Source: Pseudomonadota bacterium (GTDB lineage Bacteria; Desulfobacterota; S145-22). Taken from it: 51,145 bases of DNA. The notes under the pieces are model-generated. The model did not search any database, was not told where the DNA came from, and saw only the letters and a program-made list of their open reading frames with translations. Of this stretch, positions 1-51,145 are shown piece by piece (within the stretch, counting starts at the first letter, position 1; the number at the start of each line of letters is the position of its first letter). The translations under genes were made by a program, and so were the position numbers. The stretch covers positions 1-51,145 of the forward strand of contig WGDA01000168.1 in assembly GCA_015493505.1 (NCBI GenBank), read 5' to 3'.

Positions 1-621
1 GTTCAAAAACCTTATTTCACGCTTTTCAGGGATGGTTTTACCCTGATTGAGGTTATTGTCGTAATCGCCGCCATTGCCATTCTGGCGGCGATTTTGACTC
101 CCGTGGTTGCCAAGAACATCAAGGACGCGAAAGTTTCGCGGGCCGTCGGCGACGTGAAGGTTATCGCCGCCGCGGTGGGGGATTTCTTCAAGGATCTGAA
201 GGAGTGGCCTATTCTCATTGACGCGGCCAAACCTGTTGGGCCAGACAATCATCTTTACCTCCTCGTCGGTTACGGGAAAGACGGCGCCACAAACGGGGGC
301 ACCACCATGGACTGGAACAAAATAGGCGGATGGCCTGCCGAGAAAATTGATCGCATGGAGAATCACCTCATGAGAAACCATCCGCCCCTCCACCAATATG
401 ACCCCACCCTCTGGCATGGTCCTTATATCGCCCGCATCACGGCGGACCCATGGGGCACGCATTACAGTATCAACGTGGCGTATCTGACGCCTTATCACCC
501 GGAGGGTGAAGTCGTCTGGGTCATCAGCGCTGGTGAGAACAAGACGTGGGAAACGGAGATCGCCCAGAAGAATGATGATATCGTTATTGGAGGAGATGAT
601 ATTGTCTTCAGGATAAAGTAA
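1..621 (+). CDS. GspG-like prepilin/pseudopilin (pilin 1), 5'-truncated by the window edge
   Basis: Frame 1 is open from base 1: ...FRDG|FTLIEVIVVIAAIAILAAILTP (class III signal, E5). C-terminal WHGPY..DPWG..WVISAG..GDDI motifs as in GspG-type pseudopilins. The ORF-track start at 94 is too far downstream. Confidence 0.85.
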   Translation, partial: VQKPYFTLFRDGFTLIEVIVVIAAIAILAAILTPVVAKNIKDAKVSRAVGDVKVIAAAVGDFFKDLKEWPILIDAAKPVGPDNHLYLLVGYGKDGATNGGTTMDWNKIGGWPAEKIDRMENHLMRNHPPLHQYDPTLWHGPYIARITADPWGTHYSINVAYLTPYHPEGEVVWVISAGENKTWETEIAQKNDDIVIGGDDIVFRIK

Positions 622-665
622 CTTTTTCCGAGACCATCAGGGAAAAGGGGTGAATGTCTTTATAA

Positions 666-694
666 TTGACTTAAAACCTGAAACTTCTTATTTT
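666..694 (+). promoter_or_regulatory. Possible sigma-70 promoter for pilin 2 and downstream genes
   Basis: TTGACT-17 bp-TATTTT in an AT-rich gap. Confidence 0.35.
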
Positions 695-751
695 TTCGGA
701 AAGAAAGGCAAGGATATTTTTTTGAGAAACGAACACAAAGGAGGCAACAAA

Positions 752-1462
752 ATGCGACGAATACGGAACGCGAAGGGGTTTACCCTCATTGAAATTATCG
801 TGGTCATTGCCGTCATTGCCATACTGGCCGCGATCCTGGCCCCACAGATCGCGAAATATATCAAAGACGCCAAGGTGTCGAAGGCCCGGGCGGACGTGAA
901 CACTATCGCCGCGGCCATTGGGGATTTCTACAAAGACACCGGCCGTTGGCCCACGGCCAACGACGTAAACGGCACCACGGGGACATCCAGGACAAACGAC
1001 GGCATCTACATTCTTTACAGCGAACAGGGTGCCTTCGCGGCGGGCCATAGTACCGCGACAAACTATTGGAACACCTGGGCCCAGACTTCCAACCGGGGCG
1101 ATACCTTTCGTGATCAAATGGTATTGAACTGGATCCTGGGGAATTCAAACTGGCACTACCCCATCAAAACCGGCGCGCCTCCCGGGCTCTCCCTGACGGA
1201 TGTCTTGGGATGGCACGGGCCTTACCTCAAGACCGTTCCCTCCGACCCCTGGGGACACAAATACTATTGCAACGCGCTCGCGCTCTATTACGGCCAGGGG
1301 GCGTATATTTATGACCAGTGCTGGGTTATTTCCTCTGGGCCAAACGGGACCATTGAGACCCCGGTAGGCAGCCCGCTTGGGAATCCTCAGACGGGAGAGA
1401 TCAACAGCGACCCCATTGGAGGCGCAAACAGCGGCGACGATATCGGCACCATGATCAAGTAG
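752..1462 (+). CDS. GspG-like prepilin (pilin 2)
   Basis: Strong SD (AAGGAGG) before ATG 752; MRRIRNAKG|FTLIEII; GWHGPYL..DPWG; WVISSGPNG..GDDIG. Confidence 0.9.
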   Translation: MRRIRNAKGFTLIEIIVVIAVIAILAAILAPQIAKYIKDAKVSKARADVNTIAAAIGDFYKDTGRWPTANDVNGTTGTSRTNDGIYILYSEQGAFAAGHSTATNYWNTWAQTSNRGDTFRDQMVLNWILGNSNWHYPIKTGAPPGLSLTDVLGWHGPYLKTVPSDPWGHKYYCNALALYYGQGAYIYDQCWVISSGPNGTIETPVGSPLGNPQTGEINSDPIGGANSGDDIGTMIK

Positions 1463-1469
1463 GGGACAC

Positions 1470-2249
1470 ATGGAACGCGGAAAAACCGGAGAATCCCCCC
1501 CAATTATCTTGAGAGATGTATCCAAGCAATACCCCTCTCCCGGGCGATCCAGGGGAAAGGGCCAATGGGCCGTTAAAGACGTCACCCTTGAAATCGAAAG
1601 AGGTAAAATCTTCGGTTTCCTTGGGCCAAACGGGGCAGGGAAAACCACCACCATCAAAATGATGATGGGGCTGACGCGCCCCACAAGGGGCGCCATCTCT
1701 CTTCTGGGGATGCCTCATACCGCCGCGAAGGTCAGGCAGAGGATAGGGTTCCTTCCTGAAAATCCCCGGTTTCCAGGCACATTGACGGCGAAAGAAATCC
1801 TTGTGTGGACGGGAGAGATGATGGGATTGCCCCGGGCGAGTATCTCAAAAAAGGTGGAAGAGACCCTGAAAGAAGTCCTCCTCGATACCGCGGGAAGGAA
1901 AAAAGTGGGCTCTTTCTCCAAGGGGATGATTCAGCGCCTGGGTATCGCCCAGGCTATGATAACTTCTCCGGAGATTCTCATTCTGGATGAACCCCTCTCA
2001 GGCCTGGACCCTCCGGGACGTCAAATGGTATCAGAAATTCTTCGCAGAGAGCGCGAAAGGGGAAGCACCATTTTCTTCTCCTCCCACATCCTTTCTGATG
2101 TCAAGGCCCTGTGCGACGAGGTGGGCCTGATCGTGAATGGACATTTGAGGGCGCGAGGAACCCTGGAAGAGGTTTTTCAACTTGAGGGCGGGGAACCTCC
2201 CGCGTCCCTTGACAAGCGTTTCGCGGAGATCGTGGCAAACGATGCGTAA
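1470..2249 (+). CDS. ABC transporter ATP-binding protein (PilH-like, pilus-associated)
   Basis: Walker A GPNGAGKT, signature FSKGM, Walker B ILILDEP, H-loop SSH. Confidence 0.9.
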   Translation: MERGKTGESPPIILRDVSKQYPSPGRSRGKGQWAVKDVTLEIERGKIFGFLGPNGAGKTTTIKMMMGLTRPTRGAISLLGMPHTAAKVRQRIGFLPENPRFPGTLTAKEILVWTGEMMGLPRASISKKVEETLKEVLLDTAGRKKVGSFSKGMIQRLGIAQAMITSPEILILDEPLSGLDPPGRQMVSEILRRERERGSTIFFSSHILSDVKALCDEVGLIVNGHLRARGTLEEVFQLEGGEPPASLDKRFAEIVANDA

Positions 2250-3003
2250 AATTATTTCCCTCGCGAAAATAACGTTTCTCCAGGGCACGCGCACACGCGT
2301 GTTCTATACACTCCTCTTTTTTGGAGCCGTGATGGTCATCAGCACGGTTGTGTTAAATCAAATGACCGTGGGTGATCCAACGAAAATTATCCAGGATCTG
2401 GGACTTGCCACCCTGACTCTCTTCAGCCTCCTGATCATCGTCTTTATCGGAAACGAAATTCTTGGCAAAGACATGGAAAGCCAGACAATCTACCTAATCC
2501 TCAGCAAACCGATCGGAGGGGGGCAATACCTCTTGGGAAGATTTTTGGGGATTCTAACAATCCTTTACGCGAACATGCTTGCCTTTTCACTCATGATTCT
2601 CTTCCTGAATGCCCTTTACAGCCATACGCTAAAATGGTCTCTTTTCATCTCCGTCGGCCTCACAGCCCTTGAAATGGGTATTCTTCTCTCGTTTCTTATC
2701 CTTTTTTTCGTCTTTATCACGCCCACGCTGGCGCCATTTCTCGTCCTGGCGGTTTTCGTGACTGGACACACAACAACCGAAGTAAAAACCATCTTCGCCC
2801 ACAAACATGGGTTTTACCACCTGTTCTCCATCGCACTTTACTACCTCTTCCCCAATTTTGACCTCCTAAGTGTTCAGACAGAGGTGGTCCACAACGTTCA
2901 TATCCCCCTTTCCCACCTGTTTTATGGCATCGGTTACAGCTTGATTATTATTTGCCTGGTACTCTGGATTTCTTACCTAATTTTTTTGAACAGGGACTTT
3001 TAG
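2242..3003 (+). CDS. ABC-2 type permease (PilI-like)
   Basis: About six hydrophobic segments, motif IYLILSKPI...YLLGRFLG, C-terminal RDF; ATG 2242 overlaps the upstream stop. Confidence 0.85.
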   Translation: MRKIISLAKITFLQGTRTRVFYTLLFFGAVMVISTVVLNQMTVGDPTKIIQDLGLATLTLFSLLIIVFIGNEILGKDMESQTIYLILSKPIGGGQYLLGRFLGILTILYANMLAFSLMILFLNALYSHTLKWSLFISVGLTALEMGILLSFLILFFVFITPTLAPFLVLAVFVTGHTTTEVKTIFAHKHGFYHLFSIALYYLFPNFDLLSVQTEVVHNVHIPLSHLFYGIGYSLIIICLVLWISYLIFLNRDF

Positions 3004-3024
3004 CGCCTTGGTTGATGTCTTACC

Positions 3025-3897
3025 ATGACACATAAAAGAATTTCTCACACAATCATCTCCGCGTTGGTTATCCTCGCGCTCCTCACGCTAACCGTTTTTT
3101 TCAACCTCAGATTGAGCGCCGTTCAGAAAACGTATCCCTCGTTTACCGATCCGGCATTTCTTCCCTCCGCCAGGGCATTGCGCCTCGTCTGCCTCGATTT
3201 CGACGGATTGGCTGCCGATTTTGTCTGGATTAAGGGGGCCATTTATTTCGGGAGCCACTATCGCCAGCACGGATTCCGGTTTAAATGGATGAATGGCCTC
3301 CTGAACCTTGCGACCGATCTCGATCCCTTGTATCATGACGTGTACTGGTATGGATCCACTCTGCTCCCAAATGTGCATCAATCCATCCGGTTGCTGGAGA
3401 AGGGAATGAAACATTTTCCAAACGACTGGAAATTCCCTGAGATGATAGGGTTTTATTACCTGTATTACCTGAAGGACTATAAGTCTGCCGCGAAATTCTA
3501 TGAAATCGCCTCCACGAAACCGGGGCGTCCCCCGTTCGTCCCTTCTCTTGCCAGCCGGTTCTACACGGAGGCAGGGGAATTGAACGCCGCGATTCGCGTG
3601 CTGAAAAATTTTTACGACACAACCAAACGTAAAGACCTCAAAGAGGAATTCGGGCTCAGAATTATTCAGCTTCAGCAGATTAAGCGCCTCCAGATGCTTG
3701 TAAACCGGTATCACGATATTTATGGGCATTACCCCAAAACCCTTCAGGCGTTGATCCTAAAAGGGTTAATCGAAACACTTCCCAAAGAGCCTTTCGGGGG
3801 GTATTACTTCATCGACCCTCATGATCATCGGGTGAAAAGCAGCACGGATCCTTTAACGACTCCACCCGAGGGGAGGAGAAAACATGGCAAAGGGTAA
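3025..3897 (+). CDS. Membrane-anchored TPR-like pilus accessory protein (PilG/XapA-like)
   Basis: N-terminal TM helix, LAADFVWIK motif, TPR-like helices (LLEKGMKHFPNDWKFPEMIGFYY); follows the ABC pair. Confidence 0.65.
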   Translation: MTHKRISHTIISALVILALLTLTVFFNLRLSAVQKTYPSFTDPAFLPSARALRLVCLDFDGLAADFVWIKGAIYFGSHYRQHGFRFKWMNGLLNLATDLDPLYHDVYWYGSTLLPNVHQSIRLLEKGMKHFPNDWKFPEMIGFYYLYYLKDYKSAAKFYEIASTKPGRPPFVPSLASRFYTEAGELNAAIRVLKNFYDTTKRKDLKEEFGLRIIQLQQIKRLQMLVNRYHDIYGHYPKTLQALILKGLIETLPKEPFGGYYFIDPHDHRVKSSTDPLTTPPEGRRKHGKG

Positions 3898-5545
3898 ATT
3901 AGGAGAACGCCTCATTTCCATGGGGATTATCACCCCTGATCAACTTGAGCTGGCACTTAAAGAGCAGAAAAGGACCGGAAAATACCTGGGAGAAGTTATC
4001 AATTCCCTGGGGTTTGCCACGCAAGAGGCTATCCAGACGGCCCTGGCCATGCAGTCCGGCGTCAACTATGTCAATTTGAAAGAGTATTTGATTGACCCGG
4101 AGGCGATCCGTCTGGTCCCGGAATCTTTCGCCAGGGAAAAACTCCTTATTCCACTTTCCGTGGACGGAGATACCCTGACGGTGGCCATGGCGAACGTCTT
4201 CGACCTCCCCACCATCGACGCTCTCCAGCAGATGACGGGATATTTTATCGACGTCAGTGCGGCAAACGAAACGGACATTCAGCAGGCCATCGACCAGTAC
4301 TATGGGAACGTAAAATCGCTCGAAGAGATTATCCAGGAAGCCATTAAAATCGCGGAGTCCAAAGGTGGGGCCGGGCTTGGGGAAGACGTGGAAGCTGCCC
4401 CCATCGTTCGGTTGGTGGACCACCTTATCGTGGAAGGGACCAAACAACGGGCAACGGATATCCATATTGAACCGGAAAGGCAGGTGGTTCGAACCCGATT
4501 CAGGATCGACGGTATCCTTCAGCAGGGCATTTCCCTTCCCAAAATTCTCCAATCCGCGCTGATTGCCCGCATCAAAATTATGGCGGGGATAAATATCGCT
4601 GAAAGCCGCGTCCCCCAGGACGGAAGAATCCTGTTTCATATCGGAAAAAGGACCATTGACCTGCGTGTTTCCACCATGCCAACCATCTACGGCGAAGACA
4701 TCGTCCTGCGGCTGCTCGACAAGGAGAACCTGATTCTTGGCCTCGATAAGCTTGGTTTTTCTCCGGAACATATTCAGATGTACCGGCAGCAGATTAACCG
4801 GCCGCATGGGATTATCCTGGTCACGGGACCCACGGGAAGCGGCAAAACCACCACCCTTTACTCAACCTTGAGTCACATCAATAACCTGGAGCGTTCCATC
4901 ATCACCCTGGAGGACCCGGTTGAGTATGAACTGACCGTCATCCGCCAGACCCAGGTGAACCCAAAAGCGGGCCTCACGTTTGCCACCGGCCTCCGTTCCA
5001 TCCTGCGCCACGACCCAGACATTATTTTTGTCGGTGAGATGCGGGACTCTGAAACCGCCGACATGGCGATACGCTCCGCCCTGACGGGCCATCTGGTCCT
5101 CTCCACGCTTCACACCAATGACGCGGTGGGAAGTATCCCCAGGCTCATGAACATGGGCGTGGAACCGTTCCTGCTCGCCTCCGCCCTGAACGCGGTTATC
5201 GCGCAGCGGCTGGTCCGCGTGATCTGTCCCAACTGCAAGGCTCCCTATGACCCAGAACCACGCCTGAAGAAGCGGTTCGGACTCCCCGCCGACCCCGGCT
5301 TCACCTTCTATCATGGAACTGGCTGCCAGCATTGCGGAAACACCGGCTACCGGGGGCGTATCGGCATTTTTGAAGTCCTCGCGATTTCTTCGCAGATCGA
5401 ATCCATGATCATGGAGAAGGAAGACACACAAGCCATCAAGGAACGGGCCTTGTCCGAAGGTTTCATCACCATGGAGCAGGACGGAATCCGAAAGGTCCGG
5501 GAAGGCATCACCACCCTTGAAGAGGTGGAGCGGGTGGTTGCCTAA
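3884..5545 (+). CDS. Type IV pilus/T2SS assembly ATPase (PilB/GspE/MshE family) with N-terminal MshEN-like domain
   Basis: ATDIHIEP, Walker [28 protein letters not shown], His boxes TGHLVLSTLH, Zn motif CPNC..CQHC. Confidence 0.95.
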   Translation: MAKGKLGERLISMGIITPDQLELALKEQKRTGKYLGEVINSLGFATQEAIQTALAMQSGVNYVNLKEYLIDPEAIRLVPESFAREKLLIPLSVDGDTLTVAMANVFDLPTIDALQQMTGYFIDVSAANETDIQQAIDQYYGNVKSLEEIIQEAIKIAESKGGAGLGEDVEAAPIVRLVDHLIVEGTKQRATDIHIEPERQVVRTRFRIDGILQQGISLPKILQSALIARIKIMAGINIAESRVPQDGRILFHIGKRTIDLRVSTMPTIYGEDIVLRLLDKENLILGLDKLGFSPEHIQMYRQQINRPHGIILVTGPTGSGKTTTLYSTLSHINNLERSIITLEDPVEYELTVIRQTQVNPKAGLTFATGLRSILRHDPDIIFVGEMRDSETADMAIRSALTGHLVLSTLHTNDAVGSIPRLMNMGVEPFLLASALNAVIAQRLVRVICPNCKAPYDPEPRLKKRFGLPADPGFTFYHGTGCQHCGNTGYRGRIGIFEVLAISSQIESMIMEKEDTQAIKERALSEGFITMEQDGIRKVREGITTLEEVERVVA

Positions 5546-6747
5546 TGCCAGCCTTCAAATACAAAGCGGTGGACCAAAGCGGCAAGCGCGTATCAGGCGT
5601 CCTTTACGCGGAAAACGAGCAGGACCTTCAGGACAGCCTTCGCGGCATGCGCCTCTATCTCGTTGAGGCCAAGGAAACAAAACCCTCCCAAGAAATCAGG
5701 TTGTGGAAAAAAGTCAAGCGAAAAGACCTCCTCACCTTTACCGTTCATTTACAGACCATCGTATCCGCCGGCATTCCCATCATCCAGGGTCTTGGAGACC
5801 TCATTGAACAGACGAACAATCAAACCTTCAAAAAGGTCCTTGAAGACGTCCGGGCCGCCATTCAAAGTGGTTCCACCCTGTCTGAGGCGCTGGAGAGGCA
5901 CCCCAAGGCTTTCTCAAACCTCTTTGTCAGTGTTATCCGCGCCGGCGAGGCTTCTGGTAACCTGGACTCTGTCCTGAAAGACCTCATCTCTTTCCTTGAA
6001 TGGCAGGAAGAGATTATTTCGAGTATTCGTCAGGCCACCATTTACCCGATTATCGTCCTGACAGCGGTAACGGGCCTGGTCATTCTTTTGATGACTTTTG
6101 TTTTTCCAAGATTTTCCATTATCTTTGAAAAGGCGAACGTCCCCCTGCCCCTTCCGACCCGGATCGTCATGGGTGTCAGCCATTTCCTTGTCCATGACTG
6201 GGGATACCTCATCGGGGCTCTTATCATTCTCGCATTTCTCTTTCATATCTTTTCCAAAACGGATACAGGCCGCCACCTCATTGACAGGCTGAAACTCAGA
6301 ATTCCCGTCTTTGGCAACCTGATTTTGAAAATCAACCTTTCCAGGTTCTCCCATTATCTTGGCACCCTCATCAGGGCTGGCATCGATATCACCCAGGCAC
6401 TCAGGATTGTCGAGAATGTCATTGGCAACGTCATTATTTCCGATATTATTCGCCTGGTTCGGGCGCGGGTTCAGGCGGGTGAATTTATGTCTGATACCCT
6501 GAAAGAACATCCTGAGTTCCCTCCGCTGGTCGTCCGGATGATATCCATCGGAGAAACCAGCGGAAATCTCGAAGAGACCCTGGGAAAGGTTTCCACCTAT
6601 TACGACCGCGAGGTCCCCGTTACGATTAAAAAGGTCTTCGCCGTTTTTGAGCCCCTTGTTATCGTTTTTCTGGCATCCATCGTCCTTCTTATGGCTCTTT
6701 CCATGTTCTTGCCGCTTTATCAGATGATGGGGGTTATCGCAAAATAA
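5545..6747 (+). CDS. Inner-membrane platform protein (PilC/GspF/MshG family)
   Basis: MPAFKYKA start, two GE(A/T)SGNL repeats, YP motif, EP...LPLY C-terminus, three TM segments. Confidence 0.95.
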   Translation: MPAFKYKAVDQSGKRVSGVLYAENEQDLQDSLRGMRLYLVEAKETKPSQEIRLWKKVKRKDLLTFTVHLQTIVSAGIPIIQGLGDLIEQTNNQTFKKVLEDVRAAIQSGSTLSEALERHPKAFSNLFVSVIRAGEASGNLDSVLKDLISFLEWQEEIISSIRQATIYPIIVLTAVTGLVILLMTFVFPRFSIIFEKANVPLPLPTRIVMGVSHFLVHDWGYLIGALIILAFLFHIFSKTDTGRHLIDRLKLRIPVFGNLILKINLSRFSHYLGTLIRAGIDITQALRIVENVIGNVIISDIIRLVRARVQAGEFMSDTLKEHPEFPPLVVRMISIGETSGNLEETLGKVSTYYDREVPVTIKKVFAVFEPLVIVFLASIVLLMALSMFLPLYQMMGVIAK

Positions 6748-6748
6748 G

Positions 6749-6837
6749 TTCACGATCACGAGGATGTGTTACTTTTTGTAGAAATCCCTACGTAACTTGT
6801 AGTTATTCTTATACGAACATCCCAACACGTGCGTGAA
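6749..6837. repeat. Imperfect inverted repeat just after the pilC-like gene
   Basis: TTCACG..CACG.GGATGT / ACATCC..CGTG CGTGAA; a related hairpin lies at 17041-17089. Confidence 0.5.
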
Positions 6838-6980
6838 TACAGGATACGCCGGAGAAAAATTTAGACATGGACGCATTTGAAAAAAAAATTGAAAGGATAC
6901 CACGCAGAAAGCCTCAAGTTCAGGGAGCGCGATTTCTGAATAATAAGGTGGTCTTGAGGGATGCTGCGATGATTCGCCCT

Positions 6981-7047
6981 GCCCTGCCTGCCCAGTGGAA
7001 CCCGAAACCTTTTGAAGGCTCACTCGGAACAGCTTCGCAGGATAGTA
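6981..7047 (+). repeat. Dispersed REP/MITE-like repeat, copy A
   Basis: Aligns without gaps to the reverse complement of 24225-24291; first 16 nt identical (GCCCTGCCTGCCCAGT), 30 of first 34 identical. Confidence 0.7.
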
Positions 7048-7079
7048 CGGGGATCAAACCGATTTTGTCAAATTTAACA

Positions 7080-7095
7080 TGGCATGTATATTGCT
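7080..7095 (+). promoter_or_regulatory. Sigma-54 (RpoN) -24/-12 promoter
   Basis: TGGCATGTATATTGCT matches TGGCAC-N5-TTGCW with correct GG-N10-GC spacing, 37 nt before the pilin 3 ATG. Confidence 0.85.
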
Positions 7096-7132
7096 TAATA
7101 CAAAGTGATTGTGATCTGAAGTGGAGGACAAA

Positions 7133-7777
7133 ATGAAATATCTTAAACAGCAAGGCGGCTTTACCTTAATGGAAGCCATTGTCGTCATCGCCGTTCTATC
7201 GATCCTCGCAGGCACTCTTGTGCCACTTGCCATCAAAAACATCGACGATTCGAAGATTTCAGCCGCCAAGGCAGACGTGAAAGCGATTGCCGCCGCCATC
7301 ACCAACCTCCGATATAATACCGGTAAATACCCGCACCTGCCTGACAGCGGCGACTATTACACCAACCATCTCTACCTGATATACTCGGGCAAGACCTTTG
7401 TACAACCGACCTACGGCTTTTCCGACAAATCTGGGTACACAAACACGAGCCGGAACGACGCCCTCTTCAACCATCTCATTCAAAACAAACCGGGCGCATC
7501 CAACCACTACGAAAACTGGGAAGGACCGTATCTCGCCTCTGACAAACTTGACCCGTGGGGACGCAGTTATATCGTCACCGTGATTGGATACGCCCATTGC
7601 CTGAACAATTATGGGTGGCCCTATGTCTGGGTTATCTCCGCGGGTCCCGACACACGCCTGGACACCTCCGCAAAAATTGGGGGCAGCCACGGCGCGCCGG
7701 ATGGCCAGCTCGCAGGTGACGACATCGGGTTGCTCATCTTTCAGGGTTCCACATCCCCTCCCTGTAAACCTGAGTAA
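7133..7777 (+). CDS. GspG-like prepilin (pilin 3)
   Basis: SD GGAGG before ATG 7133; MKYLKQQGG|FTLMEAI; WEGPYL..DPWG; WVISAGPD..GDDIG. Confidence 0.9.
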   Translation: MKYLKQQGGFTLMEAIVVIAVLSILAGTLVPLAIKNIDDSKISAAKADVKAIAAAITNLRYNTGKYPHLPDSGDYYTNHLYLIYSGKTFVQPTYGFSDKSGYTNTSRNDALFNHLIQNKPGASNHYENWEGPYLASDKLDPWGRSYIVTVIGYAHCLNNYGWPYVWVISAGPDTRLDTSAKIGGSHGAPDGQLAGDDIGLLIFQGSTSPPCKPE

Positions 7778-7788
7778 GGATAGACGCG

Positions 7789-8409
7789 ATGAGAGATAAA
7801 AGAAGAAAAACAGGATTCACTCTGATTGAGGTTATTATTGTCCTGGCGGTCATCTCCATTCTAGCGTCCATCCTGGTACCTATCGCCGTGAGGAACATCG
7901 ATGACGCCCGGCTGGCCGCTGCCACGAAAGACACCCAGTCCATCGCCACAGCCATCGTCAATTTCCATATCGATGTGCGTCCTTACTGGCCCGCCTATTC
8001 CACACAGAGCAATTTCACGAACCACAACCCGGATGTTTACATCCTTGAATCCGAAAACGGGAACGTTCCGACGGCGAACCATAACGAATACTGGATCAGC
8101 ACGTTCAAACATGACACCCTTGAAAATCAGCTTCTTTTAAACAACCCGGATTACCCAAACTGGAAGGGCCCTTATCTTGGAAGCATCAAAGCGGACCCTT
8201 GGGGAAACCATTACTACGTCTCGATTGGGTCCCTTTGGGACAAAAACTGGTCCGCGGCGGGCCCGGCAAACAGCCCCGCCCAGGCGTGGGCCATTTCAGC
8301 CGGGCCAAACGGGAATATCGATACCGACCCGAAAGGCCCTCTAAACAGCGACCCCACCCCCCCGCCAGGAGACGATATAGGCTTCCTTGTCTCCTCTTAT
8401 AACGGATAA
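7789..8409 (+). CDS. GspG-like prepilin (pilin 4)
   Basis: MRDKRRKTG|FTLIEVI; WKGPYL..DPWG; WAISAGPNG..GDDIG. Confidence 0.9.
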   Translation: MRDKRRKTGFTLIEVIIVLAVISILASILVPIAVRNIDDARLAAATKDTQSIATAIVNFHIDVRPYWPAYSTQSNFTNHNPDVYILESENGNVPTANHNEYWISTFKHDTLENQLLLNNPDYPNWKGPYLGSIKADPWGNHYYVSIGSLWDKNWSAAGPANSPAQAWAISAGPNGNIDTDPKGPLNSDPTPPPGDDIGFLVSSYNG

Positions 8410-8421
8410 GGAACAGTGAGC

Positions 8422-9009
8422 ATGAATCGAAAAGGCTTTACCCTCCTTGAGATCCTGATTGTCGTCGCCATCATCGCGGTTCTGGTAGCCGTTTTGGTTC
8501 CCATCGCCGTCAATCAGATGGAAAAAGCGGACATCACCCGCGCGTGGGCGGATGTCAACGCTATCGAAACCGCTGTTACAAACTTCCGAAGTGACACAAA
8601 GGAATTCCCCACCCGAGACAATAACGGAAATCCAAACATAGAAGATGTCCTGTTCACGGGTGAAACCTGGGCTTCACACGGCGAAACCTTCGCTTCGGGC
8701 GTGGGGTATGGCAGCGACCAAGACCGGATGTGGTATCATTTCAACACCAATGACAATGATCGGTATCCCGCCTGGGACAGCACCACCCTGATCGGCTGGC
8801 ATGGCCCCTATCTGGACAGAGACCCCCTGGATCCCTGGGGGCACATGTATATCCTGTCCACATACGCCATGACCCATCCGTCTGGGGGGACCACCTATTA
8901 CAGTTGGATCCTTTCAGCGGGGCCAAACGGCCGATTTCAGACGGATGACACTGTGGATACCCTTCAGGGAGATGATATCGGGAAATGGATTTATGAATGG
9001 CCTCAGTAA
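8422..9009 (+). CDS. GspG-like prepilin (pilin 5)
   Basis: MNRKG|FTLLEIL; GWHGPYL..DPWG; WILSAGPNG..GDDIG (alternative GTG start 8416). Confidence 0.9.
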   Translation: MNRKGFTLLEILIVVAIIAVLVAVLVPIAVNQMEKADITRAWADVNAIETAVTNFRSDTKEFPTRDNNGNPNIEDVLFTGETWASHGETFASGVGYGSDQDRMWYHFNTNDNDRYPAWDSTTLIGWHGPYLDRDPLDPWGHMYILSTYAMTHPSGGTTYYSWILSAGPNGRFQTDDTVDTLQGDDIGKWIYEWPQ

Positions 9010-9049
9010 CGCAACCCCCATTCATATCGGCAGAATATCTCTACGTGAT

Positions 9050-9823
9050 ATGAGAAAGAAATCGCAGAAAGGGTTTACCCTCATTGAGATGATCGCCGCG
9101 CTGGCCATTATGATTACCATCGTGGCCATCGCCGTTCCCATGGCCATCAAGTTCATGGAAGCGCAGGAAATACGGGCGGCACGCACGGAGATGTCTCGAA
9201 TCTTTAATGACATCCTTTTTGGGGACCCTAAAAATGGAACTTTCGGCTTTGTGGGGGATGTTGGAAGCTATCCTAAAAGCATGAAGGATCTGATTGAAAA
9301 CGCGTCGGGCTACACACCCTACCAAACCTGTACGGGAGGCGTGAAATACGGTTGGCATGGCCCCTATTCCCCCGATGGGGAAAACCTCCTGAAAGACCCG
9401 TGGGGGGAAGATTACCTGTATTATAAATACGACCCTTATAATTACCTGATCATCCAATCAAAAGGGCCTGACAGAGAAAAAGGGACATCGGATGACCTCT
9501 ATTATCCTATCAACAAGGAAGAAATCCCAGCTTACGGATCAGTCCTCGTGGAAGTCAAAGATGAGCGGACGACTCCCTCTCCCTTCCCTTTCCCTTTCCC
9601 ACACACTAAAAACCTCTTTGTCCGTCTTTATTACGCTAAAAAAGGAAAAGAGAAATCCAAGGACAAATCCTATAAGGGAAGCCCCGTACTTTTCGATGGA
9701 CAGTTCGTCCATCATGGCCTGCATCTGATTCAACTGCTCGACAACAAAGGGAATATCCTCACATCTACTGTCGCCACGGTTATTCACGGCCAGCAAACCA
9801 TTGTTCATTTAACTATCCGATAG
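9050..9823 (+). CDS. GspG-like prepilin with extra C-terminal domain (pilin 6)
   Basis: MRKKSQKG|FTLIEMI; GWHGPY..KDPWG..SKGPD..DDL, then about 100 further residues; start could be 8993. Confidence 0.8.
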   Translation: MRKKSQKGFTLIEMIAALAIMITIVAIAVPMAIKFMEAQEIRAARTEMSRIFNDILFGDPKNGTFGFVGDVGSYPKSMKDLIENASGYTPYQTCTGGVKYGWHGPYSPDGENLLKDPWGEDYLYYKYDPYNYLIIQSKGPDREKGTSDDLYYPINKEEIPAYGSVLVEVKDERTTPSPFPFPFPHTKNLFVRLYYAKKGKEKSKDKSYKGSPVLFDGQFVHHGLHLIQLLDNKGNILTSTVATVIHGQQTIVHLTIR

Positions 9824-9912
9824 AAAAAATACGATATTTCAGCATATTATAATCCTATCATCATAAAATTTCGATATTATCACCAGAACCTACTGATATT
9901 TAAATTTTTTCC

Positions 9913-9940
9913 TTGACAAGTATAAATTTAAGTTTATAAT
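9913..9940 (+). promoter_or_regulatory. Sigma-70 promoter with overlapping palindrome
   Basis: TTGACA-16 bp-TATAAT; near-perfect palindrome TATAAATTT|AAGTTTATA at 9921-9938. Confidence 0.75.
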
Positions 9941-9958
9941 TGGAGTGAGGGTGCGCAA

Positions 9959-10198
9959 ATGAACACGACGGATGTCCTAAGGCGAACGGGTATTCCAAGG
10001 CAAAAGCTCTATTACCTTGAACAGAAAGGGTATATCTCCCCGCAGAAAATCCGCGTTGGCGAAAAGGTCTTCAGAGAATTCAACGAATCTGACGTTAAAC
10101 TCATCCATTGGATCTGGACCTACCTGAAAGATGGCTTTCGCTATCGTATTGCCTATGAAAAGGCCCTGAAAAAGGTCGGTGACGGGAGAAAAGTGTAA
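9959..10198 (+). CDS. Small MerR-family winged-HTH DNA-binding protein (no effector domain)
   Basis: TTDVLRRTGIPRQKLYYLEQKGYISP..FREF..SDV..I..YLKDGF pattern of the MerR HTH; 79 aa. Confidence 0.8.
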   Translation: MNTTDVLRRTGIPRQKLYYLEQKGYISPQKIRVGEKVFREFNESDVKLIHWIWTYLKDGFRYRIAYEKALKKVGDGRKV

Positions 10199-11815
10199 AT
10201 GCCCTTCAGATCGCAAACCATTCTTGGCGTTCAGATTACAAACGATAAAATCCGCCTGGTGGAAGGTAAAAGGGCGGACGTGGCCATTTCCGTCTCGCGA
10301 ACTGAAACTTTTCCTCATGGGCCTGGAAAAGACCTCTACCAGACATTGCGGGAAGCCTTAAAAAGCTCAAAAGTGGAAAAGGTTTGCCTGACGCTTCCTT
10401 CCAACTCTGCCAACCATTTCTTCTTTTCGCTTCCAGCCCTGAAAAAGAAGGACGCGCTCATAGTCGTTGAGAGGGAGCTGGCGCAAACCGCTTCTTTTGC
10501 CGTTGGTGACAGCTTTTTTGACTTTACCATCCCCTCCTCTGACGGAGACGGCCCCCTTGACTACGCGGTACTTTCCGCCAAAAAGAATGAAGTCCTCGCG
10601 ACTATCTCCGAATGTCAACGAGCGGGGAAAAAACCTATCCTTCTCACCAGTTACCCTTTCAGCCTTCAACACCTTCTCCAGGTCGTCATCCCTGAATTCA
10701 GAGACCAAATCTACGCCAGCCTTCACATAGAAGAAGACAAAGGATTCCTCTCCATCTTTAAAAAAGGGACTCTTGTCTTTACGCGCAGTTTTTCACTCAA
10801 AATCAAGGCGCCCATGCCTTCCGATTTTGGAAGCGGTTTCCAGAATGAGATCTCCCCTACCGCGACCCGGATTATCCAGGAGACAAGCCGCTCCCTCCTC
10901 TTCTACAAGCAGCACTCCCACGGCCTCATGGCAAAGGGGATTATCGTCAGCGGCAATATTGCGGATACGGGGACCCTGGAAACCACCATGCAGGATGAGC
11001 TGGGGGTTGAAACCCATTTCCTCTCCCCGGAAGACGGGAAAGGCTTGCTCACCCTGTTAAAGCAAAAGGACAAGCCCTTAACAACCCAGGCGCTCATGGA
11101 ATACGCTGTTCCGTTGGGGCTCATACACGCCTCCACTGAAGACACTCCCAATCTCATCCCGGAAATCATCCTGAAGAAAAAAACCATATTCTGGGGACGG
11201 CTCGCCATGATCATCATCGCCATCATCCTGTTCGGGGGGGCCGCTTTCACGCATCTGACTTTAAGGAGGCAAGCAGCTATACTTCAGGAAGCCGTCACAA
11301 CTCAGGAATCAATCCATAAGAGAATGCTTCCAATCATCGCCGCCATCAAAAAAACGAAGAAAAGCAGGGAAAGATACCAAGCCCTTTCTCAATTTTCGAA
11401 GGGGATTCTCGCCTCCCCCGTTTTCTGGACACCATTCTGGGAAGACGTGAGCCAGATCATCCCAGAAGAGATGGTGATAGACCAGGCGGAATTCGTTCAG
11501 GACACCACTCTTAAAACGACATATAAATATAAATTTACTGGTCAGATCAATTCGCCTTCGGCGGAAAAAGCCCAGGAGGTTTATCAGAAATTCATCGACC
11601 TCCTCTTTTCATCCCCATGTGTCATTGAAGGGACGTTTTCCCCACCGGAAATTCTGCCCGCGAAAACCCGGGTTCAAGTCCAGCCTCCGGCGGGCCACGA
11701 CGTGCTGGGAAGCCTCAAAAGCAAAGTCCAGGAGATCGAACAAAAAGGGGCAAGCCTGGCATATCACCTTCAGGGGAAGCTGCAAACGAAATGCGTCAAT
11801 GGGGGCGGCAAATGA
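10199..11815 (+). CDS. PilM-PilN-like fusion (GspL/MshI-like architecture)
   Basis: Cytoplasmic actin-like region (ILGVQI, IIQETSRSLLFY, IIVSG), PNLIP linker resembling the PilN N-terminal INLLP motif, one TM, coiled coil, periplasmic C-domain. Confidence 0.7.
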   Translation: MPFRSQTILGVQITNDKIRLVEGKRADVAISVSRTETFPHGPGKDLYQTLREALKSSKVEKVCLTLPSNSANHFFFSLPALKKKDALIVVERELAQTASFAVGDSFFDFTIPSSDGDGPLDYAVLSAKKNEVLATISECQRAGKKPILLTSYPFSLQHLLQVVIPEFRDQIYASLHIEEDKGFLSIFKKGTLVFTRSFSLKIKAPMPSDFGSGFQNEISPTATRIIQETSRSLLFYKQHSHGLMAKGIIVSGNIADTGTLETTMQDELGVETHFLSPEDGKGLLTLLKQKDKPLTTQALMEYAVPLGLIHASTEDTPNLIPEIILKKKTIFWGRLAMIIIAIILFGGAAFTHLTLRRQAAILQEAVTTQESIHKRMLPIIAAIKKTKKSRERYQALSQFSKGILASPVFWTPFWEDVSQIIPEEMVIDQAEFVQDTTLKTTYKYKFTGQINSPSAEKAQEVYQKFIDLLFSSPCVIEGTFSPPEILPAKTRVQVQPPAGHDVLGSLKSKVQEIEQKGASLAYHLQGKLQTKCVNGGGK

Positions 11816-12447
11816 AAACACAATGGCTTTCCGACCAGCCCGGATGGGTAAAAAGCATCATTCTGGGAACGGGAATCTGCGTGTTTATCGGGCTCATGTA
11901 TTTCCTTGATTTTCGCCCCACGTTTAGAAAAATCAAGCAGGAACAAAACAGGATTGCCGCCCTGACAGTGGAAAACGACGCCTTCAGAAAAGAAATCATC
12001 CATTTCAAAAAACCAACCCCAAAAGAAATTCAGTCCTGGGAATCGCTGTCCGGTTACCTGAGGGAACGCATTCCCAGGGAGAAGGAAACGCTCCTTGCCG
12101 CGCGCCTCCTGGCGGAAAAAGCCGCGCAAAATCAGCTCATGGACGTAACCATTAAAGTCCCCACCGTTTCCGCCTCCTCCCTTGTTATCTCCCAGATTGC
12201 CGGCAAACACCCCACCGTCAAAACTCGGCAAAGTCTCTTCAAGCAATTCGGCATTCAATCTTTTGACATGGAAATGGACTACGTGTCCTCGCTGAAAAGC
12301 AGCCTCGCTTTCCTGGACGCCATCGGAACAAACCCGACGCGCTACCTGGAGACGACCCAGGTAAAAATATCAAAAGACTTCCCCTTTATACGAACCAACG
12401 TCATTATTCGATTCTTTTATGGAGGCCGCTTGAATGTTAAAGAATAA
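11812..12447 (+). CDS. PilO/GspM/MshJ-like alignment protein
   Basis: ATGA overlap with upstream gene; N-terminal TM, coiled coil, RIP motif; operon position. Confidence 0.6.
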   Translation: MKTQWLSDQPGWVKSIILGTGICVFIGLMYFLDFRPTFRKIKQEQNRIAALTVENDAFRKEIIHFKKPTPKEIQSWESLSGYLRERIPREKETLLAARLLAEKAAQNQLMDVTIKVPTVSASSLVISQIAGKHPTVKTRQSLFKQFGIQSFDMEMDYVSSLKSSLAFLDAIGTNPTRYLETTQVKISKDFPFIRTNVIIRFFYGGRLNVKE

Positions 12448-13078
12448 AGCGGTAATGACGATCATCTTCCTTCTGCTTGCCGGCGCGATCGCCTATAATG
12501 TCTATTTTTTCTACAAGCGAACCCACCCAGCCGCGCCTCAACCAGTGGTAACCCCTTCCAGCAAGATGGCAAAGACTCCAAAACCAACGGCAGCGACACC
12601 TCGCGCCGCGTCAGCATCGAGCCCCCCGCCGGCATCGTCCGCCGAATCCCAACAAAATAGCAAGACACCCCTTATGGAGAAGGCTGGAACGGTCAACCTG
12701 CGTAAACGCGCGCTTAAAACGGGCTCCTGGGGGCGAAACCCTTTCTTTACCCCTGACGAACTCAGGCAAATTGCCCTGTTAAAAGGGGAAGCAACGGAAA
12801 GCGAAAAGCTGAAAAAGGTGGAAAAAATCCCGGTAAATTTATCTGGAATCATTGAGGTCGAGCATGAAAGAATGGCAATCATCAACAACCGGGTCATGGT
12901 GGAAGGTGAAGAAATCGGGAATATCAAACTTTTGAAGGTGTTACCAGCGGCGGTATGGATCACTGTCGACAACATCAGACGCTGGGTTCCCTTACCGCAG
13001 TCCCAAATCGCCCTGGTGGTACAAGAAACTACCCAACACACTCCTCAAGATTTAAAGAAGAAGGAGAATCAAAAATGA
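12434..13078 (+). CDS. PilP/MshK/GspB-like periplasmic protein
   Basis: TM anchor, Pro/Ala/Ser-rich linker, GRNPF motif, LSGII..AIINNRV..EGEEI beta domain. Confidence 0.6.
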   Translation: MLKNKAVMTIIFLLLAGAIAYNVYFFYKRTHPAAPQPVVTPSSKMAKTPKPTAATPRAASASSPPPASSAESQQNSKTPLMEKAGTVNLRKRALKTGSWGRNPFFTPDELRQIALLKGEATESEKLKKVEKIPVNLSGIIEVEHERMAIINNRVMVEGEEIGNIKLLKVLPAAVWITVDNIRRWVPLPQSQIALVVQETTQHTPQDLKKKENQK

Positions 13079-14721
13079 AAGTTAGGGCTTTGTCAGGAAT
13101 TCTTCTTTGGTGCGCTTTTTTGATCGTGGGCGGATGCGCGCAGACCCCCACTCATAAATCCGCGACCAGCCCGTTACACCCCATGGAGGCTTCTTCCCCT
13201 CCCGTTCCGCCTCTAAAATCCCTCCCCGCGCTCAGTCCCGCCGTGCCTTCGGAACACGCCCTCATCCCCACAAAGGGGAAAAAGCTTTACACGCTTTCCC
13301 TCCGCAATGCTAACATCCGTGAAGTGCTGTTAGCGTTTGCCAAAAAAGAAGACAAAAACATTATTATCAACCCGGACGTCACGGGAAACGTGACGGTAGA
13401 TATCAAACAACTCACGTTCAAGGAAATCCTCGACCTCATCCTGCCGCCCCTGCATCTCGCTTATAAAATCAAGGAAGGTCGTTTCGTCCATATCTATAAA
13501 CAGAAACCGGTGGGCAGACTTTTCATCTTCAACTATGTTATCAGCGATCGGGAGGGCACCTCGACGCTCTCCGCTTCCACGGGCTCAGATAACAGCTCCG
13601 GCTCCTCCGGAAGCGGAGGATCCAGCAGCGGAGGCGGCACGGGCGGAAGCGGCAGCAGTAACAGCGAATCCACGCTGGACACCAAGGAAGATTTCAAGGT
13701 TTGGGATGATCTGCAAACCGCCATTAAAGGGATGCTCTCCTCAGAAGGGAAACTGATAATAAACAAGACCTCAAACAGTATCTACGTCATCGATTACCCC
13801 TACCAGTTGAAACTCATTTCTCAATACCTGCATTCCATTCAGGCCATCATGCACCGTGAGGTCATGATCGAAGCGGAAATTCTCGAAGTCTATCTGAAAG
13901 ACCAGTATGAAATGGGGATAGACTGGAACAGCGTCTCCGCACTCCTGCCGAATGGATATCATGGAACCTTAGCCGGAGGCGCCACTGTGGCGCAAAACCT
14001 TAGCCCCAACAACGCGCGTTTCCAAATCGGGATTTCCAACAACAAATTTTCGACCCTCATCGACGCGCTGGGCACGCAGGGGGACATCAATGTTTTATCC
14101 AAACCGCGGATATCCACGCTGAACAACCAAAAAGCCATCATCAAGATGGGCAGGGATGATGTTTTCTGGCAGGTAACCGTTGACACGGACCTCCAGACGG
14201 GAATCAAGACGGAAACCACGTCAGCCCAGACCGTGACGGAAGGTGTGATTCTCTCGGTAACGCCTCAGATTGATGGCCAGGGAAATGTGATTATGAACAT
14301 CCAGCCAACTGTTACCGAGAAGGTAGGTGTTTCAGAATCGCGATACGGAGATACCGCGCCCATCATGGATATTCGTGAAACGAACACCATCGTGCGGGTC
14401 AAAAGCGGCCAAACCATCGTGATCGCGGGCCTCATGCGAACGAAAACGGATGAAGAGGTCGAGCAGGTCCCCCTGTTAGGGGATATTCCCCTTATTGGGA
14501 CCCTCTTCAGGCACACCAAACAGGAAGCGAGAAAAACCGAGCTGGTCATCTTGCTCAAACCAACGATCCTGACCCCTTCTCTGATTACCAATATCTCCGC
14601 GAGAGACCGCCAGAGAATGTACGGCACTTACAAGGAAAGAGGATTCAAGCTGGGCGGCAGGCCCTGGAGATATGGCGTTAAAGGAGAAACAAAGGATTTG
14701 AAACCTTTCAGGGGGTTTTAA
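13075..14721 (+). CDS. MshL-like lipoprotein secretin
   Basis: SD AAGGAG before ATG 13075; lipobox-like IVGG-C; Ser/Gly-rich loop; VMIEAEILEV..GIDW, LSKPRI..LNNQKA, GQTIVIAGL, VPLLGDIPLIGTLF, KTELVILLKP. Confidence 0.9.
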   Translation: MKVRALSGILLWCAFLIVGGCAQTPTHKSATSPLHPMEASSPPVPPLKSLPALSPAVPSEHALIPTKGKKLYTLSLRNANIREVLLAFAKKEDKNIIINPDVTGNVTVDIKQLTFKEILDLILPPLHLAYKIKEGRFVHIYKQKPVGRLFIFNYVISDREGTSTLSASTGSDNSSGSSGSGGSSSGGGTGGSGSSNSESTLDTKEDFKVWDDLQTAIKGMLSSEGKLIINKTSNSIYVIDYPYQLKLISQYLHSIQAIMHREVMIEAEILEVYLKDQYEMGIDWNSVSALLPNGYHGTLAGGATVAQNLSPNNARFQIGISNNKFSTLIDALGTQGDINVLSKPRISTLNNQKAIIKMGRDDVFWQVTVDTDLQTGIKTETTSAQTVTEGVILSVTPQIDGQGNVIMNIQPTVTEKVGVSESRYGDTAPIMDIRETNTIVRVKSGQTIVIAGLMRTKTDEEVEQVPLLGDIPLIGTLFRHTKQEARKTELVILLKPTILTPSLITNISARDRQRMYGTYKERGFKLGGRPWRYGVKGETKDLKPFRGF

Positions 14722-15771
14722 ATGTACACGGAATTCTACCATTTCAAGGAAAAACCCTTTGGGTTGACGCCCAACCCGGCATACCTCTTCCTCAGTGAGT
14801 CTCACAGAGAGGCGCTCAACCACCTGAACTTCGGCATCCAACAGAAAGAGGGATTCATTCTGATTACGGGAGACGTGGGAACCGGCAAGACCACACTCTG
14901 CAGAAGCCTGTTAAGCCAACTCAAAAAAGGCTATAAAACAGCGTATATCTTCAATCCCGTTTTATCAATCAAAGACCTCCTGAAAAATATCCTTGAAGAA
15001 TTGGGCATCCCCGTGAGAGCCGGACAAACCAAGCGAGACCTCATCGTGGCGCTGAATCAACGCCTCCTTGACTTTTACAAGCAGGGAATAGGCACGGTGC
15101 TCATCATTGATGAGGCTCAGGACCTGTCTATCGAGGTACTCGAAAACATTCGCCTCCTTTCCAACCTGGAAACGACCCGTGACAAATTATTGCAGATCGT
15201 GCTGGTCGGACAGCCAGAGTTAGAAGAAAAACTGGCTCTCCATTCCTTGAGGCAACTGAATCAGAGAATCACCATCCGATACCATCTAAAGGCCCTTTCG
15301 CTGGAAGAAACCCGGGATTACATCCAGCATCGAATCATCATCGCGGGGACATCCGCGTCCGTAAGGTTTGATGCCTCCGCCGTCAAAGTCGTCTATCGGC
15401 TTTCAGGCGGCATCCCCCGCCTCATCAACCAGTTATGCGACCGGGCGCTTTTGGCGGGATATGTAGCCCAGAAGCGAAACATAACGGGCAAACTCGTTAA
15501 GAAGGGCCTTCACAGCCTTCAGCCTAAAAAGCGCTTTCCCCTGAGGATGTTGCAGTGGGTTGGGATTACGGCTGGAATCCTGCTTATCCTGATGGGCGGA
15601 TATCTGGCGTCTCGAATGATTGAATGGCCCGCCCTGAAGACCCAAAAGCATGCCATATCCATTGAGAGCTCCGTATCGAAAGCCGCTCTTAATTCCGCCA
15701 AGGATTCTCGAGCAGAAGCCCGCGCCGGCGGTATGAAAACAGGAGGGACTCCCATCCATGAGTCTCATTGA
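14722..15771 (+). CDS. MshM/ExeA-family AAA+ ATPase
   Basis: MY.EFY.F..KPF..TP start, Walker A GDVGTGKT, IIDEAQ, LVGQPEL, GIPRLIN..CDRAL; C-terminal TM. Confidence 0.9.
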   Translation: MYTEFYHFKEKPFGLTPNPAYLFLSESHREALNHLNFGIQQKEGFILITGDVGTGKTTLCRSLLSQLKKGYKTAYIFNPVLSIKDLLKNILEELGIPVRAGQTKRDLIVALNQRLLDFYKQGIGTVLIIDEAQDLSIEVLENIRLLSNLETTRDKLLQIVLVGQPELEEKLALHSLRQLNQRITIRYHLKALSLEETRDYIQHRIIIAGTSASVRFDASAVKVVYRLSGGIPRLINQLCDRALLAGYVAQKRNITGKLVKKGLHSLQPKKRFPLRMLQWVGITAGILLILMGGYLASRMIEWPALKTQKHAISIESSVSKAALNSAKDSRAEARAGGMKTGGTPIHESH

Positions 15772-17032
15772 AGACGCGCTGGATAAGGCCGAAAAGGAAC
15801 GGACGGAAACCGGGCGACCGGAGGCGCCTGGTTTAGGGGGCCTTCCATCCGCGGCAAGGGGGGATGGTCCGAAAAGCAAGCTAAGGACCATCGTGGCCGT
15901 GGCAGCAATAATCTGCATCATTCTTTCCCTTACCTATCTGGGGTTATGGTGGTTCCACAGGGAAAGCCCTGGGTCTTCAAGGATAGCCTTGAGTCCCGGC
16001 ATCGCTCAACAACCGACTGCACATCCCACTCCCGAAGCGGTAAGGGAGAAACCGGCTCATTTGACTTCTTCAGTGGCCTCAAAGAACGTTCCCCACTCAG
16101 CGCCAACAGAGCAAAAGGTTGGAGAAAAGATACCCAGGCAGGCCTCGGTCACTCAAACGCCTGCGCCAGCTTCCCAAAATTCTTTGAAACACCCCAAAGA
16201 GGCTCAGACGGCGGTTCATGCGTCGCGTCCGGGGCGCGTTGTGAAACGGACTCATCACCTTTCCCACGCACATGCCCACGCTCATATTCACTCCGCAAAA
16301 AAGCGGCATCACACCAAAAAAAGGACAAACAGGAAGGCAAGCCATCACGCCAGCAGCGCTTCCCGCAAGTCACTGCCACGCCACGTGGCACCCTCAAAAG
16401 AGAACGCGGAACATCTTTCTCTCTCCGTGCGCATCGCCCGGCAATATGTTGAAAAAGGGCTTTCAGCCTATAAAGCGGGAGAACTTCAAAAGGCCGCGCG
16501 CGCCCTTGAAACTTCTATAACTTACGCCGACCCTACCCCTCAAACCCTCGCCTTTCTTGGAAGTATCTATCTGGAAATGGGCAATTACGATAAAGCCTAT
16601 CAATACACGCGCAAGGCGCTCGCGAAGGCCCCAATGGACCCCAAGATACAGGAAAACATGGGGATCATTCTGATGTCAAAGGAGTCGTACGATCAGGCTA
16701 TTCCCTTTTTCCTCCGGGTGATTCAGGCGCGCCCTTTTTGGTACACGCCCCACGTAAACCTGGGTATTGCTTACTGGAAATCAGGCAATTTAGCCGCCGC
16801 TCGGGATCAGCTTCTCACAGCCATCAAGATAGAAAAAGACAGGCCTGAAGCGTATTACAACCTATCGGGGGTATATGAAGCCCAGGGAGATTACTCCCAC
16901 GCCTGCGCCACGCTTGAAAGCTTCCTCAAACATGCGCAGTCGCTGCCCTCCTCCGAGCGCCGCGTGGCCGCGCTACACCTGAAATATCTGAGATCCTATC
17001 TCCAGAAAAAGAGGCCAGACAATGGAAGATAG
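15758..17032 (+). CDS. MshN-like TPR protein
   Basis: MSLIEDAL.KA start typical of MshN/ExeB-like proteins, TM, long disordered linker, about five C-terminal TPRs. Confidence 0.75.
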   Translation: MSLIEDALDKAEKERTETGRPEAPGLGGLPSAARGDGPKSKLRTIVAVAAIICIILSLTYLGLWWFHRESPGSSRIALSPGIAQQPTAHPTPEAVREKPAHLTSSVASKNVPHSAPTEQKVGEKIPRQASVTQTPAPASQNSLKHPKEAQTAVHASRPGRVVKRTHHLSHAHAHAHIHSAKKRHHTKKRTNRKASHHASSASRKSLPRHVAPSKENAEHLSLSVRIARQYVEKGLSAYKAGELQKAARALETSITYADPTPQTLAFLGSIYLEMGNYDKAYQYTRKALAKAPMDPKIQENMGIILMSKESYDQAIPFFLRVIQARPFWYTPHVNLGIAYWKSGNLAAARDQLLTAIKIEKDRPEAYYNLSGVYEAQGDYSHACATLESFLKHAQSLPSSERRVAALHLKYLRSYLQKKRPDNGR

Positions 17033-17040
17033 CCATTTTT

Positions 17041-17089
17041 TTCACGATTTCAGGGGATGTGGTCGCATAGCATTCCTTCTCAGCGTGAA
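17041..17089. repeat. Imperfect hairpin after the last pilus gene
   Basis: TTCACG..AGGGGATGT / GCATTCCTT..CGTGAA; same design as 6749-6837. Confidence 0.45.
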
Positions 17090-17295
17090 TCGGTATCATC
17101 TGGACAAATTAAAAGGGTATCACCTCGAGGCACTTAGGCAAGGGGCTTTGAAAAAAATTAGCCAATTCGGCGGGAAAAAGGAATTTGACACCTTTGAGAA
17201 GATTTTATTTGCAAACGGAAAATAAAAGAATTAGAATAAAATTGACATCAGTTATGGGTTAAGCTAATCCTTCAGAGGAAGAAAGGAAAGGAATC

Positions 17296-18348
17296 ATGGC
17301 AAAGATAGGCGTTGTTCGGCACCCCATTTATCGCGAACATGACATGGGGCTTTATCATCCGGAATCGCCTGAAAGGCTTCAGGCAATCGAGCGGGAAATC
17401 AACAGGACATCCTTCAAAGATCCTTTGATCGAAATCGAGCCCAGACCCGCCCTGACCAAGGAACTTCAACGCGTTCACTCCCTCTCCTACATCCACCAGA
17501 TCTCTTCAACCTCCGGGAAAAACGTGCGGCTCGATCCGGACACCTCCACCTCTCCAAAATCCTACGACGCCGCACTGCTGGCGGCGGGAGGCGTGATTGA
17601 AGCAGTAAACAAAGTACTGGAGGGAAAAGTGGACCAGGCGTTTGCGCTGGTACGCCCTCCCGGCCATCACGCGGAAGACGACCGGGCCATGGGGTTTTGC
17701 CTGTTCAACAATGTCGCCATCGCGGCCAAACACGCCCTGGAAGACAAGAAACTGAAGCGAATTCTCATCGTTGACTGGGATCTTCACCATGGAAACGGAA
17801 CACAGCACTCCTTTTACAGCGACCCCCGCGTCATCTATTTTTCCACCCACCAGTACCCTTACTACCCCGGAACAGGAAGCCTTCAGGAGATCGGGGAAGG
17901 AGAAGGAGAAGGGTATACCATCAACGTGCCGCTGACCACGGGGAACGGTGACGAAGAATACGCCAACATCTTCAGACAGATTCTGATCCCCGTTGGGCAA
18001 AGCTTCAGCCCCGAACTGATCCTCGTCTCAGCAGGGTTCGATATCCACAAGGGGGATCCCCTCGGGGGGATGAATGTGACCGAAACCGGTTTCGCCCGCC
18101 TGGCACACCTCATCCTCAAACTCGCGGAAGAGACATGTGGCGGACGGGTCGTTTTTACCCTTGAAGGTGGGTACAACGTGGAAGGCGAGGCAAAAGCCGT
18201 CGTACAAATCCTTCATACCCTTCAGGGGGAGCTGCCCTTCGACCCGAAAGAACGCGAGAAGGCAGAGGATCAGGCGCTGAAAAAAATCCTCCCAACCCTG
18301 GACAGGATAAAATCTATCTATAGACCTTACTGGAAGGTGTTAAAGTAA
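17296..18348 (+). CDS. Zn-dependent histone deacetylase family amidohydrolase
   Basis: HPESPERL, RPPGHHA, GFCLFNN, DWDLHHGNGTQ, SAGFD, LEGGY. Confidence 0.95.
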   Translation: MAKIGVVRHPIYREHDMGLYHPESPERLQAIEREINRTSFKDPLIEIEPRPALTKELQRVHSLSYIHQISSTSGKNVRLDPDTSTSPKSYDAALLAAGGVIEAVNKVLEGKVDQAFALVRPPGHHAEDDRAMGFCLFNNVAIAAKHALEDKKLKRILIVDWDLHHGNGTQHSFYSDPRVIYFSTHQYPYYPGTGSLQEIGEGEGEGYTINVPLTTGNGDEEYANIFRQILIPVGQSFSPELILVSAGFDIHKGDPLGGMNVTETGFARLAHLILKLAEETCGGRVVFTLEGGYNVEGEAKAVVQILHTLQGELPFDPKEREKAEDQALKKILPTLDRIKSIYRPYWKVLK

Positions 18349-18354
18349 CCTGCC

Positions 18355-18639
18355 CTACTTTCCCTGGTTGATCCGGTCCCGAAGTTCTTTCCCAACCTTA
18401 AAGAAGGGAAGGCGCTTCGGCGCGACTTTAACCTTCTCCCCCGTTTTGGGGTTTCTCCCCTCATAGCCGTTATATTCACGGATGGAAAAACTTCCAAATC
18501 CGCGAATTTCAATACGCTCGCCATTCACGAGGGCCTGCTTCATCTCTTCGAAGATGGTGTCCACCACAATTTTGGCAACCTTTTGCGTGAGGTGCCCCTG
18601 TTTGACGAGCTCCTGTGTCAATTCTGCCTTGTTCATCAT
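18355..18639 (-). CDS. ihfB: Integration host factor beta / HU family protein
   Basis: MNKAEL..ERIEIRGFGSF..GRNPKTGE..PFFKVGKELRDRIN. Confidence 0.85.
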   Translation of the reverse strand: MMNKAELTQELVKQGHLTQKVAKIVVDTIFEEMKQALVNGERIEIRGFGSFSIREYNGYEGRNPKTGEKVKVAPKRLPFFKVGKELRDRINQGK

Positions 18640-18652
18640 TCCCCCCTTTCTT

Positions 18653-19474
18653 TTATCTCGTTTTCAAATATTCAACCGCGTTTCTGAAGAACTGGACCCC
18701 TTCACCTTCTTCGGGAAAGGCCTCCCGGGTCCATCGGGGATGATTGGTCCGGTGCAGGTACGCCTCCGGGTGCGGCATCATCCCGAAAACTCGTCCCGTT
18801 TCGTCACAAAGCGCCGCGATGGCGCCAACCGAGCCATTTGGGTTCAGGGGATAGCGAGATGTCGCTTCACCTGTTTCAGGGTCGCAATATACCATGACAT
18901 CCAGCCCTTTTTCCCTGATTTCCTTTAAAACCTCTTCCGAAGCCGGGAAAAACTTCCCCTCCCCGTGTCGAACCGGGAGGTACGCCTCGCGCATCCCTTT
19001 CGTGAAAACACACGGGCTCGCTTCGTTAATTTTCAAGGTTACCCAACGGTCCTCAAACCGGCCAGAATCGTTATGGGTCAGGGTCACCACCTGTTCAGGC
19101 GCCTCCCTTTTTCCCGTTCCGGGCAACAGCCCCATCTTGACCAGAAGCTGAAACCCATTACACACCCCGAAAACGAGCTTATCCTCCTCTATAAACCGGT
19201 ATATTTCATCCAGAAGCGTTCGGTTTGTCCCCCGGATCTTCCGATACCTGAACCGATTGGCCGCAGCCCGGGCAGCCCCCATGTCGTCTCCATCCAGAAA
19301 GCCCCCCGGCAGGTTCAGAAAATCATAATCCGCAAGGGTCGCCTCCCCTTCAAGCAGGTCTGATATATGCACGATATCCACCACGTCCGCGCCCCCCAGG
19401 CGACAACCATAAGCCATCTCTCTCTCACAATTTGTGCCGTTACCCGTGATGACAATGGCACGTACGTGTTTCAT
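18653..19474 (-). CDS. purQ: Phosphoribosylformylglycinamidine synthase glutaminase subunit
   Basis: GTNCERE, PGGFLDGD, GVCNGFQ, HNDSGRFE, HGEG, NPNGS, GMMPHPE. Confidence 0.95.
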   Translation of the reverse strand: MKHVRAIVITGNGTNCEREMAYGCRLGGADVVDIVHISDLLEGEATLADYDFLNLPGGFLDGDDMGAARAAANRFRYRKIRGTNRTLLDEIYRFIEEDKLVFGVCNGFQLLVKMGLLPGTGKREAPEQVVTLTHNDSGRFEDRWVTLKINEASPCVFTKGMREAYLPVRHGEGKFFPASEEVLKEIREKGLDVMVYCDPETGEATSRYPLNPNGSVGAIAALCDETGRVFGMMPHPEAYLHRTNHPRWTREAFPEEGEGVQFFRNAVEYLKTR

Positions 19475-19488
19475 ATAAACGAGACCCC

Positions 19489-20868
19489 TTATTCAGCCAC
19501 GCCAGGCAGCACCTTGGGCTTCTTGCCCAATTCGTCTCGAATCGTGTTCAATATCTTTTGGAACTCCTTTTCAAAGGCGATGAGATTGCGGTTGGTGGAT
19601 CCGGCCAAAGCCACCTCAACCTCCTTTCCATCAGGTTTCAAGATCACCCAGATTCGTCTGTGAGAGACAAAAAAGGTTACGATGAGCCCCCCAATCATCA
19701 TCAGGCATCCCAGCCAGACTACCCAGACGCCGGGGTCTTTCGTCACCTGCAGGCCCGTTGAATAAATCGCCTGCACGTTTTTCAGGACAAAAACGTACCT
19801 CCCACCCCGCTTCATGTCATACTCCGGGTAGTTCAGAAAAATCCAAAAGGTCTTCGATACCCCTTGAAGCGTGCGCTCCATAACCTGAACAGCCGGCCCA
19901 TACCCCTGCAGGTCAGGGTTGTACTGGACAATGGAAAAAGCGGTTCCGTCCGGAAGCAGGGTTTCAACTCCCCCCAGGAGTTTATAGGTTTTCTCCCTCT
20001 TTCCAGTTCTATCCATCACCATGAGGGTTAGAAGGGGGGAACGCTCCCGCTGATAAGACGACTGATAAAAACGGATGCCCTCAAACATCAGGGGATGATT
20101 CACACGGACCCTCTGATGATCAATAACCACCTTTCCATTCTTCAGAATGCTTAGCGTACTCGTGTAAGATTTGACCATCCCATTGGGGTAAAGGGCGATA
20201 TCGAACTTATCGCACCGGATCGTAAAATCAAGTTTTTCCGGGGTGTTCTTCCCGTCTCTCAGGTAAACTGTGTTGGTCTTGGCACCCTCAGGCAGGCTGA
20301 CGAAGGCCTCAAAGCCAAACAGCGACCCGAGAAGGGCGCCGCAAATGATAATAATCACGCTCAGGTGAGTGATATAGACCCCCATCCGGGAGATCTTTCC
20401 TTTTTCCGCGAAAAGGACTGTGACGCCATCCTTATCCGTTCTTTCGGCGTGTTTCAAAACGGCCGTGACCGTTTCCACCACCTTGTCCAGGTTCCCCTTC
20501 TTTCCGGATACCTTGAACGTGTCGCGTAACGGGTATTTTTTGATCTCATCCGGGCCCAGCCACTTCTTGGGATTTGAGATAAACTTCCATGCCCTGGGGA
20601 ACCGGTCCAGGGAGCAGAAAATAAGGTTGGCAATCAGCAGGATCAGAAAAAACTGGAACCACCAGGCATGGTAGAGGTCGAGCACCCCCAGCAGCTTCAT
20701 GACGTAAAAAGCCCCTGCCGAATAGTGCTTCAGATATTCGCTGTCAGGAAGACGCTGAGGGATGATAGTCCCAAAGATGGAAACTGCCGCGAGAACAATC
20801 AGCAATGTGATGGTCAGTTTCAGCGAGCAGAAAAAACGAAAGACGACATTCTTTTTATTTTTTTCCAA
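19489..20868 (-). CDS. resB: Cytochrome c biogenesis protein ResB/Ccs1 (system II)
   Basis: SIFGTIIPQ, YHAWWF, ITHLS, VNHPL..GIRFYQSSY, TGLQVTKDPG, HRRIW. Confidence 0.9.
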   Translation of the reverse strand: MEKNKKNVVFRFFCSLKLTITLLIVLAAVSIFGTIIPQRLPDSEYLKHYSAGAFYVMKLLGVLDLYHAWWFQFFLILLIANLIFCSLDRFPRAWKFISNPKKWLGPDEIKKYPLRDTFKVSGKKGNLDKVVETVTAVLKHAERTDKDGVTVLFAEKGKISRMGVYITHLSVIIIICGALLGSLFGFEAFVSLPEGAKTNTVYLRDGKNTPEKLDFTIRCDKFDIALYPNGMVKSYTSTLSILKNGKVVIDHQRVRVNHPLMFEGIRFYQSSYQRERSPLLTLMVMDRTGKREKTYKLLGGVETLLPDGTAFSIVQYNPDLQGYGPAVQVMERTLQGVSKTFWIFLNYPEYDMKRGGRYVFVLKNVQAIYSTGLQVTKDPGVWVVWLGCLMMIGGLIVTFFVSHRRIWVILKPDGKEVEVALAGSTNRNLIAFEKEFQKILNTIRDELGKKPKVLPGVAE

Positions 20869-20974
20869 ATCCCTTAAATCCTTTATAGTTTCAAAAAATG
20901 CAGTGTATGCCTACCACAGTTTTTATTCCGCTGTCAAGGCAAATGAAACCGTCAGAAAAAAAATATCGTTTCGG

Positions 20975-21661
20975 TCAGAACCCCTGAGCGCTCAACTGCT
21001 GGCGGATAAAGGACCGGACCGCTTCTTTCCCTTTGAATACGCCATAATGCCCCTCGCAAAGAATGTCTGCCTCCAGGCTCAAGAGCCTTTCCATCGACTC
21101 CTTCCACTGCAGAATGTCCGAATCAAAGGCCTCCATGAAGGGCCCATGAATATCCTGGCCAAATAGCACCCGTGACTCTTTCTGGTCCATCACGGCGACA
21201 CAGGAGCCCGGTGTATGCCCTGGTGCATGGATCAGGGTAAGCGGATACGGAGCCACCTCGAGCGAAAAGCTCTCATCCTCTATCACCATATCGATCTCAA
21301 GGGGAGGCAGGGTAACTCCGTACCAGTTGGCTGCGGTTTTAACGGGATCGGCTGTCACAAGCGCCTCAAGGTCCCCCCGATGGGCCACCAGGCGGAGATC
21401 GGGACATGCCTCCCTGAAAAAATGGGCACCTCCGACATGATCAATATGACAGTGGGTCAGGAACAGATACCGGAGAGAGTCTGGATGGCACCCGGCATCC
21501 TTTACGGCTTCAAGAATCTCTCGGGCTGAGGCCCCCGCCCCCGCGTCGATCAGGACAGATGGGGATCCCTTCACGAGGTAAACCATACAGTCCGCCGCGT
21601 CTGTCAGGCCGGGCCCGCCAACCTGGTAAACATTTTCGGAAATCTTGACAGCCCGGGTCAT
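20975..21661 (-). CDS. Metallo-beta-lactamase fold hydrolase
   Basis: THCHIDHVGG, PGHTPGS, LFGQD, CEGH. Confidence 0.9.
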   Translation of the reverse strand: MTRAVKISENVYQVGGPGLTDAADCMVYLVKGSPSVLIDAGAGASAREILEAVKDAGCHPDSLRYLFLTHCHIDHVGGAHFFREACPDLRLVAHRGDLEALVTADPVKTAANWYGVTLPPLEIDMVIEDESFSLEVAPYPLTLIHAPGHTPGSCVAVMDQKESRVLFGQDIHGPFMEAFDSDILQWKESMERLLSLEADILCEGHYGVFKGKEAVRSFIRQQLSAQGF

Positions 21662-21663
21662 CT

Positions 21664-22179
21664 CTAACGGTTGAGTATCCCCTGGGACATGGCCATCTTG
21701 AAAACGAGCAGAAAGCCGGGGGCAAAAATAGCCGGGGTATGGACCGTCCAGAGGGAGACCTTATGGATATCCATGAATTTCCCGTCCATTATCTCTCGTG
21801 GATTGGCTTTGATATCCTCCATCGCGTGAGCCGTAAAGAATGCCACATGTTCCCACCCCGTCTCCAGACAGGCCTTTATCTTGAACCAGTAGATGGGACG
21901 GCTTCGAATCCCCAGTTCCTCTTCCAGCTCGCGCATGGCAGCCGTTTCATAGGTTTCCCCCCAGTCCACGTGTCCCGCCGCCGAAGAATCCCAACACCCA
22001 GGATACTGATCCTTGTTCATCGCGCGTTTCTGAAGGTACAACTGGCCATGGCGGTTAAAGACAAAAATGTGGACACTTCGATGCAGCAATCCTTGCTGAT
22101 GGATCTCCCGTCGGGTCGCCTTCCCCACAACCTGGTCTCGATCGTCCACAACCGCGTAGATTTCGTCCTGATCATTCAT
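21664..22179 (-). CDS. Nudix hydrolase (YfcD/IDI-like subfamily)
   Basis: GHVDWGETYETAAMRELEEELGI Nudix box; LHRSVHIFVFN..LQKR; start 22179 overlaps the ade stop (ATGA). Confidence 0.88.
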   Translation of the reverse strand: MNDQDEIYAVVDDRDQVVGKATRREIHQQGLLHRSVHIFVFNRHGQLYLQKRAMNKDQYPGCWDSSAAGHVDWGETYETAAMRELEEELGIRSRPIYWFKIKACLETGWEHVAFFTAHAMEDIKANPREIMDGKFMDIHKVSLWTVHTPAIFAPGFLLVFKMAMSQGILNR

Positions 22180-23939
22180 GAGACCACCACCGGGATAAGT
22201 TTGCGTTTTCTCATATCCAGCAGCCCCCGATCCGTCAACCGGTAAAAGGGAAGCCCCGTAAAGGTCAGAGTCTGAAGGACCAGGGAGGGGCGGGGAAGCT
22301 GACACCCCATCTCCTTCAAGGTCCCCTCAAATTCATGGAGCTCACACGCCACCTCATCCAGATGCCTGTCACTCATGACCCCGGCGATGGGCAAGGGAAC
22401 CTCGGAAACGATCTCCTCCCCCAGGCTGAACACCATACCTCCGCCCAGCTCCCGAATCCTGTTGACCGCGGCCGCCATGTCGCATTCGTTGGGCCCCAGC
22501 ACCACGATATTGTTGCAGTCCCAGCTCAGACTGGTCGCCACGGCCCCTTCTCTCAATCCAAACCCGCTCACAAACCCCACCGTCTCCGGGAAGGAGGTGG
22601 CGCCCCGGTAAATCACCGCCATTTTTGAGATATCCTGAGCGGGGTTTGCCATGATGTTCCCATCGTCCGTCACCGGAAGGACGCTTTCCATGAGGTCAGT
22701 AACCGTCTCGGATTTTATCTTTATCACACGTACCCTAACTTCTGGGCCCTTCGCGGAATAATAAAAATCTATTTCATCCGCCGGATGAATCCCAATGCTG
22801 TTGCGAAAGGAATCAGCGAAAAGACAAGGTTGCGGAGGATGTGAAAACTCGCCCTCTTTCCACACCACGTTTCCCTCTGACATCACCATCCGCACCTCGA
22901 AATCCTTCAGATCACTCACCGCAATGATGTCCGCCAGCCATCCCGGCGCGATGCCGCCCCTTTTCTCCAAACCAAAATGCCGCGCCACGTGAAGACTGAG
23001 CATCTTGACCGTATCCACGGGATCCAGCCCATACCCCACGGCAAGCCGGGCGACATGATTCAGGTAGCCGTCCCTCACAAGCATCTCGGGAGAATACCCG
23101 TCGGTCGCCAGCATCAACCCTTCCACTCCGCGTCCCCGTAACGCCGGCGCGATGGCCTTGAGGTCATTACGGATATATCCGCAACGAATCATCACCTCCA
23201 GGCCGAGGCGGCGCTTTTCGAAAACTTCCTCTGGCGCAACGGACTCATGACAGCTTGTCACCCCCGCGCCCAGATAGGCCTGCAACCTGTCGCCTCGCGC
23301 GCCAGCGGCGTGCCCCTCCACCGTTTTACCGGCTCTCCGGGCCTCCGCGATCCTTTCCAGCAACTCCCGCTGGCCATCGAGAAGCGGGGTCCAGTAAACC
23401 TCTCCAACCCCAACTGTCATATCCTGTGACAGAATTTCTTTGAAATCCGACAGGGTGAAAGGATGGCATGTCTCAAATTCCGGGAAAGGAGGAACCTCCG
23501 GCGGCGCGGTCACGAAGACCGGAATCGGCTGGCGCAGCGCGTCTTCCATAAAGGCCAGGACGCCATCCCTGCCCTGAACCGACGCGATGGCGGCGGTCTC
23601 CGAGACGAGGCAGGTAAGGCCACCCGGAATCGCGTATTTCAGAAACTCGCCAAGCGTGACTCCGGCATCCGCGTGCGCATGCCCTTCAATAAACCCTGGG
23701 CAGAGCACCGAGGAACCAAGGTCGATCAGCTCTGTCTTCTCATCAAGCGCCAGGGGATGATCCCATCTCACCACATAGCAGAACCACTCCCCCCAGATAC
23801 CAACGTAAACTTCCCTTTCAACCTCGCCCGTGAAGACATTAACCAGCCCGGCAGCCTTCAAGACCTTTTCAGGCGGCGCCTTGAACTGGCCCACGCGCAT
23901 TACCGTGCCGACCGTATCTCCCGTCAACTCTTTGCCCAC
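22176..23939 (-). CDS. ade: Adenine deaminase family amidohydrolase
   Basis: PGFIEGHAH, GEV, EGHA, CHES, LATDG, GGIAPG..AD, GAVATS..DCNNIVV, PLPIAGVMS, LTDRGL. Confidence 0.8.
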   Translation of the reverse strand: MGKELTGDTVGTVMRVGQFKAPPEKVLKAAGLVNVFTGEVEREVYVGIWGEWFCYVVRWDHPLALDEKTELIDLGSSVLCPGFIEGHAHADAGVTLGEFLKYAIPGGLTCLVSETAAIASVQGRDGVLAFMEDALRQPIPVFVTAPPEVPPFPEFETCHPFTLSDFKEILSQDMTVGVGEVYWTPLLDGQRELLERIAEARRAGKTVEGHAAGARGDRLQAYLGAGVTSCHESVAPEEVFEKRRLGLEVMIRCGYIRNDLKAIAPALRGRGVEGLMLATDGYSPEMLVRDGYLNHVARLAVGYGLDPVDTVKMLSLHVARHFGLEKRGGIAPGWLADIIAVSDLKDFEVRMVMSEGNVVWKEGEFSHPPQPCLFADSFRNSIGIHPADEIDFYYSAKGPEVRVRVIKIKSETVTDLMESVLPVTDDGNIMANPAQDISKMAVIYRGATSFPETVGFVSGFGLREGAVATSLSWDCNNIVVLGPNECDMAAAVNRIRELGGGMVFSLGEEIVSEVPLPIAGVMSDRHLDEVACELHEFEGTLKEMGCQLPRPSLVLQTLTFTGLPFYRLTDRGLLDMRKRKLIPVVVS

Positions 23940-24117
23940 GTCTTCCCCTTTCTTCCTTCAAAAAACGGAATCGATACCGCACTATAAAAAAAGTGGTCAG
24001 AAAAATCAACGAGAACCAACACGCCCAAATCCTGCATGGTACCTCAAACCAGGCTGGGGAATACGGTTTTTTAATAAATAAGGGGGGAGCGTCATCCATG
24101 ACGCGGCCTTTGCGGTC

Positions 24118-24175
24118 CTTCAGGTATTTCCGGCAATACCTTGTACCCGCCAATGTAATACTGCCATACCTCAGG
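24118..24175. repeat. Degenerate palindromic (REP-like) element
   Basis: CTTCAGGTATTTCCGGCAATA pairs imperfectly with AATACTGCCATACCTCAGG. Confidence 0.45.
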
Positions 24176-24224
24176 CGCGACGCCTTAGTCGGATGAACCC
24201 GAAATATAACCAAAGCTGAACCGC

Positions 24225-24291
24225 TACCATCTTCAGGAGTTACCTTCTTTGAACACCCAAAGGGTTTCCAGTTCAACTGGGCAGGCAGGGC
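24225..24291 (-). repeat. Dispersed REP/MITE-like repeat, copy B
   Basis: Reverse complement aligns with 6981-7047; internal hairpin TTGAAC-ACCC AAA GGGT-..-GTTCAA. Confidence 0.7.
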
Positions 24292-24330
24292 GGTCAGGCA
24301 AAACAAAACCGCTTAGAAGCAGGAAAAAAC

Positions 24331-24359
24331 TTGACGAATGACGTAACATGTCTTATTAT
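24331..24359 (+). promoter_or_regulatory. Sigma-70 promoter of higBA (probably leaderless)
   Basis: TTGACG-17 bp-TATTAT, with ATG 6 nt later and no SD. Confidence 0.6.
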
Positions 24360-24365
24360 AAATAA

Positions 24366-24644
24366 ATGATAAAATCGTTTCGGTGTAAGGATACTGAGAA
24401 GTTATTCAATGATATTGAGGCGCCGAGATTTAAAAATATTGAGCGAATTGCAAGAAGGAAATTAGAAATGCTCCATGCAGCGCCCTCATTACAAAGTTTA
24501 CGCGTTCCACCTGGAAACCGTCTCGAACGATTAAAAGGGAATCGAGAGGACCAATATAGCATCAGGATAAATGACCAGTGGCGTATTTGTTTCAAATGGG
24601 ATGGTGGCGACGCAATAGAGGTAGAAATAGTTGATTATCATTGA
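24366..24644 (+). CDS. higB: HigB toxin (RelE/ParE superfamily)
   Basis: MIKSF..TEKLF, LRVPPGNRLERLKG..QYSIRINDQWRICF.W..VEIVDYH. Confidence 0.95.
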   Translation: MIKSFRCKDTEKLFNDIEAPRFKNIERIARRKLEMLHAAPSLQSLRVPPGNRLERLKGNREDQYSIRINDQWRICFKWDGGDAIEVEIVDYH

Positions 24645-24653
24645 GGTTAAATT

Positions 24654-24980
24654 ATGGCAAAGAAATTAGAACCAATAACTCCTGGAGAGATCTTACTTGA
24701 AGAATTTTTGAAGCCAATGGGCATAAGCCGGGCCAAATTGGCAAAGGATATCCACGTCCCCCCAAATCGGATCAGCCAGATTATTCGTGGAAAAAGAGAG
24801 ATAACGGCTGATACCGCCATGAGGTTGGGGCGTTACTTCGGAATAGAGCCTGAATTTTGGCTGAATCTACAGATGAGATATAACATGAAAATAGCCCAGA
24901 AGATAATAGGACGAAAGATTGAGAAGGAAGTTCGGCCATGCAACACCATGGGTAAATCTGGAAAGGTGGTGGCGGCTTGA
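24654..24980 (+). CDS. higA: HigA antitoxin (Xre HTH)
   Basis: PGEILLEEFLKPMGIS..LAKDI..RISQIIRGKREITADTAMRLGRYFG..EFWLNLQ. Confidence 0.95.
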   Translation: MAKKLEPITPGEILLEEFLKPMGISRAKLAKDIHVPPNRISQIIRGKREITADTAMRLGRYFGIEPEFWLNLQMRYNMKIAQKIIGRKIEKEVRPCNTMGKSGKVVAA

Positions 24981-24994
24981 AAAAACCAAGTGAA

Positions 24995-25085
24995 AGGTTT
25001 GCCCAGTGAAATACGCCCCAGTACGATCTCCCGGACCTACGGGGTAAACGATGCTGTGGCTTTGCCAATTTCATTAGGCAAACCT
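24995..25085. repeat. Nested palindromic REP-like element
   Basis: Outer arms AGGTTTGCCCAGTGAAAT (24995-25012) and ATTTCATTAGGCAAACCT (25068-25085), 16/18 complementary; inner CCCCAGTA..TACGGGG stem. Confidence 0.7.
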
Positions 25086-25148
25086 CCCCCTCAGACTTAC
25101 GCCTAAAAGGCTTAACCACTTAAAACTTAATAACTTTTTACTTCTTTT

Positions 25149-25219
25149 CTTCGCGTGCTTTGCGGCTTCGCGTGAGCTACTGGTTTTTCAGTCTGTGTTC
25201 ATCCGCGAAAATCTGTGGC
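25149..25219. repeat. Two short triplet tandem repeats
   Basis: CTTCGCGTG-CTTTGCGG-CTTCGCGTG and TCTGTGTTCA-TCCGCGAAAA-TCTGTGGC. Confidence 0.55.
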
Positions 25220-25221
25220 AC

Positions 25222-25995
25222 CTACTTTTCCGCTTTCTCCTCCGCTTCCTTTTTATCCATCATGGCCAGAAATGGCTTCAGCAGTTCAATGGGGATGGGA
25301 AAGATGGTGGTGGAGCTGTTTTCCGTGGCGATCTCCACGAGGGTCTGCAGGTACCGGAGCTGCAGGGCGATGGGATGCTGACCGATAATCTCGGAGGCCT
25401 CCGTCAGCTTGGTGGCCGCCTGGTATTCGCCCTCCGCATTGATAACTTTCGCGCGCCTTTCCCGTTCCGCCTCGGCCTGCCGCGCCATGGAGCGCTGCAT
25501 CTCTTCCGGCAGGTCGATATGTTTGACCTCGACCGCGGAGACCTTGATCCCCCAGGGATCGGTGTGCTTGTCCAGGACATCCTGAAGTTCGAAGTTAATC
25601 TTTTCGCGATTCGACAGCAGGTCATCCAGCTCGGCCTGTCCCAGGATACTCCGCAGGGTGGTCTGCGCCAACTGGGAGGTGGCGTAGAGATAGTCATCCA
25701 CCTCGATAATCGCCTTCTCCGGGTCGATAACACGGAAATAGACCACGGCGTTGACCTTGATGGAGACATTGTCCTTCGTAATCACGTCCTGCGGCGGCAC
25801 GTCCATGACCACTGTCCGGAGGCTCACCTTGATCATCCGCTCGATGAAGGGGATAAGAATGATGAGGCCGGGACCGCGCGCGCCCACAAGCCGCCCAAGC
25901 CTGAAAATCACGCCCCGTTCGTACTCCTTGAGGATTTTCAGCATGGAAAACAGGATAACGAGCAGAATAACAATGGGTGGTATCAGATACATCAC
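25222..25995 (-). CDS. SPFH/stomatin-like (slipin) protein
   Basis: [60 protein letters not shown]. Confidence 0.95.
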
Positions 25996-26088
25996 GTTTC
26001 CTCCCTTTTTCAGGTTGGCTGTTTACAGGCTTGCCCCCAAGAGGCCGGCGGCTTCTACCGGTAAGGTCTCCCGCTCCTGGGTTTTCTT

Positions 26089-27426
26089 TCACCTAAACGG
26101 CTTCCGGCTTCCACCTATTCCCTCAATCTCTTCAACCACAAGCAACAACCTTTTGACCCCCTTGACCCGGATGGAGCATCCCGCCTCGATCTCTCCTCCC
26201 TGACTGCAGGCGTCCCAGATCTCTCCATGGACAAAAACCTTGCCGGTCTTTCCAATGTGGGTTTTTGCCACGCCTGATTCGCCAATGAGCCCTTCCCGAC
26301 CCGTACGCTTTTTCCTCCTCAGGTCCCGCGCCAGCAGCGTCCCCAGAATCACCACCACGCCCCCGATGACGGCGACGATTCCGATAATGGTAGATAGGGG
26401 AATCTGCACGCCGATGCTGCGCTCCGTCTGAAAAAGGAGCTTGAGCCCAATGGCGAGAGAGGCAAGCCCCGCAAGGGTCAGGGCACCAAAGCTGACCACA
26501 TAAATCTCGGCAATGAAAAAGATGATGGCCATAAAAATCAGAATCACTCCCATATAATTGATGGGAAGAATCCGGCTGGCAAACAGGAACCCGATCAGCG
26601 CAACGGTTCCAATAACCCCCGGCAAGGTCGCTCCAGGGGTTTTAACTTCAAGATAAATCCCCAAAATCCCAATAACCAGAAGAATCAGCATGACCTGCGG
26701 GTTTCCAAGTTTCTGGCCGATCTTCTCACCCAGCGACAGGGTAACGGGACGAATCGTCTGGCCGATCAGATGAAGGGTCCTTTTCCGGATCTCGCCCTTG
26801 ACCACCACTTCCACGGTTTTTCCCTCGATCTTTCTGAAAAGGGCGTCATCCGTGTCTGCCACGCAATCGATGATCCCCTTTTTAAGGGCTTCCTTCGCCG
26901 TGATAGAGACCGACTTCCTGACCGCTTCTTCCGCCCATTTCGCGTTTCGTCCCCGCTTTTGCGCGATGGAACGGATGAAGGCCAGGGTGTCGTTCATCAC
27001 CTTTTTTCGGATATCCCCCTTGAGGTCGCCGCCCGTCAGGAGGATGGGGTGTGCCGCGCCGATATGGGTCCCGCTGGCCATCGCCGCGACATGCGCAGCA
27101 AGGGTCAGAAAAGTTCCGGCAGACCCCGCCCGGGCACCGCTCGGCGCCACGTAAACAATCACGGGGACAGGGGCGTTGAGCATATTCTTCACCATCTCCT
27201 GCGTGGCGGAAATAAGACCCCCCGGGGTGTCAAGCCTGATCAGCACGACACCTTTTGGATCAGTGGATGCTTTACGGATTCCTTTTCGAAGATAGTCCCG
27301 GGTAAACCCGGTGATCGGCCCATCAATGGTAACCTGATAAATGGCCGCGTCGGCAGGCCGGCTCACAAGAATTCCAGCCAGTACAAAAAACGCGATGAAG
27401 CAAAAGATGAAGCGCCTATCTCTCAA
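26089..27426 (-). CDS. nfeD: NfeD-family membrane-bound serine protease (ClpP class)
   Basis: LDTPGGL, ARAGSAG, GAAHP, TM block, C-terminal OB fold GKVFVHGEIW; upstream of slipin. Start set at the TTG after SD GGGGAG; the ORF extends to 27495. Confidence 0.9.
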   Translation of the reverse strand: MRDRRFIFCFIAFFVLAGILVSRPADAAIYQVTIDGPITGFTRDYLRKGIRKASTDPKGVVLIRLDTPGGLISATQEMVKNMLNAPVPVIVYVAPSGARAGSAGTFLTLAAHVAAMASGTHIGAAHPILLTGGDLKGDIRKKVMNDTLAFIRSIAQKRGRNAKWAEEAVRKSVSITAKEALKKGIIDCVADTDDALFRKIEGKTVEVVVKGEIRKRTLHLIGQTIRPVTLSLGEKIGQKLGNPQVMLILLVIGILGIYLEVKTPGATLPGVIGTVALIGFLFASRILPINYMGVILIFMAIIFFIAEIYVVSFGALTLAGLASLAIGLKLLFQTERSIGVQIPLSTIIGIVAVIGGVVVILGTLLARDLRRKKRTGREGLIGESGVAKTHIGKTGKVFVHGEIWDACSQGGEIEAGCSIRVKGVKRLLLVVEEIEGIGGSRKPFR

Positions 27427-27661
27427 ATGTCTGACTCCCCTCCCACGCTTTGCGTATCCTACCCCACGCCCCGGCCGCGTGTCAAACGGCATCACCGGAA
27501 ATTATCTCAGTGGCTCAGGAACAAATCGCCAAAACGGGTCTCAGGGAATTTCCCATGATTCCCGACTGAAACCTCCTGAGCCTGGGAAATGCTTCTCGAT
27601 GCCTGAAAAACCCAAGTTCCCGACATCCCAAAACCGAACTTGGGTTTTCGTGCCATCAAAA

Positions 27662-27690
27662 TTGACGCACCTTCCCGAGTCTGATAGGCT
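27662..27690 (+). promoter_or_regulatory. Sigma-70-like promoter of xdhC-aor (probably leaderless)
   Basis: TTGACG-17 bp-TAGGCT, with ATG 6 nt later and no SD. Confidence 0.45.
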
Positions 27691-27696
27691 ACCGGC

Positions 27697-28806
27697 ATGG
27701 ACAAAATTTACTTCGAGGCCCTGAAATCACTTGAAAAAGGTCACGCCTGCGTCCTGGTAACCATCCTCCGGCGCAAGGGTTCCGTGCCCCGGGACGAAGG
27801 CGCGCATCTTCTGCTCCGACACGATGGTTCGACCGTCGGGACAATTGGCGGCGGCGGGCTTGAAGCGGAATCCCTGAAAAGGGCCCGAGAGCTTTTGGGC
27901 TCGGAAACGGGATACCTGCAATCCTTTTCTCTTGTCGAGGGAGATGACCCCTCCGACATGGTTTGTGGCGGGAACGTTACCGTCCTGCTGGAATCCCTTT
28001 CGCCAACCGAAATCCCTGTTTATCAGTTTGTCAGCCAAACGGTGAGCCGCCACATCCCCTGCTGCCTGGTCCGCCTTTTCCACGGGAGCCTGTCAGATGT
28101 GGGAGAACTGAAAAAGGGGCCCCGTGGCGCCATTCACGTGGATGGTTCCGCTGTTTTCTCCACCCTTCTGGATACAAGCCTGAAGGAGCGACTCAAGGCC
28201 TGGGCGCGAACCTACCTCGGCGAACCTTCACGGGTGATGCATACCCTCGGCACGGATGAATTGGGTCTGTCCCCCCAGGATGAATGGACCCTCTTCGTCT
28301 TTGAAACCCTTCAGGTGTTTCCACGCCTGGTCATTTTTGGCGGCGGCCACCTGTCACAAGCCCTCTGCAAAATGGCGGCGCTTTGCCTCTATCGGGTCAC
28401 TGTCGCCGATGACCGGGAAGAGTTTGCCAGCCCGGAGAGGTTTCCCGACGCGGACCGCGTCCTCTGCATTCCGAATTACGCCAACCTGTCATCACTCATC
28501 CACCTGGCCCCCCACACCTTTGCGGTCATCGCGACCCGGGGGCATCGATATGACGAAGAGGTTCTCGCCCAGATAATCCGACAGGACCTTGCCTATATCG
28601 GGATGGTCGGAAGCCGGCATAAAAATGCCATCGTTCTCGAGCGTCTCCGGGAGCGAGGGGTTCCGCCCGCCGCGCTGGAACGGCTGCACGCTCCCATCGG
28701 CCTTTCCATCGGGTCGGAAACCCCGGAAGAAATCGCGGTCAGCATCCTGGGCGAGCTGATTCTGACGCGCTCCCGGATAAAAAGCGGCAAGGGAGAAGGG
28801 AAATGA
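27697..28806 (+). CDS. XdhC/CoxI family Mo/W-cofactor accessory protein
   Basis: GSVPR..GA, GTIGGG.LE, MVCGG, IFGGGH, ATRGH.YD, YIGMVGSR.K, APIGL.IG.ETPEEIAVSI. Confidence 0.9.
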   Translation: MDKIYFEALKSLEKGHACVLVTILRRKGSVPRDEGAHLLLRHDGSTVGTIGGGGLEAESLKRARELLGSETGYLQSFSLVEGDDPSDMVCGGNVTVLLESLSPTEIPVYQFVSQTVSRHIPCCLVRLFHGSLSDVGELKKGPRGAIHVDGSAVFSTLLDTSLKERLKAWARTYLGEPSRVMHTLGTDELGLSPQDEWTLFVFETLQVFPRLVIFGGGHLSQALCKMAALCLYRVTVADDREEFASPERFPDADRVLCIPNYANLSSLIHLAPHTFAVIATRGHRYDEEVLAQIIRQDLAYIGMVGSRHKNAIVLERLRERGVPPAALERLHAPIGLSIGSETPEEIAVSILGELILTRSRIKSGKGEGK

Positions 28807-30575
28807 AAGGATTTTACCAGCGTTACTACGAAATCAACCTCACGGACAAATCCTTTGAAATTCGCGCCCTGCCGGAAAGGGTCACGGAAAGGCTCCTTGG
28901 CGGGAAGGGGATTGGCACCTATCTCCTTCTGAAGGAGACCGAGGACCCTCCGGTAGATGCCTTTAACCCGCGCAACCCGGTGATTTTCGCCATCGGCCCG
29001 GTAACGGGGCTGAGAATTCACGGCAGCAGCCGATACGGGGTTTACACGCGGTCTCCGCAAACCGGCATCTATTCCGAATCCTATTCGGGAGGAAAAGTCG
29101 CCCTCAACATGGCGGCCTGCGGCGTGGACGCCTTCCTGCTGAAGGGAAAAGCCCCAAACCCAGTGTTCCTGGAGATTAGCGACCGAGGCGTCACCTTTCA
29201 CGACGCGGGAACCCTGTGGGGGAGAGAGATCTACGAGGCGGAGGAAGAGATGCTCCGACGTGTCGGCGCCTCCTCCGCCGGGGCAGTGATTATCGGCCCC
29301 GCTGGCGAAAACCGAATTCGTTTTTCCACGATAGCCAGCGGCAAGTGGCGATCAGCAGGCCGCACTGGCGTGGGTGCCGTGCTCGGGTCTAAAAACGTGA
29401 AGGGCATCGTCTTTCACGGCTCAGCGAGGAAAACCCCCGCGGACGCGGACCTCCTGAAACGACTCTGGCATCGCCTCTTGGGAAAAGCCAAGGACAACCC
29501 CCTGGTAAAGGCCTACCAGACCATGGGAACGCCCATGCTGGTTGGAATGATGAATACCATCGGGGGATTCCCAACCAGATACTGGTCCCAGGGAAGCCTG
29601 CCCGGGTGGGAAAAAATCAGCGCAGAGGGGATTCAGGAATTCTGCACAACCAAATCTCACGCCTGTCCGTACTGTTTCATGGCCTGCGGCAAGCTGACCA
29701 CCGTCAACGACGGCCCCCACAAGGGTCTGACCATCCTGGGGCCTGAATACGAGACCATCTATGCCTTCGGTGGCCTCTGCATGATCGACAACATTGGGGA
29801 TATCATCTACCTGAACGACCTTTGCGACCGTCTGGGCATCGACACCGTTACCGCGGGAAACCTGGCGGCTTTTACCATCGAAGCCTCTCAGCGAGGGGCT
29901 ATTCCGGAGACTTATCATTATGGGAACGCCAGGGAAGTCGCGGAGATAATCGAAAAGATTGCCAGGAGGGAAGGAATCGGCGCGCTTCTGGCCGAAGGCA
30001 TCCGGACCGTAAGCGAGGCATGGGGGCTTCAGGACATCGCCGTTCACGTCAAGGGGCTGGAACCAGCCGGGTATGAACCCCGGGTCCTCAAGGGGATGGG
30101 GCTCGCCTATGCCACCTCTGACCGGGGGGCCTGCCACATGCGCTCTTCCTTTTACCAGGCGGAACTGACGGGAAAAATCGCCCCGGACGCCGTTGAAGGA
30201 AAGGCCAAGCTTTTCGTGGAATATGAAGATTTCCTGACCCTCTTTGACACCCTCATCCTTTGCCGTTTCTACAAGGACCTTCTCTCATGGGACGATCTCA
30301 GGGACATGATTCACGGGGCAACGGGCCGTGACCTGTCGAAACTGGCGCTGCGGCAAATCGCCACAGCAGTCACCGATGCCACCCGCTTCTTCAACATCCG
30401 CTGCGGCGTTACCAGGGAGTCCGACAAGCTGCCCAAGCGGTTTTACCGGGAATCCCTCAAGAAAGGGGAAGGCGGCCTCACCCCAGAAGAAATGGAAAAA
30501 ATGCTGAGAGAGTATTATCAGCTCAGAGGATGGGACGAAGAGGGAGTCCCGCCACCCATGGACGGGATATTCTGA
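28803..30575 (+). CDS. aor: Tungsten aldehyde:ferredoxin oxidoreductase family protein
   Basis: LGGKG, SPQTG..SYSGG, IGPAGEN, GRTGVGAVLGSKNVK, CPYCFMAC, GPEYET, DRLGID, VKGLE..YEPR, RGACH, YYQLRGWDEEG. Confidence 0.93.
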   Translation: MKGFYQRYYEINLTDKSFEIRALPERVTERLLGGKGIGTYLLLKETEDPPVDAFNPRNPVIFAIGPVTGLRIHGSSRYGVYTRSPQTGIYSESYSGGKVALNMAACGVDAFLLKGKAPNPVFLEISDRGVTFHDAGTLWGREIYEAEEEMLRRVGASSAGAVIIGPAGENRIRFSTIASGKWRSAGRTGVGAVLGSKNVKGIVFHGSARKTPADADLLKRLWHRLLGKAKDNPLVKAYQTMGTPMLVGMMNTIGGFPTRYWSQGSLPGWEKISAEGIQEFCTTKSHACPYCFMACGKLTTVNDGPHKGLTILGPEYETIYAFGGLCMIDNIGDIIYLNDLCDRLGIDTVTAGNLAAFTIEASQRGAIPETYHYGNAREVAEIIEKIARREGIGALLAEGIRTVSEAWGLQDIAVHVKGLEPAGYEPRVLKGMGLAYATSDRGACHMRSSFYQAELTGKIAPDAVEGKAKLFVEYEDFLTLFDTLILCRFYKDLLSWDDLRDMIHGATGRDLSKLALRQIATAVTDATRFFNIRCGVTRESDKLPKRFYRESLKKGEGGLTPEEMEKMLREYYQLRGWDEEGVPPPMDGIF

Positions 30576-31954
30576 ACAGCCGGCGTCATGAACTTTCTCC
30601 GCGCCACGCCGATAACAAGGACGACGGCGCACAACCCCATGCCGTAATACCCGCTCTGGAACACGTGTAACAGCTTTCCACACAGCGCCACGGCTCCGCC
30701 CGAAACGATTGCCCCCATCACCCATCTCGGTGAGATGGGAAACCGCCTGGGGAAAAGCGAGAAGAGGGCCGGAAGCACCAGACCGGAGGTAAAAACCGTA
30801 TAGCCAAGGAGCAGGGACTTGATGATGCCCTGTTCATAAAGGGCGATTCCCAGGGAGATAATCCCAATCAGCATGACGAAAAAACGGGACGAAACGAGTA
30901 ACCGGTGATCCGCCCCCTCCCCTTTCCGCAGCCATCCTCCCAAAATATCCGACGTCATAATCACCCCCGCCGTCAGCAGACATGTATCCGCCGATGACAT
31001 CACCGCGGCGAGCAGCGCCGCGATAACCAGGGGGGAAAGAACAGCAGGCAGGACCTTCATGACCATGTGCGGGAAGGCCTGCTCCGGGGAAATCCCGGGA
31101 TACAGAATCCGGGCGGTCATCCCAATCCAGGTTATTCCGAAGGCGACAAAAACGAGAATAACCGCCGTGACCCACGCGGCACCCCGCGCGACGCCCCCGT
31201 CCCTGGCGCTGAGAAATCGCGAGAAGATATCCGGCCCCACCAGGTAGGCCGTCCCAACGAAGATGGCAAGGTTGACAATGTAACCCCATGACATTTCGTG
31301 GTTCGCGGGGAAAGAAACAAAATCAGCCGGGAGCTTTTGAGCCACCATAAAAAACCCGCCGGACGCCTCCGATCCCGCGATCACTGTCAAAACCACCCCG
31401 AAAAGAATCAGCACCGCCTGAATCGCGTCCGTCTTGAGAACTGAATATTGCCCTCCCAGCAGGGTATAGAATATCATCACGCTACCTGAAATGGCAATCA
31501 AGAGGACAAGGGTCGTGTGGGGGAAAAGAACCGAAAGGATTTTACCGGCCGCGATCATCTGTCCCGCGATAATCCCCAGCCAGGAAGAAAGGATGATAAT
31601 GGACGCGGCCTTTCTGACACCTTCTCCGTAATGCTGCCCCAGGATTTCCGGAAGGGTGTAAGCGCCCGTTTGACGCACGCGGCGTGCCAGAATTCCCCCG
31701 CCAACGGCCAGACCCACGCATCCGACCAGAAGCCACCAGGCTCCCGGCAACCCCTTCGTAAACCCGAGTCCCGCCATGCCAATGGTGCTGGACCCTCCCA
31801 GAATGGTTGCCACAAGTGACCCCGTAATGACGAACGTGCCACCGCTTCGGTTGGCAACGAAAAAGCCTTCGCTTCCCCGCGTCTTTCGCGACGCGAAAAG
31901 CCCAATCACCACCATGGCAACCAGATAGGCGCCAATAATCCAAACGTCTAACAT
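30518..31954 (-). CDS. Sodium:solute symporter (SSS) family protein
   Basis: About 13 TM segments; FFVANRS, YTLPEIL..YG, YTLLGG..SV..TD.IQ, AAVMSSADT. Confidence 0.9.
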   Translation of the reverse strand: MLDVWIIGAYLVAMVVIGLFASRKTRGSEGFFVANRSGGTFVITGSLVATILGGSSTIGMAGLGFTKGLPGAWWLLVGCVGLAVGGGILARRVRQTGAYTLPEILGQHYGEGVRKAASIIILSSWLGIIAGQMIAAGKILSVLFPHTTLVLLIAISGSVMIFYTLLGGQYSVLKTDAIQAVLILFGVVLTVIAGSEASGGFFMVAQKLPADFVSFPANHEMSWGYIVNLAIFVGTAYLVGPDIFSRFLSARDGGVARGAAWVTAVILVFVAFGITWIGMTARILYPGISPEQAFPHMVMKVLPAVLSPLVIAALLAAVMSSADTCLLTAGVIMTSDILGGWLRKGEGADHRLLVSSRFFVMLIGIISLGIALYEQGIIKSLLLGYTVFTSGLVLPALFSLFPRRFPISPRWVMGAIVSGGAVALCGKLLHVFQSGYYGMGLCAVVLVIGVARRKFMTPAVQNIPSMGGGTPSSSHPLS

Positions 31955-32061
31955 TGAATAGCCCCTCCCAGAACTTTTTACTCCCTAACAGGAAAAGGGC
32001 TGTTTGTCAACAGAAACTCAACGACAGTTTACATTGAGCGTCGGGAAGGTAAAACAGAATT

Positions 32062-33252
32062 TTAGCTTTTGGAGTGGCCGATCAACGCCGCTTCCGCCTC
32101 GCGTTTGACGAGATCCATGACGTGCCGCAACGGCAGGTGGTGCCGCCGCGCCAGACGCGCGCAGGCGTCATATTCCGGGGCAATTCGCATTCTCCCGCCG
32201 GGCAACGCTGCCACCTTGACCGCCGCCTCTCCGAGTGTGGTTGATACCCGCTCAACGCGCCGGCTGACAATCCTCCGGGAAACCGGAATCAGGCGAACCC
32301 CCAGGGTGGAGGTTTCCTCAAGCAGGCAGGCCGAAAGGTCCTCCTGGGCTTCCGCCGGGGAAACCACCGTGATCCGCGTTCCCAGCCGCCCTTTCTTCAT
32401 CAGAACTGGATGGGAGGTGACGTCCAGGGCACCCTTTTCAAAAAGAACCTCCGTGACATGGGCCAAAACTTCTGCTGTTTCGTCGTCGATGTCCGTCACC
32501 AAAAGGGCCACTTCATCCGACAAAATGGCTTCACGCGCCTCTCCCAACAGGGCGCGCAAGATATTGGGCCGGTTTTCCGGATCCCGGTCACCGGCGCCGT
32601 AGCCCGTTTCCAGCAGGCGAAAGCGCGGAACGGGCCTTGCGGGGTCCACCCACGCGCGAAGGAGAGCCGCGCCCGTGGGGGTCACAAACTCCATCTCGTA
32701 GGGCAGGGAGACGGTTTCAAACCCCTTCAGCAACGCGAGGGTCGCGGGGGCTGGGTTGGGCAACAAACCGTGCTCGCAGGAGATCTCACCCCGCCCAAGC
32801 GGGATCGGCGACGCATACACCTGTTCAACGCCCAGAAAATCAAGGGCGGCCACCCCACCCACCACATCGGAAATGGTGTCAAGCCCGCCTACTTCATGGA
32901 AATGAACGGCCTGCGGATCAACCCCATGGATGGTGGATTCCGCCTGGGCAAGGGCTTCCAGAACCTTGAGCGCCCCTTCCCTAACAGCCGGAGGAAGCCC
33001 TGACTGTTCGATCATTCCCCGCATCTTCCGATAATCACGGGGTTCCTGGGGCGTGCTTTCGAATTCAAAGTCAACTTTCATGGCAGCAATTCCCTGTCGG
33101 GCGACCTTCCCGGCCCGTATCCCGCGAAACGGAAGGGGCAGGGCGCGCAAGGCGGCTTCAATCTCTCGGACAGGGACGCCCACGTCAATCAGGCTTCCCA
33201 GCAGCATGTCTCCGCTGATCCCGGAAAAGCAGTCAAGGTAAAGAATCTTCAT
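32062..33252 (-). CDS. larC: Nickel-pincer cofactor Ni insertase LarC
   Basis: YLDCFSGISGDM, VHFHEVG.LD, HG..P.PAPAT, VTPTGAA, GYGAG, MKKGR.G, ETSTLGVR, PEYD. Confidence 0.93.
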   Translation of the reverse strand: MKILYLDCFSGISGDMLLGSLIDVGVPVREIEAALRALPLPFRGIRAGKVARQGIAAMKVDFEFESTPQEPRDYRKMRGMIEQSGLPPAVREGALKVLEALAQAESTIHGVDPQAVHFHEVGGLDTISDVVGGVAALDFLGVEQVYASPIPLGRGEISCEHGLLPNPAPATLALLKGFETVSLPYEMEFVTPTGAALLRAWVDPARPVPRFRLLETGYGAGDRDPENRPNILRALLGEAREAILSDEVALLVTDIDDETAEVLAHVTEVLFEKGALDVTSHPVLMKKGRLGTRITVVSPAEAQEDLSACLLEETSTLGVRLIPVSRRIVSRRVERVSTTLGEAAVKVAALPGGRMRIAPEYDACARLARRHHLPLRHVMDLVKREAEAALIGHSKS

Positions 33253-34010
33253 GGAGCAATCAGGGCGTGGTTGATCAGGCTTGCCGCGTAGCCGGCGCCA
33301 AACCCGTTATCGATATTGACCACGGTCACCCCGGGCACGCAGGAATTGAGCATCGCCATGAGGGCCGCCAGCCCCTTGAACCCCGCCCCGTACCCAACGC
33401 TGGTGGGGACCGCGATAACAGGCCTGGAAACCAGGCCGCCCACCACGCTGGGCAGAGCACCCTCCATCCCCGCCACCACCACAAGCACATTGGCGGAAAA
33501 GAGGGTCTCTTTTTTAGAGAAGAGCCGGTGCAAACCGGAAATCCCCACGTCAAAAAGGGTTTCCACCCGGTTGCCCATCATTTCAGCTGTGATCACCGCC
33601 TCCCGCGCGACGGGCACGTCCGAGGTTCCGGCACTGATAACCAGGATGGTTCCGAGCCCCGTCAGCTCTACTTCGTGCTGTATCAGGACAAGAGTCCGGG
33701 ATATGGGGTCATACGTGCTCTTTGGGAAATAATCCCGCACGGTGGAGGCCTTTTTCTCGCTCAGACGCGTAACCAGGATGTTGCTGCCCGCCTCTTTCAT
33801 CCTCTCCATGATCGCCACGATCTGCGTGACGTCCTTGGATTCCCCGTATATAACTTCCGGAAATCCCTGCCGGATAGCACGATGATGGTCAATCATGGCG
33901 TATTCGATTTCTTCAAAGGGCAGGCGTTTCAAGCGCTCATAGGCCTCTTCAGGGCTCAGGGCCCCTTCACGCACTTGCGACAAGATTTCTTTGATACTGT
34001 CAGGTGTCAT
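33249..34010 (-). CDS. larB: Nickel-pincer cofactor biosynthesis protein LarB
   Basis: DHHR..RQGFPEVIYGESK, SAGTSD.PVA.EA, DVG.SGLHRL, AGMEGAL, AVPTSVGYG, MLNSC..GV.VVNIDNGFGAG. Confidence 0.95.
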   Translation of the reverse strand: MTPDSIKEILSQVREGALSPEEAYERLKRLPFEEIEYAMIDHHRAIRQGFPEVIYGESKDVTQIVAIMERMKEAGSNILVTRLSEKKASTVRDYFPKSTYDPISRTLVLIQHEVELTGLGTILVISAGTSDVPVAREAVITAEMMGNRVETLFDVGISGLHRLFSKKETLFSANVLVVVAGMEGALPSVVGGLVSRPVIAVPTSVGYGAGFKGLAALMAMLNSCVPGVTVVNIDNGFGAGYAASLINHALIAP

Positions 34011-34078
34011 AATGTTGGCTTAAATCTTAAAGTCCTTCGGGCAAAAAAGCAAGAAAAAAAAAGATAAAGTCGCCACTC

Positions 34079-34486
34079 TCAAACATCAAATGTGACCACG
34101 GCCCGCCAGTCTTTCCCTTTCTGTTCCACCAACAGGGCGTGGTAGGTCACTCCCTTGACCTCCAGCTGGCAGGTGTGGCGCGCCGGGTTAAACGGTTCCC
34201 CCCACAGGGCTCCCTTCAGGCGTGTCTGGCTGGCTTCTTGAACCTCCAACCGGGCAGGAACCCATTCCTCTCCGTAGAAATATCTCAGCGTGGTGCGTCC
34301 CAGAGAGACGATCAGGTCTTCCGGCGCCGGCTCCTCCACGTGAACCTCCCGCCGGCCCAGCTCCCGTATGTCGCCCTGTACCAGAAGCTCACGCAATCCC
34401 TTCACCAACTCAACAAACACCGCCTCGTACGTGCCGCACGTGATTTCCATCTGGACATCCGCGGTATGGTCGAGCCAACGAATCAT
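34079..34486 (-). CDS. Archease
   Basis: LDHTADV near the N-terminus, GEPF, EVKGVTYH, C-terminal FDV. Confidence 0.9.
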   Translation of the reverse strand: MIRWLDHTADVQMEITCGTYEAVFVELVKGLRELLVQGDIRELGRREVHVEEPAPEDLIVSLGRTTLRYFYGEEWVPARLEVQEASQTRLKGALWGEPFNPARHTCQLEVKGVTYHALLVEQKGKDWRAVVTFDV

Positions 34487-35208
34487 GCGGCCGCTTCATC
34501 AGGTTTCTCAGGGGGCACGAGAATTCGATTGCAGTGCGGACAAAGGATAATCTTTTCGCATTTTTGAATCTGATTAAAGAGCTGGGGCGGGATATTCATG
34601 TGACACCCCTGGCAGATTTCATTTTTCGCGTAAACCACCGCGACACCCGCGCGCTTTTCCAGAAGCGTGTGATAGCGTTTCAACAGGTCAGGCGGAATCT
34701 TCTTTTCCAGGTCATCCCGCCGCGCCTTCAGTCCTTTCAAATCATCGGGGAGATGATTAAGTTGTTCCGTCAGCTCCTTTTTCCTGGCCTCCAGTTTCTC
34801 TTTCTCCTTCAGGTATGCGGCTTCCTTCTCTTTCAAGGCTTCCTGTAAGGTGTCCACCTTGTCCAGACGCTCAATAATCTCCAGCTCGTACTGATCCATC
34901 TTTTCCTTTAAATGGTCTATCTCGGACAAAAAGGCCTGGTATTCCTTATTGGTTTTAACCTCCGGCAACCGTCCCTGTATCTTTTTTATCTGGTCCGCCG
35001 CCGCTTCCAGGTCCCTCTCCCGCTGCCGTCGTTCCTTTTCCAGCGTTTCAATCTTTTCGACTTCCCGCTGGAAGGCCTCCGCACGCTCATCGATTTCCCG
35101 CTGAATTTTTTCAATCTCTTTCGGAAACGACGTCTCCTGTCGATCATGCAGGCGAATTTTTGAATCTAATTCCTGCAATCTGATAAGCATCTGCAACTGT
35201 TCTTTCAA
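34483..35208 (-). CDS. Coiled-coil C4 zinc-ribbon protein (DUF164 family)
   Basis: LQELD start, long coiled coil, TNKEY, CQGCHM.IPPQ..CPHCNRIL. Confidence 0.9.
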   Translation of the reverse strand: MKEQLQMLIRLQELDSKIRLHDRQETSFPKEIEKIQREIDERAEAFQREVEKIETLEKERRQRERDLEAAADQIKKIQGRLPEVKTNKEYQAFLSEIDHLKEKMDQYELEIIERLDKVDTLQEALKEKEAAYLKEKEKLEARKKELTEQLNHLPDDLKGLKARRDDLEKKIPPDLLKRYHTLLEKRAGVAVVYAKNEICQGCHMNIPPQLFNQIQKCEKIILCPHCNRILVPPEKPDEAAA

Positions 35209-36329
35209 TGATTCCCTCCCCTGTGGAAAAAAGTAAAAGGATCCGCCTCAACCTGGCTTTTGAACACCTTCACACGCGGGGACACCCCCATCTGTTCAAG
35301 CCAGGAGGACATAAGGTCAACAAAAATTCTTTCCATCGCGAAATGCCCCACATCCACCACTGTCAAACGCAGACCTTGGGCGTCTCGCGCTTCATGATAT
35401 TTTACGTCTCCCGTCAGGTAGACATCGGCCACAGCGGCGGCCTGGGGAATGAACGAGGCGCCGCTCCCGGTGCAGAGAGCGACCCGTGAAACCCGGCCAA
35501 CCGCCTCGCCGACGATGCGATAATCGGAAACGTTAAAGGCCCTTTCCACCCTCGTCAGGAATTCTTCCCATAAAAGCGGCGGGGCAAGGACCCCTGTCCG
35601 CAAAAATCCAGTACCGGAAGAGACCGACGCCAGGGGATAGATATCATAAGCGGGAACCTCGTAAGGATGCGCCTCCTTTAGGGCGGTGATACCCTGGAGC
35701 AAGGTTTCGCGGGGAAACACCACCTCAATCCGTGACTCATTCACACGGTTCAGAACCCCTTTCTCTCCCACAACGGGAGACGTGCCTTCCCCTGGGAAGA
35801 AGGTCCCCTCGCCGGGGCAACTGAACGAGCATCCTTCATAATTCTCAATCCGCCCGCCACCTACACCAAAAAGCGCCTTCAACACGGCTTCGCGGGATTC
35901 CGGGGGAACAAAGGTGACCAGTTTATAAGTCTCATCCCGCGATATCCGGGGATGTAACGTGGAAACCTGGTACAGGCCCAAAAGCCCGGCGGCATAATCG
36001 TTCATCCCCCCTTCCGCCTTGTCCAGATTGGTATGCAGGCTGTATACCGCCACGCCCCGCGTGAGGCAGGCCTTGAGCAGCCTCCCCAGGCCGTTTCGGG
36101 TATCCAGGGATTTCAGCGGAGAAAAGAGCGGGGGATGATGCGAAACAATCAGGTTGGCTCCCTTGCGGACCGCCTCATCGAGGACAGCCTCCGTGACGTC
36201 CAGGCTAAGAAGGATCGCCCCGCACGTCTCGTCGGGATCCCCCACCTGCAGCCCGGGATTGTCCCAGGGTTCCGCCAAAGCCATGGGCGCCCGTCCCTCC
36301 AGGGCTTCCATGATTTTCCGAATCTTCAT
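35205..36329 (-). CDS. Nif3-like dinuclear metal centre protein with PII-like insertion
   Basis: WDNPGLQVG, SHHP, HTNLD, KLVTFVP..HPYEVPAYD, TGDVKYH, GHF..E. Confidence 0.93.
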   Translation of the reverse strand: MKIRKIMEALEGRAPMALAEPWDNPGLQVGDPDETCGAILLSLDVTEAVLDEAVRKGANLIVSHHPPLFSPLKSLDTRNGLGRLLKACLTRGVAVYSLHTNLDKAEGGMNDYAAGLLGLYQVSTLHPRISRDETYKLVTFVPPESREAVLKALFGVGGGRIENYEGCSFSCPGEGTFFPGEGTSPVVGEKGVLNRVNESRIEVVFPRETLLQGITALKEAHPYEVPAYDIYPLASVSSGTGFLRTGVLAPPLLWEEFLTRVERAFNVSDYRIVGEAVGRVSRVALCTGSGASFIPQAAAVADVYLTGDVKYHEARDAQGLRLTVVDVGHFAMERIFVDLMSSWLEQMGVSPRVKVFKSQVEADPFTFFHRGGNH

Positions 36330-36346
36330 GCGCGCTTCCGGGCAAA

Positions 36347-36378
36347 ATAAAAAGCCGAGATTTTTCCCGGCTTTTTAT
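36347..36378 (-). terminator. Intrinsic terminator (potentially bidirectional) downstream of tRNA-Ile2
   Basis: ATAAAAAGCCGAGA-TTTT-TCCCGGCTTTTTAT. Confidence 0.8.
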
Positions 36379-36493
36379 CAATTCGGTTCACCCGGATCTC
36401 TTCCGGGCCTTGAACCACTTCCTGACGCGAACATTCACCGTTTAAGGGTCTGCGCTGATTTCCCGTCATGTCTCCGTCGCTATCGCGTTTTCA

Positions 36494-36569
36494 TGGTGGG
36501 CCCACCAGGGATCGAACCTGGGACCTACCGGTTATGAGCCGGTGGCTCTACCAATTGAGCTATGGGCCC
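36494..36569 (-). tRNA. tRNA with CAT anticodon, most likely tRNA-Ile2 (lysidine type)
   Basis: 76-nt cloverleaf GGGCCCATAGCTCAATTGGTAGAGC..CTCATAA..GGTTCGATCC..GGGCCCACCA; paired 1:72 excludes initiator tRNA; downstream of rpoD like E. coli ileX. Confidence 0.9.
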
Positions 36570-36640
36570 TTTTACTGTTACCCTAAAGCTTATTTCGCCC
36601 TTCGTCAAGATAAATTCACTTTCTCTGAATTTCCCGCGCC

Positions 36641-38377
<1,737 letters not shown>

Positions 38378-38396
38378 CGGCACCCTCACCTCGATC

Positions 38397-40205
38397 TTAA
38401 TTGGAATTTAATACCTGCACATACAATCTCTTCACCGCTTCGCGGCGTTTCTGCAGCGCCATGGCTTCCCTGGCCTTTCCGGACGCCTCCATCTCCCGAA
38501 TTTCAGTGTCCAGCGCTGCGACCTCGGCCCGGTAGCGTCTGGCGCGCAAATTTTTTATCCCGTCTGAAAGGGCCTTTCGCGCTTGTTTCTCCGTCATTTG
38601 AATTTCACCCACCATCAACCGGGAAAACAGGGCTTTCTCCTTCTCGCCCAGCCGTTCCACAAACCCTGAGGCCCCGCCTTCCCCCTGATCTCCCCAACTT
38701 TCAAGCACTGCCTCCGCGAGTGATCGGTGAACGGGGGCCTCAAACAGGGAAATCACATCTTCCGCGATGGCCTCTTCAATCAGTTGCGGATACTGAAGCA
38801 ACGCTGTTAAGACAACCTCCTCTGGCTCTTCCAGGCGTTTCCCCGGCAAATTGGGGTGGCGCGCGCGTCTCCCCCTTCCCAAGCCCGCCTTTTCAGACAC
38901 GCTTTCCGGTTTAAAGGCATTTCTATTTCCATTGGAATTTTTAATGATATCATACAAAATTTGTTTATTCAACCCCAATAAAGATTCAGCCTTTTCCACA
39001 TAGAGGTTCAGTCGCACGGCATCCGAGATCAGGGACAGAAACCTCAGGCTTTCCTTGATCCGCCTCTCCTGCTCTGGCATTCCTTCCTGCCCCTGTGGCC
39101 TCTGGGAAGCCCGGCGGATTCTGAACAGGATGGCGTCCTCAGCCTGCTCCACAACCTCCTTCAGAGCGTCTGAAGACGTGTTCTTCAGGTAATCTCCCGG
39201 GTCTTTCCCCGGTGGCATGACGCCCTGGAAGGTCCGCAAGCCGGCTCGGGTCAACTTCTCCAGGGCACGCTCCGAAGCCTTAAACCCCGCGGCGTCCCCA
39301 TCGAAGAGCATCACAACCTTGTCCGCCCACCGTTTCAGACGGTTCGCGTGAAAATCGGTAAACGCGGTCCCCAGCGCCGCCAGACCGTTTTTGATTCCCA
39401 ACTGGTGCAGCGCGAGAAGGTCCAGGTAACCCTCCACCAGGATGGCAGACCGTTGCCGGCTGATTTCCCGCTTCGACTGAGCCTCGCCATAAAAAAGCTT
39501 CCCCTTCTGAAAGATTAAGGAATCCGGTGTATTGAGATATTTCGGCAGGTGGTCGCCAAGGGCCCGTCCCCCAAACCCGACGACCCGGCCCCGCTCATCC
39601 AGGATGGGAAAGATGACGCGACGCCTGAAAACCGGCACGTACGTCTCATCATCCGTCTTTTTCAAGAGGCCAATGGGGACGGCGTCCTGCGGAGACAGCC
39701 CCCGTTTCTCAAAAACCTCCTTCAACCCATAGGAGGGGGGGGCATATCCCAATTCAAACGTTTTAATCGTTTCGAGCGATAGCCCCCGAGCCTTAAGGTA
39801 CTCGAAAGCGGCGCGGCCTCTCTTGGAGTCCAGAAGAATCCGGTGGAAATAATCCTTTGCCGCCTGGTTGATTTCATGATACGCCTCCCATTTCGAGGGT
39901 CCTCGGGACGTTTTCTCTGGCAGCGCGATTCCAAGGCGATCCGCGAGGTCTTTCACGGCGTCGGAGAAATCGAGGTTTTCAATCTTCATCCAGAAGGTAA
40001 TCGCGTCTCCGCCCGCTCCGCAGCCAAAACAGTAAAACATCTGCTTTTCAGGACTGACGGTAAAAGAAGGGGTCTTCTCCGTGTGAAAAGGGCAAAGGCC
40101 CACCCAGTTCCGTCCCCTGCGCTTCAACGGGACACGTTCAGAGACGAGAGCCACGATATCCAGACGTTCCTTGATCATCTCCACCGCTCTCTGAAAATCC
40201 GTCAT
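38397..40205 (-). CDS. dnaG: DNA primase
   Basis: [16 protein letters not shown] Zn finger, GFGGR, PKYLNTP, VEGYLD, FDGD.AG, KDP. Confidence 0.97.
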
Positions 40206-40216
40206 CCCGCCTCCAT

Positions 40217-42601
40217 TCAGGGCAATCGCACCACTGTAATCCCCCGCCCCCCTCTCCTGACGTCTCCGTCATCGAAGGCCACGATTCCCTCGTGGTTGGC
40301 GAGGTATTCGTGAATCGCCTTCCTCAAGCGGCCTGTACCGATTCCGTGGATAATCGTGACCTCTTTCAGGCGGTGCACCAGGGCCGCGTCGATAAACTTG
40401 TCTACTTCCGGAAGGGCCTCCTGAACGCGAAATCCCACTACGTTCAGTTCGGGCTTTGCCTCCGTGGTCACATCCACCCCCACTATCCGCTTTTCCGAGG
40501 ATGGTCTCTTTTCAGGGCCCTTCGCGCTCTTTCTGAGCTTTTTCATGGAGACCTGCATGCGCAGCCCCTTGACCATCACATCAGCCGTCCCCTGCCTGGG
40601 GTTTATCCCGGCCACATGGCCCCTGGTACCAACGGAAGGGATCACCACCTCGTCCCCCACGGAGATCGTCTCATTAGACGTAACCTCCTCCGGAATATTC
40701 AAATCCGCTTCCCCGGTGGAGGGGGGCTGGATCATCCGATTGAATTCACCCTTTGCGTTGGAATAAAAGGCGTGAAAAGAGGGCCGTCGCTCCGACGAAG
40801 CCTTCAAGCCCTCCATGAATTCCTGGAAAGTCTGCCGCTGTTTTTTAATCTGCTGATCCCATTTGGCCTGGTATTTCTTCAGAATCTCCATCTTCTTCAG
40901 CGTTATCTCCTCGACCGCCTTCCTGAACTGGTCCCGCAGTCGGCTTATCTCCCGCCGCGCGTCCGCGAGGGTATCTCTTTCCCGATCCACCTCAACCTTT
41001 AGGGCTTCCAGATCCGCCATCAGATTCGCCAGCAGCCGGTCCTGCTCCTGCCTGTACCGCTCCGCCGCGGTCAGGACCTCAACGTCGATCCCGTAACGTT
41101 TCGCAGTTTCAAACGCGTTGCTGTTCCCGGGCACCCCGTAACACAATCGGAACAGCGGGCGCAGGTGTTCCATGTCAAATGCCACGGAGACATTCATCGC
41201 GTTGGGGTTTTGCGCGCCATACCCCTTCAGGAGCTCAAAATGTGTCGTGACCATGACCGTCGCCTGTCGCCGCGCCAACACGTCCAGCATGCCCAGGGCG
41301 AGGGCGGCCCCTTCCGTCATGCCCGTCCCTGCGCCGATTTCGTCTATCAGGACCAGGCTCGACCCCGAACTCCTGTCAATAATCTTCTTCAGGTGCTGGA
41401 TATGTGCCGTGAACGTGCTCAGGTCATCGGTGATACTCTGTTCGTCCCCAATCTCCGTGAAAACCTCTTCGTAGGGATAAATCTCGCCATCGGGTGCGGC
41501 CGGCACGGGCAGCCCCGCCTTGACCATCAGGGTGACAATCCCGAGGGACTTCAGGGTCACGGTCTTTCCGCCGGCGTTGACCCCGGAAAGGATAAGGACC
41601 CGTTTTCCCTCTGGCAGTCTGAGGTCGATAGGGATGACGTCACCCGTCTTCTGAGACAAAAGCAGGGGATGTCGCACCTGATTCAGCGTAAAACCCGGGT
41701 TAGCCCGCAGATTGACCGTCACCCCGTCAAATTCCTCCATGTAAAGAAGCCGCGCGTGAATCAGATCGAGCTCCGTGATAATCTGCCATCCCAACCTCAA
41801 AAGCGGCAGGCATGCCGCCACGCGCTGGCTCAGGTCACGCCTCACCTGTTCCTCTTCCCGCTCGATCTCCTGAGTGGTCATGGCGAGGGCGTTGTTCAGC
41901 TCCACACATTCGATCGGCTCCACGAAAAAGGTCAGTCGGCTTTGGGACTGATCGTGGATGATTCCCTGAACGGCGTGTTTCGCCCCCGCCTTGACGGGAA
42001 GCACGTAACGCCCGTTACGGATCGTCATGTACTGATCCGTCAGCTGGTCCCCGATACGCCTGGAGCGAATCATCCGTTCCAGGATGGTCTGGATCTCACG
42101 TTTCTGTCTGTCCGCCTTTTTCCTCAACTCCTTCAGGCGTGGGGAGGCCTGATCCCGGATGTACCCGGTCTGGTCTATCGCCTTGTCAATCGTTTTTTTC
42201 AGAGGGTAAAGCTCAGGTATCGGATCCCAGCGCCCAAGAACCGGGGAGTATGTCAGTTTCGCCTTCTCCTCCGCCTTCTTGAAATAGGTCCCGATCTCGC
42301 GGATTTTTTTCACAAAGAAAGCGATGTCCAGAAGCTCCGAGGTGTCCAGGACAACACCCGAAACCTTGAGCCGGTCAAGGATTCCCTCGACCCCGGGAAC
42401 CCCTTCCAGCGCACAGGGGCCCACCTCGGACACAATCTTCCCGAGAGAAAGACAATGCTGGTAAATCTCTTCAATCTCTTCACGAGAAAGCCGGGGGGAA
42501 AGGCGGCGCATGGCCTCTTTTCCCCCCGGTGTCTGGCAAAATCCCTCGAAAATCGAAAGAACTTCGAAATAATCGAGGTGTTCTAACGTCCGCGTGTCCA
42601 T
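40217..42601 (-). CDS. mutS2: MutS2 family protein
   Basis: RNGRYVLPVK..GIIHDQS, RHPLL, G.NAGGKT, IGDEQSI..LSTF, DEIGAGT, TTH, KOW region and C-terminal Smr domain (IIHGIGTGRLR). Confidence 0.95.
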   Translation of the reverse strand: MDTRTLEHLDYFEVLSIFEGFCQTPGGKEAMRRLSPRLSREEIEEIYQHCLSLGKIVSEVGPCALEGVPGVEGILDRLKVSGVVLDTSELLDIAFFVKKIREIGTYFKKAEEKAKLTYSPVLGRWDPIPELYPLKKTIDKAIDQTGYIRDQASPRLKELRKKADRQKREIQTILERMIRSRRIGDQLTDQYMTIRNGRYVLPVKAGAKHAVQGIIHDQSQSRLTFFVEPIECVELNNALAMTTQEIEREEEQVRRDLSQRVAACLPLLRLGWQIITELDLIHARLLYMEEFDGVTVNLRANPGFTLNQVRHPLLLSQKTGDVIPIDLRLPEGKRVLILSGVNAGGKTVTLKSLGIVTLMVKAGLPVPAAPDGEIYPYEEVFTEIGDEQSITDDLSTFTAHIQHLKKIIDRSSGSSLVLIDEIGAGTGMTEGAALALGMLDVLARRQATVMVTTHFELLKGYGAQNPNAMNVSVAFDMEHLRPLFRLCYGVPGNSNAFETAKRYGIDVEVLTAAERYRQEQDRLLANLMADLEALKVEVDRERDTLADARREISRLRDQFRKAVEEITLKKMEILKKYQAKWDQQIKKQRQTFQEFMEGLKASSERRPSFHAFYSNAKGEFNRMIQPPSTGEADLNIPEEVTSNETISVGDEVVIPSVGTRGHVAGINPRQGTADVMVKGLRMQVSMKKLRKSAKGPEKRPSSEKRIVGVDVTTEAKPELNVVGFRVQEALPEVDKFIDAALVHRLKEVTIIHGIGTGRLRKAIHEYLANHEGIVAFDDGDVRRGGRGITVVRLP

Positions 42602-42763
42602 CTAATTATACGCGCACTTCCCTTCCTGTGAGATCCCAAATGAACGGACGCTGCCCCTTTTCCTGGACAACGCGTCCTTGTTCATGATGCGTCTTCAACG
42701 AAATTCGTTACTCAACGAAAAAATATCTCTCTTTAAAACAAGATAATCAGAAAATCTGACAAA

Positions 42764-43219
42764 TCAAGGGCTATTCTCAGAAAGAATAGCCCTCACGATC
42801 TGGTTGACACGTTTACCATCCGCCCGGCCCGCCACCTTCGGCATCACCGCCTTCATGACCTTTCCCATATCCTTGAGGGTGACTGCGGATACCTCGTCAA
42901 TGGTTTCCCGGATCAGTTTTTTCAGGTCCTCTTCGCTCAATTGCTCTGGCAAATAGGCCTGGCAAATGGAGATAAAGGTTTCTTCCTTTTTGACAAGGTC
43001 AGCGCGATGACCCTGTTTAAACTGGGCGATCGCGTCATTGGACTGACGAACAAGCCCCTGAATGATACGGAGTATTTCATCATCTTCGAGCGGCTCTTTC
43101 TTCTCTATCTGCTTGTTTTTGACTTGAGACAGCACCATTCTCAGGGCAGAGAGCTTTTCCTTGTTCCCCGCCTTCATCGCCGCTTTCATATCCCGCGTAA
43201 TCTTTTCAAGAAGCGTCAT
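42764..43219 (-). CDS. yqeY: GatB/YqeY domain protein
   Basis: DMKAAMKA..LRM, YLPEQLS, KDMGKVMK..GRADGK. Confidence 0.92.
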   Translation of the reverse strand: MTLLEKITRDMKAAMKAGNKEKLSALRMVLSQVKNKQIEKKEPLEDDEILRIIQGLVRQSNDAIAQFKQGHRADLVKKEETFISICQAYLPEQLSEEDLKKLIRETIDEVSAVTLKDMGKVMKAVMPKVAGRADGKRVNQIVRAILSENSP

Positions 43220-43238
43220 CGTCTGATTCCAGTATGAT

Positions 43239-43439
43239 TTAATAATCCCTGTATTTACGCATACGCTTCAACGCGCGTTTCCTTGCCGCCAACGCTTTTT
43301 TCTTCTTTTTCACGCTCGGCTTCTCATAATGTTCCCGTTTCCGGAGCTCCGAAAGAATGCCCATTTTCTCGCACTGCTTGTTAAAACGGCGAAGAGCGCT
43401 TTCGAAGGATTCTCCTTCACCTACCACAACTCCAGGCAT
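43239..43439 (-). CDS. rpsU: 30S ribosomal protein S21
   Basis: [21 protein letters not shown]; SD GGAGG before ATG 43439. Confidence 0.96.
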
Positions 43440-43482
43440 GCATTGTTCCCCTCCTTCCTTTATAAATTTTTTTAATCTAAAT

Positions 43483-43511
43483 ATTATATTAAAATAAACG
43501 TTTCTTGTCAA
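43483..43511 (-). promoter_or_regulatory. Consensus sigma-70 promoter of the rpsU operon
   Basis: TTGACA-17 bp-TATAAT on the minus strand. Confidence 0.85.
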
Positions 43512-43637
43512 TAATTTTTTTTAAATAACTTAAACTTTTTCGAACATCCGGACGATGGTCGAGTGTGAAGCGGCAGTGAACCGGATAACCGGCACCAACT
43601 CTATACGGCGTGCGATTCGGTTCTCCCAAAATCACTT

Positions 43638-46073
43638 TTACGACGGAGAAATCATGGGAGGACGCTCGGGAAAATTCCTTTGGAAGAGCGATTCCGTGGT
43701 CACATCCTCATCCTCGAAATCCTTCGCGGGTATAAACTCGAGGTCGAGGATCGCCTCTTTCAGCACCTCATCCATGTGCTCCACCAGGTGAACGTTCATG
43801 GCCTTGACTATCCTGGACGGAATTTCTTTCAGGTCTTTCTCGTTCTCGAGCGGGATGAGAATATCCGTGATACCCGCCCGGTGCGCCGCCAGCATCTTTT
43901 CCTTCAGCCCGCCGATGGGAAGCACGCGCCCGCGAAGGGTGATTTCTCCCGTCATGGCCACGGAGCTCCTGACAGGTTTATGGGTCAGTGCCGAGGCAAT
44001 GGCCGTTGCCATGGTAATCCCCGCGGACGGCCCGTCTTTGGGCGTGGCGCCCTCCGGGATATGGATATGAAGATCCAGTTTCTGGTAAAAATTGCGCTTG
44101 AGGCCCAGCTCTTCCGCGCGCGACCGGATATAACTGACCGCCGCCTGAGCGGACTCCTTCATGATATCACCCAATTTGCCGGTCACGGTCAGCTTGCCCC
44201 GGCCAGGCAGTGTCGTCACTTCGATAACCAAAAGTTCACCGCCGACCTCCGTCCACGCCAGTCCCTTGGCGATCCCGATCCGATCTTCCTTCTCGCCTTT
44301 CTCATACCGAAATTTCGGAACACCCAGGTACTTAGGGATGTGACGAGAGGTGATTTTGAGCGTCTCAATGGCGTCATTGCGAACAAACTCTTTCGCCACC
44401 TTCCTCAAAACTGACGCGATTTCCCGTTCCAGGTTACGGACCCCCGCCTCACGGGTGTACTGCCGGATAATACGCAGGATCGCGCCGTCAGAAAAGTGAA
44501 TACCCTTTCCTTTCAGGCCGGTCCGCTCCAGTTGCTTGTCAATCAAGTGACGCTTGGCGATCTGAAGTTTTTCCACTTCCGTGTATCCCGCAATCTTGAT
44601 AATTTCCATCCGGTCCCTCAGGGGCGGCGGAATCGCCGGAAGGTAATTGGCCGTTGTGATAAACATCACATGGGAAAGGTCGTAATCCAAATCCAGGTAA
44701 TGATCGTTGAAGGTGTTGTTCTGCTCCGGATCCAGGACTTCCAGCAGGGCAGATGAGGGGTCTCCCCGGAAATCGGTACTCATTTTATCGACTTCGTCCA
44801 GGAGGAAAACGGGGTTGCCACTTCCCACCTTTTTCATGGACTGGATGATTTTGCCCGGCAGCGCCCCCACGTAGGTCCGTCGGTGGCCGCGGATCTCCGC
44901 CTCGTCCCGCACGCCGCCCAGAGAGAGACGAACGAACTTGCGTCCCATAGACCGGGCGATCGACTTGGCAAGCGAGGTTTTCCCAACCCCCGGCGGCCCG
45001 ACGAAGCAGAGGATATGCCCCTGTATCTTCCCCACCAGCTTCTGGACAGCGAGATACTCCACGATGCGTTCCTTCACATCCTTCAACCCGTAATGGTCTT
45101 CCTCCAGAATGCGCATACTCTCATCGATGTCAATCTTGTCCTGCGTGTATTCGTACCAGGGAAGCGAAAGTATCCAGTCGATATAGTTGCGTATCACGGC
45201 CGCCTCGGCTGACATGGGAGGCATCAGTTTCAACTTTTTCAGCTCCTCCCGGGCGCGCTTAGCCGCCTCTTTCGACATCTTCTTCTGGTTTATCTTGTTT
45301 TCCAGTTCTTTGATCTCGTTGACGAAGTCGCCCTTTTCTCCCAACTCCTTCTGGATGGCCCGCATCTGCTCGTTCAGGTAGAATTCCTTCTGCGTCTGTT
45401 CCACCTGCTTTTTGATGCGCCGGTTGATCTTGCGCTCCACATGAATAATTTCGATCTCCGCCTGGATGTTTTCCAACAACATCTCGAGCCGGATGAGGGG
45501 TGACTGCTCCTCCAGGAACCGCTGTTTTTTCTCGAGTTTCAAATCGAGCTGGCCCACCAGAGTGTCGGAAATTCGCTCCGGGTCATCCATATCGCCCAGG
45601 GCGTCCAGGACCTCCTGGGGAATCCCTTTTTTCAGCTTGGCGAGACGCGCGAAATTCGCCTTGACGCTTCTGACGAGGGCGAGAACCTCCGGGTTGATCA
45701 CGTGATTCTGCGGGATGCTCTTCGCCCGGACCGCAAAGTAATCATCCGTTTTCAGAAATTCCATGATTCGGGCGCGCTGCTGACCCTCGACCAACACCTT
45801 GACGGACCCGTCCGGAAGTTTCAGCATCTGCACGATGGTTCCGATGGTGCCTACCTGAAAGATATCGTCGGGCGTCGGGCGAACGATCTTCGCCTCCTTC
45901 TGGGTGGCAAACATCAGCTTGCCTCCCTCACGTTCCGTCGCGACCTCCAGGGCCTTGACGGAAATATCCCTTCCCACGAAGAGTGGGACAATCATATACG
46001 GGAAGAGAACGACTTCCCGCAAGGGCAAGAGCGGGAATATATATTCCTGTGGTATCCCTTTAAACTCGTCCAT
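43638..46073 (-). CDS. lon: ATP-dependent protease La
   Basis: [51 protein letters not shown]. Confidence 0.98.
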
Positions 46074-47321
46074 TTAAGCTACATCCACCTCGTTTTCATA
46101 AACCACAATAGGCTTTTCCCCATTATTGATAACCTCTTCACTGATAACGACCTCCCGGACGTTTTTCTTGGAAGGAATCTCGTACATGAGATCCAGCATG
46201 GTCTGCTCCATGATGGACCGAAGCCCGCGCGCCCCGGACTTTCTGTTAATCGCCTCCCGGGCCACCGCCTTCAGCGCCCCGTCTGTAAAGGTAATGGAGA
46301 CATTCTCCATCTCCATCAGGCGCTTGTACTGCTTGACCAAGGCATTCTTGGGCTTCCTGAGAATCTCCACCAGCGCCTCTTCATCCAGCTCGTTGAGGGT
46401 GGCAATCACCGGCAGGCGGCCAATCAGTTCCGGAATGAGCCCAAACCTCAGCAGGTCTTCGGGCTGAACCTCCCTCAGAATTTCTCCCAGCTCCTTCTCC
46501 ACCTTGGTCTTGATGTCCGCCTCAAATCCCAGTGTGCTGCCGCCAAGCCTTCTTTCAATAATCTTTTCCAGCCCCGTGAAGGCGCCCCCGCAGATAAACA
46601 GAATGTTGGTGGTATCGATCTGCAGAAACTCCTGCTGGGGGTGCTTTCTTCCTCCCTTGGGAGGCACGTTGGCAACGGTACCCTCGATAATCTTCAGCAA
46701 CGCCTGCTGCACCCCTTCACCGGAGACGTCCCGTGTAATGGACGGGCTGTCGGTTTTCCGGGAAATCTTGTCTATCTCATCGATATACACGATCCCCTTC
46801 TCCGTGCGTTCCACGTCGTAATCCGCCGCCTGCAGCAGGTTCAGGATAATGTTCTCCACGTCCTCGCCCACGTAGCCGGCCTCCGTCAGGGTCGTGGCGT
46901 CCGCGATGGTAAACGGTACGTTCAGAATCTTTGCCAGCGTCTGCGCCAGCAGGGTCTTCCCGGACCCCGTCGGCCCGATGAGGAGAATGTTACTTTTCTG
47001 CAGCTCTACGTCGTCCGAGTGGAGGTTGGAAGTGATTCGCTTATAGTGGTTGTACACCGCGACGGATAGAATCCGCTTGGCACGCTCCTGCCCGATCACG
47101 TATTCATCCAGGGCCTTCTTGATTTCCTCGGGTTTGGGTGCCTCCTCCAGGCTCCCGACATTCTCCTTGTCATCCTCCGCGATAATCTCGTCGCACAACC
47201 GGATACACTCGTCACAAATGTATACGCCGGGCCCGGCAATCAGTTTTTTGACCTCGTCCTGCGTCTTTCCGCAGAACGAACACCTCAATATTTCAGGTTT
47301 GGTGGTATCTTCGTTACCCAT
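46074..47321 (-). CDS. clpX: Clp protease ATP-binding subunit ClpX
   Basis: CSFCGK..ICDEC Zn finger, [31 protein letters not shown] loop. Confidence 0.98.
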
Positions 47322-47407
47322 TTCCTTACCTCTTTTCCTTTTTTGCCGATTCCCCTCAAAAAGCGGGCAACCGGGTAAAACCGCTCAATTAAACCGGTAT
47401 GAATCCA

Positions 47408-48013
47408 TCACGCGTCTTCCTGCCGGGACTTCCTTTTTTCAATCACCTCGTCCACGAGGCCGTATTCGAGTGCCTCCTGGCCGCTCATGAAATAATCCCG
47501 GTCGGTGTCGATTCGTATCTTCTCTACATCCTGCCCCGTGTGTTTCGACAGAATCTCGTTCAGTTTCTCCCTCAGGGCGAGGATCTCCCGGGCGTGAATA
47601 TCGATATCCGAGGCCTGCCCCTGAAACCCACCCATGGGCTGGTGCAGCAGGATTCTGGAATGCGGCAGGGTGAAGCGTTTCCCCTTCGTGCCCGCCGCCA
47701 GCAGCACGGCCGCCATGCTTGCCGCCTGTCCGAGGCAGAGGGTCGTGATATCCGGCTTGATAAACTGCATCGTGTCATAGATGGCGAGCCCGGACGTGAC
47801 AACTCCGCCCGGCGAATTGATATAAAGGTGGATATCCTTGTCCGGGTTCTCCGCCTCCAGAAACAGCAACTGGGCGATTACCAGGTTCGCGATCGTATCG
47901 TCGATGGGCGCCCCCAGAAAGATAATCCTCTCTTTCAGCAGCCGGGAATAAATATCATAGGCCCGTTCTCCGCGGCCATCCTGTTCAACAACAATGGGAA
48001 TCAATGCGCTCAT
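47408..48013 (-). CDS. clpP: Clp protease proteolytic subunit
   Basis: [31 protein letters not shown]. Confidence 0.98.
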
Positions 48014-49395
48014 GGGATTATAATCTTTCCTTTCTCTTCAGTGTTTTCTTCGGAACCTTCCTGGGCCTCCTGAAGCTTTTCAGTCCCTTCCCCCTCGTCG
48101 CCTTCCTTGACCCATTCCACGACCGCGTGCTCCCTCAGGTACGCGAGGGTCTTGTTTCGAAGGAGTTCATCCTTCAGGCTGCCCAACTGCTCCTGATTCT
48201 TCTCGTAATAATTGCGTATCTGCTCCACGCCGATCCCCGTATCGTTCGACAGTTTCTCGTAATGGGCGTTCAAATCCTCCGGCGACACCGTCATGTTTTC
48301 CTTTTTGGCGATCCCGTCGAGCAACAGCATCGACTTAACCTGCCGCTCCGCAAGCTCTTCGAAAACCTTTTTCTGGGGATGCTTTGACAGAGGGACCTCC
48401 TCAACCTTCACACCCTGCCGTTTCTGGTCGTTCTGGTACTTCTGCAAAAGGTATTCGGCCTGTTTCGTAATCCAGGAACGGGGGACTTCAAAGCTGAAGC
48501 GTTTCAGCAGGAACGTCAGAATCTGCTCTTCCATCCACTGATTGTTAATCTCCTCACGTTCCTTCTCTATCTGCCCCCTTACGAACTCCCGAAAGGCGGC
48601 CACATCCTCAAAATCACCAAATCCCTTGATAAAGGCCTCATCCAGTTCCGGGAGCTGAAGCCGCTTGACTTCCTTGACCTTGATATTGAACGAGGCCTCT
48701 TTCCCGGCCAGGTCTTTATTTGGGAAATCTTCCGGATACGTCAGGGTAAAGCTGCGCGTCTCCCCAACCTTGGCTCCCATCAGGGCCTTGTCAAACTCCG
48801 GCAGGGTATCCGGGCTGCCAAGTTTGTGAAGCGCGTCATTCTTTTTGTTATCCTCAAAGGGTTCTCCATCCACTTCCCCCTCATAATCGATGATCAGGTA
48901 ATCCCCTTCCTGGGCCTCGTAATCTTCCTCCGCCGCCACCAGCCGGCCCTGCATCCTGCGCATTCTGTCGATGGCGTTATCCACATCCACGTCCAGGACC
49001 TCGACAATCCGCGACTTGACCGGTATCCCCTCATACCCAGACAGTTCAGGCAGGTCGGGAACGACTTCCACCTTCGCCTTGAACAGGAAATCCTTCCCCT
49101 CTTCCAGACCGTCAAAATGGATCTCCGGGCTTGAAACCACCGGGATATCGTGTTTCATCAATGCCTGCTTGTAATGTTCCGCCACCAACTGGTTTTCCGC
49201 CTCTTTGACGGCGTAGTCCTTAAAATGCGCCCGGATCACGCTCTCCGGCGCCTTTCCCTTCCGAAACCCCTTCAGTTTTGCCTCTTTCCTCAAATCCTTG
49301 AAGATTTTCGCCAGGGTTTCATCTACCTCGGCTGCCGGAACCGTGAACGACAACTCACGTTCTACCGGGCTGATTTCCTCAATCTTAACGTCCAT
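48010..49395 (-). CDS. tig: Trigger factor
   Basis: GFRKGKAP ribosome-binding motif, FKBP domain; upstream of clpP (alternative GTG start 49401). Confidence 0.95.
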
Positions 49396-49411
49396 TTCCA
49401 CCCTTTCCGCA

Positions 49412-49495
49412 TGGTGCGAGAGAGGGGACTCGAACCCCTACGGGAAACCCGCTGGATCCTAAGTCCAGTGCGTCTACCAGTTCCGCCACCCTCGC
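49412..49495 (-). tRNA. tRNA-Leu(TAG)
   Basis: 84-nt GCGAGGGTGGCGGAACTGGTAGACGC..CTGGA CTTAGGA TCCAG, long variable arm, GGTTCGAGTCC..CTCGCACCA. Confidence 0.95.
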
Positions 49496-49523
49496 CAGAT
49501 GCCTAATTTTTTTCTTATTTTTT

Positions 49524-49552
49524 AATATAGACATAATCGTAGTTTCTGTCAA
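49524..49552 (-). promoter_or_regulatory. Sigma-70 promoter of tRNA-Leu/tig
   Basis: TTGACA-17 bp-TATATT on the minus strand. Confidence 0.7.
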
Positions 49553-49591
49553 TAACTAAAAAACGCGCCCGATTGAAGCAAAAAGGCCTTT

Positions 49592-50269
49592 TCAGTGCTC
49601 GGAAATCCCCTCCACATCCTCCAGGAATGCGCCGACATCCCCGGTTGCCATCGCCTTTTTGAAAAGCGCCAGCCCCCTGGCGTATTTGCTCTCCTTCCCC
49701 TCCCGCATGGCATACGTCTCTTTCAGGGATTCCCCCAGTGCCACGAGACGGTCCCGGCTGCCGGATTTCAGCTCAATCTCCAGCTCCAGGACCGGCTCCT
49801 CCAGGCCATAGCTTCGAATCTTTCCCTCATCGATCACGGCGTCAATTTCCGTGCCATCCTCAAAACGCAGCAGCGCGCCCGTCCGGTCCACCAAGACCTC
49901 AAACAGCACGATGAGTCTCTTGCCCCCGACAAGCGACTTCAGGGCTTCCGCCAGCGCCGCGTCCTCAAAAATCTCCAGGTCCATGGTGGGGTAAGGAATG
50001 TCAACCTCCCATTCGTCCCGGACATACAGGCCGGCGTCATAACTCTTCCCGCGCTTGATGGCCGCTTTCCAGCGGTTCCCCTCCAACCGGTTTCGGAAAG
50101 CAAATCCATGCGCCGATAGGTCGAGGGAAGCGGTGTCGATATAGCTGGTTTTCAACACGGCTGTCGAAGGGTTTGTCTCCAGGTAAGGCCGGATCAGGGG
50201 CAGGTCAAAGACATTTCTCAGCAGGTTCATATCCTCGCACAGCAACTTTATCTCGATTTCCCGTCCCAT
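49592..50269 (-). CDS. CYTH domain (triphosphate tunnel metalloenzyme) protein
   Basis: EIEIKL (ExExK), YIDT..DL, R.R, RDEWE, D.G.I, ELEIELK.G, SKYARG. Confidence 0.9.
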   Translation of the reverse strand: MGREIEIKLLCEDMNLLRNVFDLPLIRPYLETNPSTAVLKTSYIDTASLDLSAHGFAFRNRLEGNRWKAAIKRGKSYDAGLYVRDEWEVDIPYPTMDLEIFEDAALAEALKSLVGGKRLIVLFEVLVDRTGALLRFEDGTEIDAVIDEGKIRSYGLEEPVLELEIELKSGSRDRLVALGESLKETYAMREGKESKYARGLALFKKAMATGDVGAFLEDVEGISEH

Positions 50270-50270
50270 C

Positions 50271-51044
50271 TCATACCTCACCCCTGGCCTCAAGCAGCCA
50301 GTCCCTGAATCGCTTGAAATGCGCGTTTAACGACCATCTGAGCCTCTTGTCGAAAAAATGTGGCTCCCAGCCATCCTCCTCCAGGAGATCCGTAACCCAT
50401 AAAAGGGCCGCCCCGCGGATGGAAACCGTTTGGCTCACACTGAAAAAAGCGGATGTCTCCATATCAATGGCGCCAACACCACGGGCCGTCACCTCGCGAA
50501 CCAGCCGGCGCGTTTCCCGATAAAGCCCGTCGGTTGAAAACACGGCGTTTTGGTAAACCCGGCATTTCCTTCCAAACTCCACGAGCAACTCAGCGTACAG
50601 CCTCTTATCCGGGAAGGAAAGCGGACGATTTCCATAATAGCGGCTGACCCCTTCCCCCACGCGCGCGTAGGGAGGGAGCAGCAGGTCGCCTGGCGCGTGG
50701 CGGGTTCCAATTCCCCCGGCCAGTCCCAGGAAAAAGGCCTCCCGGACGCCAAAGGCAGCGAACTCTTCCAGAATGACCGCCACGTTGGCAGCCCCCATGG
50801 GGCAATGCGCCAGCACCCCTCTTCGGCCGCCCGAAACGTAATGGCAAACGGGCGGAGATTTCCACGACCACGCCTTCAGCGGTTCCGCCCCGAAAAGCTT
50901 TACCAACCGCCTGAAAAGCGGAAACACCGGTGTGACGACAGCCGTCCCCGGCAGGGCCATCTCTCCCGGAGATATCCCGTGCCTGCCAGCCAGGCTCTCG
51001 GCAAGTTTTCGGGGGGTAACAAGTGGAGGGTCAGGGTCCGACAA
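50271..51044 (-). CDS. Nucleoside phosphorylase family protein (PNP/UDP)
   Basis: MGAA..ILEE, G.AGG, GEGVSRYY, STDGLYRET, DMETSA, VTD. Confidence 0.85.
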   Translation of the reverse strand: MSDPDPPLVTPRKLAESLAGRHGISPGEMALPGTAVVTPVFPLFRRLVKLFGAEPLKAWSWKSPPVCHYVSGGRRGVLAHCPMGAANVAVILEEFAAFGVREAFFLGLAGGIGTRHAPGDLLLPPYARVGEGVSRYYGNRPLSFPDKRLYAELLVEFGRKCRVYQNAVFSTDGLYRETRRLVREVTARGVGAIDMETSAFFSVSQTVSIRGAALLWVTDLLEEDGWEPHFFDKRLRWSLNAHFKRFRDWLLEARGEV

Positions 51045-51048
51045 TCTT

Positions 51049-51145
51049 TCAGCTACCTTCAGTGGGCGGGGAATCGGGAGGGGTTTCCGGCGTCTTCGCG
51101 GCCTCGGCCTTTTCAGGCCCCTCGATTTCTTTCACGCCCTCGCGC
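51049..51145 (-). CDS. 3' end of an unidentified CDS entering from beyond the window
   Basis: Open frame REGVKEIEGPEKAEAAKTPETPPDSPPTEGS* stops 4 nt before the next gene; charged/Pro-rich tail (TatA/B-like, not provable). Confidence 0.4.
   Translation of the reverse strand, partial: REGVKEIEGPEKAEAAKTPETPPDSPPTEGS

Follow-up and report, generated by a model that had tools for sequence, protein, structure and literature searches.

GspG-type pilins in an MSH-related type IV filament locus of a hydrothermal-vent bacterium: a probable distinct and unnamed clade recurring in several uncultured phyla

The described systems closest to the locus presented here are the mannose-sensitive haemagglutinin (MSHA) pilus known from Vibrio cholerae, the T2SS and, for one inserted module, the type IVa pilus (T4aP) of Myxococcus xanthus. 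In the account of Denise et al. 2019 (PMC6668835), five genes (mshA, mshE, mshG, mshL plus mshM) are mandatory for the MSH class, while the order mshI-J-K-L-M-N and a locus that encodes no prepilin peptidase are given as features of MSH loci. MshE of Vibrio cholerae is described as a c-di-GMP receptor (PMC4624765). Two T2SS-like systems, Gsp and Pul, are described in Geobacteraceae, of which Pul is said to be necessary for secretion of OmpB (PMC3543383). With its PulG, OxpG and TklG (Mehta et al. 2006, via PMC3543383), the Pul of Geobacter and Pelobacter is, like our cluster, a second multi-pseudopilin system beside Gsp in deltaproteobacteria, a likeness drawn from its description; among the best 80 matches of our secretin search there were no Geobacter records. 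Finally, the T4aP cluster of M. xanthus encodes PilG-PilH-PilI, consisting of an ABC ATPase, a permease of the ABC-2 type and one further membrane protein, beside the pilins.

The window, a stretch of 51,145 nucleotides (contig WGDA01000168.1) from a hydrothermal-vent bacterium, carries in its positions 1-17032 most of a cluster for a third type IV filament machine of this genome; a complete canonical T2SS (GspD-E-F-G-H-I-J-K..N) is encoded on contig C21 and a full T4aP is also present separately. All window features described below lie on its forward strand. Window base 1 falls inside the cluster, which continues for about 3 kb on contig C65, whose reverse complement matches window bases 1-151 exactly and which adds two GspG-like pilins and a REC-GGDEF gene, bringing the pilins to eight in total. 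Inspection of this upstream flank, proposed in the initial annotation, revealed a larger cluster than had been noted; neither pilD nor pilT nor any canonical minor pilin was found there. The single Peptidase_A24 match in the genome lies in the T4aP locus on contig C84, and there is none in the filament cluster. We consider it probable that window positions 1-17032 and the C65 part together encode one complete type IV filament machine, with a locus short only of the prepilin peptidase, and that this machine represents a distinct, unnamed clade in the MSH-related branch of the type IV filament superfamily.

A contig that ends exactly within a pilin gene could also mean that the cluster is an artefact of assembly or a chimera of recent date, in which T2SS pilins were recombined or mis-binned beside an MSH locus, and indeed the repeated pilin N-termini confuse assemblers and the genome of a relative (G057) breaks in the same region. 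Nevertheless, such an origin is extremely improbable. The gene order is unbroken in another relative (G094), where all eight pilins reside on a single contig, and nearly so in G057; an independent assembly of run X1 extends 679 bases past window base 1 with zero mismatches and covers window positions 2716-8823 in one mismatch-free piece; and the order from pilin through ATPase, platform and long pilin to envelope genes is found in other phyla. Besides, the eight pilins share only 24-43% pairwise identity, and their likeness to the genome's own GspG is limited to about 65 N-terminal residues.

The six pilins encoded in the window (pilin 1, 1-621, with a GTG start on C65, 9 bases upstream of window base 1; pilin 2, 749-1462; pilin 3, 7133-7777; pilin 4, 7789-8409; pilin 5, 8422-9009; pilin 6, 9050-9823) all exceed the gathering cut-offs of two Pfam families, N_methyl and T2SSG, with T2SSG scores of 24.3-39.1 bits against a threshold of 21, and with the C65 pair included T2SSG is passed by all eight. 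The signature GPY..DPWG..SxGP..DD had been ascribed to all six; five of them indeed show W-x-G-P-Y ... D-P-W-G ... S-x-G-P ... D-D, e.g. as WHGPY..DPWG..SSGPN..GDDIG in pilin 2 (T2SSG 39.1 bits), while pilin 1 has SAGEN in place of SxGP. None of the eight reaches the GspG equivalog cut-off (TIGR01710, 88.85 bits): they score 32.0-72.4 bits (53.1 for pilin 1), compared to 178 for the real GspG of the same genome. As originally claimed, no members of the GspH/I/J/K, PilA or MshA families were recognized in the cluster by Pfam, with NCBIfam matches confined to the N-termini; canonical GspG/H/I/J/K and T4aP pilins are encoded within the loci of the T2SS and of the T4aP, which lie apart on other contigs. 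BLAST matches to the pilins of Legionella adelaidensis were likewise restricted to N-termini. Homologs of the cluster pilins number 349 at E <= 1e-5, the best 120 of which are 46-90% identical and 190-250 aa long, and 598 at E <= 1e-10 among 50% cluster representatives; P0001-like pilins were found in only 12 of the 201 genomes of the window's phylum.

The AlphaFold model of one of the pilins (pLDDT 92) is consistent with the sequence-based assignment. In comparisons with solved structures by VIA-align, the nine top entries were all T2SS major pseudopilins (EpsG, GspG of EHEC, PulG and XcpT), with Z of 6.0-8.9 and rmsd of 2.2-4.1 Å over 101-125 residues, i.e. with Z values up to 8.9 over nearly the whole solved domain, against Z of only 2.0-3.7 for type IVa pilins; the Foldseek E-values of the same model were weak (0.07-0.2). 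For pilin 5, the top sequence match among solved structures was PulG (5wda), including the GYI..DPWG stretch. Thus, Pfam membership, the C-terminal loop motifs GPY..DPWG and S-x-G-P..DD, and the predicted fold of the one pilin modelled identify these pilins as being of the GspG type. They differ from the GspG of T2SS in their number (eight paralogs rather than one), in their sub-cut-off GspG scores and in an α-β loop longer by about 50 residues, which gives proteins of about 200 aa compared to 134-152 aa. Pilin 6 appears to be a GspG derivative with a C-terminal β-sandwich extension of about 100 residues; its model is of moderate quality (pLDDT 69, about 80-86 in the C-terminal part), and the matches of this part are to generic β-sandwiches.

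The motor of the machine is encoded between pilins 2 and 3. The extension ATPase of the GspE/PilB/MshE family (3884-5545; T2SSE 455.7 bits) possesses an N-terminal MshEN domain (82.6 bits) with the MshE-related c-di-GMP motif (NF053729, 59.4 bits, cut-off 38), and scores below the GspE and PilB equivalog cut-offs (PilB: 583.6 vs 675.65). The PilB of the same genome also carries the c-di-GMP motif, which is therefore not peculiar to this machine. The inner-membrane platform protein of the GspF/PilC/MshG family follows (5545-6747; T2SSF 192.4 bits), and the GspF and GspD equivalog cut-offs are likewise missed by the cluster proteins. No retraction ATPase (PilT) was found in the locus.

The envelope genes were initially described as MSHA-like, and their mshI-J-K-L-M-N order, the best secretin model and the position of the secretin in the tree all bear this out. 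The first encodes an MshI-like assembly protein (10199-11815) with a PilM-like cytoplasmic domain (PilM_2 29.2 bits, cut-off 27), a transmembrane segment and a periplasmic part; among NCBIfam models, it weakly matches that of the Amuc_1101 family as well as pilM. It is followed by an MshJ/PilO/GspM-like bitopic protein (11791-12447), assigned by its position, which is kept in relatives, and showing only a sub-threshold T2SSM match (E 0.014), and by an MshK-like small periplasmic protein (12434-13078), assigned by position, with a sub-threshold T2SSB match (E 0.02) and a weak BLAST match to the protein preceding mshL in L. adelaidensis. The MshL-type secretin (13075-14721; Secretin 146.2 bits, Secretin_N_2 49.4 bits) is a probable lipoprotein (...LIVGGC) with a Ser/Gly-rich linker; its top NCBIfam model is MshL (TIGR02519, 223.7, under the cut-off of 250.2), ahead of GspD (184.3) and PilQ (170). 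The MshM/ExeA-like AAA+ protein (14722-15771; AAA_22 106.4 bits) scores 302.1 with TIGR03015, under the cut-off of 324.5, and shares 49% identity over 247 residues with the product of the AAA gene following mshL in L. adelaidensis. The last gene encodes an MshN-like TPR protein (15758-17032) with an N-terminal transmembrane segment, several TPR Pfam families and weak PilW/Tgl/PrsT matches, whose placement behind the AAA gene is conserved.

In the phylogenetic tree of ATPases (50 rows; support given as UFBoot/SH-aLRT), the protein from the cluster belongs to a clade that we label type A (100/99), sister to type B (100/99; A+B 92/90) and separate from the γ/β MSH (100/100), T2SS (100/99) and T4aP (100/100) clades; a quick tree of 95 rows recovered the same clades. 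Grouping of A+B with γ/β MSH against T2SS and T4aP was weak (86/50). In the platform tree (SH-aLRT), type A (97) is sister to B+C within an {A,B,C} superclade (96), with T2SS apart (100), and in the secretin tree {A,B,C} (100) is apart from T2SS (99) and PilQ, in a clade that also holds the annotated mshL locus of L. adelaidensis and γ/β loci. Hence, the ATPase and the platform form a well-supported clade of their own, and the secretin, ATPase and platform all fall outside T2SS clades (support 99-100, with T2SS and T4aP anchors all from one phylum) and outside T4aP clades. The MSH anchors comprised one PGAP-annotated locus of L. adelaidensis and uncultured loci collected with the secretin query, with the V. 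cholerae reference left out. The initial annotation held that the combination fits none of T2SS, T4aP or MSHA; this is true of the ATPase and the platform with respect to T2SS, T4aP and γ/β MSH, but the secretin (SH-aLRT 100) and the platform (96) lie in the MSH-type superclade, so that the machine is to be seen as a separate branch within the MSH-related lineage.

It could be argued that we are dealing with an ordinary MSHA-type pilus that simply belongs to the MSH class and whose pilins have diverged. The cluster shares with MSHA the order of a PilM-like fusion, two small proteins, a lipoprotein secretin, MshM and the TPR protein MshN, the MshEN c-di-GMP ATPase, a locus free of the peptidase (the last and the gene order being MSH features according to PMC6668835), MshL as the top secretin model, and the grouping of secretin and platform. 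Yet we regard this reading as improbable. The ATPase (100/99) and platform (97) clades are separate from γ/β MSH, their genes precede mshI instead of following mshN, and the secretin misses the MshL equivalog cut-off. No MshA-type major pilin can be assigned either, as all eight pilins are T2SSG-type, in contrast to none of the 63 from type B and C loci (0/28 and 0/35, respectively); among pilins from other type A loci, 9 of 15 match T2SSG. The cluster has no pilins like MshA/B/C/D, and it lacks large MshQ-like and GspH-like minor pilins.

Type A loci were also identified in MAGs of Syntrophales, Desulfarculaceae, Myxococcota, Acidobacteriota, Aminicenantes, Nitrospinota and Methylomirabilia, and the ATPase clade spans at least six phylum-level labels. 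The order pilin, ATPase, platform, long pilin and envelope genes recurs in other phyla: often a single GspG-like pilin gene lies 5' of the ATPase gene and a longer β-sandwich pilin gene 3' of the platform gene, and in 8 further loci of type A an ortholog of pilin 6 is encoded immediately after the platform protein. Among the 12 type A loci outside the window's family that extend far enough 5' of the ATPase, 7 have a T2SSG-type pilin just 5' of the ATPase and in 5 (L086, L095, L097, L115 and L127) none was found at this position. The search for conserved synteny has therefore replaced the picture of a one-off hybrid by that of an old recurrent architecture. Type A is an uncharacterised system that combines an MSH-related envelope with subunits of the pseudopilin fold and recurs in several uncultured phyla; our literature search found no paper on this MSH-related/GspG-type combination. 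Type B, known from MAGs of Syntrophaceae and other Thermodesulfobacteriota, has the same I-J-K-L-M-N block, and its secretins interleave with those of type A. It differs in its order (platform, three short non-GspG pilins, I..N and then the ATPase) and in having, on the opposite strand, pilin genes in tandem that encode about 121 aa each; none of 28 pilins from type B loci matches T2SSG.

Between pilin 2 and the extension ATPase lies an ABC module, of which the genome has no second copy. It comprises an ABC transporter ATPase of the ABC-2/DrrA-GldA type (1470-2249; ABC_tran 103.9 bits, with drrA and GldA as top NCBIfam models, both under cut-off), an ABC-2 type permease (2251-3003; ABC2_membrane_2 24.4 bits, just below the cut-off of 27.2), whose gene always adjoins that of the ATPase in related loci, and a membrane-anchored third protein (3025-3897), PilG-like by position. 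The trio had been described as ABC ATPase, permease and TPR protein; the first two assignments hold, but the third protein has no Pfam or NCBIfam match, and its TPR label comes from automatic Atlas cluster names of neighbors alone. Its homologs were found adjoining the ABC pair in 63 of the 201 genomes of the phylum, and homologous trios were present in 20 of 20 fetched loci, in both gene orders. In 18 loci of the phylum from outside the family the trio is not part of an MshL cluster, and 11 of these 18 have a pilin-like ORF within the same 20 kb; the trio loci of other families contain, besides a pilin-like ORF, PilB, PilC and REC genes where these are visible. These loci support the proposed likeness to PilGHI of M. 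xanthus, a name applied here by position and from the literature (PMC6060248); unlike that module, the one described here lies in an MSH-related cluster. Presence of the module inside such a cluster is restricted to the window's own bacterial family, as is the expansion to eight pilins, while elsewhere the module flanks T4aP pilin genes. It is thus a family-specific addition to the machine and not, as had been suggested, a feature of the class.

Pattern matching suggests how the cluster may be expressed. A σ54-type -24/-12 element (GGCAT-N5-TTGCT, 7081-7095) was found 38 bases upstream of pilin 3, as the window's only match where the expected number is 0.05, and the same pattern occurs on C65, 40 bases upstream of its first pilin, so that putative σ54-type elements precede both pilin blocks. 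The gap of about 380 bp preceding the envelope genes, also kept in G057, contains a σ70-like match (TTGACA-16-TATAAT, 12/12 in a consensus scan) at 9913-9940. In the proposed mechanism, the pilin genes would be transcribed from the predicted σ54-type promoters and the prepilins cut by the only PilD of the genome, encoded in the T4aP locus. c-di-GMP is predicted to bind the MshEN N-terminus of the ATPase, with the adjacent REC-GGDEF protein as its possible source here; this neighbor is not conserved, and a σ54 activator takes its place in G094. The ATPase and the platform, together with MshI/J/K-like alignment proteins, would polymerise subunits of the GspG fold through the lipoprotein secretin of MshL type, whose assembly may depend on the MshM-like AAA+ and MshN-like TPR proteins. 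The β-sandwich pilin, with its conserved place next to the platform gene on the 3' side, would be the best candidate for a priming or tip subunit, and the seven other diverged paralogs could provide alternative or mixed fibre surfaces.

As to the function, judged from the genes alone, we are inclined, with some reserve, to favour a surface adhesion filament controlled by c-di-GMP over a secretion pseudopilus. In the latter reading, which we find rather unlikely, the locus would be a second, atypical T2SS, in which a short periplasmic GspG-like pseudopilus drives folded proteins out by way of the MshL-type secretin, in the manner proposed for the Pul of Geobacter and Pelobacter. It agrees with pilins that are GspG-type by Pfam and fold, with a locus devoid of a retraction ATPase and with the resemblance of MshM to ExeA-type secretin assembly ATPases; the PilM-transmembrane fusion and the next gene, with its sub-threshold T2SSM match, can be read as GspL/GspM-like, and the coexistence of Gsp and Pul in Geobacteraceae, where Pul is reportedly needed for OmpB (PMC3543383), provides a precedent. 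On the other hand, the genome already has a full canonical T2SS on C21, neither GspC nor the GspH-I-J-K tip set was found in the cluster by Pfam or NCBIfam, and its ATPase, platform and secretin fall outside the T2SS clades. Eight diverged pilins, one with an appended β-sandwich, would be unusual in a piston, and the c-di-GMP-sensing N-terminus is known from the ATPase of the MSHA pilus.

Considered by themselves, a GspG-type subunit bearing the Ca-loop and the locus without a retraction ATPase fit a secretion pseudopilus equally well.

Type IV filament classes are usually separated by their machine and their subunit, GspG being the subunit of secretion pistons and MshA or PilA those of pili. 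In positions 1-17032 of the window, the genes of a filament system follow each other in an uninterrupted row on the plus strand. Pilin 1 (1-621) and pilin 2 (749-1462) precede an ABC ATPase (1470-2249), an ABC-2 permease (2251-3003) and the third protein of this trio (3025-3897), a membrane protein of 290 aa without a Pfam family. They are followed by a GspE/PilB-family ATPase with MshEN at its N-terminus (3884-5545), a GspF/PilC-family platform protein (5545-6747) and pilins 3 (7133-7777), 4 (7789-8409), 5 (8422-9009) and 6 (9050-9823), the last of which bears a predicted β-sandwich. The row ends with envelope genes coding for a PilM-like/TM fusion (10199-11815), two small proteins (11791-12447 and 12434-13078), a secretin (13075-14721), an AAA_22 protein (14722-15771) and a TPR protein (15758-17032). 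Each of the six window pilins scores above the Pfam gathering thresholds for both N_methyl and T2SSG. The initial annotation had assigned them a common signature, which can be read as WxGPY..DPWG..SxGP..DD, but pilin 1 departs from it with the variant SAGEN.

The cluster extends beyond the window, which makes up the initial 51 kb of contig C168 in a genome of 2.8 Mb and 174 contigs. A genome scan for class III signal peptides revealed that the N-terminus of pilin 1 recurs at the end of another contig, C65, whose reverse complement overlaps exactly with window bases 1-151. The join is supported by the GTG start of pilin 1, located 9 bases ahead of window base 1 and supplied by C65, by a separate assembly of run X1, which reaches 679 bases further upstream than window base 1 and shows no mismatch, and by G094, a relative, where eight pilins and the remaining cluster lie on a single contig. 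Inspection of the upstream flank, recommended at the outset, thus yielded two additional GspG-like pilins on C65 (locus L010, 219-878 and 896-1525, minus strand), which are of the T2SSG type and score under the GspG equivalog cut-off, while neither pilD, pilT nor canonical minor pilins are present in the flank upstream of the cluster. Beyond these two pilins lies a gene for a REC-GGDEF diguanylate cyclase (L010, 1934-2899), followed by a branched-chain amino-acid ABC operon on the opposite strand.

The cluster pilins obtain 32-72 bits with the GspG equivalog, compared with a cut-off of 88.85 and 178 bits for the real GspG of the genome. In a sequence search against solved structures the top match is PulG, with the GYI..DPWG segment aligned. 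AlphaFold, given 79 sequences, modelled the first upstream pilin with a pLDDT of 92. A Foldseek search of the PDB with this model returned nothing at E ≤ 0.001, and T2SS major pseudopilins dominate the top ranks at E 0.07-0.2. As a second look we applied VIA-align, which matched EpsG, EHEC GspG, PulG and XcpT with Z-scores of 6.0-8.9 and rmsd of 2.2-4.1 Å over 101-125 residues, spanning nearly the whole solved domain, compared with Z-scores of 2.0-3.7 for type IVa pilins of Neisseria, Dichelobacter and Myxococcus. Together with the Pfam and PulG matches, these values bear out the proposal that the pilins are of T2SS type: they belong to the GspG-type family and fold. They differ from solved GspG proteins in length (~200 aa versus 134-152 aa), the extra residues being inserted after the long helix, ahead of the GPY motif. 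As to the β-sandwich of pilin 6, its model is moderate (pLDDT 69) and matches generic β-sandwiches, so we do not assign it to a specific family.

The eight paralogues share 24-43% pairwise identity, which indicates that they are old, and every one of them has an orthologue in G094. At E ≤ 1e-5 the family counts 349 homologues; the top 120 of them are 46-90% identical and 190-250 aa long, and their names say no more than 'GspG', 'PulG' or 'prepilin-type'. Among cluster representatives at 50% identity from metagenomes, 37 match at E ≤ 1e-30, 598 at 1e-10 and 17,276 at 1e-3, the last figure taking in matches to the shared N-terminus alone. In the phylum of the window, query-like pilins were found in 12 of 201 genomes, in about nine of them at full length.

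To place the machine among its relatives, a secretin alignment was searched against one genome per species, the best 80 named loci were annotated using the proteins of the window, and loci from its phylum were added for comparison of architectures. Gene order, from which we set our own labels, distinguishes three types. Type A, which includes the cluster under study, often runs T2SSG-type pilin, ATPase, platform, longer pilin-6-like pilin and I-(J)-(K)-L-M-N (the mshI..mshN-like envelope genes). It occurs in the family of the window and in MAGs labelled Syntrophales, Desulfarculaceae, Deltaproteobacteria/Myxococcota, Anaeromyxobacteraceae, Acidobacteriota, Aminicenantes and Nitrospinota, and in rearranged form in Methylomirabilia. 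Conserved synteny, which the initial annotation had suggested looking for, recurs across several phyla. In type B the platform gene comes first, ahead of three short pilins, I..N and the ATPase; this type is found in Syntrophaceae and other Thermodesulfobacteriota. Type C (L-M-(N)-ATPase-platform-pilins) belongs to gamma- and betaproteobacteria, among them Legionella adelaidensis, where the locus bears the PGAP annotation mshL. Of the type A loci from outside the family, 12 have 1.9 kb or more of sequence upstream of the ATPase; a T2SSG-type pilin directly precedes this gene in seven of these (L064, L087, L089, L092, L093, L116, L123) and is absent by the screens used from five (L086, L095, L097, L115, L127); a pilin-6-like gene follows the platform in eight non-family loci (L085, L089, L093, L094, L116, L119, L123, L127). 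As a control, Pfam T2SSG was recognized in 9 of 15 other type A pilins and in none of the 28 type B and 35 type C pilins, a sample drawn from 16 listed pilin ORFs for type A, of which 15 were used, and 124 for types B and C, of which 63 were used. The MshM-like AAA_22 protein was rejected as a marker of the system, being too common (172 of 201 genomes, often several copies each).

Some of these loci have peculiarities of their own. In L123 the place of the pilin-6-like gene is occupied by a 371-aa pilin (6069-7184) with two T2SSG stretches (89.8 bits), which looks like a tandem GspG-domain pilin. The ATPase gene of L064 (contig C208 of another genome, G036; 1914-3535) is split into two overlapping ORFs, hence a frameshift or a sequencing error. 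Type B loci carry 2-4 tandem very short pilin genes (ORFs of ~121-130 aa) on the opposite strand just past the ATPase, e.g. L100:19396-21051, L105:20525-21331 and L138:18016-18833.

Phylogenetic trees were anchored with T2SS (GspD-E-F) and T4aP (PilB-T-C, PilQ) proteins, all from the phylum of the window alone; MSH was represented by the L. adelaidensis locus and loci from the secretin search, in place of the V. cholerae reference. The careful ATPase tree (50 rows, without PilT and the long or odd rows L071 and L110; LG+C20, UFBoot/SH-aLRT, unrooted) recovers type A including the Methylomirabilia row (100/99), type B including an anammox row (100/99), A+B (92/90), type C (100/100), T2SS (100/99) and T4aP (100/100), with 86/50 for the split of {A,B,C} from {T2SS,T4aP}. 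The other three of the four trees were quick searches, and among them a 95-row ATPase tree has identical clades. Rooting with PilT brought the gamma/beta MSH clade out first, which we distrust as a long-branch root. Type B ATPases from genomes of the same phylum group among MAGs labelled Thermodesulfobacteriota or Syntrophaceae, which makes Thermodesulfobacteriota the probable phylum of the window. The platform tree supports {A,B,C} (96), A (97), B+C (96) and T2SS (100). In the secretin tree, from which L212 (a PilQ anchor with an internal stop) and L173 (a gappy GspD row) were omitted, all 90 secretins of types A, B and C form one clade (100) separate from GspD (99) and PilQ, with A and B interleaved and the 45 gamma/beta secretins in a clade of their own (100). 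From the ATPase, platform and secretin trees it follows that, relative to the anchors used, the type A system is a separate branch of the MSH-related lineage as judged from its sequences. The initial claim that the cluster fits none of T2SS, T4aP or MSHA holds in that it lies outside the T2SS, T4aP and classical MSH clades, but has to be narrowed, as its branch is MSH-related.

The same genome encodes a T2SS on contig C21 (GspD-E-F-G, GspH/I/J/K-like genes and a Leptospira-type GspN; GspD, GspE and GspG exceed equivalog cut-offs) and a T4aP dispersed over C143 (PilB, which exceeds its cut-off, PilT, PilC, PilS and PilR), C84 (PilM-N-O-P-Q and the only prepilin peptidase of the genome) and C42 and C64 (PilA-like and minor pilins, with a PilY1-sized gene of 1082 aa). 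Since these loci and the sole peptidase sit on other contigs, the window cluster is a third filament system, dependent on PilD encoded elsewhere; its pilins would be matured by PilD from the T4aP locus. Borrowing of PilD is likewise reported for MSH loci in PMC6668835. A fourth secretin of 722 aa (C111:8932-11100, locus L198) adjoins an ABC-2 exporter and other envelope genes, lies outside every pilus and T2SS locus and loosely joins the GspD clade of the secretin tree (87).

Of the 201 phylum genomes, 63 contain homologues of the ABC trio (ATPase, permease, third protein), the third protein having no second copy in the genome of the window. Among 20 loci fetched, the trio lies within an MSH-related cluster only in the two from the family of the window; in the remaining 18 it is outside such a cluster, 11 of these 20-kb stretches also containing a pilin-like ORF, and in L043 the trio adjoins an ATPase placed in the T4aP clade. 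The position beside pilin-like ORFs fits, by gene order, the arrangement pilA-pilG-pilH-pilI reported for Myxococcus (PMC6060248). The expansion to eight pilins was likewise seen in this family only, among the genomes compared. The GGDEF neighbour is not kept, its position in G094 being taken by a sigma-54 activator.

The N-terminus of the ATPase exceeds the curated cut-off for the MshE-related c-di-GMP motif, and c-di-GMP would activate the enzyme. The Rfam scan of 1-17400 matched no family at E ≤ 1, therefore this region contains no c-di-GMP riboswitch. A GGCAT-N5-TTGCT pattern (7081-7095) lies 38 bases ahead of pilin 3; the window has no other match, and the expected number is 0.05. The pattern recurs 40 bases ahead of the first upstream pilin (C65:1565-1579), again as a single match, within 6 kb for which 0.03 is expected. 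Only the upstream match is an independent test, because the pattern was derived from the pilin 3 site; on pattern evidence both are predicted sigma-54-type promoters. A predicted sigma-70 promoter pattern with a 12/12 consensus (9913-9940) lies within the 375-bp gap ahead of the envelope genes. As features specific to the family, the eight pilins, the sigma-54-type promoters, the ABC module and the GGDEF neighbour suggest that this hydrothermal-vent bacterium varies its surface in a regulated manner.

The product of the cluster would be a filament on the cell surface and not a piston, its fibre primed or tipped by pilin 6 with its β-sandwich. The main alternative is a role in secretion, the function of GspG pistons, as proposed for the atypical pseudopilin system Pul/OxpG of Geobacter, whose gene content may bear directly on the claim of novelty. 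A search of the openly accessible literature found no described GspG-on-MSH architecture. Carried further, the surface-filament reading can be extended, tentatively and against the odds, to type A as an ancient third lineage beside T2SS and classical MSH, a living intermediate whose major subunit is of the GspG type and whose envelope (PilM/N/O-like and MshL-M-N) is that of a pilus; it would build real c-di-GMP-gated surface pili from pseudopilin-fold subunits, in this vent bacterium with eight interchangeable pilins and an ABC accessory borrowed from T4aP. If this were true, the T2SS pseudopilus and MSH pili would both derive from a machine with GspG-like fibres. Across many uncultured lineages a GspG-fold subunit family is coupled to an MSH-related machine, and automatic 'T2SS protein G' labels in type A phyla probably assign the wrong function. 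The system also allows for testing whether the pseudopilin fold makes natural long pili and what fixes fibre length, and it is relevant to the sequence of events in the T2SS/MSH split.

The remaining window is ordinary chromosome with purQ, adenine deaminase, rpoD, dnaG, mutS2, lon, clpX, clpP and tig. In the window as in G094, the TPR gene is followed by a histone-deacetylase-family gene without a known pilus link (17296-18348 in the window). Further on, a fragment of an aldehyde ferredoxin oxidoreductase and a maturation factor of the XdhC type are encoded at 27697-30575, and larC and larB (32062-34010; nickel-pincer cofactor synthesis) both pass equivalog cut-offs. Window DNA is present in runs labelled hydrothermal vent metagenome, and two further studies have runs with pieces that are 90-99% similar to it. 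Between the platform gene and pilin 3 there is a gap of 385 bp (6748-7132), compared with ~100-155 bp in G094 and G057, another relative; the gap contains an 89-aa ORF (6867-7136) without a match in the family search and the sigma-54-type element, and one contig of run X3 omits or substitutes portions of it.
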